From: Saprospiraceae bacterium
GTDB lineage: Bacteria > Bacteroidota > Bacteroidia > Chitinophagales > Saprospiraceae
DNA length: 56,361 nt
Assembly (NCBI GenBank): GCA_043754475.1
Contig: JAYUUR010000112.1
Coordinates: 1-56,361, forward strand
Reading direction: 5' to 3'
Shown here: positions 1-56,361 of the stretch, one piece after another
Layout of the letters: each line of letters opens with the position of its first letter
Numbering within the stretch: position 1 is the stretch's first letter
Translations under genes and position numbers: made by a program
Notes under the pieces: generated by a model
What the model was told of the DNA's origin: nothing
Databases searched by the model: none
The model's input: the letters and a program-made list of their open reading frames with translations, nothing else

Positions 1-914
1 GCAATCTGACAAATATGGTCAAGATGGTCAATCATCACTTCTAAATTACAATTCATGTGCTTAGGCATGGACACGCCTCGCTCCCAATTCGGCACCATCA
101 TCCAAGCATCCAATGCGCCGCCAATGACTGCCCCGCGCTTTATCAATGCCTTAATTTGTTCATCACTGTACTGCCGATTATGATTGACCAAAGCCCGACA
201 AAGATTGTGGCTCGCCCAAACTGCTCCATTAAAATTATCCAAAGCTTCCCAAAAGCTATCATCGCATAGGTGAGTGGCATCCAAAATAATACCCAGCTGT
301 TCCATTTCACGCAGTAGGGCTTTGCCTTTTTCACCCATATGCCCCGTTGCATCCGTCCCTTGTGCATATCGCCCGCTCCCGTAATGCGCTGGACCGATAG
401 CCCGCAAACCATAATTATACGCCACCTCCACATGGTCAATCGTGATAAGTGAATCAGCTCCTTCCAAGCTCAAAATATAGCCGATGGGTTTGTTATCCGA
501 CCCCCTCAGTTGCCACGTTCCTCGCAATGACATTTCACCTGTTTTTGACTCGCCACACCACAACTCAATATGTTTTTCCAAACCTACTAAATCCCGAATT
601 TGCACCATTTCACCACAAGCCTCCATTGCTTGATACCACGCCAATTGCCCTTGAGTTTGCGCCCAAGCCTGTTCAGGTGAAAGCCAACCTGGCAACGGAC
701 TATCGGGCGTGACATACCGCGCAATCTGAGTAGCGACGACCAAGCCGATATTGCCACGTCGCAATTCAGGCAAAGCGACTGTACCTTTTGCCCTATCAGG
801 CTTGTCGGTCATGCCTTTTTCCCGAAGGCGAAGGGTGGAAACTGGCAATCTTAAATCCCGATTCCATTCCATAGCATTCATGCTGAGGTCTAAATGTGCG
901 TCGATTATTAACAT
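1..914 (-). CDS. Membrane dipeptidase, peptidase M19 (renal dipeptidase) family; C-terminus cut by left window edge
   Basis: Absent from the ORF track because there is no stop inside the window. I read the minus-strand frame codon by codon from the ATG at 914-912 down to position 3 and found no stop. The translation MLIIDAHLDLSMNAMEWNRDL...GYILSLEGADSL...GLRAIGPAHYGSGRYAQG...GIILDATHLCDDSFWEAL...WASHNLCRAL has the DxHxD N-terminus and the His/Asp blocks typical of M19 dipeptidases. The ATG overlaps the stop of the upstream gene (ATGTTAA), so both are in one operon. Confidence 0.7.
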   Translation of the reverse strand, partial: MLIIDAHLDLSMNAMEWNRDLRLPVSTLRLREKGMTDKPDRAKGTVALPELRRGNIGLVVATQIARYVTPDSPLPGWLSPEQAWAQTQGQLAWYQAMEACGEMVQIRDLVGLEKHIELWCGESKTGEMSLRGTWQLRGSDNKPIGYILSLEGADSLITIDHVEVAYNYGLRAIGPAHYGSGRYAQGTDATGHMGEKGKALLREMEQLGIILDATHLCDDSFWEALDNFNGAVWASHNLCRALVNHNRQYSDEQIKALIKRGAVIGGALDAWMMVPNWERGVSMPKHMNCNLEVMIDHLDHICQI

Positions 915-2017
915 GTTATTTTTCTATCTCTTGCTATCACTTGCCACTCTTCGCCCGTCAAAATGCCGTTTTCAACGACATGAAGGCGTTCGTACAGAGC
1001 GCAAGTCGGGCAAATATGGAAAGGCACACCATATAAAATGTCACCCACTTGATAGGTATGCGGCGAAGGCAGTTCGATAACTAAATGCTCTTCAGACTGC
1101 CCTATAAATTTGGCTTCGGGCGCGTGTGGAAAATAAATACGCTTGGATAAATCATTTTCAGCAGCAATAGATTTATGACCCACATCCAAACATATTTTAC
1201 CTACATCAGGCAGAGAAATGACCCGACATGCCAGCCAAACGGCAGGTTCGAAAGCCTGTTCAGGAAATGCTGTTTGATAACCTTTGTCCCAAAACACAAA
1301 TGTTCCTGGGCTACACACCACGCGCTGCCGCTTGGAATGAATCGGATACGTTGATGCACCGCCCATCACAATTTCAAGCAAAGCAGTATCAGATTTGCCT
1401 AATTGATGCAATAGTTGTTCTACTTTGTTAAAACTTTCATCCGCTTCTTTTTGCCGAACAGCCAAATCAGTGTGATGGATATGTCCATCGTAGGCATGAA
1501 GACCCCTCAGTATAAGCTGCGGCAAAGACATGATTTCATGAAAAAAACGAAATGCTTTTTCAAGCAAAATACCCGTACGATTCATCCCGACATTTAAGTC
1601 AATATAAACATTGAGTTTTAAATGATGTTCAACTGCTAATTTGGATAGGCTTATGCCAATTTCAAGATTATCCACCAAGCAAGCAAAGCGCGTATCGGGG
1701 TATTTTTTAATCAAGTTGACCCATCTCAATTGCTTCGCACTATTGGGCTGATATGCCAACAAAACATCTTTTGCCCGACACATCGCCAGCATTTCCGCTT
1801 CTGCAATCGTAGCGCATTTGAATTTATCAATCCCAACGGCTTGTAGTAGCCGTGTGACCTCTTGCGTTTTGTGCGTTTTTACATGCGGACGCAAACGCTT
1901 CACATCATCAATCATGGAAATGAGCGTCTGGATATTGTGCTTCACCCCCTCAGTAGAAACGACTAAAGCGGGGGTATCGAGAGTGTCGATGTTGAGAATA
2001 GAGTAAGGAAATATCAT
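908..2017 (-). CDS. D-TA family PLP-dependent enzyme (D-serine dehydratase / D-threonine aldolase-like, alanine racemase N-terminal fold)
   Basis: 369-aa ORF. It carries the RPHVKTHK motif (PLP lysine in the HxKT context), which is characteristic of DSD1/D-threonine aldolase-type enzymes. Size and overall pattern fit that family. Confidence 0.7.
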   Translation of the reverse strand: MIFPYSILNIDTLDTPALVVSTEGVKHNIQTLISMIDDVKRLRPHVKTHKTQEVTRLLQAVGIDKFKCATIAEAEMLAMCRAKDVLLAYQPNSAKQLRWVNLIKKYPDTRFACLVDNLEIGISLSKLAVEHHLKLNVYIDLNVGMNRTGILLEKAFRFFHEIMSLPQLILRGLHAYDGHIHHTDLAVRQKEADESFNKVEQLLHQLGKSDTALLEIVMGGASTYPIHSKRQRVVCSPGTFVFWDKGYQTAFPEQAFEPAVWLACRVISLPDVGKICLDVGHKSIAAENDLSKRIYFPHAPEAKFIGQSEEHLVIELPSPHTYQVGDILYGVPFHICPTCALYERLHVVENGILTGEEWQVIARDRKITC

Positions 2018-2027
2018 TTATTATTAG

Positions 2028-2498
2028 TTAATGTAATTCAAACATCGCTTCAATCTCCACAGGAATACCATCGGGCAAAGATCCCATGCCCACCGCACTC
2101 CTGACGCCGATGCCATTCTCTTCGCCCCAAATATCTGCAAAAAGTTGACTACAACCATTGATAACATAGGGATGTTTGCCAAAATCGGCGGTGCAATTAA
2201 TCATGCCCAATACTTTAATCACCCGTTTGATTTTATTCAAACTGCCGACGTGGGTTTTAATAGTGGCGAGGATAGTGAGTCCAACTTGACGAGCCGCTAA
2301 TTTACCCGCTTCAATATCCATATCATCGCCAATGCGCCCAATGATAAGGCTACTATCTTCCTTGAAAGGCCCATGTCCTGACACATAAAGGTGATGCCCA
2401 TCAATCAAAAAAGGTTTGTACACCCCCATCGGCAGCGGTGCGGGCGGCAATACCAAGCCCATTTTTTCAAAGCGTTGTTCTGGAGAAAGTAGTTCCAT
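2028..2498 (-). CDS. RidA/YjgF family reactive enamine-imine deaminase
   Basis: 156-aa ORF with a YjgF/RidA-like pattern (...YVSGHGP..., ...GIGVRSAVGMGSLPDGIPVEIEAMFEL C-terminus). It lies 10 nt upstream of the D-TA gene on the same strand. Confidence 0.7.
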   Translation of the reverse strand: MELLSPEQRFEKMGLVLPPAPLPMGVYKPFLIDGHHLYVSGHGPFKEDSSLIIGRIGDDMDIEAGKLAARQVGLTILATIKTHVGSLNKIKRVIKVLGMINCTADFGKHPYVINGCSQLFADIWGEENGIGVRSAVGMGSLPDGIPVEIEAMFELH

Positions 2499-2516
2499 TT
2501 TATATAAAATTTATAT

Positions 2517-3830
2517 TTAAACAAACAAATTCAAAAATAAAACCCCAATCAAACCGACGATAGATACAATAGTTTCCATCAAAGACCAAGACCGAATAGT
2601 GTCTTTTATGCTTAAATTAAAATACTCTTTAAACAACCAAAACCCAGGGTCATTCACATGCGAGAACATCAAACTGCCCGCCCCAACAGACAAGACCATC
2701 AAACTCGGATTGACATTCAAACCTGGAATCATAGGTGCCAAAATACCCGCTGTGGTCAACCCCGCAACCGTTGCCGAACCCAAACACACGCGGATAACGG
2801 CAGCAATCAGCCAAGCCAATATCAGCGGCGGCATATTCACATCTTTTAATATGCTGCTCAATTGAGCGGTCAAGCCACCGTCTAACAGCACTTGCTTGAG
2901 TCCACCTGCGCCACCAATGATGAGTAAAACCATTGCCACATCCTTCACCGCAACGCCGTAAGTGTCCATGATAGACGGTATCTTTTTACCCATATTCAAT
3001 CCCAATGAAAAAGTAGCGACTATGAGCGCAATCATCATCACGATAGCAGGATCGCCGATAAAGCGAGACATTTTGACAATACCTTCATTTTGAGGAAAGA
3101 GAATAGGCAAGACGGTCGTCACTGCCAAAAGAATGACGGGTAATAAGGCGGTGATAAAACTATTCCAACCGCTGGGCAAGGCATCGTCAGGCAGGTTTTC
3201 GCTTTTGAATGCCTCCGTCGGTTGCGATATAATATGCTTTAACGTTTTTGAAAACAGGGGTCCCGCTATTATAATGGCTGGAATGGCTACCACAATGCCA
3301 TAAAAAAGTGTCAAACCCATATTGGCATTAAATTGAACGACCAATGCGGCTGGCGAAGGATGCGGGGGCAAAAAGCCATGTGCCACGGATAGGGACGCGA
3401 GCATCGGCAAGCCAATATAAACCGCTGGTAATTTATATTGATACACCACTGAAAAAATAAGAGGAATCACCAACACAAATCCGACATTGTAAAACAAAGG
3501 AATACCGATAATAAATCCCGTACTCATCAGCCCCCATTGAATATATTTTTCTCCAAAAATTTGAAGCATTAACGCTGCAATTTTTTGAGCCGCTCCACTT
3601 TCTGCTACCAATTTGCCGAGCATTGCCCCCAATATAATAATGACTATCAACGACCCCAGCATATCGCCTATGCCTTTTTGAATGGATGCCGATATTTTCT
3701 CCAAAGGAATACCCACCATGAAGCCTGTATAAATGGATACGCCTAAAAAAGCGAGGAAAGGGTTGACTTTCACTGCTGAAATCAACAAAATTAATAGCGC
3801 AAGGCTGGAGATGATAATGAAAATGGTCAT
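2517..3830 (-). CDS. GntP family permease (gluconate:H+ symporter family transporter)
   Basis: 437-aa polytopic membrane protein. Its length and glycine-rich helices (GIGDMLGSLIVIIILGAMLGKLVAESGAA...) are typical of GntP/DsdX-type transporters. Confidence 0.7.
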   Translation of the reverse strand: MTIFIIISSLALLILLISAVKVNPFLAFLGVSIYTGFMVGIPLEKISASIQKGIGDMLGSLIVIIILGAMLGKLVAESGAAQKIAALMLQIFGEKYIQWGLMSTGFIIGIPLFYNVGFVLVIPLIFSVVYQYKLPAVYIGLPMLASLSVAHGFLPPHPSPAALVVQFNANMGLTLFYGIVVAIPAIIIAGPLFSKTLKHIISQPTEAFKSENLPDDALPSGWNSFITALLPVILLAVTTVLPILFPQNEGIVKMSRFIGDPAIVMMIALIVATFSLGLNMGKKIPSIMDTYGVAVKDVAMVLLIIGGAGGLKQVLLDGGLTAQLSSILKDVNMPPLILAWLIAAVIRVCLGSATVAGLTTAGILAPMIPGLNVNPSLMVLSVGAGSLMFSHVNDPGFWLFKEYFNLSIKDTIRSWSLMETIVSIVGLIGVLFLNLFV

Positions 3831-3867
3831 GTTGGTTATTGGTTAATCGTTATTCGTTATTGTAAAT

Positions 3868-5196
3868 CTAATCCGTTTCTATCTTTTCAATTTTCAAGCC
3901 CAACGATTGCAGACGCGGCACTATATCTCCGTAGCCGCGTTCAATCATGGGCACCCCCCTCAGTATAGTCGTGCCTTTAGCGACTGCAGCGGCGATGACG
4001 TATGCTAAACCCGCTCTCAAATCGGGAATTTCTAAGGGTTGTTCAATCGCATGAAGAGGCGTTAATCCTGATATAATAGCAGAGTGTTGATGTCCTTTTC
4101 CCTCGAATCGACAGGGTGTATTGCCGAGGCAATGCGTCGTCAATTGCACCTCTGCACCTAATTTTTTCAAGGCATTTAGATAGCCAAAGCGGTTTTCATA
4201 TACCGTTTCATGCAAAACAGACACGCCATCTGCTTGAGTGAGGAGGACTGCGAAAGGCTGTTGCCAATCCGTCGAGAAACCAGGCCAAACGTCGGTTTCG
4301 AGGTGGATAGACTGAGGAGGTCTGGCTCTGAAAAAACGCATCGAATCACTATCAATCAATTCAAAACCACCGCCTGCTTGCCTAAAAGATGATAGGAAAT
4401 TGCCCAAAGTTTCAGGTCGAATACCATGCACGGTTATTGAACCATCCACAGCCGCAGCCAATGATGCCCAACTTGCTGTTTCGATGCGGTCACCCAAGCA
4501 ATTCATAACGCAACCCTTGAGTTCAGATACGCCTTCTATGCGAAACTCGCGCTTCGAATCAGTGAAAATAATAGCTCCCATTGCCCGCAACATCGTGACA
4601 ATCTCCATGATTTCGGGTTCGATAGCCACATTGTCAATGATAGATGTGCCTTCTGCCAAAACCGACAGGAAAAGGCAAGTCTCCGTTGCACCTACTGAGG
4701 GGTATTTGAGATTGATGTGGTGACCTTTCAAGCGGCTGTTTTTCTGAGCAATATAACCCTCATCACCTTCTATGATTTTTGCGCCAAAGTCTTGAATGGC
4801 ATCTATATGAAAATCCACACCCCGCGCCCCAATGATACAACCGCCCATAATTGGTACGCTGACTTCATCAAAACGGTGTAATAAAGCACTAATCATCAAG
4901 ATAGGCATCCGATTCGCCCCCGAATGTGGTTGCCGCACGGTCGAATCCTTCGCTTTCGTGGGGTCAATAACCATCACCTTTTTCTCTTTATACCAATCAA
5001 TCTGGACACCAAGCGAACGAAGCATATCCGCCGTAATTTCGACATCCCCGATGGGTGGTACATTGGTGAGCGTAGTCGGCGAGTTGCCGAGCAAAGCGGC
5101 AATCATGGCTTTGGTCGTAAAATTTTTAGCACCGTAGCAAGTAATTTCACCATGAAGGGAGTTGCCTCCTTGTATTTTGTAAGCTGAATGCGGCAT
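3868..5196 (-). CDS. murA: UDP-N-acetylglucosamine 1-carboxyvinyltransferase (MurA family)
   Basis: 442-aa ORF. It begins ...KIQGGNSLHGEITCYGAKNFTTKAMIAALL and ends ...IERGYGDIVPRLQSLGLKIE, the EPSP-synthase/MurA fold signature. Confidence 0.8.
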   Translation of the reverse strand: MPHSAYKIQGGNSLHGEITCYGAKNFTTKAMIAALLGNSPTTLTNVPPIGDVEITADMLRSLGVQIDWYKEKKVMVIDPTKAKDSTVRQPHSGANRMPILMISALLHRFDEVSVPIMGGCIIGARGVDFHIDAIQDFGAKIIEGDEGYIAQKNSRLKGHHINLKYPSVGATETCLFLSVLAEGTSIIDNVAIEPEIMEIVTMLRAMGAIIFTDSKREFRIEGVSELKGCVMNCLGDRIETASWASLAAAVDGSITVHGIRPETLGNFLSSFRQAGGGFELIDSDSMRFFRARPPQSIHLETDVWPGFSTDWQQPFAVLLTQADGVSVLHETVYENRFGYLNALKKLGAEVQLTTHCLGNTPCRFEGKGHQHSAIISGLTPLHAIEQPLEIPDLRAGLAYVIAAAVAKGTTILRGVPMIERGYGDIVPRLQSLGLKIEKIETD

Positions 5197-5300
5197 AATG
5201 GCGTCGTGATATAGTCATTTAATGAAACACAAATGTAGTTTTTTTGTCGTAACTTTCGCGCAGTTTTTATATTAACATACAATCAATCATCCAATAAAAT

Positions 5301-6821
5301 ATGTCAAAAGAAAATCAATTTTTAAGCACCATTACTGAGGGGTATGCCTTCAAAGGCGATTGCATCGAATTGGGCGGCGCGATGCTGAATGGAGAAGTCG
5401 TGGAAAACTGTATCGTAAAAATACCTTTAAAAACCATGAATCGACATGGTCTGATTGCGGGTGCAACAGGTTCGGGTAAGACTAAAACTTTGCAAATATT
5501 GGCAGAGCAATTATCATCCAAAGGAACACCCGTTTTATTGATGGATATAAAAGGTGACCTTTCGGGCATCGCAGTAGCAGGTGAAGAAAATGAAAAAATA
5601 GCAGAAAGGCATAAAAAAATAGGCATTACTCATACTTCAAACGGCAATCCTGTAGAGTTTTTAACGCTGTCTGATGAAAAAGGCGCGCGTTTGAGGGCAA
5701 CGGTGATTGAATTCGGTCCCGTTTTGTTTTCAAAAATATTGGGTTTGAATGATACGCAAGGCAGCGTGGTGAGTGTCGTTTTCAAATATTGCGACGATAA
5801 AGGTTGGCTTTTGTTGGATTTAGATGATTTTAAAAAAGTGCTTAATTACTTCATGAATGACGGTAAAGAAGAACTTAAAAAAGACTACGGCAATATTTCG
5901 CCGATGACAATAGGCACTATTTTACGCAAAGTCATCGAACTCGAACAGCAAGGCGCGGGCACTTTTTTTGGCGAACGCTCCTTTGAAGTAGAAGACCTTT
6001 GCCGCTTAGACGATGAAGGGCGCGGCATGATTAGCATACTCCGTTTGACCGATATTCAAGACCGCCCCAAGCTATTTTCAACGTTTATGTTGCAACTTTT
6101 AGCAGAAATGTACTCTACTTTTCCCGAAGAAGGTGATTTGGAGCAGCCTAAACTCTGCGTATTCATTGATGAAGCACATCTTGTTTTCAGCGAAGCCTCC
6201 AAAGCTTTATTGAGTCAAATAGAAAGTATTATCAAATTGATTCGCTCAAAAGGTGTTGGCGTATATTTCTGTACTCAAAATCCGCAAGACGTGCCTGATG
6301 CCGTTTTAGGTCAGTTGGGTATGAAAATGCAACATGCGCTGCGGGCTTTCACGGCAAAAGACCGTCAAAATATCCGCCTCGTGGCTCAAAATTATCCTTT
6401 GACAGATTTTTATGATGTCGAAAATTTGATAACACAATTGGGCATTGGTGAAGCATTTATTACAGTTTTAAATGAAAAAGGTATTCCTACGCCAATCGTT
6501 CAAACGATGTTGCGCGCGCCGCAATCGCGTATGGACGTGCTTTCGGAGGTTGAAATCGATAAAATACTGAGGGGGTCTCAAATCATTGAAAAATACAACG
6601 AAGTCATCAATAGAGAAAGTGCTTACGAAATTTTGACAAGCAAAGTAGAGACGACTTATGGTTCAGAAGTTCAAAAACCTGCTCAAAAAGAAGAACCTGG
6701 CATATTTGAAAAAGTATTAAAATCACCTGTTGCGAAGCAAGTCGGTAGCACCTTAGCGCGGGAGTTGACACGTGGTTTGTTGGGCATTTTAGGGCTTGGG
6801 GGGAGGAAGAAGATTTGGTGA
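5301..6821 (+). CDS. HerA-like helicase/ATPase, DUF853 (YjgR-like) family
   Basis: 506-aa ORF with Walker A GATGSGKT, Walker B-like CVFIDEAH, and a C-terminal basic tail. Length and pattern match YjgR/DUF853 proteins. Confidence 0.75.
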   Translation: MSKENQFLSTITEGYAFKGDCIELGGAMLNGEVVENCIVKIPLKTMNRHGLIAGATGSGKTKTLQILAEQLSSKGTPVLLMDIKGDLSGIAVAGEENEKIAERHKKIGITHTSNGNPVEFLTLSDEKGARLRATVIEFGPVLFSKILGLNDTQGSVVSVVFKYCDDKGWLLLDLDDFKKVLNYFMNDGKEELKKDYGNISPMTIGTILRKVIELEQQGAGTFFGERSFEVEDLCRLDDEGRGMISILRLTDIQDRPKLFSTFMLQLLAEMYSTFPEEGDLEQPKLCVFIDEAHLVFSEASKALLSQIESIIKLIRSKGVGVYFCTQNPQDVPDAVLGQLGMKMQHALRAFTAKDRQNIRLVAQNYPLTDFYDVENLITQLGIGEAFITVLNEKGIPTPIVQTMLRAPQSRMDVLSEVEIDKILRGSQIIEKYNEVINRESAYEILTSKVETTYGSEVQKPAQKEEPGIFEKVLKSPVAKQVGSTLARELTRGLLGILGLGGRKKIW

Positions 6822-6835
6822 TTTATATGATTAAC

Positions 6836-6871
6836 AGCTTTGCGAGGGTTTGAAACCCTCGCAAAGCTTTT
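6836..6871 (+). terminator. Rho-independent terminator of the DUF853 gene
   Basis: Perfect 15-bp stem agctttgcgagggtt / aaccctcgcaaagct (6836-6850 / 6854-6868) with a 3-nt loop, followed by TTT. It starts 15 nt after the stop codon. Confidence 0.8.
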
Positions 6872-6874
6872 CAC

Positions 6875-6908
6875 AAAAAAAACCTGTAAGAGCGTTAACT
6901 CTTACAGG
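6875..6908 (-). terminator. Rho-independent terminator of the convergent OMP gene
   Basis: 10-bp stem cctgtaagag / ctcttacagg (6883-6892 / 6899-6908). On the minus strand it is followed by a T8 run (A8 at 6875-6882 on the plus strand). Confidence 0.7.
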
Positions 6909-6940
6909 CAAAATTTTATCTATTCTCAATACAAATATTA

Positions 6941-7615
6941 TTAAAATGGCAACATCAAACCTGCGCTGAGAGCAATGCCTCGGTTGGTAATTTTGACAGA
7001 ATTATTGTCTTTGTCAAAATCTTGTAAACCATATAAATAGCGCACATCTATCACCAATCTGTTGCTGCCCACGCCCAATTGCAAGCCGCCGCCCAAATGC
7101 ACACCATAATCCAAGCGATTAGATCTTTCAAAATCGTACTTACCGCTTTTGTCTGAAATTTGAAGGACACCCCCGATTGTGCTTTTGCTGCTCGATTCCA
7201 CAGAACCACCTGCTGCATAACCCACACTCGGACCCGCTTGAAGATAAAAACCCAAACGCTCGCCGCCAATCAAACCCCTCAGTAACAACGGAAACTCGAC
7301 ATAATTTATCTTGTTTTTTGTATCCGTTTGGGTTGTGATGCCGCCGCTTGTACTGGTTGTCATCACACGGCTGCCTTTTTGAGTAAAATTAAATTCAGGT
7401 TGAATAGAAAAATTGTTACTCATTTTGATTTCTAAAGGAATAGCAAAATGAGTTCCCGTAATATTTTCGTTTTGGTCATTATTCCCCTCAGTATTCCATT
7501 TTGAGAGATTGAGACCTGCTCGAAAACCAATAGATGTTTGAGCTGTTAAAGAATAGTTGATAAAAAATAGCATTGAAGCCGCTATCGTAGCTTTTCTCAA
7601 AAGATTTGTAAGCAT
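6941..7615 (-). CDS. Small outer-membrane beta-barrel protein (porin-family / OMP_b-brl-type)
   Basis: 224-aa ORF with a signal peptide (...SMLFFINYSLTAQ), alternating beta-strand pattern, Gly-rich turns and a C-terminal ...GLMLPF aromatic end. Confidence 0.6.
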   Translation of the reverse strand: MLTNLLRKATIAASMLFFINYSLTAQTSIGFRAGLNLSKWNTEGNNDQNENITGTHFAIPLEIKMSNNFSIQPEFNFTQKGSRVMTTSTSGGITTQTDTKNKINYVEFPLLLRGLIGGERLGFYLQAGPSVGYAAGGSVESSSKSTIGGVLQISDKSGKYDFERSNRLDYGVHLGGGLQLGVGSNRLVIDVRYLYGLQDFDKDNNSVKITNRGIALSAGLMLPF

Positions 7616-7740
7616 AAAATACAGTTTTTGTTAAAAAATAAATTACTTAATAATATACGAGATATTTACATTTTTTGTTTTTAAAAATTTAGTTTTTAAC
7701 ATTTTTTTTAGTATAAAATTTAATCATCAATATTTTTTAA

Positions 7741-8898
7741 ATGCCGAATGAAACTTTCGATATAGCTATTATCGGTGCAGGTCCGGCGGGATGTGCTTGT
7801 GCTTTAGCCTTGCATGAAAGTGGCTTGCGAGTAGTGATGTTAGATAAAGATATTTTTCCGCGCGATAAGATTTGCGGTGATGCTATCCCGGGTTTGGCTT
7901 TTAAAGCTATGGATAAAATAAATTCCAAATGGGGTTTTGCCATGAGGCAATTGATAGATAAAGAAGACATTCGCACGGCTAAAATATATGCTCCAAATAA
8001 TAAAATTATTACCCTCGATTGGGTCACCTATGCCTATAATAGCAAGCGGTTGAATTTTGATAATTTTCTTTTTCAACTCGTAAAAAAAGAAACTTCGACT
8101 ACTATTTTTGAAAACAAAAGATTGCAAAAAGTGGTAGTTGGGAACGGTGGCGTACACTGCCAATTTCAAGATAATTTACTGATACATGCCACTATTGTCA
8201 TCGGTTGCGATGGGGCTAATTCGATGGTAATGAGGCAATTGGGCAGCATTGAATTACAAAATGCACCTTCGTGTGCAGCAGTAAGAGCGTATTATCACGG
8301 CATTGAGGAATTGAAAGAAGGTGTGAATGAGTTTCATTTTTTCAAGGATTTAATACCCGGTTATTTTTGGATTTTTCCTTTAGAAAATGGTTGGGCGAAT
8401 GTGGGATTTGGTATTTTGAATTCAAATACAAGCAAAAAGAAGAAAAAACTAAAGCTGAGAGATACTTTGAACATGATAACGACCACACTGCCAAGCATTG
8501 CCCCCCGCTTCAAAAATGCCCAATTAATGGATTCGTCCAAGGGTTTTGCATTGCCTTTAGGTACTCAAAAATTACCGATTTCAGGAAATCGATTTATGCT
8601 TTGCGGCGATGCAGCTTCGCTCATTGATCCTTTGCAAGGTCATGGGATTGACAATGCTATGTGGTGCGGGCTTTTCGCTGCCAAACAAGCAACAGAATGT
8701 TTCAAAAAAAATAATTTTGAAGCATCATTTATGGCTCAATATGATGAAGCAGTTTATAAAAAAATAGGGACGGAACTGGCGACTAATGCTTTCATCATGC
8801 GCCTTTTCAGCCGTTTTCCTTTTCTGTTTAATGCTTTCGGATGGGTGGGTCAAAATCAAAAACTGATGCAATGGATAGCGAGAGTTTTGAGGATTTAA
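7741..8898 (+). CDS. FAD-dependent oxidoreductase, geranylgeranyl reductase family
   Basis: 385-aa ORF with the N-terminal dinucleotide fold FDIAIIGAGPAGCACA, GCDGANS and GDAA motifs. Confidence 0.7.
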   Translation: MPNETFDIAIIGAGPAGCACALALHESGLRVVMLDKDIFPRDKICGDAIPGLAFKAMDKINSKWGFAMRQLIDKEDIRTAKIYAPNNKIITLDWVTYAYNSKRLNFDNFLFQLVKKETSTTIFENKRLQKVVVGNGGVHCQFQDNLLIHATIVIGCDGANSMVMRQLGSIELQNAPSCAAVRAYYHGIEELKEGVNEFHFFKDLIPGYFWIFPLENGWANVGFGILNSNTSKKKKKLKLRDTLNMITTTLPSIAPRFKNAQLMDSSKGFALPLGTQKLPISGNRFMLCGDAASLIDPLQGHGIDNAMWCGLFAAKQATECFKKNNFEASFMAQYDEAVYKKIGTELATNAFIMRLFSRFPFLFNAFGWVGQNQKLMQWIARVLRI

Positions 8899-8903
8899 AG
8901 TTT

Positions 8904-8968
8904 TGTCATTCAGTAGGAATCTCTTTTTACCATTACGATTTCACAAAAGAGATTCCTGCTGAATGACA
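8904..8968. repeat. Long inverted repeat built from two TGTCATT...AGGAA (REP-like) units
   Basis: 24-bp arms tgtcattcagtaggaatctctttt (8904-8927) and aaaagagattcctgctgaatgaca (8945-8968). There is one mismatch (G-U compatible) and a 17-nt loop. Confidence 0.85.
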
Positions 8969-8973
8969 CAAAC

Positions 8974-9020
8974 AAAAAGTCCTAAATTTTGCTTATCACA
9001 AAATTTAGGACTTTTTATTT
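8974..9020. terminator. Bidirectional Rho-independent terminator between the reductase gene and porV
   Basis: Perfect 17-bp stem aaaaagtcctaaatttt / aaaatttaggacttttt (8974-8990 / 9000-9016) with A/T runs on both sides. Confidence 0.8.
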
Positions 9021-9044
9021 TATAAAGTATTGATAATCAATAGA

Positions 9045-10235
9045 TTAATTATCGCCTTCTATATCTTTAAACGATGCTGCATCGAATAAAAGTGAGAAAC
9101 GCAATGTATTATCCAATGGACCGCGTTGACTTGAAGTCGGTACAAGGTATGATAAATTGATACCCAACACATTGTATTTCAAACCCAAACCCACTGTGAA
9201 AAACTGGCGTCCACCTTTTGATTTGTTCTCATAGAAATAACCTGCGCGGACTGCAAATTGCTTATCGTACCAATATTCAATACCTACTGAATATGTTAAT
9301 TCCTTCACCTCTTCGCCAAATCCACCCGGTGCATCGCCAAAAGATTTGAAAATACCTGAAACTGGACTCAATGATCTCCACGCTGCCGTTGAATCAGAAG
9401 GCTGAGGTGTTGGTACTAATAATTTATTGATGTCGGCAGCAATCACGATGCTGTTATACTGGTCGAAAGGAATATCCCATGCAGCACCAATACCCAAGTT
9501 AGTTGGTAAAAAATCAGCTGACCGTAAATAAGTAATTTTATTGCCAACGTTAGAAATGACTGCTCCTACGGTCAAATCAGATTTGCCAGCAGCCGTTTTC
9601 ATCGGTTTTTTATAGGTGACTGAAAAATCAACAGCACCTGCTATACCCGATTGAATGCGATCGCCACCGCCACCATCAGGACTTTGACCCGAAGCTAAGT
9701 TGGAATAAATAAATTTACCCGTTGCACCAACAGCGAGGTTCGGACTTAACTGACGTGAATACGAAGCGGCAATTTCAAACTCGCGCGGGCTGCCTTCGCC
9801 TAATGGTTGAGCGTTAAAATCCGTCCAAGTGATGTTACCAAGAGAGAAATAGCGCAAGCCAATACCCACCGCTTGCTTGACTTTAGAGCCGAATTGGTAA
9901 AAACCTGTGCCGTATGCCATATAAATATCATTGACACCTAAATTACGCAACCAAGGCGTATAACTCAATGAAGCACCAAAGTTTTGATTGGCAAATGCTA
10001 ATTTTGAAGCATTGAAGTTGATAGAATTGGCATCAGCACTGAGTCCGATTCCTACATCACCCATTGCACCTGAACGCGCGTCAGGATTGATGCGCAAGAA
10101 AGGAACGGCTGTTTGAACTGTGCCACCACATTCTTGACCATTTGGAAGAAAGCCGCCTATACATTGGGCGAGTGCTGTGTTTTTTGTCGTTAAAACGAAG
10201 GTTAACGCAAGAGCGAAAATGGCGATTTTTTTCAT
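9045..10235 (-). CDS. porV: T9SS outer-membrane channel/shuttle protein PorV (LptO)
   Basis: Contains the FLRINPDARSGAMGDVG block typical of PorV and a beta-barrel pattern. It lies immediately downstream of porU. The likely start is the ATG at 10235 (MKKIAIFALALTFVL... signal peptide); the track ORF extends to 10298. Confidence 0.85.
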   Translation of the reverse strand: MKKIAIFALALTFVLTTKNTALAQCIGGFLPNGQECGGTVQTAVPFLRINPDARSGAMGDVGIGLSADANSINFNASKLAFANQNFGASLSYTPWLRNLGVNDIYMAYGTGFYQFGSKVKQAVGIGLRYFSLGNITWTDFNAQPLGEGSPREFEIAASYSRQLSPNLAVGATGKFIYSNLASGQSPDGGGGDRIQSGIAGAVDFSVTYKKPMKTAAGKSDLTVGAVISNVGNKITYLRSADFLPTNLGIGAAWDIPFDQYNSIVIAADINKLLVPTPQPSDSTAAWRSLSPVSGIFKSFGDAPGGFGEEVKELTYSVGIEYWYDKQFAVRAGYFYENKSKGGRQFFTVGLGLKYNVLGINLSYLVPTSSQRGPLDNTLRFSLLFDAASFKDIEGDN

Positions 10236-10455
10236 GTCCCGTAGAGATTTATCAAATTTAAAGTCTGAAAAAAGTTTGCAAAAATAGATTTTGTTCATAA
10301 ATAAATACCTTTTTAAACGATTATGCTTGTTTTTAAGTATTGGCTGAGGAATCTTATTTCAATATTTTTAGATGTTATTTATAAATTGTTGATTTTCAGC
10401 ATTTTAACAGAATTTTAACTATTAAGTTATTTTTTAAAACGGAAAAATTACAAGA

Positions 10456-13400
10456 TTATTTCAAAATCACTAATTTTTCAAAATCACTTTCAGCCGTTAA
10501 TTTCTTACCTTTCACATCTTTACCCGTTATTTTTACTCGATAAAGATATACGCCGCGAGCGAGTTCACCCCCATAATCATCCTTACCATCCCAATTAATA
10601 TCGGCTATTCGATACCCCTCAGTATTTACATCTTGATCAATGGATTTAACGATTTTACCACTGACTGTAAAAATATTCACGCGCACATGTAGTTGTTGAC
10701 CGACTAAATTATGCTCGAACTGAAACTTTGTTTTTGTGGTAAATGGATTAGGATAATTCAATACATGACTCAAAGCCGCCTTTGCATTTGAAGCTACTAT
10801 AAATTCAGTATAACCTTCGGCTGCATTATTTGCTACATCCCATGCTTTCACTTTGATTTTATGCTTGCCCAAAGCCAATTTACTGAGGGGGTATCGCACT
10901 ACCCCTTTTGTCGGATCGTCTTTAACGGCTTCATAAAAATTATTGAGTGGCACTGTATTTTTTGCTTCATCCAGCGTGCCCGCCAAATCATGACCGATGC
11001 TTGTTCCTGCAATATTAATACCATTATCATCACTTAACTTAACATATAGCGTCGGATTAGGGTCAGTCATGCCGCCGAAAACAAAATTGTCATCATTCAT
11101 ATACACCTGCACAAGCGGCGGCTGATTATCCGCTGATACTGAGGGGTCGGTGCCCCCGATGATAAAATTCTCAAAATTACCGGCACCGTCCGTAGAGCCA
11201 TCGGTAGCGTAATAACTGATTTTTCCGTTTGAAAAAGAATAATCAATATCTTTTGGAATGATAAAAGAGAATTTCCATTCACCATTTTTAACTGTTGCAG
11301 CACCTTTGAAAAGTATATTTCTTTGAATCGTAAAATCCCTGACATAACTGCTGGGGTCTTGACCCAATGTTCTTAAAGTGGTTGCTTTATCATAAACGGT
11401 GGGATATAATGTACCATTAAAATTTTTCAGAATCAATCCGTTATCGTCTAAAACAGTGCCTTCAATCGTCACTCTTTGCAAGGCGCGCACTGTATCAGCA
11501 GTAGCATTAGCAACTTTGTTGTTGATTTTTAAAGTACCTACATTATAACGTGGCAAGGCTAAACGCATGGATGGGTCGCCTATGAGTGTGAATTTATTGC
11601 CATTATTGCCCGTTCTCGTAGCATTTTTAGCAGAAGTAATGATTTCTCCAATTGTCTGCGCCTTGTTATTGGCTTTTTTGAAAATAGTGTCAAATACCGC
11701 AGTCGTCAATTCAGCATTACTATTGGCATAAACTGCCCGAACGGTTGATAACAGCGCAATGACACCGCCGTTGGGATTTAAAAGGGCAATTTCACCCGCC
11801 GCTTCTTCTTTCGGATTGTCGTAACCGCTAAACGAACAAGTGGCTGTAATAAATAGAGGTAATTTATCAAAATTGCGCCATGTATCCAATTCCTCTCTCG
11901 TGAGTACTGCCTCTTGAGCCAATCGTTTGGGTCCGCCATGTCCTAAATAGCACATGGTCAAAACGCCTTTAAATTGGTCTTGATAAAGGGATTCATTCAG
12001 TGCAGGAACGCGCGTACCCCCTGCGGAAACGACTTGTGGAAACGCATCCACATATAATTTATCTAAATTAATATTCTTTTCACCCCCAAAAACATTATCA
12101 GCTATGCGGTCGCAATCGTTCATGTGGGCATTGGCATCTTCATCGTCTGCCATGAATACGGCTCGATTGCGCCAATCACCTAAGGCTGACGGGCTTTCAT
12201 AATTCAAAATTTTACGCACTACGGCATCTGCTTCGGTAGCTGTTTTGCAAACGATGCGTCCAACGGCAATATCCAAATCGCCTTCCAAATCTTCACCCCC
12301 CTCAGTATCGGAGAGCAAAGCGTAATAATCATCACTTGGATAAGATTCGATGCCGTCAAAATCACTATCCACTTCGTAAGGGGGAATAAAATCGCTGGGT
12401 TGAAGGTTGCCCAAAGGATAAATGCGCTTATAATCAAACGAACCATCGCCCATGAGGAGCATATATTTGAAACGAAGATTGCGGGTGAGTAATAAGCGAG
12501 CGAAATCTCGAATAGCCGAAGGGTCGAGCGCGCCACTCGAAAATTCATTATAAATCTGACCGATTTCCGCTAATTCTACGGTGAAACCAGATTTTTTACG
12601 GCGTTGCTCTGCAAGCGTTTTAGCAGCCGCTTCAAAATTTTTATGATAGACGATTATTAAGTCAATATTATCAATGGCGTGTAAATTTTGATTCGCTATT
12701 TTACCAACTGCCGTGGGTTTAAGCAAGGCTGCGCTTTTATCAAAAGCCACAAATTCTTTTAAGGTATTATTTGTTGCAGCACCAAAACTTAATGTATTTC
12801 CTGCAAGTGTAAACTCTTGATTTTTAGGCTTTTGTAGATTTGTTATATCCCAAATAAGGGTATTACCGCTGGCATTGGCTACTTGAAAATTAGTCGTTGC
12901 AAAGTTCATACTTTTCACATCTCTAAAGCTCAATTGGCTCTCCGTCAATTGCAAACGCCTACGTGCATTGACTTGAATAAAATCCAACCAACCCAATCTG
13001 CCTTCTGAGGAGGGGTATGCTACTTTGATGTCAATATTTTCACCTGAAGGAATGTATTTTCCATAAATATCATCCATATCTGCCATTTTATCTTCGGAAG
13101 GATTGCTACCCGCAGCGGAAATATAGCCCGTATAACTTTGCCCTGAGGAGGTGACCGTGAAATTGATTAGCCCACTGGTGATACCTGCAAATTGTACCCT
13201 CAATTTAACCGAATCCGCAGCAATAATATTTGGAAATTTGAATTTATCGGTATAAGTGCGCTCTTGAACGCTGCTGACAAAGGCATCGCCGAACCAAAGT
13301 TTACCCGTGCCTTGCGTACAATTGCAAGGTTGACTGGCAAAAAGATTGATTTTATCCTCTTCCAAACGGAGGTAATCATTGAAAGCCGTAGAGGTAAAAG

Positions 13401-14310
13401 TTGTATTGGAAAGAGAATTTTGAGTAGCGGCTCTTAAACCATTGCCGCCATTAATTTTAATAAAATAAAAACTTTCGTTGGCATATACATTTTTAGGGCG
13501 ATTGAACTCCAAGTTTTTACTATCAAAATACCATTTATCGGGACCTACGCCATAAAATAAAATATAGTCCCCTGCATCAAATTTGCCATCCGCTTCGCCT
13601 GAAATAACCACTGAGTTTTCAATCAAATCATCGGGTCTTGCAGTTGCATTGGCTTCGGGCAGTATACCGCCGCCGTTGCCATATATTTTAATAGTTCGGG
13701 GGTCAATTTGGTCAATATTGGCTATTTTTAATTGGTTTTTTAAAAAATCATAATCCAATTTAAAAACACCTGTTTCTTTAATTGAAACTTTATAAATATC
13801 ACCATCTTTTAAAGCCGATTCTCGCGTACCAAGCAACCCTCTTTCGGCAATGCGTGTTTTAGATGGTTGAAAGGCAATGCGTAATTCAAAATCAGTCAAT
13901 TTTTCAAGATTAGTACCCGTTTTGCGAATCGGGATAAATTCAATATTTCCAAAATATTTACCCCGCTCCTGCGTTACAATGGCTGAAAGAACCACGTTTT
14001 CAGAAAGCTGGGAATGGTCTTTATCGGCTCTAATACTGAGGGGGGTAAATTGCGTATTATTAAAATCAACGCTCAATTGACCATCGGATTCCAAAGGGAA
14101 ACGATAGACGAAAACAGGCAAAGTCTGCGTTTTATGTTTGCTATACACCGCCCCTTTGAAAGTTGCCATTTCACGACTTTGCTTATTAGGAATCTGATTG
14201 ACCAACGGCTTTTCCGCCCATACGAGAACTCGGCGCAGTGTAAAAGAAGACTGAGCCAATGAAAACGTTAAACCGACGATGGTGAGGAGTGTTGTAAAGA
14301 TAAATTTCAT
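10456..14310 (-). CDS. porU: T9SS C-terminal signal peptidase/sortase PorU (peptidase C25 family)
   Basis: 1284-aa ORF with a signal peptide, a gingipain-like C25 core, and a C-terminal NYPNPF... sorting-domain-like end. It is adjacent to porV, as in other Bacteroidota. Confidence 0.8.
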   Translation of the reverse strand: MKFIFTTLLTIVGLTFSLAQSSFTLRRVLVWAEKPLVNQIPNKQSREMATFKGAVYSKHKTQTLPVFVYRFPLESDGQLSVDFNNTQFTPLSIRADKDHSQLSENVVLSAIVTQERGKYFGNIEFIPIRKTGTNLEKLTDFELRIAFQPSKTRIAERGLLGTRESALKDGDIYKVSIKETGVFKLDYDFLKNQLKIANIDQIDPRTIKIYGNGGGILPEANATARPDDLIENSVVISGEADGKFDAGDYILFYGVGPDKWYFDSKNLEFNRPKNVYANESFYFIKINGGNGLRAATQNSLSNTTFTSTAFNDYLRLEEDKINLFASQPCNCTQGTGKLWFGDAFVSSVQERTYTDKFKFPNIIAADSVKLRVQFAGITSGLINFTVTSSGQSYTGYISAAGSNPSEDKMADMDDIYGKYIPSGENIDIKVAYPSSEGRLGWLDFIQVNARRRLQLTESQLSFRDVKSMNFATTNFQVANASGNTLIWDITNLQKPKNQEFTLAGNTLSFGAATNNTLKEFVAFDKSAALLKPTAVGKIANQNLHAIDNIDLIIVYHKNFEAAAKTLAEQRRKKSGFTVELAEIGQIYNEFSSGALDPSAIRDFARLLLTRNLRFKYMLLMGDGSFDYKRIYPLGNLQPSDFIPPYEVDSDFDGIESYPSDDYYALLSDTEGGEDLEGDLDIAVGRIVCKTATEADAVVRKILNYESPSALGDWRNRAVFMADDEDANAHMNDCDRIADNVFGGEKNINLDKLYVDAFPQVVSAGGTRVPALNESLYQDQFKGVLTMCYLGHGGPKRLAQEAVLTREELDTWRNFDKLPLFITATCSFSGYDNPKEEAAGEIALLNPNGGVIALLSTVRAVYANSNAELTTAVFDTIFKKANNKAQTIGEIITSAKNATRTGNNGNKFTLIGDPSMRLALPRYNVGTLKINNKVANATADTVRALQRVTIEGTVLDDNGLILKNFNGTLYPTVYDKATTLRTLGQDPSSYVRDFTIQRNILFKGAATVKNGEWKFSFIIPKDIDYSFSNGKISYYATDGSTDGAGNFENFIIGGTDPSVSADNQPPLVQVYMNDDNFVFGGMTDPNPTLYVKLSDDNGINIAGTSIGHDLAGTLDEAKNTVPLNNFYEAVKDDPTKGVVRYPLSKLALGKHKIKVKAWDVANNAAEGYTEFIVASNAKAALSHVLNYPNPFTTKTKFQFEHNLVGQQLHVRVNIFTVSGKIVKSIDQDVNTEGYRIADINWDGKDDYGGELARGVYLYRVKITGKDVKGKKLTAESDFEKLVILK

Positions 14311-14479
14311 ATCTTGCGTTGACTAAATTAAATGATTAAATTTGAATGTAAAAATGAAATCAAAATTTGTTATAAAAACGTTAAGCAGATTTCATTATTG
14401 CTAAAATTGATAATAATTAACATATTTTGTAGAGACAAAAGTAATGCATTTCAAAGTTTTAATAGCCAATCACTAACAG

Positions 14480-15499
14480 ATGAATAAAAAATTACTGTTT
14501 GCGCTTTTACTCGGTTTTATACTGAGGGGGTTTGATGCTCAGGCTCAAGACCCTGTTTTCAGCCAATTTTATGCTTCTCCCTTGCAGCTCAATCCAGCGT
14601 TTGCAGGCAGTGCAATGGCGCCTTTCATCGCGCTCAATTATAGGATGCAATATCCAGGATTCAGTGGTGGCGCGGCTTATTCTACTTTTGCAGCCAGCTT
14701 CGACCAGCATCTGAAAGGTTTGAACAGCGGCATCGGTTTTAGCCTCATGACTGACGATGCAGGGCAAGGGATTTTGAAAAAAACGTATGCCAGTGCTGTT
14801 TACTCCTATAAAGTGGATATTAATAAACAACTTTCTACGCGTATAGGCATCGAAGCAGGTTTTATCCAAAGCAATTTGAATTGGGACAAATTGGTTTTTG
14901 GCGATCAATTAGACGCTATCAATGGACCGACTAATCCAGATGGTTCTGTACGACCTTCCTCTGAAATACGTCCTGAAAAAACTAACAATACCTTATTCGA
15001 TATATCAACGGGCATATTGGTTTATGGTGCAGGATTTCATGGTGGCTTAGTGGCAAAGCATTTAGCGACACCTAATGAAGGCTTTTTGAATGTCAATCAG
15101 AACTTAAAAATAGGTTTACCCATGCGCTTGACTGCACATGCGGGCTATGAATTTACACTAAAAAAAGCGACACGTTACAGCCCTTCTAATTTTATTTCTC
15201 CGACGGTCATGTTTGTGAAACAAGGAGATTTTGCTCAATTGATGGTGGGTACTTATGCGGGTTTAGGTCCTATTATTGTCGGCGGTTGGTATCGCCATGC
15301 TTATACAAACCCTGAATCCGTTGTATTAATGATGGGTTTCAAGCAGGACTATTTTAAAATCGGCTATAGTTTTGATTATACTATCGGCTCACTTTCAGGC
15401 AGAACAGCAGGTTCTCATGAAATATCCTTGACCCTCAATCTCGACCCGGGGGCGGGTAAAAGAGTGGATATAAGTGACTGTTTTCAGATATTTAGGTAG
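14480..15499 (+). CDS. PorP/SprF family T9SS membrane protein
   Basis: 339-aa ORF with a signal peptide followed by QDPVFSQFYASPLQLNPAFAG, the hallmark N-terminal block of PorP/SprF proteins. Confidence 0.8.
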   Translation: MNKKLLFALLLGFILRGFDAQAQDPVFSQFYASPLQLNPAFAGSAMAPFIALNYRMQYPGFSGGAAYSTFAASFDQHLKGLNSGIGFSLMTDDAGQGILKKTYASAVYSYKVDINKQLSTRIGIEAGFIQSNLNWDKLVFGDQLDAINGPTNPDGSVRPSSEIRPEKTNNTLFDISTGILVYGAGFHGGLVAKHLATPNEGFLNVNQNLKIGLPMRLTAHAGYEFTLKKATRYSPSNFISPTVMFVKQGDFAQLMVGTYAGLGPIIVGGWYRHAYTNPESVVLMMGFKQDYFKIGYSFDYTIGSLSGRTAGSHEISLTLNLDPGAGKRVDISDCFQIFR

Positions 15500-15527
15500 T
15501 CATTTCATTTACATTTAAATGTTTAAT

Positions 15528-15568
15528 AAAAGCCGCCATTACAAATTGAGTAACGGCGGCTTTTACTA
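15528..15568 (+). terminator. Rho-independent terminator after the porP/sprF-like gene
   Basis: Stem aaaagccgccatta / taacggcggctttt (15528-15541 / 15551-15564, one mismatch) followed by a T run. Confidence 0.7.
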
Positions 15569-15612
15569 TTTGCCAAATTCTAAGTTGTTGATTAGTTGAT
15601 TAATAGTGTTTT

Positions 15613-16518
15613 ATGATGAAGCAATTTTTTACAAGTGTAAATCGTACCGCCAAACTGCATTTTACTGAGGGGGTCAAGTATATGGTGATTAGTACACTTT
15701 GTTTTACTGTTATGCAAGGTCTGATTAAATTTTTACCTCAAGACCGTATTCCTACCATCGAACAGACGTTTTTTCGCTCATTCATTACGGCTATATTTTG
15801 TGTGTTTTTTATGTTTAAAAAGCATATCCCTTTTGCTATTAAAAATGTAAAAATGATTTTGATACGGAGCATAGTCGGGTCTATTTCAATGTTTGCATTC
15901 TTTTATGTTTTACCTCGAATGCCTTTTGGCAGCTCTGTTACTATCAAGTATTTATCACCTGTTTTCACCGCTTTATTTGCTGGAGCAATGTTGAACGAAA
16001 GAATAAAACCCATCCAATGGATTTATATTTTAATGGCTTTTATCGGTATTACATTTTTGAAAGGATTTGATGACCGCATCGCTTTGATAGATTTGTTCAT
16101 TGCACTTATATCAGCCGTAACTGCAGGATTATTATACATCATACTTCGGCAAATTGGGAATGATGACCATCCTTATACAGTGGTTTTTTATTTTATGCTC
16201 ATCGCCAGTCTTATATCTGCCGTTTTGATGATTCCCTATTGGGTAACACCCACTATAGAAGACAGTTGGGTATTTTTAGGCGTCGGTTTTTCTGGATTTA
16301 TAGCTCAAATATATATGACCAAAGCCTTTCAAGAAAAAGAAGATGCCAATTATTTAGCCCAATTTAAGTACTTAGAAGCCGTTTTCGCCATCATCATTGG
16401 CTATTTATGGTTTGGCGAAACCTATAATTTTTTGAGCTTTTTGGGCATAGTACTCATATTTATTAGCCTCATTTTAAACATTCGTTTGAAATCGAAGGAA
16501 AAAGTCCTAACAAAATGA
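15613..16518 (+). CDS. DMT superfamily (EamA-type) transporter
   Basis: 301-aa ORF with about 10 predicted TM helices in two EamA-like halves. Confidence 0.7.
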   Translation: MMKQFFTSVNRTAKLHFTEGVKYMVISTLCFTVMQGLIKFLPQDRIPTIEQTFFRSFITAIFCVFFMFKKHIPFAIKNVKMILIRSIVGSISMFAFFYVLPRMPFGSSVTIKYLSPVFTALFAGAMLNERIKPIQWIYILMAFIGITFLKGFDDRIALIDLFIALISAVTAGLLYIILRQIGNDDHPYTVVFYFMLIASLISAVLMIPYWVTPTIEDSWVFLGVGFSGFIAQIYMTKAFQEKEDANYLAQFKYLEAVFAIIIGYLWFGETYNFLSFLGIVLIFISLILNIRLKSKEKVLTK

Positions 16519-16681
16519 AAAAATGGTATCAATTTGTTCTTGTTTTTGTAGTCTGTGCTTTTAGTAGAGATTAGGCAGTTGACAAACTTGACGGTATTAG
16601 GTTTGGTAGATAATCTATTTTCAGATGTAGTAAAAGAAAGGATTAGACGGTTTTGCCAAATTGTAAAGTCGAATTTTAAGC

Positions 16682-16691
16682 CCCCTCAGTA
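16682..16691 (-). repeat. Intergenic copy of the iterated word (CCCCTCAGTA on plus strand)
   Basis: Exact 10-mer. It forms the left flank of the AbiE cassette. Confidence 0.95.
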
Positions 16692-16780
16692 TAAAAACAC
16701 TTTTTCAAGTAAATCGTACATAAAACTTGATATTTGTTTTTCTTTTTACTTACATTTGTACTTTATAAAATTTATAGAAA

Positions 16781-17506
16781 ATGAAAGTAGCACAAAAAAT
16801 AGTAAAAAAGATAGCGCAAATGCCCGAAGGTACAGTGTTTGGGTATCAAGATATGGGCATTGATGCGCATGAATATGGTGCTGCCGCAAAATCAATAGGC
16901 ATATTGATAGCAGGGGGAACGTTAAAAAGAGCTTCAAAAGGCATTTTTTATAAGCCCAGACAAACAGTATTTGGCGTTGCGAAGCCTCGGGAAGAAGAAT
17001 TGATGAAACAATATCTTTTTAAAAATGGACAAAGAGTGGCATATATCACAGGTTCAAGTTTATATAACAAAATGGGGTTGACAATGCAAGTGCCTTTTAA
17101 TCTCAAAATTGCCAGCAAGACAAGACGCACGACTGTATCTATTGGCAATATGAAAATTAGACCTGCACGGAGTTATGCTGATGTTACAAACGAAAATTAT
17201 TACTTATTGGGTCTGTTAGATGCAATTAAAGATTTTAACCGTATTCCTGATAAGGATAGTAATACGGTCATAAAAATATTGACCAATAGAGTGAAAGAAC
17301 TTGATGCCAATGAGACGAAAGAAATCATACAATATGCTTTAATGTATCCGCCGCGTGTAAGGGCTTTGTTTGGTGCAATTGTAGAAAATGCGGGTAAAAC
17401 ATCAGAATTAGATACTATTAGAGGCAGTCTTAGCCCACTTTCTAAATATAAATACGGTATTAAAAACACTGTTCTAACAAACACTTCTAAATGGAATTTA
17501 ATATAA
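16781..17506 (+). CDS. AbiEi-like antitoxin / transcriptional regulator (DUF6088-type partner of AbiEii)
   Basis: 241-aa ORF ending 6 nt before the AbiEii gene. The N-terminal region (…GTVFGYQDMG…RASKGIFYKP) resembles the wHTH-containing partners found with AbiEii toxins. The assignment rests mainly on the genetic pairing. Confidence 0.6.
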   Translation: MKVAQKIVKKIAQMPEGTVFGYQDMGIDAHEYGAAAKSIGILIAGGTLKRASKGIFYKPRQTVFGVAKPREEELMKQYLFKNGQRVAYITGSSLYNKMGLTMQVPFNLKIASKTRRTTVSIGNMKIRPARSYADVTNENYYLLGLLDAIKDFNRIPDKDSNTVIKILTNRVKELDANETKEIIQYALMYPPRVRALFGAIVENAGKTSELDTIRGSLSPLSKYKYGIKNTVLTNTSKWNLI

Positions 17507-17512
17507 AGCAAT

Positions 17513-18520
17513 ATGAAACTACACGAAAATAAGAAGTTATTTCAAGATGCTGTTATTATAACGGCACAACAAAAAGGATTAAGTGAAACCATTATAGAAA
17601 AAGATTATTGGGTTACGGTTGCTTTATATACTATTTTTACAAATGAAATAGGCAATGAAACCGTCTTTAAAGGTGGCACTTCATTGTCTAAGTGCTTTCA
17701 ATTAATTGAACGATTTTCAGAGGATATAGATTTGGTCGTCTTTAGGAGAGAAGGCGAAACCGGCAATAAGATGAAAGATAAAATAATCAAAATAGGGGAA
17801 TGTGTTAAAAACGTTCTCTGTGAAATACCCCGAGAAGGTAAAACTAATAAAAAAGGGATGAATAGAACAACTGTTCACCTTTTTGACCAGACTTTTCCAG
17901 GAGATTTAAAACAAGTAAATAATAATGAGATAACTTTAGAAGCAACTTGGTTAGGCAATGTTGAGCCTTATACGGAGTCTATGGTTCAGTCCTATATCTC
18001 AGAAATGATGTACAATCAGAATCAAACAGAACTGATAGAAACCTATAATATGCAACCGTTTACCTTTAAAGTGTTGGCGAAGGAAAGAACCTTTTGTGAA
18101 AAAATAATGAGTCTTGTTAAATTTTCTTTTAGTGAAAACGCTATTGAGGACTTAAATAAAAAAGTTAGGCACATCTACGATATTCATAAATTGCTTCAAA
18201 ATGAGGAAATCAATCAATTTTTCAATTCATTGGCTTTTGATGAGATGCTTTTGAAAGTGGGTAAAGATGACCTTATCAGCTATAAAAATAGAAATGCTTG
18301 GCTTGGAAATCACCCTTCAACTGCCATTTTGTTTTCAAATACAATAAATACGTGGAATCATATTAGTAAAACATACAATTCTAAATTTAAAGAAGAAATG
18401 GTTTTTGGTGAATTGCCTTCTGACAAAGACATTCTGGATACTTTGCATGAAGTTGCAAATCGATTGAAATCCATAAAATGGACTATTGAGTTAGGTGAAA
18501 CACACTCAAATATTGATTAA
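17513..18520 (+). CDS. Nucleotidyltransferase AbiEii/AbiGii toxin family protein
   Basis: 335-aa ORF with FKGGTSLSKCFQLIERFSEDIDLVV, the GGT(A/S)L...R.SEDID nucleotidyltransferase motif of the AbiEii (DUF1814) family. Confidence 0.8.
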   Translation: MKLHENKKLFQDAVIITAQQKGLSETIIEKDYWVTVALYTIFTNEIGNETVFKGGTSLSKCFQLIERFSEDIDLVVFRREGETGNKMKDKIIKIGECVKNVLCEIPREGKTNKKGMNRTTVHLFDQTFPGDLKQVNNNEITLEATWLGNVEPYTESMVQSYISEMMYNQNQTELIETYNMQPFTFKVLAKERTFCEKIMSLVKFSFSENAIEDLNKKVRHIYDIHKLLQNEEINQFFNSLAFDEMLLKVGKDDLISYKNRNAWLGNHPSTAILFSNTINTWNHISKTYNSKFKEEMVFGELPSDKDILDTLHEVANRLKSIKWTIELGETHSNID

Positions 18521-18930
18521 AAATGAGATTAAATTTAATACCTCTCAGTAAAACTTGTGAAAATGACCATTTTATTCGACACAACAACTATCAAGCAAAC
18601 TATAAAAACCCGCTTTCAACAAGCCACATAATGCATCGAAATAGCGATAGCATAGTTCACTGATACCCCAAGTCACAAATATTACTTACTAAAATCATAA
18701 GACTCAAGAGTTTGGCATAAGTTTGGGGAACTAAAGAAGCCTATACTATTTTGGTTATTAAACACTTTTAAAATAAAACAATATCTTGTAGTATTTAAGA
18801 CGTATATATAAATGCGGAAAGAGTTTTAATTTTAGTTAAATTTTAGACTAAAATCAATAATCAATAAAATAAACTCCTTCGCAGAGCGTTAAAATGCGAA
18901 CAGAAAAGGAAAGAGATTTAACAAAATAAG

Positions 18931-18938
18931 TATATTTG
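18931..18938 (+). promoter_or_regulatory. Candidate Bacteroidota -7 promoter box (TAnnTTTG) for gldJ
   Basis: TATATTTG lies 33 nt upstream of the gldJ ATG. I did not find a well-spaced -33 TTTG. Confidence 0.3.
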
Positions 18939-18970
18939 CGCGTTCAATTTAAAAAACGTTTCATTCAACG

Positions 18971-20500
18971 ATGACAAAACTCCTTAAATTAGGCTTCTTG
19001 CTGATGTTATGTGTTTCAATTACACTCACGACATCATGCCGTAAAAAAGACAAAAGTTCTACCACTGGTTGGAACTATAACGACCCAAAATGGGGAGGCT
19101 TCGAAAAGAAGAACTACGAAGGTCAAGCAACAGGTCCGAACCTCGTACTTGTTGAGGGTGGTACTTTCAACATGGGTCTGACCGAGCAAGACGTAACATA
19201 TGAGTGGAACAACGTTCCGCGTCGTGTTACTGTTTCATCTTTTTATATGGATGAAACCGAAGTAGCTAATATTGACTACCGCGAGTATCTTTACTGGCTC
19301 GAACAAGTGTATGGTGCACAATATCCTGAAGTGATTCAGAAAGCGTTGCCCGATACACTCGTTTGGCGCGAAGAATTATCTTACAACGAGCCTTTCGTTG
19401 AAAACTATTTTCGCCACCCTTCTTATGATAATTATCCCGTGGTGGGTGTCAACTGGTTGCAAGCAAATGAGTATTGCAAATGGCGTACAGACCGCGTGAA
19501 TGAGATGATACTCATCGAAAGAGGTATCCTTAATCCTGACTTGGAGCAGAAAAACGAAACGGTATTTACAACCGAGACGTATTTAGCTGGTCAATATCAA
19601 GGCAGTGTTCGTAAAAATTTGAAAGACCTTCGCACAGGCACTGAGCGTCAAGTCCGTTATGAAGATGGTATCATGCTACCTTCATATCGCCTCCCAACCG
19701 AAGCGGAGTGGGAATATGCTGCACTTGGTTTACAAGGCAATATGGCTTCTTCTCAAGACGAACGCATCACTGACCGCCGTATTTATCCTTGGAATGGCAA
19801 TACTGTTCGCTACCAACGCCATGATAAAAATCAAGGTGATATCTTAGCTAACTTCAAGCGTGGAGCAGGTGACTATATGGGTATGGCTGGCAATTTGAAT
19901 GATCATGCTTCACATCCTTCACCAGTTCGTCAATATATGCCAAACGATTTTGGTTTATACAATATGGCGGGTAACGTTAACGAATGGGTAGGTGATATTT
20001 ATCGCCCGATGACAAGTTTGTCTTTGCGTGATGCTGATAATCAAGACTTGAACCCTTTCCGTGGTAATGCTTTCCAAACTAAAGTATTGGACGAAAATGG
20101 TAAGCCGGTAGAAAGAGATAGCTTAGGTCGGATGCGTTACCGCGATGTCAAAGACGACGAAGTAGCGAATCGCGACAACTATAAAAAAGCGAAATTATAT
20201 GATTATATGGATGGTGATAAGCAATCAAAATACTTTGAAGACCAACCCATGTATGATTATGGTAAAAAGACTTTAATCAGTGATAAAGCACGTGTTATCA
20301 AAGGCGGTTCATGGGCTGATAGGGCTTATTGGTTGTCTCCAGGTACTCGTCGCTTCAAAGACGAAGACAAATCTGATAGCAAACTCGGTTTTCGTTGTGC
20401 TATGACGCGCAATGGTGGTCCGACAGGGAATGAAGATACGGGCGGCAATAGCTTTAAAAAGTCTAAAAAGAAAAAGACGACTCGTAAGTTCAAAAAATAA
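18971..20500 (+). CDS. gldJ: Gliding motility lipoprotein GldJ (SUMF1/FGE-sulfatase-fold family)
   Basis: 509-aa ORF with a lipoprotein signal (...ITLTTSC), FGE-sulfatase-like blocks (YRLPTEAEWEYAA, GNVNEWV, RVIKGGSW) and a lysine-rich C-terminus. Confidence 0.75.
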   Translation: MTKLLKLGFLLMLCVSITLTTSCRKKDKSSTTGWNYNDPKWGGFEKKNYEGQATGPNLVLVEGGTFNMGLTEQDVTYEWNNVPRRVTVSSFYMDETEVANIDYREYLYWLEQVYGAQYPEVIQKALPDTLVWREELSYNEPFVENYFRHPSYDNYPVVGVNWLQANEYCKWRTDRVNEMILIERGILNPDLEQKNETVFTTETYLAGQYQGSVRKNLKDLRTGTERQVRYEDGIMLPSYRLPTEAEWEYAALGLQGNMASSQDERITDRRIYPWNGNTVRYQRHDKNQGDILANFKRGAGDYMGMAGNLNDHASHPSPVRQYMPNDFGLYNMAGNVNEWVGDIYRPMTSLSLRDADNQDLNPFRGNAFQTKVLDENGKPVERDSLGRMRYRDVKDDEVANRDNYKKAKLYDYMDGDKQSKYFEDQPMYDYGKKTLISDKARVIKGGSWADRAYWLSPGTRRFKDEDKSDSKLGFRCAMTRNGGPTGNEDTGGNSFKKSKKKKTTRKFKK

Positions 20501-20518
20501 AAATTTATAATATTTTTT

Positions 20519-20560
20519 AAAAGTCTCCATTTATCAGTGTGATAAATGGAGACTTTTTTA
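20519..20560 (+). terminator. Rho-independent terminator of gldJ
   Basis: Perfect 17-bp stem aaaagtctccatttatc / gataaatggagactttt (20519-20535 / 20541-20557) with a 5-nt loop, followed by a T run. Confidence 0.85.
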
Positions 20561-20599
20561 ATTTTGTGGAAATCGTTAGACAATTATTTGAAAATAAAA

Positions 20600-21277
20600 A
20601 TGGACAATACTTTTTTAGCACCCCCTCAGTATTTAGGTGAATATAAGCGTTCAGAAAAAGCAGCCATCGCTATTTTGAGCATTTTATACCTCGTCGGTAT
20701 CGCAGGTTTTATATTCAAAATACACCCTAATTTCGCCAAATTGACACCTGTTAATCTAATCATTTCGCTCATTGTGGTTCTCATTTTTCATCCTCAATGG
20801 AATTGGAGAATAGTCTTATTTATCATTATTTGCCCTGTAATCGGTTTTATTGTAGAAATGAAAGGCGTTGAAACAGGTCTAATTTTCGGTCATTATAAAT
20901 ATGGTGAAACGCTTGGCTTAAAGTTCAATGATACCCCCCTCAGTATCGGCGTGAATTGGTTGCTTATCGCATATTGTTCTGCTGCGTTAGTGAGTCATTT
21001 TACTGCTGAAAAAGGCAGCATTATTTTGAAAGCGCTCTTGGCTTCTGCCCTCATGGTGAGCCTTGATGTACTTATTGAACCGATTGCCATGAAAGCTGAT
21101 ATGTGGTCGTGGCAGAACGATGACATACCCATGCAGAACTACCTCGGCTGGTTTTTAACAGCCTTACCCTTGCAGTTATTATTTTTCATTTTAAATAAAT
21201 CGGTTAAAAACAAAGTTGCCGTCGCGTTGTTAATAGCACAGTTCCTTTTCTTTTGGATTCTCAGTTATAAATTTTAA
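20600..21277 (+). CDS. Carotenoid biosynthesis membrane protein (DUF422 / Caroten_synth family)
   Basis: Polytopic membrane protein directly upstream of crtZ (3-nt gap). I chose the ATG at 20600 (MDNTFLAPPQY...) because the track start at 20546 lies inside the gldJ terminator hairpin. Confidence 0.6.
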   Translation: MDNTFLAPPQYLGEYKRSEKAAIAILSILYLVGIAGFIFKIHPNFAKLTPVNLIISLIVVLIFHPQWNWRIVLFIIICPVIGFIVEMKGVETGLIFGHYKYGETLGLKFNDTPLSIGVNWLLIAYCSAALVSHFTAEKGSIILKALLASALMVSLDVLIEPIAMKADMWSWQNDDIPMQNYLGWFLTALPLQLLFFILNKSVKNKVAVALLIAQFLFFWILSYKF

Positions 21278-21280
21278 AAA

Positions 21281-21766
21281 ATGGCAAATTGGTTATTTTA
21301 TACACTCGTAACGCTATCTGGAGTTGTCGGCATGGAGTTCATGGCTTGGTTTACGCATAAGTTCGTGATGCACGGTTTCCTTTGGCAATGGCATGAAGAT
21401 CATCACCGACCGCGCCATGAAAAAGAAGGGTTTTTTGAAAAAAATGACCGCTTTTTCCTTGTATATGCAGTGCCGAGTGCTGCTTGCTATATTTACGGCT
21501 CGGCTACTCAAACGTGGTGGGTTTTCTTTGTGGGCATCGGCATTTCTATTTATGGCTTGATTTATTTCCTCATTCACGACGTTTATATTCATCGCCGTTT
21601 CAATTGGTTCAAACTTTTGGACAATGCGTATTCCCGCGCTATCCTCCGCGCGCATGGTTCACATCATGCGAAGCAAACGAAAAAACACACCGAGTCTTTC
21701 GGACTCTTGGTTATTCACCCTAAGTATTTCAGAAAAAAAATCGCAGTGGAAAAAGAAAGTGGTTGA
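21281..21766 (+). CDS. crtZ: Beta-carotene hydroxylase CrtZ (fatty acid hydroxylase superfamily)
   Basis: 161-aa ORF with histidine boxes HKFVMH, HEDHH, HDVYIH and HGSHH in the CrtZ arrangement. Confidence 0.85.
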   Translation: MANWLFYTLVTLSGVVGMEFMAWFTHKFVMHGFLWQWHEDHHRPRHEKEGFFEKNDRFFLVYAVPSAACYIYGSATQTWWVFFVGIGISIYGLIYFLIHDVYIHRRFNWFKLLDNAYSRAILRAHGSHHAKQTKKHTESFGLLVIHPKYFRKKIAVEKESG

Positions 21767-21780
21767 AGAATATGAGACAG

Positions 21781-21808
21781 AAATGATGATTGATAAATGA
21801 TGATTGAT
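21781..21808. repeat. Perfect 14-nt tandem duplication
   Basis: aaatgatgattgat occurs twice (21781-21794 and 21795-21808), just after the crtZ stop. Confidence 0.9.
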
Positions 21809-21820
21809 GAAATAGACAAA

Positions 21821-21830
21821 CCCCTCAGTA
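21821..21830 (-). repeat. Intergenic copy of the iterated word (CCCCTCAGTA)
   Basis: Exact 10-mer between the tandem duplication and the terminator hairpin. Confidence 0.95.
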
Positions 21831-21837
21831 AAAAGTG

Positions 21838-21875
21838 AAAATGCCGACAAATCAGCTTGATTTATCGGCATTTTT
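21838..21875. terminator. Terminator hairpin between convergent crtZ and lipoprotein genes
   Basis: Stem aaatgccgacaaatca / tgatttatcggcattt (one mismatch) with a 3-nt loop and T5 downstream. Confidence 0.75.
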
Positions 21876-21918
21876 ACATGTGAAAATTTTTTACTTTTCA
21901 TTATTCATTTTTCACTAT

Positions 21919-22311
21919 TTACTCCAACTTCATCTTTACCTTATAATCCTTTTGTGCAATCGGTACATTCACAGTTGGATAAGGCAGTACATTGTAGAGT
22001 ATCGCTTTTTTACCAAATACAGTAACCGTATCCGGTTTGGGCGGATTTGATAAACCCATGACTTTAAGTTTCCGAGTGGTTTGTTCCGAGCCTTTTGTAA
22101 AGGTCAATTTTGCGATTGCCCAACCTGCTTGAATACATGCAGCACCATCAGGGCAACGACTATCCTCGACACTATCCAAACTCACTTTAATATTTGTAAT
22201 CGTCACAGGATTACCTTGTTGGATTTCAAATATTTCATCCAACCCTACTTTTGTTTTATCGCAACTGGATATTACAAAGGTTGTTAAAATTAAAAAAAGC
22301 ATTTTTTTCAT
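21919..22311 (-). CDS. Small lipoprotein of unknown function
   Basis: Likely start is the ATG at 22311 (MKKMLFLILTTFVISSC, a lipobox). I recognised no family. Confidence 0.5.
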   Translation of the reverse strand: MKKMLFLILTTFVISSCDKTKVGLDEIFEIQQGNPVTITNIKVSLDSVEDSRCPDGAACIQAGWAIAKLTFTKGSEQTTRKLKVMGLSNPPKPDTVTVFGKKAILYNVLPYPTVNVPIAQKDYKVKMKLE

Positions 22312-22503
22312 TGCATACAGTTTTTTTATTAATAAAATTTTGATGAAAAATTGCATCTTTTCATCCTCGTTTTCATCAATATAAGACTATTTTTTACTAC
22401 ATTTGGTTGGGATGAAATTGTTAAACGTTTCTTAAAATTATCTCCATTTGAAAAATCAAAAATGAAAATGGGTTTATCAAGTAGAACTTTTATACCTCCA
22501 TCC

Positions 22504-22556
22504 TGCCACGCTCCGCTCGCAGTAACAATTATGCCACGTTCCTCGCAATGACATTT
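22504..22556 (-). repeat. Tandem pair of REP-like units (TGCCACG..TCGCA.T.ACA.TT)
   Basis: tgccacgctccgctcgcagtaacaatta (22504-22531) is followed by tgccacgttcctcgcaatgacattt (22532-22556). The second unit is identical over 25 nt to 511-535. Confidence 0.85.
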
Positions 22557-22579
22557 TTAGGTTTTAAATATATTTTACA

Positions 22580-23719
22580 ATGAAAAAACTCTTCTATTTT
22601 GGCATTTTAGGTTTGATTTTATTTGAAATCGCCAATGTGTATTTCATCATGCCCATGCCTGGCAGTCAAGATATGAACAGCATTGATGCAGCCTATTTTC
22701 TTTATTCATGGCGTTGGGTGTTTCGAGGTTTATTGGGTTTGATGGTAGTTTTAGGTTTGAAATCTGCTTTTTCAAGTTCAAAATGGCTACCCATTTTTCC
22801 AATATTGGGATTAATGGGCATTGCTTATGAAACCAATTTTGAAATGGCAGCCGACACCATGTTTTATCAACCAAAGGTTTTAGAAGTTAAAAATATCCAA
22901 GAAAATAAAGTTGAAAATGACCCCCTCGTCATAGGCGTCACGCATGAGGGCGAAGCCAAAGCCTACCCTATTCAATATCTCGGCTATCATCATCAAGTGC
23001 GCGATACGATTGGAAATAAGCCGATTATGGTCACTTATTGCACTGTTTGTCGCTCGGGGCGCGTGTATGAGCCTATCGTGAATGGGAAATTAGAGAATTT
23101 TCGCTTGGTCGGTATGGATCATTTTAATGCCATGTTTGAAGATAAAACCACTAAAAGTTGGTGGCAACAAGCAACAGGTGAAGCCGTTACTGGCACTTTG
23201 AAAGGCTATCAACTCCCCGAATTTCCTTTTATGCAAACGACTTTGAATAAATGGATTGAGCTTTATCCCAACACTTTAGTCATGCAGCCCGATAAAAATT
23301 TTCAAGTGCAATATGACAGTATGCGGACTTATGAAAAGGGAAAGTTGACGGGGAAATTGACTCGGCGCGACACGGCTTCTTGGAAAGATAAATCGTGGAT
23401 AGTAGGTGTAGAAGTAGGCAAAGTGAGTAGGGCTTATGATTGGAATCTCTTACAAAAAGAGCGCATTATTTATGACGAATTAGATAATCAGCCTATTGCC
23501 CTTATTTTATCAAAAGACAGTTTGAGTTTTGTTGTTTTACAAAGAGTAAATAAAGAACAGACATTTATACTCGTTAATGATACCTTGAAAAGCAAGGAGA
23601 ATAATTATAATTTCGCAGGCACATCATTGAATCCTTCCATTCCACATTTAAAAAGAATAAATGCTTATCAGGAGTATTGGCATAGCTGGCAGACATTTCA
23701 TCCTTTGACTAAAAAATAA
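22580..23719 (+). CDS. DUF3179 domain-containing membrane protein
   Basis: 379-aa ORF with three N-terminal TM helices. These are followed by ...PIMVTYCTVCRSGRVYEP..., the conserved YC..C.SG block of DUF3179. Confidence 0.65.
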   Translation: MKKLFYFGILGLILFEIANVYFIMPMPGSQDMNSIDAAYFLYSWRWVFRGLLGLMVVLGLKSAFSSSKWLPIFPILGLMGIAYETNFEMAADTMFYQPKVLEVKNIQENKVENDPLVIGVTHEGEAKAYPIQYLGYHHQVRDTIGNKPIMVTYCTVCRSGRVYEPIVNGKLENFRLVGMDHFNAMFEDKTTKSWWQQATGEAVTGTLKGYQLPEFPFMQTTLNKWIELYPNTLVMQPDKNFQVQYDSMRTYEKGKLTGKLTRRDTASWKDKSWIVGVEVGKVSRAYDWNLLQKERIIYDELDNQPIALILSKDSLSFVVLQRVNKEQTFILVNDTLKSKENNYNFAGTSLNPSIPHLKRINAYQEYWHSWQTFHPLTKK

Positions 23720-23823
23720 GAATTCAATAAGAAATTAGCTAAACTGTAACTCTCAATATAGAAAGCCGTAAATTTGCTTGAAATTATAAACCCATTCTTC
23801 ATATAAATTATAAAAATTACACA

Positions 23824-25995
23824 ATGAACTTGAAATATAAATTTAGCTTAATTTTATTTATACTACCATTCTTAATTTTTGGTCAAACAGATTCTATTAA
23901 AGAACGTAAACTTCAAAGCCTACTCATAATAGGACAACGTGTAGATATCGAAAGGTTGCCTTCAGTTCAAAATACGTTTATTTGGTCAGGTAAAAAAAAC
24001 GAGGTCATTTCTTTAGTCAATTCGGATGTCAATATTGCTGAAAAAACGGCGCGCCAGATTTTTGCCAAAGTCCCAGGTATTTTTGTCTATGATATGGACG
24101 GGACAGGTAATCAAATGAATATTTCGACTCGTGGGCTTGATCCACACCGTGGCTGGGAATTCAATATTCGCAGCAACGGCATCTTGACCAATTCAGATAT
24201 TTATGCCTACCCAGCCAGTCATTATAGCCTTCCTATGGAAGCTGTGGAACGCATTGAATTGGTTAGAGGAACGGGGGCTTTGCAATATGGCGCACAATTC
24301 GGCGGGATGCTTAATTATGTTCCTAAACAGATTGATACAACGCGACCCCTCAGTCTTGAAACCATCAATTCGGTCGGTACTTATGGTTTGTTTAGCACTT
24401 ACAATGCTATCAGCGGTAAAATTGGTAAATGGGAATATGCTGCTTACTATACAAAACGGGTTTCAAAAGGTTATAGAAAAAATAGTGAAAGTGATTTCAA
24501 TAGCCAAACCGTTATGTTACGTTATAAGCCTAATAAAAATATGAGCATTAAAGCAGAGTTAGGGCGATCAAACTACATTTATCATGTTCCGGGTGGCTTA
24601 ACAGATTCCATGTTTGCCGCCGATGCAAGGCAATCTACGCGCAGCCGAAACTATTTTAATCCTGAAATTTATGTACCATCGGTTCAGTTTGATTGGCAGA
24701 TAAATAATAAGACAAAATTAAGTTGGACAAATTCCGCCGTTTTGGGTGATAGAAGAAGTATATTGTTTGATAGACCTGCAAATGTGGTGGATAAAATTGA
24801 TCCCGTAACCTTGACTTATGCGAATCGCCAAGTGGATATTGACCATTTCAATAGCCGCACTTCTGAATTGCGTTTGTTACATGAATATCGGTTGTTTAAT
24901 AATACCCCCTCAGTATTAGCAGCCGGTGTGCAGTATTTTAACAACGATATGCGTCGTCAACAGTTGGGGAAAGGAACAACAGGGACAGATTTTGATTTAA
25001 CGATTTTGGGTAGTTTTGGGCGTGATATGTATTTGAAAAGTGAAAATATCGCATTTTTTGCTGAAAACAGATTTCAATTATCCCCTAAATTAGTTCTTAG
25101 TGCAGGTATGCGCTTTGAAAAAGGTACTTCTAAAATGTCGGGTGTCATTAATTATTTGCCAAATAGTGATGTGCCAAATGTTATTAAGCATAGTTTTCCA
25201 CTTTTGGGTTTGAATGCCGAATACAAACTCGATAATGAAAAGAATTTTTATGCAGGATTTTCGCAGGCTTATCGCCCTGTTATTTTTAAAGATATTATTC
25301 CTGCGTCTGTTTTTGAAAGGTCTGATAAAAATCTTAAAGACGCCCGTGGCTATAACCTTGAAGCCGGTTTTAGGGGTAAATCTCAACATTTCAAGTGGGA
25401 TTTAGGTATTTTTCAAGTACAATATAATAATCGTCTGGGCAATCAATCGTTGAATGAGAACGGGCAATTTTTGATTTACCGAACCAATATTGGTAACTCC
25501 ATGACGCGCGGTGTTGAGGCTTTTGGCGAATATTCTACTTATATTACTGAGGGGGTACGCTTCTCCATTTTTACTTCAACGTCATATATGGAAGCCAAAT
25601 ATGAAAATGCTCAAATCCGAGTGGGCAATGAAAACAAAAATATCAGTGGTAATCAAGTAGAAAGTGTGCCGAAATGGATTAGTAGAAATGGGGCAACTGT
25701 ACGCTACAATAAACTCAGCATAACTGCACTTTATAGCTACACAGCCGAGAGTTTCGCCGACCCCTTAAACACTGTTAAACCTTCTGCAAACGGTGCTGTT
25801 GGTTTAGTACCGGCTTATGGTTTGTTGGATATAAATGCATCATGGCGTATATCTTCTCAAATACTCTTGCGAATGAGTCTCAATAACGTAACGGATGAAA
25901 AGTATTTTACAAAAAGACCGCTATTCTATCCAGGTCCCGGTATTTGGACTTCAGATGGGCGAGGTGCTAATATTTCAATAGCTTTTAAACTTTAA
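23824..25995 (+). CDS. TonB-dependent outer-membrane receptor
   Basis: 723-aa ORF with a signal peptide, a plug domain (…ERIELVRGTGALQYGAQFGGMLNYV…), a 22-strand-type barrel pattern and a C-terminal ...ISIAFKL. Confidence 0.85.
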   Translation: MNLKYKFSLILFILPFLIFGQTDSIKERKLQSLLIIGQRVDIERLPSVQNTFIWSGKKNEVISLVNSDVNIAEKTARQIFAKVPGIFVYDMDGTGNQMNISTRGLDPHRGWEFNIRSNGILTNSDIYAYPASHYSLPMEAVERIELVRGTGALQYGAQFGGMLNYVPKQIDTTRPLSLETINSVGTYGLFSTYNAISGKIGKWEYAAYYTKRVSKGYRKNSESDFNSQTVMLRYKPNKNMSIKAELGRSNYIYHVPGGLTDSMFAADARQSTRSRNYFNPEIYVPSVQFDWQINNKTKLSWTNSAVLGDRRSILFDRPANVVDKIDPVTLTYANRQVDIDHFNSRTSELRLLHEYRLFNNTPSVLAAGVQYFNNDMRRQQLGKGTTGTDFDLTILGSFGRDMYLKSENIAFFAENRFQLSPKLVLSAGMRFEKGTSKMSGVINYLPNSDVPNVIKHSFPLLGLNAEYKLDNEKNFYAGFSQAYRPVIFKDIIPASVFERSDKNLKDARGYNLEAGFRGKSQHFKWDLGIFQVQYNNRLGNQSLNENGQFLIYRTNIGNSMTRGVEAFGEYSTYITEGVRFSIFTSTSYMEAKYENAQIRVGNENKNISGNQVESVPKWISRNGATVRYNKLSITALYSYTAESFADPLNTVKPSANGAVGLVPAYGLLDINASWRISSQILLRMSLNNVTDEKYFTKRPLFYPGPGIWTSDGRGANISIAFKL

Positions 25996-26002
25996 TCAGG
26001 AA

Positions 26003-26503
26003 TCAACTGAATAATAGAACCCAAAGCCAACTAATTAATTTAAAAATTAAATACAACATACCAATCATCACCGCAAAAAACATCAAAAAAACTACTAAAA
26101 AGCTGCGCTTGGCACTTGGCGGATTTGGGTTTTCAACATAATATTGTTTCAACATTTCTATATTGCGTCGATTGGCTTTAAATTTCAAATCAAATATATC
26201 GCCTAAAATCGGAATCGAGCCAATCGTCGCATCCATCGTAATATTGCCCATCATTTTGAGCAACATACCTATCCCCACACCACGCCGCACAATGGCTAAA
26301 ACAACAACTGACGAAATGCCAAAACTTAACCAATCCCCTACCGTCGGAATCAAACCGATAAGGAAATCAGCACCAAACTTGATATTAGTGAAAGGAATTG
26401 TGAATTTATTATCTAAAAGGGTTGAAATGTTATCAATCCATTTAAATTCAGGATGATGCTTCGGCTGAATAGCTTGTGGGTTTATTTCTTTTTGAACGTC
26501 CAT
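26003..26503 (-). CDS. DUF4112 domain-containing membrane protein
   Basis: 166-aa ORF with ...FTIPFTNIKFGADFLIGLIPTVGDWLSFGIS..., matching the conserved core of DUF4112. Confidence 0.65.
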   Translation of the reverse strand: MDVQKEINPQAIQPKHHPEFKWIDNISTLLDNKFTIPFTNIKFGADFLIGLIPTVGDWLSFGISSVVVLAIVRRGVGIGMLLKMMGNITMDATIGSIPILGDIFDLKFKANRRNIEMLKQYYVENPNPPSAKRSFLVVFLMFFAVMIGMLYLIFKLISWLWVLLFS

Positions 26504-26509
26504 AAAAAA

Positions 26510-27646
26510 TTATTTTTTTATATATCGATTGGATAAAATAAACATGATGACGAATAAAAATAAGGAAAAAAGTAAACCTATTCGCAAACTAAATGCATCC
26601 GCTATATAACCAATGACAGGCGGACCCACAAAAAAACCTGCATACCCAATCGTCGTCGCCATCGCAATCCCAACGCTTGGAGCTACCCCCTCAGTATTTC
26701 CGGCTGTGGAATAGACAATCGGCACTATCGTCGCCAATGATAAGCCGACGATAAAAAAACCTATCAAAACGATAATAGGAATGGCAGTCAAAAGCGCAAT
26801 TGAAAGCCCTACTATTGCAGCTAAACTATTGAAAATCAACATGTTACGCTTGCCATATTTGGCAGTAAAATAATCTCCAAAAATGCGCCCGGTGGTCATA
26901 GCCACAGCGAATGCGCCAAATGTCAATGCTGAAAATGCCTCGCTCTGTCCTATTTCTTTATGCATATACAACGCCGACCAATCGGCAATAGAGCCTTCGC
27001 CCGTCATCCCGCAAAAGGCGATAAAGCCAATAGGCACAATGGCTTTTGTAGGCAAGCGAAACGTAGCCCCCCCCTCAGTATTTAGCTCAATTTTCGACGC
27101 TTCATCGCTAATTAAATTAAAAGCTGCCCATAAAATAACGCTTAAACAGAATATACTGACTACTATAAAATGATTGAAAAGAGCGACCTCAAATTTCGCC
27201 ATCAAAGCCCCACAACCAGCCCCCAAAGCTGTGCCTATGCTCCAAACACCATGAAAAGAGGATAAAATAGGCTTTTTGTAAATGCGTTCCACGTACACGG
27301 CTTGTCCGTTCATGGCTACATCTTCCGAACCGCTCAAGACGCCAAAAAGAAAAAACAGCGCACCGATAAACCATAAATTGGATAAAAGCGGAATCATTAT
27401 TAACAACGAAGCCATCGTTGCACCCGTAAAAATGGTGATGCGGCGGCTGCCGAAAAGCACTGTCAAATAGCCTGCAAATGGCATGGCTGTTATGGCACCA
27501 GCCGCCGAGCAAAGCAACAGCGTACCGAGCGTAGCATGTGAAATATTGTATAGCTTTTCAACTTCGGGCAAACGCGCTACCCAATTGGCATATTGAAATC
27601 CATTTGTAAAGAAAAATAATGCAACGGCTAATCGTTTGATTTTCAT
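26510..27646 (-). CDS. MFS transporter
   Basis: 378-aa ORF with 12-TM-like organisation and a typical MFS N-terminus. It lies 6 nt from both neighbouring genes. Confidence 0.75.
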   Translation of the reverse strand: MKIKRLAVALFFFTNGFQYANWVARLPEVEKLYNISHATLGTLLLCSAAGAITAMPFAGYLTVLFGSRRITIFTGATMASLLIMIPLLSNLWFIGALFFLFGVLSGSEDVAMNGQAVYVERIYKKPILSSFHGVWSIGTALGAGCGALMAKFEVALFNHFIVVSIFCLSVILWAAFNLISDEASKIELNTEGGATFRLPTKAIVPIGFIAFCGMTGEGSIADWSALYMHKEIGQSEAFSALTFGAFAVAMTTGRIFGDYFTAKYGKRNMLIFNSLAAIVGLSIALLTAIPIIVLIGFFIVGLSLATIVPIVYSTAGNTEGVAPSVGIAMATTIGYAGFFVGPPVIGYIADAFSLRIGLLFSLFLFVIMFILSNRYIKK

Positions 27647-27652
27647 AAAGTT

Positions 27653-28174
27653 TTATAATAACAGTTTTTCAATATCCAACCAATTATCCACGCGGTGGTG
27701 TCTGCCAATATCAGCATATATATTATGAGTGGACGTAAAAAGCAGGGTTTGACCAGTGAAATAATCGAGGTTTTTAAAATGATCGTCAATCATAATATCT
27801 GCTTGAATAATGGTTTTTGAACCACAAAAACACATCTGTCGCCAACTGATAAATGGAAAATGTTCACTGAGCCATGCGTGTTTTTCATTGAGGCATTGAG
27901 GAAATTCGGTAGCAGCAGAAACAATAAAAACCTCATATTCAAGATTCAAAGCCTGCATAATACGTTGACTATCAGGCATTACGAGAATATCCCGAAAGAA
28001 CCCCTCAGTAAAAACCCATTTCCGAGCGTTCGGAAAAGCTATAAAATCATTCAGTCCATTCACATCTTCTATTTTTTTCTGCTCGCCTGTTTCGCGCTCA
28101 TGCCAAATGAGAAATTGGGTAGCGACATCCGCCATAACGCCATCCATATCTACGGCGATTCGTTTTTTTTTCAT
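27653..28174 (-). CDS. 5'(3')-deoxyribonucleotidase (NT5C-type HAD hydrolase)
   Basis: 173-aa ORF with the HAD motif I IAVDMDGVMAD and a downstream IDD motif. The size fits NT5C-family enzymes. Confidence 0.7.
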   Translation of the reverse strand: MKKKRIAVDMDGVMADVATQFLIWHERETGEQKKIEDVNGLNDFIAFPNARKWVFTEGFFRDILVMPDSQRIMQALNLEYEVFIVSAATEFPQCLNEKHAWLSEHFPFISWRQMCFCGSKTIIQADIMIDDHFKNLDYFTGQTLLFTSTHNIYADIGRHHRVDNWLDIEKLLL

Positions 28175-28192
28175 GCTATTTATTCTTTACCT

Positions 28193-28555
28193 TCATTTTA
28201 TTTTACCATGAAAACGCAACAAATACTTGTCTGTCTTTTCATTAAAAATGCACAAAATGAGCTTTTTAGTCATTTTATCAGAAGCATCAAACAGGATTTT
28301 AATAGGATTGTGCACATAGCCATTGTCACCAAAAAGGAGAATTTGCTCCTGCTTGGTGGGCAGTCGAAAATGCAATAATTCATCGGCTGTTTGAGGAATT
28401 GGCACATCTTCATATCCCTCTTCCTCTAAAAATGATTTGACCATATCTAAGCTGGCTTGTAAATTAGTACCAGCAAATTTTATTTGATATTGCCAACCAT
28501 CGCTGATGCCACCTTCATAATGGCTACCCTCTTTCGGAAAATCCTCTTTAATCAT
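28193..28555 (-). CDS. Hypothetical protein (first gene of the four-gene operon)
   Basis: 120-aa ORF on the same strand, 18 nt upstream of the nucleotidase gene. I recognised no family. Confidence 0.45.
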   Translation of the reverse strand: MIKEDFPKEGSHYEGGISDGWQYQIKFAGTNLQASLDMVKSFLEEEGYEDVPIPQTADELLHFRLPTKQEQILLFGDNGYVHNPIKILFDASDKMTKKLILCIFNEKTDKYLLRFHGKIK

Positions 28556-28715
28556 TTATTGAAATTAAATTGCAAAATTATTTTATTTAAACAATTTTTT
28601 TTAAAATAAATACATTTTGTTTTTTCCCGAAGGGATTCCTTTGGAAAAAAAATCGGCTTGTCTTAAATCCAATTTAGCATAAATAGCGTTTACTTTGTAA
28701 TAAAAACAAACATAC

Positions 28716-30134
28716 ATGTCCAAATTTACATTAATCACTCTATTTGTATTGACAACAATACAAATACTCAGCGCACAAAAAATCACCATATTTTTTGATA
28801 ACTCGCTGTCATCTACCCCCTCAGTATCAAAAGCCCCTTTGAAGTATAATAAAGATTTTGCTTATAGTTTAACCTTCGATGATGCTACGTCGGACGCTTT
28901 CACACACGCCATGCCGCTCCTGCGCGGCGGCACGTTGAAGGAATTCGACACGCCTTTTAGGGGTTTGTTTTTTACAGACGGTTGCGGCAATGATGTGCCA
29001 TTTAGGGCTGGTATCGCATGGAATTCCGTCGCTTTCAACGGCAATGACACCCATAATGGCGATGTTCAAGGTAGCTTGACATGGCGGCAACTTGACTCGC
29101 TTTATGATTATGGATGGGATATACTTAACCATAGTTACTCCCATAAATCGGTTTTTACGAACCAAATGACTACACTGGATTATGTGAATGAAGTCATTAA
29201 AAACCAAGCAGCCGTTCGTGAAAAAACGGCAAAACATATAGAAATGCCCATCTTTGTAGTGCCTTCTGGCGATGTAGCTTATCAAGACATTGCTTTGCAA
29301 TTAGGCAGTAAAGTGGTTTTTGACCAATCGGGCAACAACCTCATTGGCTTTGGTGGGTTACAAATAGACGCCGATTTGAATTTGAATGGGTTGCGCATTC
29401 ACCGGCAGAAAATAGAAGAAAGCTCGACGCTCAATCAGTTAGAAAATGTAGTGAATAGAAGTCAGAATGGCGGTCATTATTGGTATAATGAGTTTGCACA
29501 CCGCATTGACAATTTCAATCCCTATGGTTTCAATTATTATTCTTTCAAAAATCAAATGCAAAAAATAGCGGATAATTGGGGAAAAAATGGTTCCGACCGC
29601 GTTTTGATGGCGCCTTTGCAAGAGGTTTTTGAATATTTGGTCTTGAGACAAACAGTCAAAATGACGACTGCTATAATGGGTCAAAAGATGGATATTACCT
29701 TCGACCTTTCGCAAGTGCCGACTTGGTTACGCCGTAAAACCTTGACTTTAGTTGTCAATTCCAACTCAACTTTTAGCCGCGTAGATGTACCCAATAATAT
29801 TGAAAAAACATTCAAAGGCATTGGTAATCAAAAAATTATAAATGTAGATTTTTCACAATACCTCAATTCCACGCCTACACAGGACTTGGCTACCCCCTCA
29901 GTATTTCGCGTATTTCCCAACCCGGCAGGCGATTTTTTAAACATCGAATTGCTCAATGATGCACCTGAACCGGCTGAGTTGACCATCAGCGAAATGAGTG
30001 GGAAAGTATATTTCATGCATCGTTTACCTTCAAAAAAATACCAACAGAATATTCAATCATTGCCAAAAGGCATGTATATTTTAAGCATTAAACAAGGCAC
30101 TCAAATATCATCTACAAAATTTTATAAAAATTGA
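28716..30134 (+). CDS. Secreted polysaccharide deacetylase (NodB-homology) with T9SS C-terminal sorting domain
   Basis: 472-aa ORF with a signal peptide, the FAYSLTFDDATSD NodB-type motif, and a C-terminal VFPNPAGDFLNIEL...GMYILSIKQG...KFYKN type-A T9SS sorting domain. Confidence 0.7.
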   Translation: MSKFTLITLFVLTTIQILSAQKITIFFDNSLSSTPSVSKAPLKYNKDFAYSLTFDDATSDAFTHAMPLLRGGTLKEFDTPFRGLFFTDGCGNDVPFRAGIAWNSVAFNGNDTHNGDVQGSLTWRQLDSLYDYGWDILNHSYSHKSVFTNQMTTLDYVNEVIKNQAAVREKTAKHIEMPIFVVPSGDVAYQDIALQLGSKVVFDQSGNNLIGFGGLQIDADLNLNGLRIHRQKIEESSTLNQLENVVNRSQNGGHYWYNEFAHRIDNFNPYGFNYYSFKNQMQKIADNWGKNGSDRVLMAPLQEVFEYLVLRQTVKMTTAIMGQKMDITFDLSQVPTWLRRKTLTLVVNSNSTFSRVDVPNNIEKTFKGIGNQKIINVDFSQYLNSTPTQDLATPSVFRVFPNPAGDFLNIELLNDAPEPAELTISEMSGKVYFMHRLPSKKYQQNIQSLPKGMYILSIKQGTQISSTKFYKN

Positions 30135-31627
30135 AAATAGGCATTATTGGAGCTGGTATAGCAGGATTGGCTACGGCAGTCAGATTGGCGAGCAAAGGGC
30201 ATGAAGTGCATGTTTTTGAAGCCAATAATTATGCAGGCGGCAAATTGTCCGAATTTACATTGTATGCGAATGGTTCAGATGACATTCAACGCGCATACAG
30301 ATTCGATGCAGGACCTTCACTTTTCACCATGCCAATGTATGTGGAAGAACTTTTTAAAGAAGCCAATGTGCCCATAAAAGATTATTTCAGTTATGATAAA
30401 ATAGATGTCGTCTGTCAATATTTTTGGGAAGATGGCACTCAATTGACAGCTTGGTCAGATGAACAAAAACTGGCGCAAGAGATTCAAAATCAATTAGTTA
30501 TAAAACCAGAAGTAATAGAAAAAGCCCTTGCATCGGCTAAAAGAAAATATGAAACGGCAGGGCGCATTTTCCTTGAAAAAAGCCTCCATAAAGTGTCCAC
30601 TTGGACAACTTTACCTGTAGCCAAAGCTTTACTACTTATGCCCGGTTTCGATATTTTTAAAACGATGAACGCTACGCATGAGCAATTTACATCTCATCCT
30701 AAACTTATTCAATTCCTTAACCGCTTTGCCACTTACAACGGCTCAAATCCCTACAAAGCATCGGGTATGTTGAGCATGATTCCGCATTTTGAGCATGGCA
30801 TCGGCGCATTTTATCCGCGCGGAGGCATGTATGAAATCACAAAATCCATTTATAAATTAGCTCAATTAAAGGGTGTACATTTTTATTTTAATCAAAAAAT
30901 AGAGTCTATAAAAGTAGAAAATAATGCTGCAAAAGGCTTAAATACTGAGGGGGGATACTTCGATTTTGACACCATCATTTCCAATATGGATGTATATTTT
31001 ACTTACAAACAACTCTTACCTCATGAAAAACACCCTGAAAAAACCTTAAATCAAGAACGCTCCACGTCAGCTCTCATTTTTTATTGGGGCATCAAAAAGT
31101 CATTTAATCATTTGCATTTACACAATATCTTTTTTTCAAATGACTATAAAAATGAGTTTGATTATTTAGCAAAAGGCGAAGTTGGCGACGACCCCACGGT
31201 GTATGTCAATATATCTTCAAAGCAAACGCCGAGCGATGCGCCCGAAGGTTGTGAAAATTGGTTTGTGATGGTGAACGTGCCACATAATTTAGGGCAAAAT
31301 TGGGATGAAGTAATTAAAAGAACGCGTGGCAATATTATTAAAAAATTATCTAAAATATTATCTAAAATATTAAACGTTGATTTGCAATCACTTATAGAAG
31401 TAGAAGATATTTTATACCCCCTCAGTATAGAAAGTAAAACAGCGTCTTTTGGCGGTGCATTGTACGGTACAAGCAGCAATTCGATGATGTCAGCATTTTT
31501 AAGGCATAAAAATTTTTCGTCAGATATTAAGAATTTGTACTTCTGTGGTGGGTCGGTACATCCCGGCGGCGGCATTCCGTTGTGTTTATTGTCGGCTAAA
31601 ATTGTTTCGGAGTTGATTGAGAAGTAA
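30131..31627 (+). CDS. Phytoene desaturase family enzyme (CrtI/CrtD-type carotenoid desaturase)
   Basis: 498-aa ORF with the N-terminal KIGIIGAGIAGLATAVRLA FAD fold and a C-terminal ...GGSVHPGGGIPLCLLSAK block typical of CrtI-family enzymes. Its TTG start overlaps the upstream stop by 4 nt (TTGA). Confidence 0.75.
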   Translation: MKIGIIGAGIAGLATAVRLASKGHEVHVFEANNYAGGKLSEFTLYANGSDDIQRAYRFDAGPSLFTMPMYVEELFKEANVPIKDYFSYDKIDVVCQYFWEDGTQLTAWSDEQKLAQEIQNQLVIKPEVIEKALASAKRKYETAGRIFLEKSLHKVSTWTTLPVAKALLLMPGFDIFKTMNATHEQFTSHPKLIQFLNRFATYNGSNPYKASGMLSMIPHFEHGIGAFYPRGGMYEITKSIYKLAQLKGVHFYFNQKIESIKVENNAAKGLNTEGGYFDFDTIISNMDVYFTYKQLLPHEKHPEKTLNQERSTSALIFYWGIKKSFNHLHLHNIFFSNDYKNEFDYLAKGEVGDDPTVYVNISSKQTPSDAPEGCENWFVMVNVPHNLGQNWDEVIKRTRGNIIKKLSKILSKILNVDLQSLIEVEDILYPLSIESKTASFGGALYGTSSNSMMSAFLRHKNFSSDIKNLYFCGGSVHPGGGIPLCLLSAKIVSELIEK

Positions 31628-31628
31628 G

Positions 31629-31697
31629 AGAATTAGGAGTTGGGAATTAGGAATTAGGAGTTGACAATTAGGAATTTGGAATTTGGAATTTGGAAAA
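31629..31697. repeat. Degenerate 7-8 nt periodic low-complexity tract (GAATTWGG units)
   Basis: gaattaggagttgggaattaggaattaggagttgacaattaggaatttggaatttggaatttggaaaatag, located between two convergent genes. Confidence 0.85.
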
Positions 31698-31708
31698 TAG
31701 GGCGGGTT

Positions 31709-33100
31709 TTAATTGACACTTAGTTTTGGGAAAGTAAAATAGAAAGTAGTGCCTACCCCCTCAGTACTATTGAGCCAAATTTTACCACCGGCACCGGCAA
31801 CAATTTTTTTGCAAGTAGCCAATCCAATGCCACTACCTTCAAATTCGTTGCGCGAATGGAGGCGTTCAAAAATGGCAAAAACTTTCTCATGAAATTCCTT
31901 TTTGATTCCGATGCCATTGTCATCGAGGCTGATAAGATAATTATCGCCTTCATCAGATGCCGTAATTTTGATTTCAGGTATCACATCTGCTTTACGGAAT
32001 TTGATAGCATTGGCAATCAAATTTTGAAATAATTGAATCATCTCAGTAGTAGAACCTTCGATAGTAGGCAATTCGTTAATAACAATAGTAGCATGTGTAT
32101 CCTTCATAGTAGCAACAAGATTGCTGATAACAACGAATAATACTGCATTCAAATCAATTTCCTTATTATCTTCCTGTTTTTTACCAGTCCGCGAATATTG
32201 AAGCAAATCATCGAGCAAACGTTGCATTCTATCCACGCCATCGGTCACATAGGTCATATATTCAATGGTTGGTTTATCTTGTAAAGTAACCATTCTCTTT
32301 TTGGATAAGCCTGTGTACATGCCAATCATTCGGAGCGGCTCTTTGAGGTCGTGAGAAGCGGCAGAAGCGAAATTTTCAAGCTCGCCATTTTTATGAATGA
32401 GTTTCGTTTGGGTGACTTCGAGTTCGGCGTTTTTTTCTAATATTTCAATTTTTTGAAGTTCTAAAAGGTTTTTTTGCTCTTCAAGGATTTCTTTCTGATT
32501 CTCAAGAATTATCTTTTGTTGTTGGAGCATTTTGATAATTAAATCTTGCCCTTTTTCGAAGATGACGACAATTCCAAAAATAAATAAAAAGAGGAAAGAA
32601 TAACTTGTATAGTAATATGTAATATCAACCTCTGTGTTGAAAATTTGAGCATGACTTGATGTATTATCATAAAAATAAAGATAAGACGAGAATAAAAGTA
32701 AGGAGCAAAACCAAAAAAAACCTGATTTTTTATTTCCAAAAAGTAAAGCAATGAGAGGTGAAATAAACATCCATAATAGGTTATCAGAAAGTAAACCTCC
32801 CGTTTCTTGGACACTGGGTAATAAAGTGATAAAACAAATTAAGACTAAAAAATTACTAGAAACAACAAGGCTTCCGAATTTTTTCAAACTAAACAAAATA
32901 AAGAAGAAAAATATTATAGGTATAAATAGATTTGGAGCGTTGTTTAAACCCAACATTCTAATACAAAGTTCTATAGCTATCGTAGAGATAGCAAGGAATA
33001 GTATGAGTCCGACAAACACATACGCTCTATAGTAAATATAAGATTCTTTTTTTAGATTATCGTGTATAAAATACTTTATTGTTCGCTTTAGATGAGTCAT
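31709..33100 (-). CDS. Sensor histidine kinase (multi-TM N-terminus, coiled coil, HisKA + HATPase_c)
   Basis: 463-aa ORF with the H-box SHDLKEPLR, N-box ...LIANAIKF, and G-boxes DNGIGI and GSGIGLA. No response regulator is adjacent. Confidence 0.8.
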   Translation of the reverse strand: MTHLKRTIKYFIHDNLKKESYIYYRAYVFVGLILFLAISTIAIELCIRMLGLNNAPNLFIPIIFFFFILFSLKKFGSLVVSSNFLVLICFITLLPSVQETGGLLSDNLLWMFISPLIALLFGNKKSGFFWFCSLLLFSSYLYFYDNTSSHAQIFNTEVDITYYYTSYSFLFLFIFGIVVIFEKGQDLIIKMLQQQKIILENQKEILEEQKNLLELQKIEILEKNAELEVTQTKLIHKNGELENFASAASHDLKEPLRMIGMYTGLSKKRMVTLQDKPTIEYMTYVTDGVDRMQRLLDDLLQYSRTGKKQEDNKEIDLNAVLFVVISNLVATMKDTHATIVINELPTIEGSTTEMIQLFQNLIANAIKFRKADVIPEIKITASDEGDNYLISLDDNGIGIKKEFHEKVFAIFERLHSRNEFEGSGIGLATCKKIVAGAGGKIWLNSTEGVGTTFYFTFPKLSVN

Positions 33101-33381
33101 GATAATACTATATATTAGGTATAAAAAATCATAGTTAATAAAATATTCTTACAGAATATAGTCAACAATTTTTTTATTAATTATTTCAAATTAATAAAAT
33201 ATTAAATCAAATTTTATACCATAAAATAATATTCAATATACAGTACTTAAACATTCATAATTAACAAAAAAAATAGAATATTACTTGAATTTGAGACATT
33301 TTAAATACCTATTAGGAATGAAAAGTCTTTCAATCAAGCAATATTCTATATTAAAAAATTAAAACAATATTTAATTTATGG

Positions 33382-34647
33382 TCAAACAGACATTTGCAAT
33401 GTAAATACATCTTGAATGCTTTTCATATCTATAATGTTCTTACTTTCTAAAAATGTAGAAATATCTTTAATAATATTCAACATTTCGTAAATATCCTCCA
33501 TCGTATGGTGATTTGTAAGTATCGCTCTCATTCCAGTGTTTTTGTATGGTACTGCAGGATAAACAGCTAAATTAAGAAGATAACCTTTGTTATACATTGA
33601 CTGCATCACTTCATATCCAGCCTCTGGCTTTCCTACAGGTATGAAAAAAATTGGTGTATTTTCTTGGTTAATTAATGGAATCTTCAATCCTTGTGCTGTC
33701 AAGTTAAAATAGCTGATGCGTTGCCTCAAACTTGCTTGTAATTCATAAATTTCATCTGAAAGATGTATTTTAGCAGACGCAATACATGCAGCAATATTAG
33801 AAGGAGGCATAGGGCTTGCAAACATTAAAGAACTACCACAGTTTCTGACCACCTCTTTCGTTGCCTCATTTGGATATATTAAAGCACCTCCATGAACACC
33901 AAAACCTTTTACAAGTGATACGGCTAAAAGCATTTGATCATGAAATGCTGGAAAATGATTTAAAGCAAAACCATGACCATGTTCGCCCGACCAACTCATA
34001 CCGTGTGCATCGTCAATATAGCACCAAAATTGTTCATACTTATTCATTAATTCATATAATTCTGAAAATGGTGCACTATCTCCATACATTGAATAAACCC
34101 CATCTGCCATATACCAAATTCTATCATGGGTTTCTTTAAGTTTTTCTATACGGCTTTCTAATATGTCCATTCTATTATGTCTAATGGTTTCAACATGTAC
34201 GCCGTTTGCTTTTACCATTAAAACCGCATTTTTAATACTAGCGTGAACTTGATGGTCAAGAATGATAGCATCATTTGAATTTATCAAAGTAGTCATATTA
34301 GCTATATGACCAATTGATGTAGTTGGTGCTACTAATGTGGGTTTTCCAAAAATTTGACTTAAAAGTGTTTCTAATTCATCCAAAATACCTAATGAAGAAT
34401 AAGATCTTGAACAGGCGTATTGTAAACCATACCTATTGATAGCATCAATTGCCGCTTCTTTTATACGAGCATCATGCTCCAATCCAAGATAGCTGCAATT
34501 GCCAAAATAAGTAAGCTTTTTGTCTCCTACTTCTACAATTCTTCCATTTGTTCTTTTATTTGTAGCTTTGACTTGTAGGAGTCCTTGTTTAACTCCACGG
34601 TTAATAATCTGGTTGACAAGTTCAACCCGAGGTGATAAATTTTTCAT
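33382..34647 (-). CDS. Alpha-oxoamine synthase family PLP enzyme (AONS/KBL/serine palmitoyltransferase-like)
   Basis: 421-aa ORF with the DDAHG block (YIDDAHGMS) and the PLP-lysine block SLVKGFG, typical of the class-II aminotransferase / alpha-oxoamine synthase family. Confidence 0.7.
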   Translation of the reverse strand: MKNLSPRVELVNQIINRGVKQGLLQVKATNKRTNGRIVEVGDKKLTYFGNCSYLGLEHDARIKEAAIDAINRYGLQYACSRSYSSLGILDELETLLSQIFGKPTLVAPTTSIGHIANMTTLINSNDAIILDHQVHASIKNAVLMVKANGVHVETIRHNRMDILESRIEKLKETHDRIWYMADGVYSMYGDSAPFSELYELMNKYEQFWCYIDDAHGMSWSGEHGHGFALNHFPAFHDQMLLAVSLVKGFGVHGGALIYPNEATKEVVRNCGSSLMFASPMPPSNIAACIASAKIHLSDEIYELQASLRQRISYFNLTAQGLKIPLINQENTPIFFIPVGKPEAGYEVMQSMYNKGYLLNLAVYPAVPYKNTGMRAILTNHHTMEDIYEMLNIIKDISTFLESKNIIDMKSIQDVFTLQMSV

Positions 34648-34840
34648 GCTTTACTGTGTCTGTTAAAGTGTTAGAGAATAATTTTGCTTATAATATGTTT
34701 TATTAAATTATCTACAATTTTAGAACAAGGGAATTTCATAAAAAACGCTATGTGGTAGGGGTTTGTGTTTTACATGTTGCCGTTCTTTCTGTATCGCTTT
34801 CAAAAATAATTTTTTCTTTTGAAAATGAACATAAATTTTT

Positions 34841-34859
34841 AAAAAAAAAAAAAAAAAAA
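34841..34859. repeat. Homopolymer A19 (T19 on the minus strand)
   Basis: 19 consecutive A preceded by T5. It lies about 195 nt upstream of the AOS-family gene start. Confidence 0.95.
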
Positions 34860-34978
34860 TGATGGGCATGGCTAAATCGCCTGTAAACACCTCATAAAAT
34901 GGCGTTTTACCATTGATCTCAAACTATGTCTTTCTTTTTCTCAAAAATGCTCATATCAGCAGTGTGAAAAATGCCATT

Positions 34979-34988
34979 TACTGAGGGG
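34979..34988 (+). repeat. Intergenic copy of the iterated word (TACTGAGGGG)
   Basis: Exact 10-mer immediately 5' of the terminator hairpin. Confidence 0.95.
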
Positions 34989-34991
34989 GTA

Positions 34992-35025
34992 AAAAAAACG
35001 AGTGTAGAAAAATACACTCGTTTTT
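34992..35025. terminator. Bidirectional terminator hairpin 3' of the beta-barrel gene
   Basis: Stem aacgagtgta / tacactcgtt (34997-35006 / 35013-35022), extended by flanking A8 and T5 runs. Confidence 0.75.
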
Positions 35026-35061
35026 ATTTGAGAAAAATTTGAGTAATTATAATTATTTTCT

Positions 35062-35967
35062 CTAATCTTTTTTACCTCCCCACAAAGTAAATACGCGTGA
35101 CACATTGAAGCCAAAACGAACCGCATTTTTGCCCCAATTATTTTCCGTCTGAGTAATAAATCCATACTCTGACATGGAGGTAGAATTGGTAAAATGCAAT
35201 TGAAAAACGTGCCCGCCTGTTTCAATATCCAAACCCACCGACAGCGAATTTTTAAAATTAGGCGCTAACTGATTGGGCAACACATATACATATTCCGCAT
35301 TGAACGTCATCCGTCGGGTCAAACGGACTCGCCCGCCGATACCCAATGCAAAGACATCATTTTTTTCATCCGTCGTTTTCACCAAATTGCGGTGAACATA
35401 AGAAGGGGCTAATTCTAAGGTTATATAATCGTTTAGTTTGCTACCAATCAGCAATTGAGACGTGTAAAATAAGCGCGAAGAGAAATAATTTTCTCTCGTC
35501 GGGTCATCGGGTTTTTGAGTTTCAACTGCCGTTCCTAATATAATTGCTACTGAAATGGGCATATTGCGTTTACCTGTACTTTGTCTTAAAAATTTATACT
35601 TAACAAAGCCATCATAGGCTTTTCTGACACTGTTTCTATTCACCCCAACACTCAATTGGTCAGTAAGACCAAAATCAAATCCAATGCGTATCGTCGCTTG
35701 GTCAATACCAAAGAGGTTATATATGCCCTCATCAATAGTGGCAAAGCGATGGGAGATTTTGAAATCCATCACCCCCGCTGCCGTATTTTCTAATGAATGC
35801 AGATTGATAATTCTATTGGTTTTGAAACTATACTTAGTATAATTGATTTCATCATCGCTTTCAATAAGCGACAATAAGCTGCTCGCTGTATCTTTCTGAG
35901 GCTTTTGAGCCACGCTTTTAAATGCCCAAATACTGAGGGGTATCAAAACAAGTAATATTTTTTTCAT
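35062..35967 (-). CDS. Predicted outer-membrane beta-barrel protein (resembles DUF5777-type)
   Basis: 301-aa ORF with a signal peptide (…SIWAFKSVAQ), alternating beta pattern and an HRF motif early in the barrel. The family call is from memory only. Confidence 0.5.
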   Translation of the reverse strand: MKKILLVLIPLSIWAFKSVAQKPQKDTASSLLSLIESDDEINYTKYSFKTNRIINLHSLENTAAGVMDFKISHRFATIDEGIYNLFGIDQATIRIGFDFGLTDQLSVGVNRNSVRKAYDGFVKYKFLRQSTGKRNMPISVAIILGTAVETQKPDDPTRENYFSSRLFYTSQLLIGSKLNDYITLELAPSYVHRNLVKTTDEKNDVFALGIGGRVRLTRRMTFNAEYVYVLPNQLAPNFKNSLSVGLDIETGGHVFQLHFTNSTSMSEYGFITQTENNWGKNAVRFGFNVSRVFTLWGGKKD

Positions 35968-36018
35968 AATTATAATCCTTTGAAAATGAAGTAATTAAAT
36001 TAATATTTTTAAAACAAA

Positions 36019-36057
36019 CAAGGCTTCTTAAAAATTACCCATTTTTAAGAAGCCTTG
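36019..36057 (-). terminator. Rho-independent terminator after the yceI-like gene
   Basis: Perfect 16-bp stem caaggcttcttaaaaa / tttttaagaagccttg with a 7-nt loop, followed on the minus strand by a T-rich run. Confidence 0.8.
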
Positions 36058-36075
36058 AATTTCCAAAAAATTGGC

Positions 36076-36642
36076 TTATTTCGCTTTAGCAGCCACCATT
36101 GCTTGCAACGGCAAATCAATACTGATTCTCGCTTCTTTAGCTATTTTATCTTTCACTGCCCCTGGAATCGCAATATTGTAATCAGCCACTTTGATAGTAA
36201 AAGCTGATTTTGCTGCCGTCACCAAGCCACCTTTTACAGTCAAATTGGCATCAGTTTCTATATCTTTCGTAACGCCATGCATCGTCAATTTGCCTTTCAC
36301 TTTTACAGGATAAGTACCGTCTTTTTTCAAATTGACACTACTAAAATTCGTAATATCCCCTACAAATTTAGCATCAGCATATTTACCAGATTCCATGTAG
36401 TTTTCATTAAAATGCTCTTCCATCAAGGCTTTTTCAAAATGGAGTGATTTGACAAGCAACTGCACCTCTATTTTACCCGAAGCCAAATCAATAACACCTA
36501 CAGATTTGTTGGTCACGCCTTCTATGGGTTCAAGCGGTGAAGAAGCATTGAAAGAGACTTTGCCAGTTTTTGTAAAAACCTTTTGAGCATTCATGTTTAC
36601 CAATAAAAACATAGCTATTGCACTTAAAATTACCTTTTTCAT
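36076..36642 (-). CDS. YceI family periplasmic (polyisoprenoid-binding-like) protein
   Basis: 188-aa ORF with a signal peptide, then ...GKVSFNASSPLEPIEGV...LTMHGVTKDI..., the YceI-like lipocalin pattern. Confidence 0.7.
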   Translation of the reverse strand: MKKVILSAIAMFLLVNMNAQKVFTKTGKVSFNASSPLEPIEGVTNKSVGVIDLASGKIEVQLLVKSLHFEKALMEEHFNENYMESGKYADAKFVGDITNFSSVNLKKDGTYPVKVKGKLTMHGVTKDIETDANLTVKGGLVTAAKSAFTIKVADYNIAIPGAVKDKIAKEARISIDLPLQAMVAAKAK

Positions 36643-36763
36643 AATGAATTCAATTTAATTTTTAAAAAATGATGTTTCAACTCTTTTTCTATTAATATTC
36701 TAATCAGACGTTGAAAATCGGTTTCTGACAATAAGATTCGGGTGATTTAATATAAGTTTAACT

Positions 36764-37153
36764 TTATTTCAACACTATACAACGTGTCATCACTACATCA
36801 GCCAATTTGCCGTCGCATTGCCCTTTGATGGTCACCTCATCGCCTGCTTTTACTGAGGGGGTCATTGCGCCTTTTTCTAATTCACAACTTATAGAAACCA
36901 TCGGGTCTTCTGTTTCGAGCGTTACATTAGTCGTTTCATTTTCAGTTTCCACTGAAGCTACCTTACCTTTTACAGATAAAACTTTTCCAGCATGTTTGTC
37001 TTTATCAAATTGACTACCCAATTCATTGGCATCCATCGTTAGCATAGCATCGCGAGAAGCCATGCTCGGCGTTTTTTTATTCCACATATAATAGCCATAA
37101 CTACCGCCTAAAACAGCCATCACAAGACCGATTAAAAGAATTTTTCGTAACAT
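36764..37153 (-). CDS. Membrane-anchored OB-fold protein (tRNA_anti-like family)
   Basis: Likely start is the ATG at 37153 (MLRKILLIGLVMAVLGG..., a TM anchor). The C-terminal ...GKVLSVKGKVASVE...ISCEL...GDEVTIKGQCDG...VVMTRC pattern fits the tRNA_anti-like OB-fold family. Confidence 0.5.
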   Translation of the reverse strand: MLRKILLIGLVMAVLGGSYGYYMWNKKTPSMASRDAMLTMDANELGSQFDKDKHAGKVLSVKGKVASVETENETTNVTLETEDPMVSISCELEKGAMTPSVKAGDEVTIKGQCDGKLADVVMTRCIVLK

Positions 37154-37203
37154 TCTATATTTTTTAAATCTATTGTCTAAATATCTAATTTCTAAATTCT
37201 CAC

Positions 37204-37213
37204 TACTGAGGGG
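37204..37213 (+). repeat. Intergenic copy of the iterated word (TACTGAGGGG)
   Basis: Exact 10-mer in the 62-nt gap between two cluster genes. Confidence 0.9.
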
Positions 37214-37215
37214 TA

Positions 37216-37620
37216 TCAATTATTTAACAAACCCGCATTCACCCACAGTTGAAGTTTTGTAATATCACATTCGGCTAATTTAGAGCCTCCTTGCGGCATA
37301 CGCGAAAAGCCAGCAGAATGCTTGATAGAACCAAAAAATGCAGTCGAATTTCGACTTATATAATTTTTGATATTGGTATAGCCATCTAAATTCACGCCGG
37401 CAGAGGCTGAAATAGTATTATGACAACCAGAAGTAGCACATTTAGAAGCCATCAAAGGTGACACGAATGTTGAAAATTTAGCAGTGGATGAATCGCAAGT
37501 GGTCGTACTCTTAGTAGGATAAAGTTCCGATTCTACATTGTATTTACAACTTTGAGCAGACAAAATAATGAAAAAAGCTAATACAATCGTGAGAATATAA
37601 TACTGTTTTTTCAAGCGCAT
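37216..37620 (-). CDS. Lipoprotein with cytochrome-c-like (PSCyt1-like) domain, atypical CX4CH
   Basis: Likely start is the ATG at 37620 (MRLKKQYYILTIVLAFFIILSAQSC, a lipobox). It contains KCATSGCHN ... MPQGG ... LQLWVNAG. This resembles the heme-binding domains that carry CxxCH...MP...WI..GA, but with four residues between the cysteines. Confidence 0.45.
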   Translation of the reverse strand: MRLKKQYYILTIVLAFFIILSAQSCKYNVESELYPTKSTTTCDSSTAKFSTFVSPLMASKCATSGCHNTISASAGVNLDGYTNIKNYISRNSTAFFGSIKHSAGFSRMPQGGSKLAECDITKLQLWVNAGLLNN

Positions 37621-37780
37621 AATAATGGTAATTTTGTTAATAAAGATTTGATATAAATATTCAATTTTCACATCGGTTAGAAAAATCATTTGACTATCAA
37701 TAATCATTACGGCTTATTTAAATCATTGGTTGCCCCCTCTCAGTATTTGATTGAAGATTGCTACTTTAAAAAGCATTCCT

Positions 37781-38932
37781 CTATTTAGATAATACTTGAT
37801 TATTCATTTTTTCTAAAATTTCTATTGTAAATGCATGAACCAGTTCGCCATTGTGAGTAATCAAACTGCCTTTAGTAATTTCCTCTTCCATCTCCCACTT
37901 GAAACCATTTTCATTGACTAAATGTAGCAACAAAGTAGAAATGTTGCGAGCATATAATTCTGAAGAATTGACAGGCAGCAAGGCAGGTAGATTGGATACA
38001 CCAATAATAGTCACGCCATGAACTGTTATGGTTTCATCTTTTTGGCTCAGTTCGCAATTACCACCCCACTCTACTGCCATATCCACGATGACAGCACCCA
38101 TTTTCATGGATTCAACCATATCTTGAGTCACCAAAACAGGGGCTTTTTTACCTGGCACTAATGCTGTAGTGATGACAATATCAGCTTCTTTTATGCGCTG
38201 ACGGATTAAGGTTTTCTGTTTTTCAAGAAATTCTTTAGATACTTCTTTTGCATAACCGCCTTCAGTTTTCACCCCTTCATCAGCCACTTCCAAGAAGCGA
38301 CCACCGAGTGACTCGACTTGTTCTTTGGTTTCAGGGCGAACGTCAGTGACCTCTACAACAGCACCTAAACGTTTTGCAGTAGCAATGGCTTGAAGCCCTG
38401 CCACACCTGCTCCAAAAATGAGGACTTTGGCAGGAGTAATAGTGCCTGCAGCAGTTGACATCATAGGGAAAATCTTTCCACTGGCATTGGCAGCCATCAA
38501 AACAGCTTTGTAACCAGCCAAATTCGTTTGAGAACTGAGAGCATCCATTTTTTGAGCACGCGTAATGCGCGGCACTGCATCCATCGAAAAAGCTTGAATA
38601 TTTCTTTTGTTCAGGGTCTCAATGACACTCGGAATGGTGTAGGCATAAAGAAATGAAATCAATACCGAGCCTTTTTTGAGCATTTCGGCTTCAGATACTG
38701 AGGGGGCATTGACTTTCAAAATGACATCGGCATTGGCATATAAATCCTTAGTGTTAAGAATTATTTCTGCGCCTGCATCTATGTAATTTTGATTGCTAAA
38801 TGAAGCCCTTTCACCCGCTCCCGATTCTATCCGAATCGTCATGCCCGTTTTTATTAATTGTTTTGTAATATCAGGTGTGAGGGCAACTCGATTTTCAAAG
38901 GATTTGGTTTCCTTTGGTACTGCTACTATCAA
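37781..38932 (-). CDS. NAD(P) transhydrogenase alpha subunit part 1 (PntAA) / alanine dehydrogenase-family protein
   Basis: 383-aa ORF starting MIVAVPKETKSFENRVALTPD, with an NAD fold VLIFGAGVAGLQAIATAKRLGA. No pntAB or pntB gene is adjacent. Confidence 0.7.
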   Translation of the reverse strand: MIVAVPKETKSFENRVALTPDITKQLIKTGMTIRIESGAGERASFSNQNYIDAGAEIILNTKDLYANADVILKVNAPSVSEAEMLKKGSVLISFLYAYTIPSVIETLNKRNIQAFSMDAVPRITRAQKMDALSSQTNLAGYKAVLMAANASGKIFPMMSTAAGTITPAKVLIFGAGVAGLQAIATAKRLGAVVEVTDVRPETKEQVESLGGRFLEVADEGVKTEGGYAKEVSKEFLEKQKTLIRQRIKEADIVITTALVPGKKAPVLVTQDMVESMKMGAVIVDMAVEWGGNCELSQKDETITVHGVTIIGVSNLPALLPVNSSELYARNISTLLLHLVNENGFKWEMEEEITKGSLITHNGELVHAFTIEILEKMNNQVLSK

Positions 38933-39084
38933 GGCTAATGGTTTTAATTTGGATTAAAATAATATTTATTTTTTCTAATTGAAATGATGTAACAAAATAG
39001 GAATTTCATTTAAAATAAAAAATAATATTAGGCGAAAAAGCAATTTTTGATGAAAAATAATAGTAATTTAACTAAGAAATGGCA

Positions 39085-39118
39085 AAATGTCATTGTGAGA
39101 TATGTAGTAACTGAGGGA
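39085..39118 (+). repeat. REP-like composite element (AAATGTCATTGTGAG...AACTGAGGGA)
   Basis: It aligns with the reverse complement of 501-535 (aaatgtcattgcgaggaacgtggcaactgaggggg). The first 11 nt, GAG and AACTGAGGG are shared. Confidence 0.7.
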
Positions 39119-39125
39119 TGCGTAC

Positions 39126-39163
39126 AAAAAGATACCCCATTCCGAATAAACGAAATGGGGTAT
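39126..39163 (-). terminator. Rho-independent terminator of the ribosomal/alpha operon (after rplQ)
   Basis: 10-bp stem ataccccatt / aatggggtat (39132-39141 / 39154-39163), followed on the minus strand by CTTTTT. It lies 28 nt after the rplQ stop. Confidence 0.75.
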
Positions 39164-39190
39164 GAAATATCTAAAAAGATTGTATTAATC

Positions 39191-39700
39191 TTAAGCTTGC
39201 TCTTCTGCTTCAGGCGTTTCATCAGCTTTTTCTTCAACTACAGGTGCTACTGGAGCAACAGGCGCAGTATAAGATTTAGCACGACTACGACGAGTTTTCT
39301 TAGCCGGTGCCGCTTTAGTTTCTTTAGCTGCCATGAAGTTCTCATTGAAATCAACCAATTCAATCAATGCTGTTTCAGCACCATCCCCTTGACGGAAACC
39401 AGTTTTAATAACACGGACATAACCACCCGGTCTATCCATCACTTTTGGAGCGATGACATCAAAAAGTTCTTTGATAGATTCTTTATCTTGCAAATAGCTG
39501 AAAACGACACGACGAGAGTGTGTAGTATTGTCTTTACCTTTTGTGATAAGCGGTTCAATGTGTACACGCAATGCTTTAGCCTTTGCCAAAGTTGTCGAAA
39601 TGCGTTTGTGTTCAATCAAGGCTTTTGACAAATTTTTCAGAAGCGCATGACGGTGTGCCGTTTTACGACCGAGGTTATTAACCTTATCTCCGTGTCTCAT
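39191..39700 (-). CDS. rplQ: 50S ribosomal protein L17
   Basis: [24 protein letters not shown]... Last gene after rpoA. It has a C-terminal APVAPVAPV / E-rich extension. Confidence 0.95.
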
Positions 39701-39827
39701 TTTAAGAGCATTTATCTTTATAACATCGGAGCCGCGCGAATGCGCTCATAACGATTATTATAAAGTTGTTAAAAAAATATTTATAAAAAATTGATTACCA
39801 ATATCTTAGTAATTTCAAATGAATACC

Positions 39828-39837
39828 CCCCTCAGTA
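39828..39837 (-). repeat. Iterated word in the rpoA-rplQ spacer
   Basis: Exact CCCCTCAGTA inside a 161-nt spacer. Confidence 0.95.
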
Positions 39838-39861
39838 AAATGAGGAAAATTCATCTTAAAA

Positions 39862-40860
39862 TTACTCTTCGTCCAATTTGTATTTCGATAAATCCATACC
39901 GAAAGACAAGCCTTTATCCTGCAATAATTCTTCGATTTCGACCAAAGATTTTTTACCGAAATTACGGAATTTAAGCAATTCATGCGTGTCGTAACGTACC
40001 ATCTCACCCAATGAATTGATTTTCGCTGCCTTCAAACAGTTGTAAGCGCGAACTGAAAGGTCGAGGTCTTCAAGTGAAGTTTTGAGCAATTTACGCATGT
40101 GTAAGATATGCTCATCCACAACGCTGTCTTCACGGCTCTTTTCGTCATCGAATGTAATGTTTTCATCAGTGATTAACATCAAATGTTGAATCATGATACG
40201 AGAAGCTTCTTTCACGGCATCTTCAGGATGAATAGTACCGTCAGTTTTTACTTCAATAGTGAGTTTTTCGTAGTCCGTCTTCTGCCCTACACGAGTATTT
40301 TCTACTTTGTACGCTACATTTTTGATAGGCGTATAAATAGCATCAATTGGAATAACACCGATAGGTGCATCTTTTGGCAAGTTTTCATCAGCTGGTACAT
40401 AGCCACGACCTTTTGTAATGGTTAATTCCATTTCCAAACTAACTGAAGGCTCCATCTGACAAATAACGAGGTCAGGATTCATGACGCGGAAAACGTTAGT
40501 CGCCTCCTCGATGTCACCTGCTATGAATTTATCTTTACCGCTGATTGTGAGGTAGATTTTTTCTTCTTTAATATCTTCACCAGCGATTAATTGCTTCAAA
40601 CGAACTTGCTTAAGGTTCAAAATGATGTCCACAACGTCTTCAACGACACCGCGAATAGTAGCGAACTCATGCTCAACACCTGCGATACGCACCGCAGAAA
40701 TTGCAAAACCCTCCAACGACGACAATAAAACGCGACGTAGAGAGTTACCGACAGTTTGACCGAAACCTGGCTCTAATGGCTTGAACTCGAAAATGCCTTC
40801 AAAGTCCGTTGCTTTTTGTAGAACGATTTTGTCGGGTTTCTGAAAATTTAATATTGCCAT
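39862..40860 (-). CDS. rpoA: DNA-directed RNA polymerase alpha subunit
   Basis: Start is the ATG at 40860 ([12 protein letters not shown]...); the track ORF is over-extended to 40923. It has the NTD plus the CTD (…[21 protein letters not shown]…). Confidence 0.95.
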
Positions 40861-41001
40861 ATTATGATTGATTCTAAAAGAAATGAAGGGGAATATTTTT
40901 ATATTGAAATAAGTAATGAGCAATAGGTAATTAGTAATGGGTGATTTTATACAATTAATGTAAATTACCTATTGCTTATTACTTATTACCCATTACTTAT
41001 T

Positions 41002-41610
41002 TTATTTCGAATAAAGTTCGACAATCAACTGTTCGTTTATTTTTTCAGGTATTTGCTCACGCTCAGGATAAGCGATGAAGCGACCTTCGAGGCGTTCAGG
41101 ATTCCAGTCGAGCCAAGAGAATTTCTTAACTTCTCTGTTTACACCTACACCTTCCAAATTGCCATTTGCCCGTGATTTACCACGAATAGCGATGATGTCA
41201 CCCGGACGAACTTGTGCAGAAGGGACATTCAATACAATACCGTTGACAGTAATGTGCTTATGCGAAACCAACTGACGCGATGCATTCCGAGTAGGAGCAA
41301 TGCCTAAACGATATACGACGTTGTCCAAACGAGATTCAAGCAACTGGAGCAAAACCGTACCTGTTACCCCATGACGCTTAGTTGCCTCATGAAATGTTTT
41401 ACGGAATTGACGCTCCAAAACACCATAAGTGTATTTTGCTTTTTGTTTTTCCATCAACTGAACACCATAGTCAGAGCGTTGTTTCCGCTTACGCGTTTGA
41501 CCGTGCTGACCGGGAGCGAATTTGCGTTTTTCAAAAGATTTATCGTTACCGTATATTGCTTCACCAAAAGCTCTTGCTTTTTTGGTAGTAGGTCCAGTAT
41601 ATCTTGCCAT
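41002..41610 (-). CDS. rpsD: 30S ribosomal protein S4
   Basis: [17 protein letters not shown]... 202 aa. Confidence 0.95.
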
Positions 41611-41652
41611 TTTTAATTAAAATTGACTAATTAATTATAATTTTATATAAGA

Positions 41653-42042
41653 TTAAACGCGACGTTTCTTTGGTGGCCGACAGCCGTTGTGTGGCATAGG
41701 CGTTCTATCATGAATAATCGTCACTTTTACACCTGCTGCATCAATAGCGCGGATAGCCGATTCACGACCAGAACCAGGTCCTTTTACATAAACCTCGCAG
41801 AAACGCATACCCGCATCGTAAGCGACTTTTGCAGCACCCGTAGCCGCTACTTGAGCTGCATAAGGCGTATTTTTCTTTGAGCCACGGAAACCACCTTTGC
41901 CGGCAGTGCCCCATGAAATCACCTGTCCCTGTTTGTTAGTCATCGAGACGATGATATTGTTGAAACTTGCCTGAATATACGCCAAACCTTCGGGCGCAAT
42001 CTGGACAACTCTCTTTTTGACTTTCTTAATTGCTTTTGCCAT
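41653..42042 (-). CDS. rpsK: 30S ribosomal protein S11
   Basis: Start is the ATG at 42042 ([12 protein letters not shown]...). It contains ...TPYAAQ... and [12 protein letters not shown]. Confidence 0.95.
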
Positions 42043-42079
42043 TTTTGATTTTAACTTTTGCTCCGGTTTTAGTCCTCTA

Positions 42080-42089
42080 TACTGAGGGG
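42080..42089 (+). repeat. Iterated word in the rpsM-rpsK spacer
   Basis: Exact TACTGAGGGG inside a 112-nt spacer. Confidence 0.95.
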
Positions 42090-42154
42090 TCAATCCTTGA
42101 GCAGTTAAGAGAAATTAATCATTCCAAATCCCAATGTATTAGGCAGGAACCTGA

Positions 42155-42532
42155 TTATTTAGTCACTTTCTTTTTGTTAGCGACTGTTTTACGACGACCT
42201 TTACGTGTGCGAGCGTTAGTACGCGTGCGTTGTCCACGAACTGGTAAACCCTTACGATGACGAAGACCACGGTAGCAAGCGATGTCCATCAAACGTTTGA
42301 TGCTCAATTGCACCTCAGAGCGAAGTTCACCTTCTACTTTGTATTCGTCGTTGACGATACGAGAGATTGTTTTGATGTTGTCATCATTCCAATCACTCAC
42401 TTTAGTATCTTCGCTAACGCCTGCTTTTTCAAGGATTTCCTTGGCAGAAGAACGTCCGACACCGTAAATGTACGTGAGACCAATAACGCCACGCTTGTTT
42501 CTTGGTAAGTCAATACCTGCTATACGAGCCAT
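42155..42532 (-). CDS. rpsM: 30S ribosomal protein S13
   Basis: [14 protein letters not shown]... 125 aa. Confidence 0.95.
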
Positions 42533-42556
42533 GTTTTAAATTAATATTTTAAAAAA

Positions 42557-42673
42557 TTATCCTTGACGTTGTTTGTATTTAGGATTCTTCTTGTTGATAA
42601 CGTACAACTTGCCTTTGCGACGAACAATCTTGCAATCGACAGAACGTTTCTTGATGGAAGGTCTAACTTTCAT
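42557..42673 (-). CDS. rpmJ: 50S ribosomal protein L36
   Basis: Below the ORF-track cutoff. My hand translation gives [38 protein letters not shown] (38 aa). It lies between infA and rpsM, as expected. Confidence 0.9.
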
Positions 42674-42697
42674 TTCCTTATTATTGAATTGTTAAAT

Positions 42698-42916
42698 TTA
42701 TTTATACCTATAAATGATTCTTCCTCTTGACAAATCATAAGGTGACATTTCCACTGACACTTTATCGCCTGGTAATATTCGGATATAATTCATCCGCATT
42801 TTACCTGAAATATTGGCGAGGATAACGTGGTCGTTTTCAAGCCGTACTCTAAAATTTGCATTAGAAAGTGCTTCTTCAACTATGCCATCTTGTTTTATTA
42901 AATCTGTTCTTGCCAT
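42698..42916 (-). CDS. infA: Translation initiation factor IF-1
   Basis: 72-aa S1-like OB fold: ...[35 protein letters not shown]... Confidence 0.95.
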
Positions 42917-42964
42917 ACAAAATTTTATTGAAATTACCCCTTTTTGAATTAGGAGCGCAAATAT

Positions 42965-43801
42965 CTAATTTTTTATTGAAATTTCCAAGAGATTTGAATT
43001 TTTCTTTACAGCTTCTTGTATGAATGAGTGGTCGGAAAGAATATCCGCTTTTTTTCCTTTGCGGATGGCGATAGTGTGTTCAAAGTGTGCGGAAGGTTTT
43101 TTATCAGATGTGATGATTGTCCAACCATCTCCAATACCCGTTACTTCCTTTGTTCCTAAATTAATCATTGGTTCAATAGCGATTACCAAACCATCTCTCA
43201 GTACAACGCCGTTTCCTCGTTTACCATGATTAGGCACATCCGGATCTTCGTGTAATGCTTTACCGATACCATGTCCTGTCAAATCTCTTACTACACCATA
43301 TTTATGGTGCTTCTCACAATATTCAAAAATGGCAAAGCCAATATCTCCTATTCTTTTTCCAACCATTGCTTGATCAATACCTTTATAAAGTGATGTATTT
43401 GTCACATTTAAAAGGTCTAATACTGAGGGGGTAACACCTCCTAAAGCGAAAGTATAAGCAGCATCTCCAAAATACCCATTTAATAAAGTACCGCAATCCA
43501 CTGAAACAACATCATTATCTTGAAACTCTCGATTGGTAGGAATGCCATGAACAACGGCTTCATTCATAGATATGCACAAAGCGGCAGGGAAATCGCGGTA
43601 ACCTTTGAAAGCAGGAACAGCATTATGATCTCTAATAAACTCCTCCGCTTTTTGATCTATAAATTGACTTGTAATACCGGGCTTGATTAATGTACCAACG
43701 TAAGCTAAAGTTTTTGAAACTAATAAACAACTCTCACGAATTAATTCAATTTCATCATCCGTTTTGTAGTATATTTCTTTTTTCTCGCTTGATTGAAACA
43801 T
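42965..43801 (-). CDS. map: Type I methionine aminopeptidase
   Basis: MetAP pattern (…VVHGIP…DVVSVDCG…GHGIG…LHEDP…IAIEPM…FEHT). I prefer the ATG at 43801 because 43828 would overlap secY. Confidence 0.9.
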   Translation of the reverse strand: MFQSSEKKEIYYKTDDEIELIRESCLLVSKTLAYVGTLIKPGITSQFIDQKAEEFIRDHNAVPAFKGYRDFPAALCISMNEAVVHGIPTNREFQDNDVVSVDCGTLLNGYFGDAAYTFALGGVTPSVLDLLNVTNTSLYKGIDQAMVGKRIGDIGFAIFEYCEKHHKYGVVRDLTGHGIGKALHEDPDVPNHGKRGNGVVLRDGLVIAIEPMINLGTKEVTGIGDGWTIITSDKKPSAHFEHTIAIRKGKKADILSDHSFIQEAVKKNSNLLEISIKN

Positions 43802-43817
43802 TGTTTGTTTTTTATTT

Positions 43818-45170
43818 TTAAATACCACCTTCTCCTACTGCTACCAAACCACCACGACCTTGCAGTTTACCGCTTTTCACAAGACCATCGTATTTACTAA
43901 GTAATAAATAAGACTCAATCTGTTGCAAAGTATCTAACACAACACCAACCATAATGAGAATAGAAGTACCCCCGAAGAAACGAGCAAAACCACCATTGAC
44001 ACCCATAAATGCTGCAATACCAGGCATAATTGAAATAAAACCAAGTATAATAGCACCCGGTAATGTAATACGAGTTGTTACTGAGTCAATAAATTCTGCT
44101 GTATTTTGACCCGGTTTCACCCCTGGAATGAATGCATTTTGACGCTTCAAATATTCAGCATATTGCTGTGGATTGACAATTAATGCTGTATAAACATAAG
44201 TGAAAACAACAACCAATATAAAGTAGATTAAATTATGAGGAAAAGATGTATAGTCGTTCAATTGTGCTAAAAACCCAGAAGGAGCACCTTCACCTGACAT
44301 AAATTGAGCAATAGTAGAAGGAATAAACATTAAAGCTTGAGCAAAAATGATAGGCATTACGCCTGCGGAATTCAATTTAATTGGCAAATAATCACGGTTA
44401 GTAGCCATTGGAAGCGATGCTCCTGTTCGACCTACCATGCGTTTTGCAAACTGAAGAGGAATGCGACGAACTGCTTGAATGACTACAATAATACCTGCAA
44501 TTGTAGCGAACCAAACCGCCATTTCTAATACAAAAGCAAAACCGCCTTGTAGTTGGAATTCAGCGATAAGAGCTTGAGGCAAAGCATCAATGATACCTGA
44601 CATAATGATAAAAGATGTACCATTGCCAACGCCTTTTTCTGTGATGCGCTCACCGAGCCACATAGCAAAAACAGTACCTGCCGTCAAAATCACTAAGCCT
44701 GAAAACCAAAAGATGCCTGGAGAAAGACCTGGAGCAATAGCTCCTTTAGTAGTTAAATATGTTAAATAACCGCTACCTTGAACCATTGTAACACCAATAG
44801 TGAGGAAGCGAGTTAGCTGATTCAATTTCTTTCTACCTGATTCTCCTTCATGCTGTTGCAAACGCTGAAAATAAGGGACTGCAAAAGTCAATAACTGAAT
44901 AATGATAGAAGCTGTAATGTAGGGCATCACACCTAACGCAAAAATGGCACCTTTAGCAAATGCACCACCTGTGAAAGTGTTGATAAGACCTAAAAGGTCA
45001 TTGCTGCCACTACTTTTAGCCGCAAGTGCTAATGCTTCAGCATTAACGCCTGGTAAAAGAACGAACGTACCTAAACGAAACACGAACAAAAGCCCGAGCG
45101 TAAAAAGGATACGTTGTTTGAGTTCTGGAATGCTCCAGATGTTCTTAAAAGTTTGAAATAATCTATTCAT
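43818..45170 (-). CDS. secY: Preprotein translocase subunit SecY
   Basis: 450-aa 10-TM protein in the conserved position after rplO. Confidence 0.95.
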   Translation of the reverse strand: MNRLFQTFKNIWSIPELKQRILFTLGLLFVFRLGTFVLLPGVNAEALALAAKSSGSNDLLGLINTFTGGAFAKGAIFALGVMPYITASIIIQLLTFAVPYFQRLQQHEGESGRKKLNQLTRFLTIGVTMVQGSGYLTYLTTKGAIAPGLSPGIFWFSGLVILTAGTVFAMWLGERITEKGVGNGTSFIIMSGIIDALPQALIAEFQLQGGFAFVLEMAVWFATIAGIIVVIQAVRRIPLQFAKRMVGRTGASLPMATNRDYLPIKLNSAGVMPIIFAQALMFIPSTIAQFMSGEGAPSGFLAQLNDYTSFPHNLIYFILVVVFTYVYTALIVNPQQYAEYLKRQNAFIPGVKPGQNTAEFIDSVTTRITLPGAIILGFISIMPGIAAFMGVNGGFARFFGGTSILIMVGVVLDTLQQIESYLLLSKYDGLVKSGKLQGRGGLVAVGEGGI

Positions 45171-45238
45171 CGAAACTTATATTTCTTTTTTTAATGTTAA
45201 AATCGAATGTAAATATAAACGACTTCTTCATTAAAAGG

Positions 45239-45685
45239 TTACGCAACTGTTATAGAACCACCTGCCGCTTCGATAGCTGCTTTAGCCGTCTCAGAACAAG
45301 CATGAGCTGTTACATTCAATTTCGATTTGACTTCACCATGAGCCAATATTTTAACAAGGTCATTTTTCTTAATAACACCTTGCTCATATAAAGCAGCAGG
45401 CGTGATGTCAGAAACACCAAATCTATCAGCGAATTCTTGTAAGCGGCTGATATTAATCGCTACATATTCTACTCGATTGATGTTTTTGAAACCGAACTTA
45501 GGCAAACGGCGTTGTAAAGGCGTTTGACCACCTTCAAAACCACGTTTGTTTTTGTGACCCGAAGTTGCTTTATCACCTTTGTGACCACGTGTAGAAGTTC
45601 CGCCATGACCTGAGCCTTGACCTCTACCGATGCGTTTTACTTTATGCGTGGAACCTTTTGCAGGTCTAAGATTATTTAATTCCAT
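45239..45685 (-). CDS. rplO: 50S ribosomal protein L15
   Basis: MELNNLRPAKGSTHKVKRIGRGQGSGHGGTSTRGHKG... Confidence 0.95.
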   Translation of the reverse strand: MELNNLRPAKGSTHKVKRIGRGQGSGHGGTSTRGHKGDKATSGHKNKRGFEGGQTPLQRRLPKFGFKNINRVEYVAINISRLQEFADRFGVSDITPAALYEQGVIKKNDLVKILAHGEVKSKLNVTAHACSETAKAAIEAAGGSITVA

Positions 45686-45706
45686 TATCTTAATTTTAAC
45701 AATTGA

Positions 45707-45886
45707 TTAGGCTTCTTCAATTTTGAGAAGATGCGCCACTTTATTAATCATGCCCATTACCGAAGGACTCGCTTCTTTTTCTACAGAGTGATATACTTTG
45801 CGGATACCCAAGGCTCTTACAGTTTCCTTCTGATCTTTCGGACGGTCAATCGTACTTTTGACGAGAGTAATTTTAATTTTGCCCAT
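45707..45886 (-). CDS. rpmD: 50S ribosomal protein L30
   Basis: Below the ORF-track cutoff. My hand translation gives MGKIKITLVKSTIDRPKDQKETVRALGIRKVYHSVEKEASPSVMGMINKVAHLLKIEEA (59 aa). Confidence 0.9.
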   Translation of the reverse strand: MGKIKITLVKSTIDRPKDQKETVRALGIRKVYHSVEKEASPSVMGMINKVAHLLKIEEA

Positions 45887-45915
45887 TTTTTTATTGAATT
45901 ATTGTCAATTGAAAA

Positions 45916-46431
45916 TTAACCGTTAAACACTTTTGACAAATGAATACGACGTTGCTTTGCTACTTGATGTGCAGTACGTAATTTTGACAAAGCATCAATT
46001 GTCGCTTTCACAACATTGTGAGGATTGGATGAACCCATTGACTTAGCCAAAACGTTGTGTATGCCTGCCATATCTAAAACAGCGCGCATTGCACCACCTG
46101 CGATGACACCCGTACCCGCCGAAGCTGGTCTAAGCAATACTTTACCCGCACCAAATTTTCCTTTGATTTCGTGAGGTACAGTACCATTTATTACAGGTAC
46201 TTTCACAAGGTTTTTCTTAGCATCTTCCGTTGCTTTTGAAATAGCCTCAGATACTTCACGGGCTTTACCCAAACCTTGACCAACTGTACCCTTACCATCA
46301 CCTACCACTACGATAGCAGCGAAGCTGAATGTACGACCACCTTTAGTGACTTTGGCAACGCGGTTGAGCGATACCATTTTTTCTTTAAATTCAGATTCCG
46401 TAGCTGGAACTCTTTGAACATTTTTCGCCAT
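45916..46431 (-). CDS. rpsE: 30S ribosomal protein S5
   Basis: ...[34 protein letters not shown]... The start is the ATG at 46431 (MAKNV...) or at 46440. Confidence 0.93.
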
Positions 46432-46506
46432 TGGATTCAATGTATTTTAAAACGGCAATTTATTTTTTATCCGTAATAAATTGATATTCAATTATTTATA
46501 TTAAAA

Positions 46507-46553
46507 TTTTCTACTGACATTTAGCCCCTCTGGGGCAAGCACCTAAGTAGTTA
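46507..46553 (+). repeat. 47-nt spacer repeat, copy A (ttttctac....atttagcccctctggggcaagcacctaagtagtta)
   Basis: About 83 percent identical to 54130-54174 in the same orientation. It contains the GCCCC-TCT-GGGGC mini-hairpin. Confidence 0.85.
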
Positions 46554-46557
46554 AAAT

Positions 46558-46567
46558 TACTGAGGGG
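46558..46567 (+). repeat. Iterated word in the rplR-rpsE spacer
   Basis: Exact TACTGAGGGG inside a 133-nt spacer, 4 nt after repeat copy A. Confidence 0.95.
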
Positions 46568-46573
46568 GTAGAA

Positions 46574-46921
46574 TTAAAAATCCAAACCACCTTCACGTGC
46601 ACCTTCAGCCAAAGCTTTAACACGACCATGATACAAATAACCACCTCGGTCAAAAACAACTGAACCGACACCTGCTGCTTTAGCTTTTTCAGCTACTAAC
46701 TGACCTACCGCTTTTGATTTGTCAGTTTTTGTACCTGTTGTGGTTACTTCTTTAGATGAAGCCGCTGCTAAGGTTGTACCTGATACATCGTCTATAACTT
46801 GTGCATAAATGCCTTTGTTAGAACGAAAAATGTTCAAGCGAGGACGTGCAGCCGTACCGTTAATTGTTTTACGGACACGTGAGTGAATGCGAGCTTGACG
46901 CTCTCTAACTGTCATTTTCAT
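46574..46921 (-). CDS. rplR: 50S ribosomal protein L18
   Basis: ...[20 protein letters not shown]...[27 protein letters not shown]. Confidence 0.95.
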
Positions 46922-47017
46922 TGTAGATTGACAATTTTAATTTTTATAAAAATTTCCACAATCCCTAACCCTCGAATGAGGATTTCCCTGAGTGAGATAG
47001 TGAAAAGGTGTTTAATA

Positions 47018-47578
47018 TTATTTCTTACCACCGGCAGTTTTACCTGCTTTACGGCGAAGTACTTCGCCTTGGAAACGGATACCTTTACCTTTGTAAGGTT
47101 CTGTCTTACGGAATGTCCGCACTTTAGCACACACTGCACCTAATAATTGCTTATCGTGGCATGTCATAATGAGCGTCGGAGGTGAACCTTTTTCCATTTT
47201 AGTAACGAATTTCACTTCAGAAGGTATTGACATTTCAATTGGATGTGAATAACCCAATGTGAAAAGCACATTACCATCTTTCGGTTCTAATTTGTAACCG
47301 ACACCTATTAACTCTAATGTAGCACTATAACCTTCAGTTACACCTTTCACCATATTGGCAATAAGGGCACGGTACAAACCATGCAACGCACGATGGCGTT
47401 TCTGGTCAGTTGGACGTGTAACATTGATAATACCATCGGCAACTGCCACGCTAATATCCATATCCACTTGCTGCTTCAATGTGCCTTTCGGACCTTTTAC
47501 TGTCACCAAATTGCCTTTACTAATTTCTACTTCAACTCCTGAAGGTAGCGCAATCGGCGATTTACCAATTCTTGACAT
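47018..47578 (-). CDS. rplF: 50S ribosomal protein L6
   Basis: MSRIGKSPIALPSGVEVEISKGNLVTVKGPKG... Confidence 0.95.
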   Translation of the reverse strand: MSRIGKSPIALPSGVEVEISKGNLVTVKGPKGTLKQQVDMDISVAVADGIINVTRPTDQKRHRALHGLYRALIANMVKGVTEGYSATLELIGVGYKLEPKDGNVLFTLGYSHPIEMSIPSEVKFVTKMEKGSPPTLIMTCHDKQLLGAVCAKVRTFRKTEPYKGKGIRFQGEVLRRKAGKTAGGKK

Positions 47579-47616
47579 TTTTTATATCTTTAAAATTGAT
47601 GATAATCAATTGTTGA

Positions 47617-48021
47617 TTAATGAATGTAGCAAAGCAATTCGCCGCCTACGTTGAGCTTACGGGCGTCTTTATCAGTCATTATGCCTCTTGAAGTGGAGAT
47701 GATAGCGATGCCCAAACCGTTGATAACACGGGGTACATCAGCAGCTCCACGATATTGGCGAAGACCTGGACGAGAGACGCGTTGCAAAGAGCGGATAATC
47801 GGCTGTTTGGTTTGCGCGTCATATTTAAGCGCGATTTTTATCAAACCTGCTTGACCAGTAACATCTTCAAATTTATATTTGAGGATATAACCTTGCTCAT
47901 ACAGGATTTCCGTAATGCGCTTCTTCATATTTGAAGCAGGAATCTCAACGATACTGTGACCAGCCATTTGCGCGTTACGAATGCGCGTGAGAAAGTCTGC
48001 TATAGGATCTGTTACTGCCAT
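47617..48021 (-). CDS. rpsH: 30S ribosomal protein S8
   Basis: MAVTDPIADFLTRIRNAQMA... Confidence 0.95.
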   Translation of the reverse strand: MAVTDPIADFLTRIRNAQMAGHSIVEIPASNMKKRITEILYEQGYILKYKFEDVTGQAGLIKIALKYDAQTKQPIIRSLQRVSRPGLRQYRGAADVPRVINGLGIAIISTSRGIMTDKDARKLNVGGELLCYIH

Positions 48022-48054
48022 TTTAAAGCAATGATTTTAATTTTTTATACTGCA

Positions 48055-48064
48055 TACTGAGGGG
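48055..48064 (+). repeat. Iterated word in the rpsN-rpsH spacer
   Basis: Exact TACTGAGGGG inside a 161-nt spacer. Confidence 0.95.
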
Positions 48065-48182
48065 GTATCAATTAAATAGGTGTGAAATTGACCTGCCACA
48101 GCGAAATTTTATTTAAAGAAAAGTCAATTGGAATTTTGAATTAACTATTATAATTCAATCTAAATATCCAATTAATAGTATT

Positions 48183-48452
48183 TTACCAAGAGGCTTTTGT
48201 AACACCCGGTAGCTTACCTTGTAAAGCCATCAAGCGGAACGTGTAGCGATTGATACCAAAGTCACGCATAAATCCTTTAGGGCGACCTGTCAATTGGCAA
48301 CGATTGTGTAACCGCACCTTTGACCCATTGCGAGGTAGTTTATCCAACTCCTCCCAATTGCCTTCAGCTTTCAATTTGGTACGCAATTCGGCATATCTTG
48401 ACACCAAGCGCTCCCGTTTTTTTTCTCTTGCAATGATTGATTTCTTAGCCAT
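48183..48452 (-). CDS. rpsN: 30S ribosomal protein S14
   Basis: [17 protein letters not shown]... ending ...LPGVTKASW. Confidence 0.95.
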
Positions 48453-48464
48453 TGTCCTCTACGA

Positions 48465-49013
48465 TTATTTTTTAAAGGGCATTCCCATCGCTTTCAACAG
48501 AGCCAATGCCTCAGCATCGGTCGGTGCAGTCGTGACGAAAGTAATGTCCATACCTTGAATTTTATTGATTTTATCAATATCAATCTCAGGAAAAATGATT
48601 TGTTCAGTAACACCCATAGTGTAGTTGCCACGACCGTCAAAGCTCTTATCATTGATACCTTTGAAGTCACGTACACGAGGCAAAGCCACTGTAATGAATC
48701 TATCAAGAAACTCATACATATTGTCGCCACGTAAAGTTACGCGAACCCCAATAGGCATATCTTCCCGAAGTTTAAAGTTAGAGATTGAAGTGCGTGCTTT
48801 AGTAGAGACTGCTTTTTGACCTGCAATAGTGGTCATTTCATTCATCGCTACTTCAACGAGTTTTTTATCCTGAGTAGCACCACCAACACCTTGATTAATA
48901 CAAATCTTAGTAATTTTCGGCACTTGCATAACCGTTTTATATTGGAATTGCTCCATCAATTTAGAGGCAACTTCCTTACGATACTTTTCTTTAAGTCTGG
49001 GTACGTAGCTCAT
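48465..49013 (-). CDS. rplE: 50S ribosomal protein L5
   Basis: ...[11 protein letters not shown]...[10 protein letters not shown]... Confidence 0.95.
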
Positions 49014-49345
49014 TACTTAATAGTTTGACCTGATTTTTTTGAATAGCGAACTAATTTTCCGTCTTCTTCACGACGACCTACACGTGTTGGAGTATCCGTT
49101 TTCGGATCAACAAGCATAAGGTTTGAAATTTGAATCGGTAATTCGATTTCTTCTCTTCCGCCTTGGCTTGTTTGAGTCGGCTTGCGATGTTTAGTCGCCA
49201 CACGAACACCTTGAACAATAGCTCTATTTTCCGTAGGGAAAACCTTGATTACCTCTCCGGTTTTGCCTTTATCTTCGCCGGTAATTACCATCACCTTATC
49301 GCCTGTTTTGATACGAAGCTTGGGTGCGAATCTTTTTGTTGCCAT
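49013..49345 (-). CDS. rplX: 50S ribosomal protein L24
   Basis: ...[23 protein letters not shown]... (KOW motif). Confidence 0.95.
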
Positions 49346-49379
49346 TTTACTTATAATATTGAGTAGTAACTTTTAATAT

Positions 49380-49745
49380 TTATAGTACTTCGGGTGCCAA
49401 TGAGACAATTCTCATATAGTCTTTATCACGCAACTCCCGTGCAACAGGTCCGAAAATACGCGAACCGCGAGGTTCATCCGATGCACTTAAAAGGACACAA
49501 GCGTTATCATCGAAACGAATATAAGAACCATCTTTACGACGAATCTCTTTACGAGTGCGAACGATAACGGCCTTTGAAACCGACCCTTTTTTAACACCTC
49601 CCGGTGTTGCATCTTTAACAGTAACAACTATTTTGTCACCAATTGAAGCATAACGGCGCTTCGAGCCACCTAATACACGGATACAAAGAACTTCCTTTGC
49701 GCCACTGTTATCCGCTACTTTTAATCTTGATTCTGCCTGTATCAT
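49380..49745 (-). CDS. rplN: 50S ribosomal protein L14
   Basis: [27 protein letters not shown]... Confidence 0.95.
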
Positions 49746-49837
49746 TTTCTTTTATATTGAAAATTTTTACAAAGAAGTTATTATTAGAGGAATTTAAATA
49801 CAGGTTGAAAACCTTAAATTCATAATCAATAACGAAT

Positions 49838-50098
49838 TTATTTCGCTTTCGCAACCACTTCAATAAGTCTCCAACGCTTCAATTTACTGAGGGGGCGTGT
49901 CTCCATGATGAGGACAGTATCGCCCACTCCGACAACATTCAACTCGTCGTGAGCGTGTAATTTCTTAGTTTGCTTGACGAATTTGCCGTAAATCGGATGC
50001 TTCAACTTACGCTCTACTTTTACAGTAATCGTCTTGTTTCTCGCACTACTTGATACGATACCGATACGGGTCTTTCTAAGATTTCTTTCAGCACTCAT
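49838..50098 (-). CDS. rpsQ: 30S ribosomal protein S17
   Basis: ...[19 protein letters not shown]...[17 protein letters not shown]... The RPLSK codons spell the iterated word. Confidence 0.95.
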
Positions 50099-50184
50099 TT
50101 TTTTTATTGTTTTTAGTTTTTTGTACTCAGTTTTTAGAAATTCAAAATACTAAAAACTAAATCCTAAACACTTAAAATTACGCT

Positions 50185-50454
50185 TTATTTAAGACGAGCG
50201 CGGCGAGCGCGAATGCGTGAACGCATTTCCAAATCCTCTGCTGAATATTCAGACAAATCGCGTTTGCGAAGTTCAGTATGAAAGCGCGCAATATCTTTAC
50301 GCATTTTCTTAAACTGACTGTTATCGGTGATACCCCGTACAGATTGTTCGAGCTTCATTTTCTGAAGGTCATGTTCTAATACGGTTAACTCGCTTGATAG
50401 AGCTTCTTCCGATATTTCTTGCAGGTTTTTTTTCTTGTCTGCCATTTTTTTCAA
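50185..50454 (-). CDS. rpmC: 50S ribosomal protein L29 (with C-terminal extension)
   Basis: Contains the L29 helical core ...LQKMKLEQSVRGITDNSQFKKMRKDIARFHTELRKR... At 89 aa it is longer than the usual ~65 aa. Confidence 0.85.
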   Translation of the reverse strand: MKKMADKKKNLQEISEEALSSELTVLEHDLQKMKLEQSVRGITDNSQFKKMRKDIARFHTELRKRDLSEYSAEDLEMRSRIRARRARLK

Positions 50455-50487
50455 CTATTTAAAATCTTGACTTTCAATCAATTGTGA

Positions 50488-50907
50488 TTACTCCGCATAA
50501 TCTACACGGGTAACGGTCTTTGTCATCACGGGTAATTTCTGTGCGCCCAAACGAAGAGCATGACGCGCTACATCTTCCGGAACACCATCAATCTCAAATA
50601 TGATGCGACCCGGTTTTACCAAAGCCACCCAATGATCAAGGGCACCTTTACCTTTACCCATACGAACCTCAGCAGGTTTTGATGTAACAGGTTTATCAGG
50701 AAATACAAGACACCATACTTTACCTTCACGTTTCATGTGACGTGTAATCGCAATACGGGCTGCTTCTATCTGACGGCTGGTTAAGCGACCTAAATCCATT
50801 GATTTGAGGGCGAAAGAACCGAATGATACGGTGCTTCCTTTAAACGCCAAACCTGTGTTGCGCCCTTTTTGCTGCTTGCGATATTTCGTTCTTTTCGGCT
50901 GTAACAT
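50488..50907 (-). CDS. rplP: 50S ribosomal protein L16
   Basis: [16 protein letters not shown]... Confidence 0.95.
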
Positions 50908-51081
50908 TGTTCAAATGTTTTATGTGCGAATCTAAAATCCGCTATCTTTTATTGAACAAGCCTGTCTAATCAAGCCCTTTTTTCAAAGCGGCTGCAAAAA
51001 TACAGACTTTTGTTTGAATACTCTAACTTTATTATAAGTTTTATTCTGAAATTACAGAATAAATTCGGGCGTAGCAAAATA

Positions 51082-52032
51082 TTATTTTTTGACTCCGCCG
51101 CCGCCACCACCGCGATTTCCACCGCCGCCGCCACCGCCACGATTGCCGCCACCGCCAGTTCCGCCACCACGATTGCCGCCACCTGCTCCACCGCTACCAC
51201 CGCGATTTCCACCGCCGCCGCCACGATTGTCACGTCCATCTCCACCACCTCTATTATCTCTGCGATCACCACCGCCTCTGTTATCACGACGATCACCACC
51301 ACCTCTGTTATCACGGCGATCTCCACCGCCTCTATTATCTCTGCGATCTCCGCCGCCGCCGCCAGTATTTGTAGTAGACCCCTCAGTAAGAAGCGTTAAT
51401 TCGCGCTTACCAAAGACTTCGCCTTTACAAATCCAAACTTTGATACCCAATTTTCCATAAACAGTTTGAGCTTCGCTGTGAGCGTAATCAATATCCGCAC
51501 GGAAAGTATGTAGAGGTGTACGACCTTCTTTGAATTCTTCACTCCGAGCCATATCTGCACCGTTCAAACGACCACCAATACGCACTTTGATACCTTCGGC
51601 ACCTACACGCATAGTTTGTTGAATAGCCATTTTGATAGCACGTCGATAGTTGATACGACCTTCAAGCTGTTTAGCTATAGATTCACCAACAATAGCGGCA
51701 TCTAATTCCGGCTTACGGATTTCATTGATGTTGATTTGAACATCTTTACCGGTGAGTTTTTTTAACTCTTCGCGGATACGATCAACTTCTTGACCACCTT
51801 TGCCGATAATAATACCGGGGCGAGATGTCTGAATTGTAACCGTTACACGCTTGAGCGTGCGCTCCATGATAACACGGGCAACGCCACCTTTGCTAATACG
51901 GGCTTTGAGGTAATTACGGATTCTTTCATCCTCAACTACTTTCTCCGCCATATCTTTACCACCGAACCAGTTAGATTCCCAACCACGGATGATACCCAAG
52001 CGATTACCTATCGGATTTGCTTTTTGACCCAT
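51082..52032 (-). CDS. rpsC: 30S ribosomal protein S3 with ~98-aa Gly/Arg/Asp/Asn repeat tail
   Basis: [23 protein letters not shown]..., with KH and S3-C domains, followed by the tail (GGGDRRDNR)x4-5 and (G)nNR repeats. Confidence 0.93.
51223..51357 (-). repeat. Five tandem 27-nt units encoding GGGD(R/G)RDNR within rpsC
   Basis: Units occupy 51223-51249, 51250-51276, 51277-51303, 51304-51330 and 51331-51357. They have synonymous and near-synonymous differences. Confidence 0.9.
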
Positions 52033-52101
52033 TGTGAACTTTTAACGAGGTTTTTAGAACCTCCGTTTATTTTTTTATTAAAAATAAAATTTCAATTAAA
52101 A

Positions 52102-52455
52102 TTAAACAGCTATCGGCTTACGATTTTCAACAATAATCGTAATGTGATTCGTCCGCTTACGAATCCGATGAGCGCGACCTTGTGGTGCAGGCTGAAAACG
52201 CTTGAGCATTGTCGCCGCATCACTGAATGCTGTTTTGATGTATAGGTCATACTCAGCCGCATCAAGTTCAGTTTTCACTTCCCAGTTTGCTACTGCTGAC
52301 ATCACTATTTTTTGTAACCACACTGCAGCTTCCTTGTTGGTATAACGAAGAATGCCTAATGCTTCACCTACATTTTTGCCGCGAACGTTATCCACCACGA
52401 GGCGCATTTTACGTGCCGACATTGGGCAACTTTTGAATCTTGCTACTGCTTCCAT
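52102..52455 (-). CDS. rplV: 50S ribosomal protein L22
   Basis: ...MSARKMRLVVDNVRGKNVGEALGILRYT... Confidence 0.95.
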   Translation of the reverse strand: MEAVARFKSCPMSARKMRLVVDNVRGKNVGEALGILRYTNKEAAVWLQKIVMSAVANWEVKTELDAAEYDLYIKTAFSDAATMLKRFQPAPQGRAHRIRKRTNHITIIVENRKPIAV

Positions 52456-52536
52456 TGTCTGTACTCAGTATTTAATGGTGTGTAAATATTGACAACACCA
52501 CGCTATGTTTTTTTAAAATGCTATTTAAATGGATTA

Positions 52537-52546
52537 TACTGAGGGG
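52537..52546 (+). repeat. Iterated word in the rpsS-rplV spacer
   Basis: Exact TACTGAGGGG inside a 141-nt spacer. The local sequence tatactgagggggtata has 5-nt inverted arms. Confidence 0.95.
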
Positions 52547-52596
52547 GTATAGTTTTATAAAAAATCTAAACCAAGACTCAATATATTCAAACCAAT

Positions 52597-52866
52597 TTAC
52601 TTCTTACGATTGCCTGAGTGACCTTTAAAGTTACGTGTCGGCGAAAACTCACCTAACTTGTGACCCACCATATTCTCAGTGACGAACACTGGGACGAAGG
52701 TTTTACCGTTGTGAACGGCAATGGTCAAGCCCACCATACTTGGAAAAATCATCGAAGCGCGTGACCATGTTTTAATCACGGTTTTCTTATTGCTTTCACG
52801 CATTGCTTCTACTTTCTCAAGCAATTTGTGAAATATATAAGGTCCTTTTTTTAATGAACGAGGCAT
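52597..52866 (-). CDS. rpsS: 30S ribosomal protein S19
   Basis: [19 protein letters not shown]...[16 protein letters not shown]... Confidence 0.95.
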
Positions 52867-52885
52867 GATAAAATATTTTATATTT

Positions 52886-53719
52886 TTACTTATTTGTCGT
52901 TTTACGTCTTGTCACTATCAAGCTTGTAGAGCGTGAATTTGGATTACGCGTCTTAGCTCCTTTAGCTTTCTTACCAGTCCGTGAACGTGGGTGACCACCT
53001 GATGCACGACCTTCACCACCACCCATCGGGTGATCCACAGGATTCATTACAACACCTCTATTATGAGGACGACGACCTTCCCAACGTCTTGCACCCGCTT
53101 TACCGAATACTTCAAGGCTATGATCTTGATTTGAAACAACACCTACTGTCACACGGCAAGTCATCAAAATGCGGCGAACTTCACCTGAAGGCAAACGCAA
53201 AATAGCATATCTTCCTTCTTTACCTGATAAAGTCGCGTAAGTACCCGCCGAGCGAGCCATCGCACCACCTTTACCCGGTTGCATCTCTATATTGTGTACT
53301 TGAACACCTAATGGCACTTCAGATAAGAACATCGTATTACCAACATCTGGCGTTACACCTGCTCCGCTTTGAATAATAGCACCTACTTTCAAGCCATTTG
53401 GTGCGATGATATAACGTTTTTCACCGTCAGCATAAAAAACCAAAGCAATAAAAGCCGAACGATTCGGATCGTACTCAATTGTTTTTACTGTTGCCGGAAC
53501 ACCATCTTTATCACGTTTGAAGTCAATGATACGATATTGACGCTTGTGTCCACCACCACGATAACGCACTGTCATTTTACCTGAGTGGTTACGACCACCC
53601 GTAGCTGGAAGGCTCTCAAGGAGAGTCTTTTCAGGCACATCAGTTGTGACCTCTGCGAAAGCATTGGTAACTCTGGTACGCAACGTAGGCGTTAGCGGAT
53701 TATACTTTTTTACTGGCAT
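52886..53719 (-). CDS. rplB: 50S ribosomal protein L2
   Basis: [14 protein letters not shown]...GGGHKRQYR...HPMGGGEGR... Confidence 0.95.
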
Positions 53720-53799
53720 CTTATTAAAAGATTTTGGATTTCAGATTCTGAATTTCAAACTATTATAATGTCCAATTTGAAACTACAAATTCATAAAAA

Positions 53800-54108
53800 T
53801 TATTCTTCACCTTGGTCTCCACCACCAAAAAGGTCAATTTTTTCACCTTCTTGCAATGTAACAAATGCTTTTTTATAAGCAGGTTTTACACCTTTTACTA
53901 CACCTGTACGCGTTGAGCGCGATTTGGCTTTGCCCGGTATAACTGTTGTATTTACAGCCGAAACCGAAACGTTGAACATCGCCTCTACCGCTTTCGCAAC
54001 TTCGAGTTTGTTAGCCTTTCTATCCACAACGAAAGTATAAACTGAACTTTTCATTGCTTTATCCGACTTCTCGGTGATAATTGGACGAATTAAAATGTCT
54101 CTTGCCAT
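53800..54108 (-). CDS. rplW: 50S ribosomal protein L23
   Basis: ...ILIRPIITEKSDKAM...YTFVVDRKANKLEVAKAVE... Confidence 0.93.
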   Translation of the reverse strand: MARDILIRPIITEKSDKAMKSSVYTFVVDRKANKLEVAKAVEAMFNVSVSAVNTTVIPGKAKSRSTRTGVVKGVKPAYKKAFVTLQEGEKIDLFGGGDQGEE

Positions 54109-54129
54109 TTTTTTTTATAATTTGATAAT

Positions 54130-54174
54130 TTTCTACCGGAATTTAACCCCTCTGGGGCAACCACTAAGCAGTTA
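54130..54174 (+). repeat. 47-nt spacer repeat, copy B (ttttctaccggaatttaacccctctggggcaaccactaagcagtta)
   Basis: Partner of 46507-46553, located in the 88-nt rplD-rplW spacer. Confidence 0.85.
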
Positions 54175-54196
54175 TGATAATTGACTATTTAATCAA

Positions 54197-54823
54197 TCAA
54201 TTAAACATTTCTTGAATTTTTGCTACTGAACCTTCCGACAAAACCAATGATTGTGTTTGCATGATTTGATAAGTGTTCAAATCACTTGCACGAGTCAATG
54301 CTACACGTTGAATATTACGGCTTGATTTCAATAAATTTTCGTTCAATTCAGGTGTTACAAGTACAGTTCTTTTACCCGCAATTCCTAAGCTTTTAAGAAC
54401 ATTGATAAGCTCTTTGGTTTTAGGGGCTTCCATATTGAAATCCTCTATAATCATAATAGAACCTGACGCAGCTTTAGTAGAAAGTGCTGATTTACGAGCC
54501 AGTTGCTTCACTTTTTTGTTCAATTTGACAACATATTCGTGAGGCTTAGGACCGAAAACACGCGCACCACCATATAAAAGCGGTGAATTAATATCACCTC
54601 TACGTGCGCCACCTGTTCCTTTTTGTTTGAACAATTTACGCGTAGAACCCGACATTTCACTCCGTTCTTTCGACTTGTGCGTACCTTGACGTTGATGCGC
54701 CAAATAGGCTTTCACAGCAAGATATACGACATGTTGATTCGGCTCAATGCCGAAGATGTCAGCAGGCAATTCAACGCTTCTGCCGGTCTTCTGACCTTGT
54801 ATATTTAAAACATCTACTTGCAT
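54197..54823 (-). CDS. rplD: 50S ribosomal protein L4
   Basis: ...YLAHQRQGTHKSKERSEMSGSTRKLFKQKGTGGARRGD... Confidence 0.95.
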   Translation of the reverse strand: MQVDVLNIQGQKTGRSVELPADIFGIEPNQHVVYLAVKAYLAHQRQGTHKSKERSEMSGSTRKLFKQKGTGGARRGDINSPLLYGGARVFGPKPHEYVVKLNKKVKQLARKSALSTKAASGSIMIIEDFNMEAPKTKELINVLKSLGIAGKRTVLVTPELNENLLKSSRNIQRVALTRASDLNTYQIMQTQSLVLSEGSVAKIQEMFN

Positions 54824-54830
54824 TTCTTAT

Positions 54831-55454
54831 TTATTTTTCAATAATGATATACGCGCCTTTATGACCCGGAACCGCTCCTTTTACGAGCATTAGATTTTGG
54901 TCAGCAAAGATTTTAGCTACTTTCAAACCTTTTATAGTCACTGTATCGCCACCAGTACGACCAGCCATCCGCATACCTTTCATGACCTTTGAAGGGAATG
55001 AAGATGCTCCGATAGAACCCGGTGCTCTTAAACGATCATGTTGACCATGTGTGCTTTGACCGACACCGCTAAAGCCGTGACGCTTGACAACACCTTGAAA
55101 ACCTTTACCTTTAGATGTACCTACTACGAATACTTTATCTCCTTCTGCAAATATCTCAGCGACATTAATAGTGTCACCTAATTGTTTGGCGATACTTGCG
55201 TTGCGAAATTCAACCACTTGGCTCATAGCACCCTCAACACCAGCTTTCTTGAAGTGTCCAAGCATTTGCTTTGATGTATTTTTTGCTTTTGCCTCGCCGA
55301 AAGCTACCTGTAGCGCATCGTATCCATCAGTTTCACTCGTTTTGACTTGAGTTACAACGTTTGGACCCAATTCTACAACCGTTACGGGGATAGAATTTCC
55401 CTTTTCATCGAAGATGCTGGTCATACCAACTTTCTTTCCGATTAATCCGTTCAC
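54831..55454 (-). CDS. rplC: 50S ribosomal protein L3
   Basis: (M/V)[18 protein letters not shown]... from the GTG at 55454. The track ORF is over-extended to an upstream ATG at 55535. Confidence 0.9.
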
Positions 55455-55652
55455 TTTATTAATAATTTTAAATTTTAAGAAATTTAGACAGGCAGAACTT
55501 ACCGTTCCCGTTAGTGAGATGTGCCGAAGTATCATTATGAATGAATAATTAAAATTATTACCATCATGGCTTGATACGTGAGAGATTTAAAACAAGTATA
55601 AAAGATTGAATGCCTTTACTTTGTAAAAAATTACTCTCTTGTTTTCGACAGA

Positions 55653-55662
55653 TACTGAGGGG
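55653..55662 (+). repeat. Iterated word in the rpsJ-rplC spacer
   Basis: Exact TACTGAGGGG (local gatactgaggggtatc) inside a 339-nt spacer. Confidence 0.95.
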
Positions 55663-55793
55663 TATCGAATGGATAAATTTTTCAAACAAAAAATTTATCA
55701 ACACGACCTTTTCAGTAAATAGCCACTAAAAATCTTAAAGTATAGATGATGAATAAGGATTCGTCAATAATCTCTACCCGATTATTTCGGGAC

Positions 55794-56102
55794 TTACATC
55801 AGCTTTACCTGAATATCTACGCCACTTGGTAATTCCAGTTTAGACAAAGCATCAACTGTTTTCGCATTGGGCGAATAGATTTCGATTAGCCGCTTGTGTG
55901 TGCGGAGTTGGAACTGCTCACGAGCTTTCTTATTGACGTGCGGAGAACGCAGGACAGTATAGATTCTCTTCTCGGTGGGCAGCGGAATCGGACCAACTAC
56001 TGCCGCGTTTGTAGCGCGAACTGTTTTAACAATCTTTTCAGTAGATTTATCTACCAAATTATGATCGTAGCTCCGGAGTTTGATTCTGATTTTCTGATTC
56101 AT
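55794..56102 (-). CDS. rpsJ: 30S ribosomal protein S10
   Basis: [25 protein letters not shown]...[23 protein letters not shown]... Confidence 0.95.
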
Positions 56103-56158
56103 TACCCTATTTTATCGTTTTCAAATATTATCAAATCCACCTTCTGTGAATTGCGCTG

Positions 56159-56189
56159 CAAAAGTAATCCCTTTTTCTGAACCACCAAA
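56159..56189 (-). promoter_or_regulatory. Candidate Bacteroidota-type promoter of the S10 operon (-33 TTTG / -7 TACTTTTG)
   Basis: On the minus strand, TTTG (56189-56186), a 19-nt spacer, then TACTTTTG (56166-56159). This matches the TTTG-N19-21-TAnnTTTG consensus, about 57 nt upstream of the rpsJ ATG. Confidence 0.5.
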
Positions 56190-56310
56190 TTGTTTTCAAA
56201 AAATTATTAGTTTTTTTAAAAAATAATTTTAAAATGGAAAAGTATTGGGTTTTTATAAAAATAATCAGCAATTTCCGCTTTGACAATTCTATGACAATTC
56301 AATGAGTTGA

Positions 56311-56361
56311 TTTTACTAAAAATAAGCGGTTTTCGCTAAAAAATGCTTATTTTTAGTAAAA
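56311..56361. terminator. Perfect 17-bp AT-rich hairpin at the right window edge (possible terminator of the upstream gene)
   Basis: Arms ttttactaaaaataagc (56311-56327) and gcttatttttagtaaaa (56345-56361) with a 17-nt loop. The context beyond the edge is unknown. Confidence 0.4.

Follow-up and report, generated by a model that had tools for sequence, protein, structure and literature searches.

A hyper-abundant, clade-restricted DNA word of uncultured Saprospiraceae that may work like an uptake sequence

What could make one asymmetric word of ten bases the commonest 10-mer of a bacterial contig? The stretch of DNA analysed here, hereafter the window, is 56,361 nucleotides long, and its nearest named records are Saprospiraceae MAGs, in agreement with the original assignment to Bacteroidota. 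TACTGAGGGG occurs in it 43 times without mismatch, in 22 cases on the plus strand and in 21 on the minus strand, each time where the original prediction had placed it.

The word and its copies in the window

TACTGAGGGG was the commonest 10-mer of the window, and the top 8- to 12-mers were the word and its overlapping pieces. The strong excess over chance that had been predicted was borne out, since dinucleotide-preserving shuffles gave 0.01 copies and Markov models of orders 1-4 gave 0.03-0.37, an overall chance range of 0.01-0.4. Markov orders of 5 and above are meaningless as an expectation because the sub-words occur almost solely inside the word. An independent Logan assembly (L233) was 100% identical to positions 8902-23140, indicating that the copies are not an assembly artefact.

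In its full form, the word reads A-TACTGAGGGG(G)-T, spans 10-14 bases and occurs about once per kb in the contig. As originally described, the preceding base was A or T in 39/43 copies, and the G run was followed by T in 37/43 and by TA in 22. Run lengths were 4 (n=14), 5 (n=22), 6 (n=6) and 8 (n=1); the earlier figures of 23 for five and 5 for six were a trivial miscount. On aligning window and clade copies, no conserved flank was seen outside position -1 and +10/+11, again as claimed, and the copies were not embedded in one longer mobile-element consensus. One-mismatch copies lay on the minus strand at 502..511 (AACTGAGGGG), 18541..18550 (TACTGAGAGG, directly after the AbiEii gene), 24346..24355 (GACTGAGGGG) and 37736..37745 (TACTGAGAGG). 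The last had been placed at 37733, and two other degenerate copies proposed at 12994 and 39108 have more than one mismatch.

With a crude ORF set, 18 window copies were sense, 17 antisense and 8 intergenic. The sense count agreed with the original prediction, whose 15 antisense and 10 intergenic copies are as defensible as our figures: the copies at 37204..37213 (+) and 42080..42089 (+), counted here as antisense, coincide with, or lie immediately 5' of, the doubtful TTG starts of CDS 36764-37219(-) and of the S11-like ORF 41653-42093(-), respectively. Sense copies, given with the peptide encoded, were found in CDS 908-2017(-) (1503..1512, -, ILRG; 1946..1955, -, STEG), an EPSP_synthase family CDS, 3868-5196(-) (3956..3965, -, ILRG), a HerA-like CDS, 5301-6821(+) (5333..5342, +, ITEG; 6565..6574, +, ILRG), an OMP beta-barrel CDS, 6941-7615(-) (7275..7284, -, LLRG; 7484..7493, -, NTEG), an EamA-family CDS, 15613-16518(+) (15663..15672, +, FTEG), a TonB-dependent receptor CDS, 23824-25995(+) (25545..25554, +, ITEG), an MFS CDS, 26510-27646(-) (26687..26696, -, NTEG; 27071..27080, -, NTEGG, with the G run of 8), an NT5C CDS, 27653-28174(-) (28001..28010, -, FTEG), an amine-oxidase-family CDS, 30131-31627(+) (30943..30952, +, NTEG), a histidine kinase CDS, 31709-33100(-) (31757..31766, -, STEG), and an S3-like ORF, 51082-52032(-) (51379..51388, -, LTEG, directly ahead of its repeat tail).

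Antisense copies were present in the same EPSP_synthase family CDS (4693..4702, +, YPSV), TonB-dependent receptor CDS (24906..24915, -, TPSV) and amine-oxidase-family CDS (31418..31427, -, PLSI), in a Caroten_synth CDS, 20546-21277(+) (20622..20631, -, PPQY; 20936..20945, -, PLSI), in CDS 28716-30134(+) (28817..28826, -, and 29894..29903, -, both TPSV), in a DUF5777 CDS, 35062-35967(-) (35931..35940, +, PLSI), in CDS 36764-37219(-) (36851..36860, +, TPSV), in an AlaDh/PNT CDS, 37781-38932(-) (38696..38705, +, APSV), in a methionine aminopeptidase CDS, 42965-43828(-) (43421..43430, +, TPSV), and in a small ribosomal-protein-like ORF, 49838-50098(-) (49885..49894, +, PLSK). The remaining copies, in porU and porP/sprF, are described below. 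Intergenic copies lay directly ahead of the AbiEi/AbiEii pair (16682..16691, -), downstream of rpoA, 39862-40923(-) (39828..39837, -), inside the ribosomal-protein gene cluster (46558..46567, +; 48055..48064, +) and at 52537..52546 (+) and 55653..55662 (+). Two more bordered hairpins: that at 21821..21830 (-) was 8 nt past the terminator-like hairpin 21874-21838, outside its stem, and that at 34979..34988 (+) adjoined, from outside, a hairpin with a T run after it. The word was absent from all strong terminator hairpins of the window. The strain-specific AbiE toxin-antitoxin insertion was also without an exact copy.

Clade distribution and origin of the copies

Related uncultured Saprospiraceae genomes carrying the word numbered at least 25, and some of their phages had it too. 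Among 21 species-level Saprospiraceae MAGs, the extra copies amounted to 0.26-1.04 per kb. Each of 16 unrelated genomes had its single anchor match and no extra copies; the word was therefore not equally abundant in unrelated genomes. Nine relatives for which PorU homology (56-80% identity) was the only selection criterion carried 0.45-1.03 copies per kb, and in 8/9 the word was the first or joint-first 10-mer. Altogether, 601 exact copies were counted in 804 kb of clade DNA, a number nowhere near the 0.47 that an order-2 Markov model predicts. An outgroup with a PorU identity of 53% and a GC content like that of the clade had 0 copies in 19 kb, and in a Saprospiraceae genome of 52% GC, 24 kb contained a single copy. 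Bona fide phage contigs, bearing genes for terminase, head protease and endolysin, carried 0.76-0.85 copies per kb, a host-like density.

Codon alignments of porU, 10456-14310(-) in the window, showed that copies sit at homologous codons and were made by point substitution, with no indel relative to orthologues at any of 10 porU word sites. One example was the peptide YPLS(K/N)L, kept by outgroups with the codons CCG TTG AGC and written TAC CCC CTC AGT A in 9/10 clade species; the window copy is at 10881..10890 (+, antisense, YPLSK). The other porU copies were common to 6/10 species (11137..11146, +, antisense, DPSV), 7/10 (12298..12307, -, sense, DTEG) and 8/10 (14034..14043, +, antisense, PLSI), or confined to this species (10615..10624, -, sense, NTEG). 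In porP/sprF, 14480-15499(+), the copy at 14520..14529 (+, sense, ILRG) was at the aligned site in 9/9 species compared. Overall, in 262 of 379 cases (69%) the position aligned with a copy carried the very same word in a second species, versus 5.0% for control 10-mers of the same genes. Many copies entailed amino-acid changes or forced codons. The porV and gldJ-like genes had no copy in any species compared. Single-mismatch copies totalled only about 110 in clade DNA versus 601 exact ones, G-to-A in the G run being the commonest mismatch, and outside the word its sub-words occurred at the expected frequency, neither depleted nor enriched.

Of the 601 clade copies, 211 were sense, 212 were antisense and 178 lay between genes, and the word was ~2.5x denser in non-coding than in coding DNA. 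All five stop-free reading frames were used, in the window as in the clade set, and window ORFs stayed intact while the G-run length varied. The tripeptides encoded by the word (PSV, TEG, PLS, PQY and LRG) were 2-4x enriched, PSV and TEG being the two most over-represented of all. Orientation was balanced (261 plus versus 262 minus), with no significant difference between loci (p=0.11). At clade loci, neither replication polarity nor a GC-skew link was detectable. We also noticed a mild local coherence of orientation, with 216 switches in 494 adjacent pairs. Spacing was more even than random placement, with a CV of 0.76 versus 0.99 (3/5000 simulations as low); no copies were close neighbours, the smallest gap being 145 nt. 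Close inverted pairs numbered just 8 among the 601 copies.

Candidate explanations

Our preferred reading, to which we give a probability of about 0.55, is that A-TACTGAGGGG(G)-T serves as a DUS-like self-DNA tag of a deep uncultured Saprospiraceae clade, built up by biased uptake and recombination. Cells of the clade would be naturally transformable, and a putative surface or periplasmic receptor, probably not a ComP-type minor pilin, would bind double-stranded DNA with the full word (at least 10 bases) in either orientation. Uptake would favour word-bearing fragments, which would then take the place of their homologues through RecA-dependent recombination. Because of this, we propose, point mutations creating or perfecting a copy would be over-transmitted, a molecular drive acting where the encoded protein tolerates the change, and the chromosome and long-resident temperate phages would be loaded over time to about 1 copy per kb. 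Within ~1 Mb of scattered clade DNA, neither a receptor nor any of the genes comEC, dprA, comF and comEA turned up, and crude pattern searches for signatures of prepilins, DprA and ComF gave no match. A literature search found nothing on the word.

A possible but clearly less probable explanation is an intracellular recognition site under selection, HIP1- or Chi-like, read by a protein of recombination, repair, nuclease control or the nucleoid; the word would then mark resident DNA as self or stimulate recombination, and phages would mimic it to advantage. Cross-species positional conservation is the argument used for selection on HIP1 of cyanobacteria, which shows that a hyper-abundant, positionally conserved word is not necessarily a classical uptake signal (PMC5861425), and a recent study links HIP1 both to transformation and to Chi-like effects (bioRxiv 10.1101/2024.09.10.611283). 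The even spacing fits as well, as does the phage density, expected if the word benefits or protects any intracellular DNA. However, many copies entail amino-acid changes or forced codons, which fits drive better than site-by-site benefit, and the word is neither palindromic nor embeds an obvious methylation palindrome. The motifs of Chi, KOPS and HIP1 are shorter (5-8 bases), with an excess of 15- to 300-fold in the case of HIP1 and a modest one in the other two, and we know of no per-site selection giving a >1000-fold excess of a 10-14-mer. Chi and KOPS are, moreover, strongly polar, at odds with the balanced orientation observed here.

Sequence-biased repair or gene conversion of the very-short-patch type, acting on all DNA that replicates in the cell, without any uptake, and turning near-cognates into the word, strikes us as unlikely. 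It would account for the origin by point substitution, the copies in phage DNA and the prevalence of the G-to-A transition, but sub-words and near-cognates outside the word should not then be at expectation, over-dispersed spacing is not predicted by purely local mutation, and the porV and gldJ-like genes and the AbiE insertion escaped. Nor do we know of a mismatch-specific nuclease that reads a 10-12 bp asymmetric context. Least probable by far is that the word is a very small element, mobile or inserted, akin to MITEs, REPs or Rickettsia palindromic elements, or that it is a KOPS-type signal with replication polarity: high copy number and copies within genes are all that speaks for this, against unconserved flanks devoid of terminal inverted repeats and target-site duplications, the use of five frames in intact ORFs, the variable G run and the lack of strand polarity. 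Because the orthologue alignments are free of indels, an inserted element is effectively refuted.

Comparison with known systems

To our knowledge, DUS and USS are known solely from two proteobacterial families; should uptake be confirmed, the word would be the first self-recognition tag of this kind in Bacteroidota. The self-DNA tag proposed here resembles Neisseriaceae DUS and Pasteurellaceae USS in its clade-specific hyper-abundance, positional conservation and lack of strand or replication polarity. These signals likewise evolve by point mutation, are enriched in non-coding DNA, favour neither orientation and lie at even intervals (PMC1939737), their encoded tripeptides are about doubled (PMC2817400), and temperate phages accumulate them up to a density like that of the host (PMC6776037). 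The likeness suggested originally thus held in every in-silico test run but one: terminators hold about half of DUS/USS and >90% of those in inverted repeats (bioRxiv 10.1101/2025.10.24.684340), whereas our word has no terminator or inverted-pair association. Since this association is absent and preferential uptake is putative, we say that the word works like DUS/USS rather than that it is one. Unlike Chi and KOPS, it has no replication-strand polarity, and unlike Neisseriaceae DUS, which are split into dialects, it is the same exact word down to 56% PorU identity.

Abundance and anatomy of the word

All 43 copies of the oriented 10-mer TACTGAGGGG that the original prediction had read by eye proved to be exact, 22 on the plus strand and 21 on the minus strand of the 56,361-base window. 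Dinucleotide-preserving shuffles gave a chance expectation of 0.01 copies for this stretch, and Markov models of order 1-4 gave 0.03-0.37. The maximal-order Markov comparison proposed at the same time was run as well. It returned an expectation of 42 for the window and was uninformative, because its 8- and 9-mers occur almost solely inside the word, which makes high-order models circular. The word itself and its overlapping pieces topped the counts of 8- to 12-mers in the window. Chance or base composition as a source was ruled out by the shuffles, by the low-order Markov models and by the zero copies found in an outgroup of the same GC content (see below). An assembly artefact was ruled out as well: a contig assembled independently from public reads (L233, Logan) was identical to the window at 8902-23140, that is, over 14.2 kb, and the same word sites recurred in NCBI, ENA, JGI and Logan assemblies.

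In the window, the extended consensus was W-TACTGAGGGG(G)-T-a. The base at position -1 was A or T in 39 of the 43 copies and a T followed the G run in 37, both as originally counted. The predicted numbers of runs of four (14 copies) and eight (one copy) also stood, whereas runs of five and six were found in 22 and 6 copies instead of 23 and 5. Four copies carried one mismatch, at 502, 18541, 24346 and 37736, the first three of which had been placed correctly by eye. The word is asymmetric, and complementarity is limited to its TAC and GTA ends. Flank logos built on 148 copies from 214 kb of unbiased clade DNA held less than 0.2 bit per position, except at -1 (A in 65%, T in 24%) and +10 (G in 72%, T in 26%, A or C almost never). 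Around these 148 copies we saw neither a longer element nor terminal repeats nor target-site duplications. Incidentally, we noticed weak compositional biases of 0.1-0.2 bit per position in the flanks, towards A/T at -12/-11 and towards G/C at -7 to -5. A preference for a DNA shape, or the codon context, might account for them.

The unit is the full word. Across the clade, that is, the uncultured Saprospiraceae that carry it, single-mismatch copies numbered about 110 in total against 601 exact ones, G-to-A in the G run being the most common change, and sub-words of 5-8 bases outside the full word occurred at their expected frequency.

Distribution in Saprospiraceae and in phage DNA

A scan with the extended 14-mer ATACTGAGGGGGTA over a single genome for each bacterial or archaeal species returned at least 113 stretches. 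Of the 113 listed, 97 belonged to 21 different Saprospiraceae MAGs or to a Bacteroidota MAG that shares their sample set, and most of these stemmed from glacier-fed and alpine streams. Beyond the anchoring match, these MAGs carried the 10-mer at 0.26-1.04 copies per kb. The window shared a single 72-bp match with the 113 loci fetched by the pattern, and nothing else, and we therefore fetched relatives through PorU homology, which avoided ascertainment by the word itself. Nine contigs with PorU identities of 80-56% (L114-L122) carried the word at 0.45-1.03 copies per kb, and in eight of the nine it was the first or joint-first 10-mer. The word is restricted to this clade. It was absent from 19 kb of L123, a contig with 53% PorU identity that matches in GC content (39.6%), and a Saprospiraceae genome of 52% GC had one copy in 24 kb. 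The 16 unrelated genomes among the matches listed had no further 10-mer copy beyond the anchor. Equal abundance in compositionally similar but unrelated genomes, which had been named as speaking against the original prediction, was thus not observed. Other locally repeated words were seen in some of these contigs, namely GACTAATGAC (14 copies) in L120, CGAGCGAAGC (14) and CATTTTTCGG (11) in L122, and ATCATTCATCA (13) in the outgroup contig L123.

The word is also present in phage DNA. Matches to the 14-mer in IMG/VR amounted to 108 stretches, 96 of which were single-copy, as by chance. Two IMG/VR contigs, however, carried the 10-mer at host-like density (0.76-0.85 per kb), with 11 copies in 14.4 kb (L173) and 6 in 7.1 kb (L162). 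Four others (L208, L181, L171 and L187) were copy-rich too, and the range over the six contigs was 0.3-0.85 per kb. L173 and L162 encode a terminase large subunit, a head maturation protease, an endolysin and a ParB-methyltransferase, and are thus real phage DNA. The word could mark the host for phages of this Saprospiraceae clade.

As to its setting, the window is an entire contig and reads as an ordinary Bacteroidota chromosome, with porU, porV and porP/sprF (type IX secretion), a gldJ-like gene, transporters, the toxin-antitoxin pair AbiEi/AbiEii and rpoA; a lengthy series of small ORFs reads as the ribosomal-protein cluster. It encodes neither a competence gene (ComEC, DprA, ComF or ComEA) nor a ComP-type receptor. 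When about 1 Mb of clade DNA, corresponding to about one-fifth of a genome equivalent, was crudely grepped for signatures of prepilins, DprA and ComF, there were zero matches. Separately, L122, from a Salar de Ascotan MAG, encodes at 132-1187, 9 kb from porU, a protein of the Endonuclease_NS family (PF01223), a family that includes the pneumococcal competence nuclease EndA. An AbiEi (DUF6088)/AbiEii pair lies at 16781-18520 of the window, between an EamA-family gene and the gldJ-like gene. It was missing at that place from three of the relatives (L114, L116 and L119) and therefore looks like a strain-specific insertion. Exact copies of the word are lacking from this stretch: the pair falls within the widest gap of the window, from 16682 to 20622, and is directly followed by the one-mismatch copy at 18541. 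Two repeats were also noticed. An S3-like ORF at 51082-52032 on the minus strand ends in a repetitive C-terminal tail, about 100 residues long, with tandem repeats at 51095-51357; such a tail is uncommon for bacterial ribosomal protein S3. At 31630-31695, in the spacer between the convergent ORFs 30131-31627(+) and 31709-33100(-), stand nine units of GAATTAG, which can also be read as three units of 21 nt.

Origin, position and spacing of copies

We investigated the origin of the copies on a porU codon alignment of ten clade species and two outgroups. At ten porU sites, one or more species carried the word. An indel was seen at none of the ten, and sites without the word had the same length as their word-bearing orthologues. 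The peptide YPLS(K/N)L was kept in the outgroups, where it was spelled CCG TTG AGC or CCG CTG CGC; in nine of the ten clade species it read TAC CCC CTC AGT A, synonymous codons being forced to the word. Elsewhere in porU the word came at an amino-acid cost, as in the change from TNNT to NTEGV. Copies therefore arise by point substitution in existing sequence and not by insertion. They are also conserved at the DNA level: when copies in five syntenic genes were compared with the aligned position in a second species, the identical word stood there in 262 of 379 cases (69%), as against 5.0% for control 10-mers from the same genes. In the sampled clade proteome, the tripeptides that the word encodes (PSV, TEG, PLS, PQY and LRG) were 2-4 times over-represented, PSV and TEG being the top two. 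No copy was found in two conserved genes, porV (9045-10298) and the gldJ-like gene (18971-20500), or in their L114-L122 orthologues, in the 4-8 species compared; the neighbouring porU had 2-6 copies per species.

The 601 copies in 804 kb of clade DNA were distributed as 211 sense, 212 antisense and 178 intergenic. Of this DNA, 85.6% is coding; 70% of the copies (423/601) lie in ORFs and 30% in the 14% that is non-coding, the latter being about 2.5 times denser in the word. Long ORFs passed uninterrupted through the window copies and made use of all five stop-free reading frames, the sense frames coding for xTEG and (I/L)LRG and the antisense frames for PLS, xPSV and PPQY. The equal numbers of sense and antisense copies argue against a role at the RNA level, and the window had no Rfam match that would point to a structured RNA. 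The word stood in no strong terminator-like hairpin of the window, which ruled it out as a terminator component there, and only 8 close inverted pairs (<100 nt) occurred among the 601 clade copies.

Copies show no chromosomal polarity. The two orientations were balanced in the clade (261 plus, 262 minus), heterogeneity among 85 loci was not significant (chi-square 101, 85 degrees of freedom, p=0.11), and orientation had no link to local GC skew, the mean skew on the word's strand being about 0. Strong polarity of the Chi or KOPS kind is excluded; given that the loci are not complete chromosomes, these data are compatible with a weak bias of up to about 60:40. Some mild local coherence was nevertheless seen, with 216 switches in 494 adjacent pairs across the clade loci (fraction 0.437) and, for the window, 15 among its 42 pairs (permutation p=0.03), with runs at 16.7-31.8 kb and 35-55.7 kb. 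In neither the window nor the clade loci was this coherence linked with the strand of the genes or with GC skew. The apparent switch near 33 kb of the window did not extend to other loci as a general polarity. Spacing was more even than random, with a coefficient of variation of 0.76 against 0.99 +/- 0.075 and 3 of 5000 simulations as low; the minimum gap between copies in this analysis was 145 nt.

Interpretation and comparison with known systems

One way to account for such a word is a site selected for a function inside the cell, as HIP1 or Chi, and we hold this to be rather unlikely. HIP1 (GCGATCGC, cyanobacteria) comes close, as it is hyper-abundant, is conserved at orthologous positions in and between ORFs and arises by substitution. 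Its abundance and positional conservation went without functional explanation for decades (PMC5861425), and recent work has begun to link it with transformation efficiency and recombination (bioRxiv 10.1101/2024.09.10.611283). HIP1 is, by analogy, a cautionary parallel. It is, however, an 8-bp palindrome with methyltransferase sites and a 15- to 300-fold excess, whereas the Saprospiraceae word is at least 10 bp long, exceeds expectation more than 1000-fold and has no known cognate methylase; its asymmetry rules out a palindromic octamer of the HIP1 type. Chi and KOPS/AIMS, the guide words of RecBCD/AddAB and FtsK, resemble it in being oriented, over-represented and scattered through genes, and Chi is also a marker of self that phages can acquire. 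Yet these words have 5-8 bases, a modest excess and a strong co-orientation with replication (75-95%), in contrast with the far larger excess and non-polar arrangement seen here.

A bias of repair or gene conversion appears less probable still. A polar word of the Chi/KOPS kind is ruled out by the orientation test, the switch fraction and the GC skew, and a mobile mini-element (MITE, REP or Rickettsia palindromic element) by the flank logos and the indel-free orthologue alignments; both are effectively refuted. Restriction-site avoidance or protection was also rejected, the embedded CTGAG being just mildly under-represented outside the word (145 vs 210 expected).

The best-supported explanation is a DUS-like tag of self DNA, which by analogy would work like DUS/USS; we do not class it as an established member of the family. 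The DNA-uptake apparatus would have a receptor that prefers the word, fragments taken up would recombine, and word-creating mutations would be over-transmitted wherever proteins tolerate them. Competence, the uptake bias and the receptor are the parts of the DUS-like reading that we infer. In its full form, the reading would be that a whole clade of several Saprospiraceae genera from streams and glacier-fed streams is naturally transformable and possesses the third independently evolved uptake-sequence system, the first outside Proteobacteria, with a tag of 10-14 bp by which cells pick out their own DNA, a receptor other than a type IV minor pilin, and temperate phages that have adopted the tag. 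We give this a probability of about 0.5.

To our knowledge, sequence-specific DNA uptake is known from two proteobacterial families alone, and an uptake receptor from Neisseria alone, the Pasteurellaceae candidate being predicted and not shown. Nor do we know of a mechanism by which DNA passes the outer membrane of Bacteroidota. Our literature searches turned up only primer matches or irrelevant items: no paper named the word in a bacterial context, and no paper dealt with uptake sequences of Bacteroidota or Saprospiraceae. If the DUS-like reading is true, a clade-wide tag would mean that uptake specificity evolves repeatedly, the 14-mer would be a concrete bait for a Bacteroidota DNA receptor, and recombination within the clade would be frequent in these abundant uncultured freshwater biofilm bacteria. 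Whatever the mechanism, the word is near-diagnostic for binning contigs and assigning phages to the clade, and is worth adding to DNA constructs for Saprospiraceae genetic tools.

The resemblance to DUS/USS that the original prediction had put forward holds for most properties, location in terminators being the exception. Predicted terminators contain about half of all DUS/USS (bioRxiv 10.1101/2025.10.24.684340), and the Saprospiraceae word is seldom in terminators or inverted pairs; such a location is common for DUS/USS and is not their defining feature. Like DUS (AT-GCCGTCTGAA and dialects in Neisseriaceae, with the minor pilin ComP as receptor), the word is a non-palindromic 10-12-mer present about once per kb in both orientations, common to related species, made by point mutation and positionally stable. 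It also lies in ORFs, is enriched in non-coding DNA, lacks chromosome polarity and shows a very sharp preference for the exact form. Unlike DUS, it is unrelated in sequence and phylum, and is one invariant word, with no dialects seen across the clade down to 56% PorU identity. It has an ORF share of 70% against about 35%, is known from sequence alone, and came with no evident pilin-like receptor in crude greps of about 1 Mb of clade DNA.

USS (AAGTGCGGT core and the Apl dialect) is the corresponding signal of Pasteurellaceae. DUS and USS both arise gradually by point mutation and not by insertion, with a non-coding excess, a significantly even spacing, no orientation bias and an ORF share of 65% in Haemophilus and 35% in Neisseria, and molecular drive has been given as the explanation (PMC1939737). 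The tripeptides that they encode occur about twice as often, and genes that lack a homologue in relatives have no copy (PMC2817400). In temperate phages their density can rise to a host-like level, but it remains low in large lytic ones (PMC6776037). USS has AT-rich, helically phased flanks and a core of 9 bases, as compared with nearly information-free flanks and a core of 10-11 bases here, and one-mismatch forms of the Saprospiraceae word are relatively rarer. The two nonetheless share an ORF location of 65-70% (956/1471 in H. influenzae vs 423/601), enriched encoded tripeptides, even spacing and absence of orientation bias. The host-like density of USS in temperate phages may be compared with that of the word in L173 and L162, which are phage by gene content.

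Follow-up and report, generated by a model that had tools for sequence, protein, structure and literature searches.

Why does the ribosomal-protein cluster of this uncultured Saprospiraceae genome (G000, the genome under study) have long spacers, and does the iterated 10-letter word that most of them carry account for their length? The window, i.e. the whole 56,361-nt stretch of DNA analysed, contains a 30-gene cluster in the order rpsJ-rplC-rplD-rplW-rplB-rpsS-rplV-rpsC-rplP-rpmC-rpsQ-rplN-rplX-rplE-rpsN-rpsH-rplF-rplR-rpsE-rpmD-rplO-secY-map-infA-rpmJ-rpsM-rpsK-rpsD-rpoA-rplQ, which is of the Bacteroidota type, with secY-map-infA-rpmJ and also rpsD inside the cluster. Start codons were picked from profile positions and N-terminal sequence. 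The word is TACTGAGGGG (reverse complement CCCCTCAGTA), and one or other is present at all nine positions listed in an earlier note on this DNA. The cluster, its likely end and its eight long spacers are as follows.

39191..56102, minus strand: 30-gene ribosomal-protein cluster rpsJ to rplQ (NCBIfam equivalog matches for all 30 ORFs)
39132..39163, minus strand: terminator-like hairpin (13 pairs, then a T-run), 28 nt past the rplQ stop, the likely cluster end
55455..55793, minus strand: rpsJ-rplC spacer, 339 nt; word at 55653-55662, the mRNA carrying CCCCTCAGTA; two conserved blocks
52456..52596, minus strand: rpsS-rplV spacer, 141 nt; word at 52537-52546
50908..51081, minus strand: rpsC-rplP spacer, 174 nt; without word in G000
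48022..48182, minus strand: rpsN-rpsH spacer, 161 nt; word at 48055-48064
46432..46573, minus strand: rplR-rpsE spacer, 142 nt; word at 46558-46567, 6 nt past the rplR stop; hairpin repeat at 46507-46553
42043..42154, minus strand: rpsM-rpsK spacer, 112 nt; word at 42080-42089
40861..41001, minus strand: rpsD-rpoA spacer, 141 nt; without word, filled by a hairpin
39701..39861, minus strand: rpoA-rplQ spacer, 161 nt; word at 39828-39837, sense in the mRNA

Re-measured with the re-chosen starts, the eight junctions do span 112-339 nt, rplR-rpsE being 142 nt with an ATG start and 133 nt with the TTG used previously. The exact word was confirmed in six of the eight, rpsC-rplP and rpsD-rpoA having no copy, and no one-mismatch copies were found anywhere in the cluster. 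The statement that most other junctions are under 50 nt holds approximately, with 14 of the remaining 21 below that length and the other seven at 68-96 nt. All three reported coding copies are real, although the gene holding the copy at 43421, map, does not encode a ribosomal protein.

49885..49894, plus strand: word copy in rpsQ, in codons of the conserved peptide RPLSK
43421..43430, plus strand: word copy in map (methionine aminopeptidase), where the peptide is poorly conserved
51379..51388, minus strand: word copy in rpsC at residue 215, where a variable C-terminal extension begins

Comparison with word-free homologues revealed that coding copies are substitutions, not insertions. The peptide at the rpsQ copy is encoded by other synonymous codons in the word-free genome G007, with no insertion or deletion, and the map copy reads VTPSV in word-bearing genomes and unrelated residues of equal length in word-free ones. 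The rpsC copy is located just beyond the conserved S3 core, the profile of which ends at residue 209.

Overall, the cluster holds three copies in 14607 nt of coding sequence and six in 2305 nt of spacer. Judged by genome-wide densities, the coding depletion is significant (3 vs 9.7 expected, P(<=3)=0.013), whereas the spacer excess is not (6 vs 3.06 expected, P(>=6)=0.09); the eight long spacers alone, a set picked post hoc, give 6 vs 1.8 expected from the intergenic average (P=0.011). The contrast thus comes mostly from coding depletion, the spacers being near ordinary intergenic density. The exclusion of the word from constrained coding sequence and its placement in spacers, as noted earlier, recurs in all 12 word- or dialect-bearing genomes compared (20 copies in 163.7 kb coding vs 78 in 35.0 kb spacer), which are kin and hence not independent.

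Genome-wide, the word is by far the commonest 10-mer, with 3915 copies (0.77/kb) against six of the reversed word, and the window contains 47 matches at one mismatch or fewer vs 0.97 +/- 1.0 in shuffles. Perfect copies outnumber all 30 one-mismatch variants summed (885) by 4.4-fold. The two orientations are equal (1945 forward, 1970 reverse), the orientations of neighbouring copies are uncorrelated (0.517), and of the 61 pairs less than 60 bp apart 55 are inverted. Spacing is more even than under random placement (CV 0.769 vs 0.956 +/- 0.015), with four gaps above 6 kb vs 39 expected. The strict core is 9 nt, ACTGAGGGG. Alignment of 3893 copies revealed no conservation past about 13 nt, and AT and GC blocks that alternate at a period near 10 nt on just one of the two flanks. 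ORFs contain about 74% of the copies, in every stop-free frame (1456 sense, 1424 antisense), and the density is 0.67/kb in coding and 1.33/kb in non-coding sequence, as split by a crude caller of ORFs of at least 90 aa. Among the 33 genomes of the genus, 21 carry 2840-6948 copies and form nearly one clade, G044 has 2769 copies of a one-base dialect, TACTGGGGGG, in place of the word, and 11 have neither.

These word-free congeners bear directly on the proposal that the spacers were expanded for the word. Their spacers are equally long at seven of the eight junctions, and several have conserved blocks in common with those of G000, so accommodating the word is not what made the spacers long; relatives of just this kind, lacking the word but having equally long, conserved spacers, had been named in the earlier note itself as evidence against its proposal. 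In word-free G007 the 29 junctions total 2486 nt, nine of at least 100 nt, compared to 2305 nt and eight in G000. The word-free lengths, of which single values may err by tens of nt given that gene starts in relatives were set automatically, are 267 nt for rpsJ-rplC, 130/64/76 for rpsS-rplV, 112/372/277 for rpsC-rplP, 70/55/169/208 for rpsN-rpsH, 100/87/113/246/255 for rpsM-rpsK, 119/84/97/111 for rpsD-rpoA and 183/186/206/209 for rpoA-rplQ. Across 79 Saprospiraceae loci, the median rpsD-rpoA spacer is 119 nt and the median rpoA-rplQ spacer 129 nt. The sole junction clearly longer in the word-bearing clade is rplR-rpsE (23-37 nt in six word-free genomes), and its extra length comes from another repeat, a dispersed hairpin of about 46 nt, with at least 20 more copies elsewhere in the genome besides the two in the cluster. 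The second cluster copy and two further hairpins discussed below are located as follows.

54129..54174, minus strand: second copy of the ~46 nt dispersed hairpin repeat, in the rplD-rplW spacer
40907-41002, minus strand: near-perfect 96-nt hairpin in the rpsD-rpoA spacer
48053..48103, minus strand: conserved RNA hairpin in the rpsH leader, two helices flanking an invariant internal loop

Several of the spacers hold conserved elements, to which the word stands in varying relation. The conserved blocks of rpsJ-rplC (267 nt in G007, 402 nt in the dialect genome G044) are located at 55733-55770, including a sigma-70-like TTGACG-17-TATACT, and at 55465-55533. In rpsM-rpsK the word fills a 10-nt variable linker separating blocks 42090-42101 and 42060-42077; word-free G007, G038 and G040 share both blocks and have an unrelated 10-mer as linker. 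Across species the word is 36-42 nt upstream of the rpsK start. The same three word-free genomes have the rpoA-rplQ leader blocks 39742-39777 and 39701-39733. There the word makes up the 3' half of a small hairpin directly past the rpoA stop; at this site G042 and G013 have two words in inverted orientation and then a T-run. In rpsS-rplV, by contrast with a remainder that is barely alignable, the word is a conserved island, retained in seven of nine aligned word-bearing genomes, decayed in G008 and G033, and replaced at the same place by the dialect word in G044. The rpsC-rplP spacer has the word in G032, G037 and G042. The 96-nt hairpin before rpoA (-32.9 kcal/mol, z = -4.95, 0/200 shuffles equal) gave just sub-threshold, hairpin-type microRNA look-alikes in Rfam. 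Any role of the conserved spacer blocks is one that we infer.

The rpsH leader hairpin contains the word as the 3' strand of its outer helix, 31-34 nt upstream of the start codon of rpsH in each of the 11 word-bearing genomes examined. Covariation analysis of its 13 pairs gave 93.5% of cells paired (86.1 +/- 1.3 after shuffling, 34-52% after sliding), with four pairs altered on both sides. It is also present in the dialect genome G044 and, with another outer-helix sequence, in word-free G035 and G011; it matched no Rfam family and was not found outside the genus with the model built here. A GUC...GAUAC core is common to the hairpin and to helix 21 in the 16S rRNA of the genus itself, and the hairpin is probably an S8-binding mimic of that helix. 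In E. coli, S8 autoregulates via the spc operon mRNA leader. The present hairpin resembles such autoregulatory leaders in its conservation directly upstream of rpsH, while the E. coli site is at rplE and this one precedes rpsH itself.

Taken together, the pattern is probably a by-product of ancestral long spacers and an independent, genome-wide DNA tag. Long spacers, many of 70-400 nt, would be ancestral to the ribosomal-protein cluster of the genus, word or not, and several would house conserved elements (the rpsH hairpin, the blocks before rplC, rpsK and rplQ, the long hairpin before rpoA, and the dispersed repeat). The word would be a tag at the DNA level, arising by base substitution wherever sequence can vary and preserved without mismatches by some sequence-specific drive. 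Coding sequence for ribosomal proteins would be too constrained to accept it save at synonymous or variable positions, and therefore cluster copies would end up in the unconstrained parts of spacers. The drive may be that word-bearing DNA is preferentially taken up and recombined via a pilus-independent Bacteroidota competence system; we consider the chances about even that the word is a DNA uptake signal comparable to Neisseria DUS or Haemophilus USS.

As to such a system, G000 encodes ComEC, an adjoining protein with four HHH_3 repeats, an MltA-like protein, DprA, and a T9SS-anchored protein joining DUF5689/OB-fold and nuclease domains. DUF5689 marks a surface protein that is essential to pilus-independent transformation in Riemerella, according to the available part of PMC8459023. 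Neither type IV pilus ATPase nor secretin was found in G000 (93.6% complete), so the known DUS- and USS-reading machinery is absent. ComEC (32 of 33 genus genomes) and the HhH protein (33 of 33) are also present in word-free congeners and thus do not explain which genomes have the word. The DUF5689 nuclease does track it, in 20 of 21 word-bearing and 0 of 11 word-free genomes, but the word-bearing genomes are close to a single clade, G033 is without the gene, and the dialect genome G044 has only an N-terminal homologue.

The same account of the spacers would hold if the word were the site of another DNA-level process, such as binding of a chromosomal protein, self-marking in defence or repair, or a HIP1-type repair or conversion bias, which we regard as possible but somewhat less than probable. 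The missing pilus and secretin genes and the failure of competence genes to separate word-bearing from word-free genomes argue for it; in the literature, neither the word in a bacterial context nor a link between Saprospiraceae and uptake sequences was found, and a high copy number, dialects and a dearth of copies in constrained genes are to be expected from any drive specific to a lineage. The cyanobacterial octamer HIP1 (GCGATCGC, a highly iterated palindrome) is not known to have an established function; a sequence-specific repair or conversion bias has been proposed for it. It is likewise a hyper-abundant short word in and between genes with lineage variants, but the present word is non-palindromic and has a one-sided flank. 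Polar words of the Chi/KOPS type, also over-represented oligomers read on DNA, are much rarer and strongly skewed to one replication strand, whereas neighbouring words here agree in orientation in just 51.7% of cases. Also against such alternatives, the combination of even spacing, perfect copies far above one-mismatch ones, inverted pairs, phased AT tracts on a single flank and a density near one copy per kb is so far described, in the portions of the literature available, for uptake sequences only, and Bacteroidota do have pilus-independent transformation (PMC8459023, in the part available).

It is quite unlikely that, as first suggested, the spacers were enlarged to fit the word and that the word or its RNA form is a processing, structural or regulatory signal in abundant mRNAs. 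Its presence in six of eight long spacers, its conservation in rpsS-rplV without its flanks and its place in the rpsH outer helix are consistent with this, as are the fixed distances to the rpsH and rpsK starts, which however result from the conserved flanks. The spacer copies are also skewed in orientation, with the C-rich strand in the mRNA for five of six copies in G000 and seven of nine in G044, and co-directional intergenic copies genome-wide are skewed too (260 vs 211, P=0.027), which counts against the by-product reading and means that there is some selection related to transcription that we do not explain. Yet word-free congeners have equally long spacers with the same blocks, the lone clearly longer junction owes its length to a different repeat, the rpsH hairpin exists without the word and lacks an Rfam family, and most copies are in ORFs. 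Since genome-wide orientation ignores transcription, no general RNA role is supported, and what stands of the RNA-level proposal is local, i.e. the hairpins in the rpsH leader and after rpoA. That the spacer words are remnants or termini of a small mobile element whose insertion lengthened the spacers is very improbable and largely refuted, for although other small repeats did insert in these spacers (the ~46 nt hairpin repeat in G000, and a hairpin repeat marked by ACTTGCGGCA in tandem in G011 and G031), coding copies of the word show no insertion or deletion relative to word-free homologues, most copies are within genes, the rpsM-rpsK word replaces a linker of equal length, and conservation around aligned copies ends at about 13 nt.

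Returning to the word as a candidate uptake signal, we compared it with USS and DUS as described in the available parts of PMC2817400, PMC1626085 and PMC3630211. Like the DUS of Neisseriaceae, it is a 10-mer at about one copy per kb, has single-base dialects between lineages (PMC3630211) and forms terminator-like inverted pairs between genes (PMC2817400). DUS are read by the minor pilin ComP, according to the available part of PMC3868556, whereas no pilus genes were found here. DUS are without flanking motifs (PMC1626085), whereas the present word has a flank motif; DUS are mostly intergenic, whereas the word lies mostly in genes. The USS of Pasteurellaceae are of the Hin type, AAGTGCGGT, and the Apl type, ACAAGCGGT (PMC1626085, PMC2817400). 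The present core of 10 nt (strictly 9) is unrelated to them in sequence, many congeners are without any word, and the host belongs to Bacteroidota with neither pilus ATPase nor secretin found. As far as those sources describe USS, the likeness comprises a short, non-palindromic core that occurs roughly once per kb in equal orientations (PMC1626085, PMC2817400), spacing more even than random, perfect copies exceeding one-mismatch copies, a genic majority at a density nonetheless lower than between genes, origin by substitution rather than insertion, one-sided AT-rich tracts separated by about one helical turn, and clade-specific variants.

The ribosomal-protein cluster of the window comprises 30 genes in the order of the Bacteroidota type, including secY-map-infA-rpmJ and rpsD, and was identified by NCBIfam matches.

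rpsJ 55794-56102 to rplQ 39191-39700, minus strand: ribosomal-protein cluster, 30 genes

With start codons set from profile coordinates and N-terminal sequence (rplC, GTG at 55454; rpsK, 42042; rpoA, 40860), eight junctions are long, measuring 339 nt (rpsJ-rplC), 141 nt (rpsS-rplV), 174 nt (rpsC-rplP), 161 nt (rpsN-rpsH), 142 nt (rplR-rpsE, or 133 nt if an upstream TTG is taken as the start), 112 nt (rpsM-rpsK), 141 nt (rpsD-rpoA) and 161 nt (rpoA-rplQ). The remaining 21 junctions are either shorter than 50 nt (14 of them) or 68-96 nt in length (7). Six of the eight long spacers contain an exact copy of the iterated 10-nt word TACTGAGGGG, confirming what the earlier note had observed, and all nine sites named there are TACTGAGGGG or its reverse complement.

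The further proposal of that note, that the spacers had been expanded to accommodate the word, was not borne out by comparison with other genomes of the same genus (congeners), in which junctions were measured in clusters from 20 genomes. G007, the sole word-free congener (that is, with almost no copies) carrying the whole cluster on one contig, has a spacer total of 2486 nt over 29 junctions, nine of them of at least 100 nt, compared to 2305 nt and eight in the source genome, G000. At seven of the eight long junctions the word-free genomes match the word-bearing ones in length (183-209 nt at rpoA-rplQ, 112-372 nt at rpsC-rplP and 87-255 nt at rpsM-rpsK in word-free genomes), and over 79 loci from the wider family the median lengths of rpsD-rpoA and rpoA-rplQ are 119 nt and 129 nt, respectively. 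These equally long spacers of word-free relatives also retain conserved sequence. In rpsM-rpsK, two conserved blocks are common to the word-free G007, G038 and G040, and the variable linker of 10 nt that separates these blocks is taken up exactly by the word; conserved blocks common with word-free genomes were likewise found in rpoA-rplQ and rpsJ-rplC. Long spacers are therefore normal for the genus and have not been enlarged for the word. A clear excess of length in the word-bearing clade was seen at rplR-rpsE alone (38-166 nt, compared to 23-37 nt in word-free genomes), where it is due not to the word but to a dispersed hairpin repeat, listed here with two other elements of the spacers.

46507-46553 (rplR-rpsE) and 54129-54174 (rplD-rplW), minus strand: dispersed hairpin repeat of ~46 nt, no Rfam match
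55733-55770, minus strand: promoter-like TTGACG-17-TATACT in the conserved rpsJ-rplC block, kept in seven word-bearing genomes
40907-41002, minus strand: near-perfect 96-nt hairpin filling the rpsD-rpoA spacer, z = -4.95

The ~46-nt repeat, of which G000 contains at least 20 further copies (for example on contigs C364, C470, C488, C653 and C118), consists of a GC-rich central hairpin whose pairing is kept among variants. The TTGACG-17-TATACT block may be an internal promoter, although Bacteroidota promoters have a different consensus. The 96-nt hairpin may be an attenuator or a mobile element; its arms are GTAAT-like repeats, short pieces of which recur on six other G000 contigs, and an Rfam search with this hairpin returned microRNA look-alikes only, all below the gathering score. 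Another hairpin repeat, marked by ACTTGCGGCA and first seen in G011, lies in tandem in ribosomal-protein spacers of the word-free G011 (C203:6466-6628) and G031 (C6:2820-3109); with 30-63 copies per genome, ACTTGCGGCA was rejected as a genome-wide word.

The other half of the earlier proposal, that coding constraint pushes the word into spacers, was upheld. The coding sequence of the G000 cluster is depleted in the word, with three copies against 9.7 expected from the genome-wide coding and non-coding densities given below (P=0.013), whereas the enrichment in its spacers (six copies against 3.06 expected) is not significant (P=0.09). The non-coding share of the cluster (13.6%) is close to that of the genome (~15%). 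Each of the 12 clusters examined from genomes with the word or its dialect shows this contrast; summed, their coding sequence (163.7 kb) contains 20 copies (0.12/kb) and their spacers (35.0 kb) contain 78 (2.23/kb), counts that are not independent because the genomes are kin. The cluster of G044, a congener carrying the one-base dialect TACTGGGGGG, has no coding copies and nine in spacers. The word thus gathers in spacers, as the coding sequence cannot accommodate it.

The three coding copies of the cluster are located in map, rpsQ and rpsC, and comparison with the word-free homologues revealed no insertions or deletions at any of them. In rpsQ the word is spelled out by synonymous codons for a conserved peptide, RPLSK, for which word-free G007 uses other codons, while the map copy lies within a poorly conserved stretch of equal length in all genomes and the rpsC copy, at residue 215, falls at the onset of a variable C-terminal extension. 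The rpsC product (51082-52032, minus strand) has 316 residues, with the S3 profile ending at residue 209; across the genus the protein varies from 290 to 343 residues by its C-terminal extension, which in G035 and G011 is rich in GGC/GCC-type repeats. The word thus enters coding sequence by substitution at synonymous or variable positions, and the cluster displays the 'least harm' rule described for uptake sequences.

The pattern in the cluster reflects a property of the whole genome. In the window, 43 exact and four one-mismatch copies were counted, compared to 0.97 +/- 1.0 expected from shuffles. The G000 assembly (5.10 Mb, 668 contigs, 38.2% G+C, 93.6% complete) contains 3915 copies (0.77/kb; 1945 forward and 1970 reverse), making TACTGAGGGG its top 10-mer by a wide margin; the next unrelated 10-mer, an A/T run, occurs 693 times, and the reversed word as control only six times. 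Perfect copies outnumber the 885 one-mismatch copies, summed over 30 variants, 4.4-fold, and in 474 of the latter the mismatch is at the first base. Copies are more evenly spaced than under contig-aware random placement (CV 0.769 compared to 0.956 +/- 0.015), with four gaps of more than 6 kb where 39 were expected. A crude ORF caller (>= 90 aa), which counts 85% of G000 as coding, places ~74% of copies within ORFs; the density of the word is 0.67/kb in coding and 1.33/kb in non-coding sequence. Conservation around the word ends by ~13 nt, and on one side only the flank consists of alternating AT-rich and GC-rich blocks with a period of ~10 bases. Among pairs of copies less than 60 bp apart, counted genome-wide irrespective of their position relative to gene ends, 55 of 61 are inverted. 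Two word-less stretches of G000 were also noted: contig C533 (8149 nt), which has zero copies and 48% G+C and is on both grounds probably foreign or mis-binned, and C379:3601-8853, 5.2 kb with neither a copy nor an ORF of at least 90 aa.

It had also been suggested in the earlier note that the word, or its RNA form, acts as a processing, structure or regulatory signal. A general RNA role is not supported, because its orientation genome-wide is indifferent to transcription (1456 and 1424 copies in the two orientations relative to ORFs). A small bias exists between co-directional ORFs (260 vs 211, P=0.027), in the same direction as the skew in cluster spacers, where the C-rich strand of the word is in the mRNA for five of six copies in G000 and seven of nine in G044. 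Downstream of rpoA, the word contributes to a small hairpin in G000, and at the same place in G042 and G013 an inverted word pair is followed by a T-run, resembling the terminator-like use of DUS (DNA uptake sequence) and USS (uptake signal sequence) pairs. In four public metatranscriptome runs, ~5% of the sampled words were present in contigs, mostly 90-95% alike, suggesting that these contigs stem from relatives; some span coding sequence into spacers, in data that are strand-less and may include DNA carry-over.

At one position, the covariation analysis of spacers proposed in the note did identify a conserved structure that includes the word.

48053-48103, minus strand: two-helix hairpin directly upstream of rpsH, ending the rpsN-rpsH spacer, conserved and covarying

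In the outer helix of this hairpin, the word serves as the 3' strand. In an alignment of 14 sequences (G007 and G043, both of which lack the element, were excluded), 93.5% of the cells of its 13 pairs are paired, compared to 86.1 +/- 1.3 in shuffled and 34-52% in slid alignments, and four pairs vary on both sides. The structure thus covaries. The inner helix and invariant loop are also present in word-free G035 and G011, where the outer helix is different and complementary on both strands; in G044, the dialect word TACTGGGGGG occupies the same place. The loop-proximal core GUC...GAUAC is that of helix 21 of 16S rRNA, which we take to be the S8 site; the 16S rRNA of congener G007 was used for this comparison because no 16S rRNA gene was found in the G000 assembly. 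Given the conserved hairpin and the helix 21 match, the element is predicted to be an S8 autoregulatory leader, the outer helix of which has probably been rewritten to hold the word. A search of 149 genomes of other genera with a covariance model of the leader, in which 40 candidates per genome were scored, gave three weak matches, none beside ribosomal-protein genes. Rfam returned no match at gathering score between 38500 and 56361 (E<=1), the rpsH hairpin included. In the rpmJ-rpsM junction (42500-42592, minus strand), a weak match to Alpha_RBS, the family of the alpha-operon S4 site, scored 24.6 bits compared to a threshold of 38.

The distribution of the word within this genus, which is uncultured, freshwater and known from metagenome-assembled genomes only, is sharply divided. 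Of its 33 genomes in the collection, 21 contain 2840-6948 copies and 12 contain no more than 39. One of these 12, G044, has only two copies of TACTGAGGGG but 2769 of the single-base variant TACTGGGGGG; it is the most divergent member of the genus, with a SecY 68% identical. TACTGGGGGG occurs 0-2 times in each of ten of the 11 remaining low-word congeners (all except G043) and no more than 34 times in any of 199 genomes that belong to other genera within the family. Samples of G007 (120 kb), G031 (100 kb) and G040 (69 kb) revealed no other hyper-abundant 10-mer, and a search for decayed copies in word-free genomes gave one-mismatch counts close to those of the control (17 vs 5 in G007; 12 vs 7 in G040). 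In a SecY tree of 30 genomes, all 20 word-bearing rows group, with strong support, in a single clade of 25, which also includes a five-genome word-free clade and lacks resolution in its internal branching order; G044 is placed on the far side beside other word-free genomes. This topology is consistent with either an old word followed by several losses, or a specificity system that arose or was transferred twice. The genus offers a natural experiment: 21 genomes carry the word, one carries a dialect and 11 are free of both.

Several local irregularities were observed in these genomes. The rare exact copies in word-free G015, G034, G011 and G040 form tight clusters at ordinary word density, in G015 on contigs C268, C282, C146, C306 and others; on C146 the patch begins ~19 kb into the 34.7-kb contig, where the G+C rises. 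Such clusters could be imported DNA, mis-assembly or mis-binning, and one G015 patch, compared with G000 DNA, was not close to it. Long runs of copies in a single orientation occur in G013 (C6, ~47-111 kb) and in G044 (C12, partly regular with a spacing of ~1.1 kb), which suggests copies within a large repetitive gene.

Regarding the machinery that may recognise the word, no match (E<=0.001) to a PilT/PilB-type ATPase (TIGR01420) or a secretin (PF00263) was found in the 93.6% complete G000, which counts against a classical uptake system. Transformation in Riemerella, another member of the Bacteroidota, is described in PMC8459023 as pilus-independent and as requiring ComEC, DprA, ComF and RecA together with a helix-hairpin-helix protein of the periplasm, an outer-membrane protein and a DUF5689 surface protein. 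G000 contains dprA as well as the following loci.

G000 contig C631:3177-7651 (locus L162): comEC, then a gene encoding a ComEA-like protein that has four HHH_3 repeats, then a gene for an MltA/3D-domain lytic transglycosylase
G000 contig C534:429-3239 (locus L173:286-3099): protein of 937 residues that combines a T9SS sorting tail with a DUF5689/OB-fold region and a domain of the endonuclease/exonuclease/phosphatase type

Word-bearing and word-free genomes both have the comEC cluster, and ComEC and ComEA-like families were rejected as discriminators given that nearly all genomes of the genus have them. The cluster evolves fast, a SecY identity of 86% between genomes going with a ComEC identity of 53%. 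Of the 21 word-bearing genomes, 20 were found to have a full-length relative of the DUF5689 nuclease; none was detected in the 11 word-free genomes, and G044 has a homologue of the nuclease's N-terminal 230 residues only. This co-occurrence is a lead and carries no statistical weight, since the word-bearing genomes are nearly one clade. The divergence of the nuclease is very rapid, its identity being 70% where that of SecY is 94%.

On the strength of these sequence patterns, we consider the chances about even that TACTGAGGGG is a DNA uptake signal. If so, self-preferring transformation would have evolved in Bacteroidota and would work without type IV pili, and comparative genomics could serve to find its receptor. 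A more elaborate reading, to which we lean rather less, is that TACTGAGGGG may be the first DNA uptake sequence outside Proteobacteria, recognised by a Bacteroidota surface receptor for DNA that is linked to the T9SS and independent of pili (the DUF5689/OB-fold nuclease is a possible candidate), with a one-base dialect in a distant congener and 11 of 33 genomes wordless, and that its drive would have been strong enough to rewrite the outer helix of a ribosomal-protein leader with compensating changes on the opposite strand. The spacer part of the finding is ordinary, whereas the word behind the spacer pattern is not, and the study of the cluster has also yielded a probable new S8-type leader.

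To our knowledge, uptake words have so far been described from Neisseriaceae and Pasteurellaceae only. Literature searches did not find the word in a microbial context (the matches listed were eukaryotic or primer contexts), nor anything joining Saprospiraceae with 'uptake sequence', and those combining DNA uptake sequence, Bacteroidetes and natural transformation returned none about such a word. Among other classes of abundant sequence, Chi and KOPS show a strong long-distance skew to one replication strand. A polar sequence of this type was rejected, as orientation agreement between neighbouring copies in G000 is 0.517 and stays within 0.49-0.53 over lags of 1-10 copies with no long-range skew, an indirect test given the short contigs. 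A REP/MITE-type repeat was rejected on account of conservation limited to ~13 nt, the location of ~74% of copies in ORFs and the lack of indels at coding copies. HIP1 is a palindrome, and TACTGAGGGG is not.

The closest likeness is to the USS of Haemophilus and Pasteurellaceae and the DUS of Neisseria, which rely on a type IV pilus uptake machine (PilT/PilB ATPase, secretin, minor-pilin receptor); the ATPase and the secretin were not found in G000. According to PMC1626085 and PMC2817400, USS and DUS occur at ~1 copy/kb with unbiased orientation, even spacing and more perfect than mismatched copies, and the USS core is accompanied by two AT-rich segments about one helical turn apart; these papers, together with PMC3630211, also describe types specific to a clade, as well as dyad pairs with terminator function, and PMC2817400 reports uptake sequences to be rarer in highly conserved genes and located at poorly conserved residues. 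TACTGAGGGG shares with both systems a density of ~1 copy/kb far above chance, a non-palindromic sequence, unbiased orientation, even spacing and an excess of perfect over mismatched copies, as well as under-representation in coding sequence with substitution at weakly constrained positions. Its one-sided AT/GC phasing with a ~10-base period recalls the flanks of USS, and the TACTGGGGGG dialect of G044 parallels the lineage variants of both. The word is thus a tag that resembles uptake sequences and has a dialect; the literature searched reports no such tag for the phylum.
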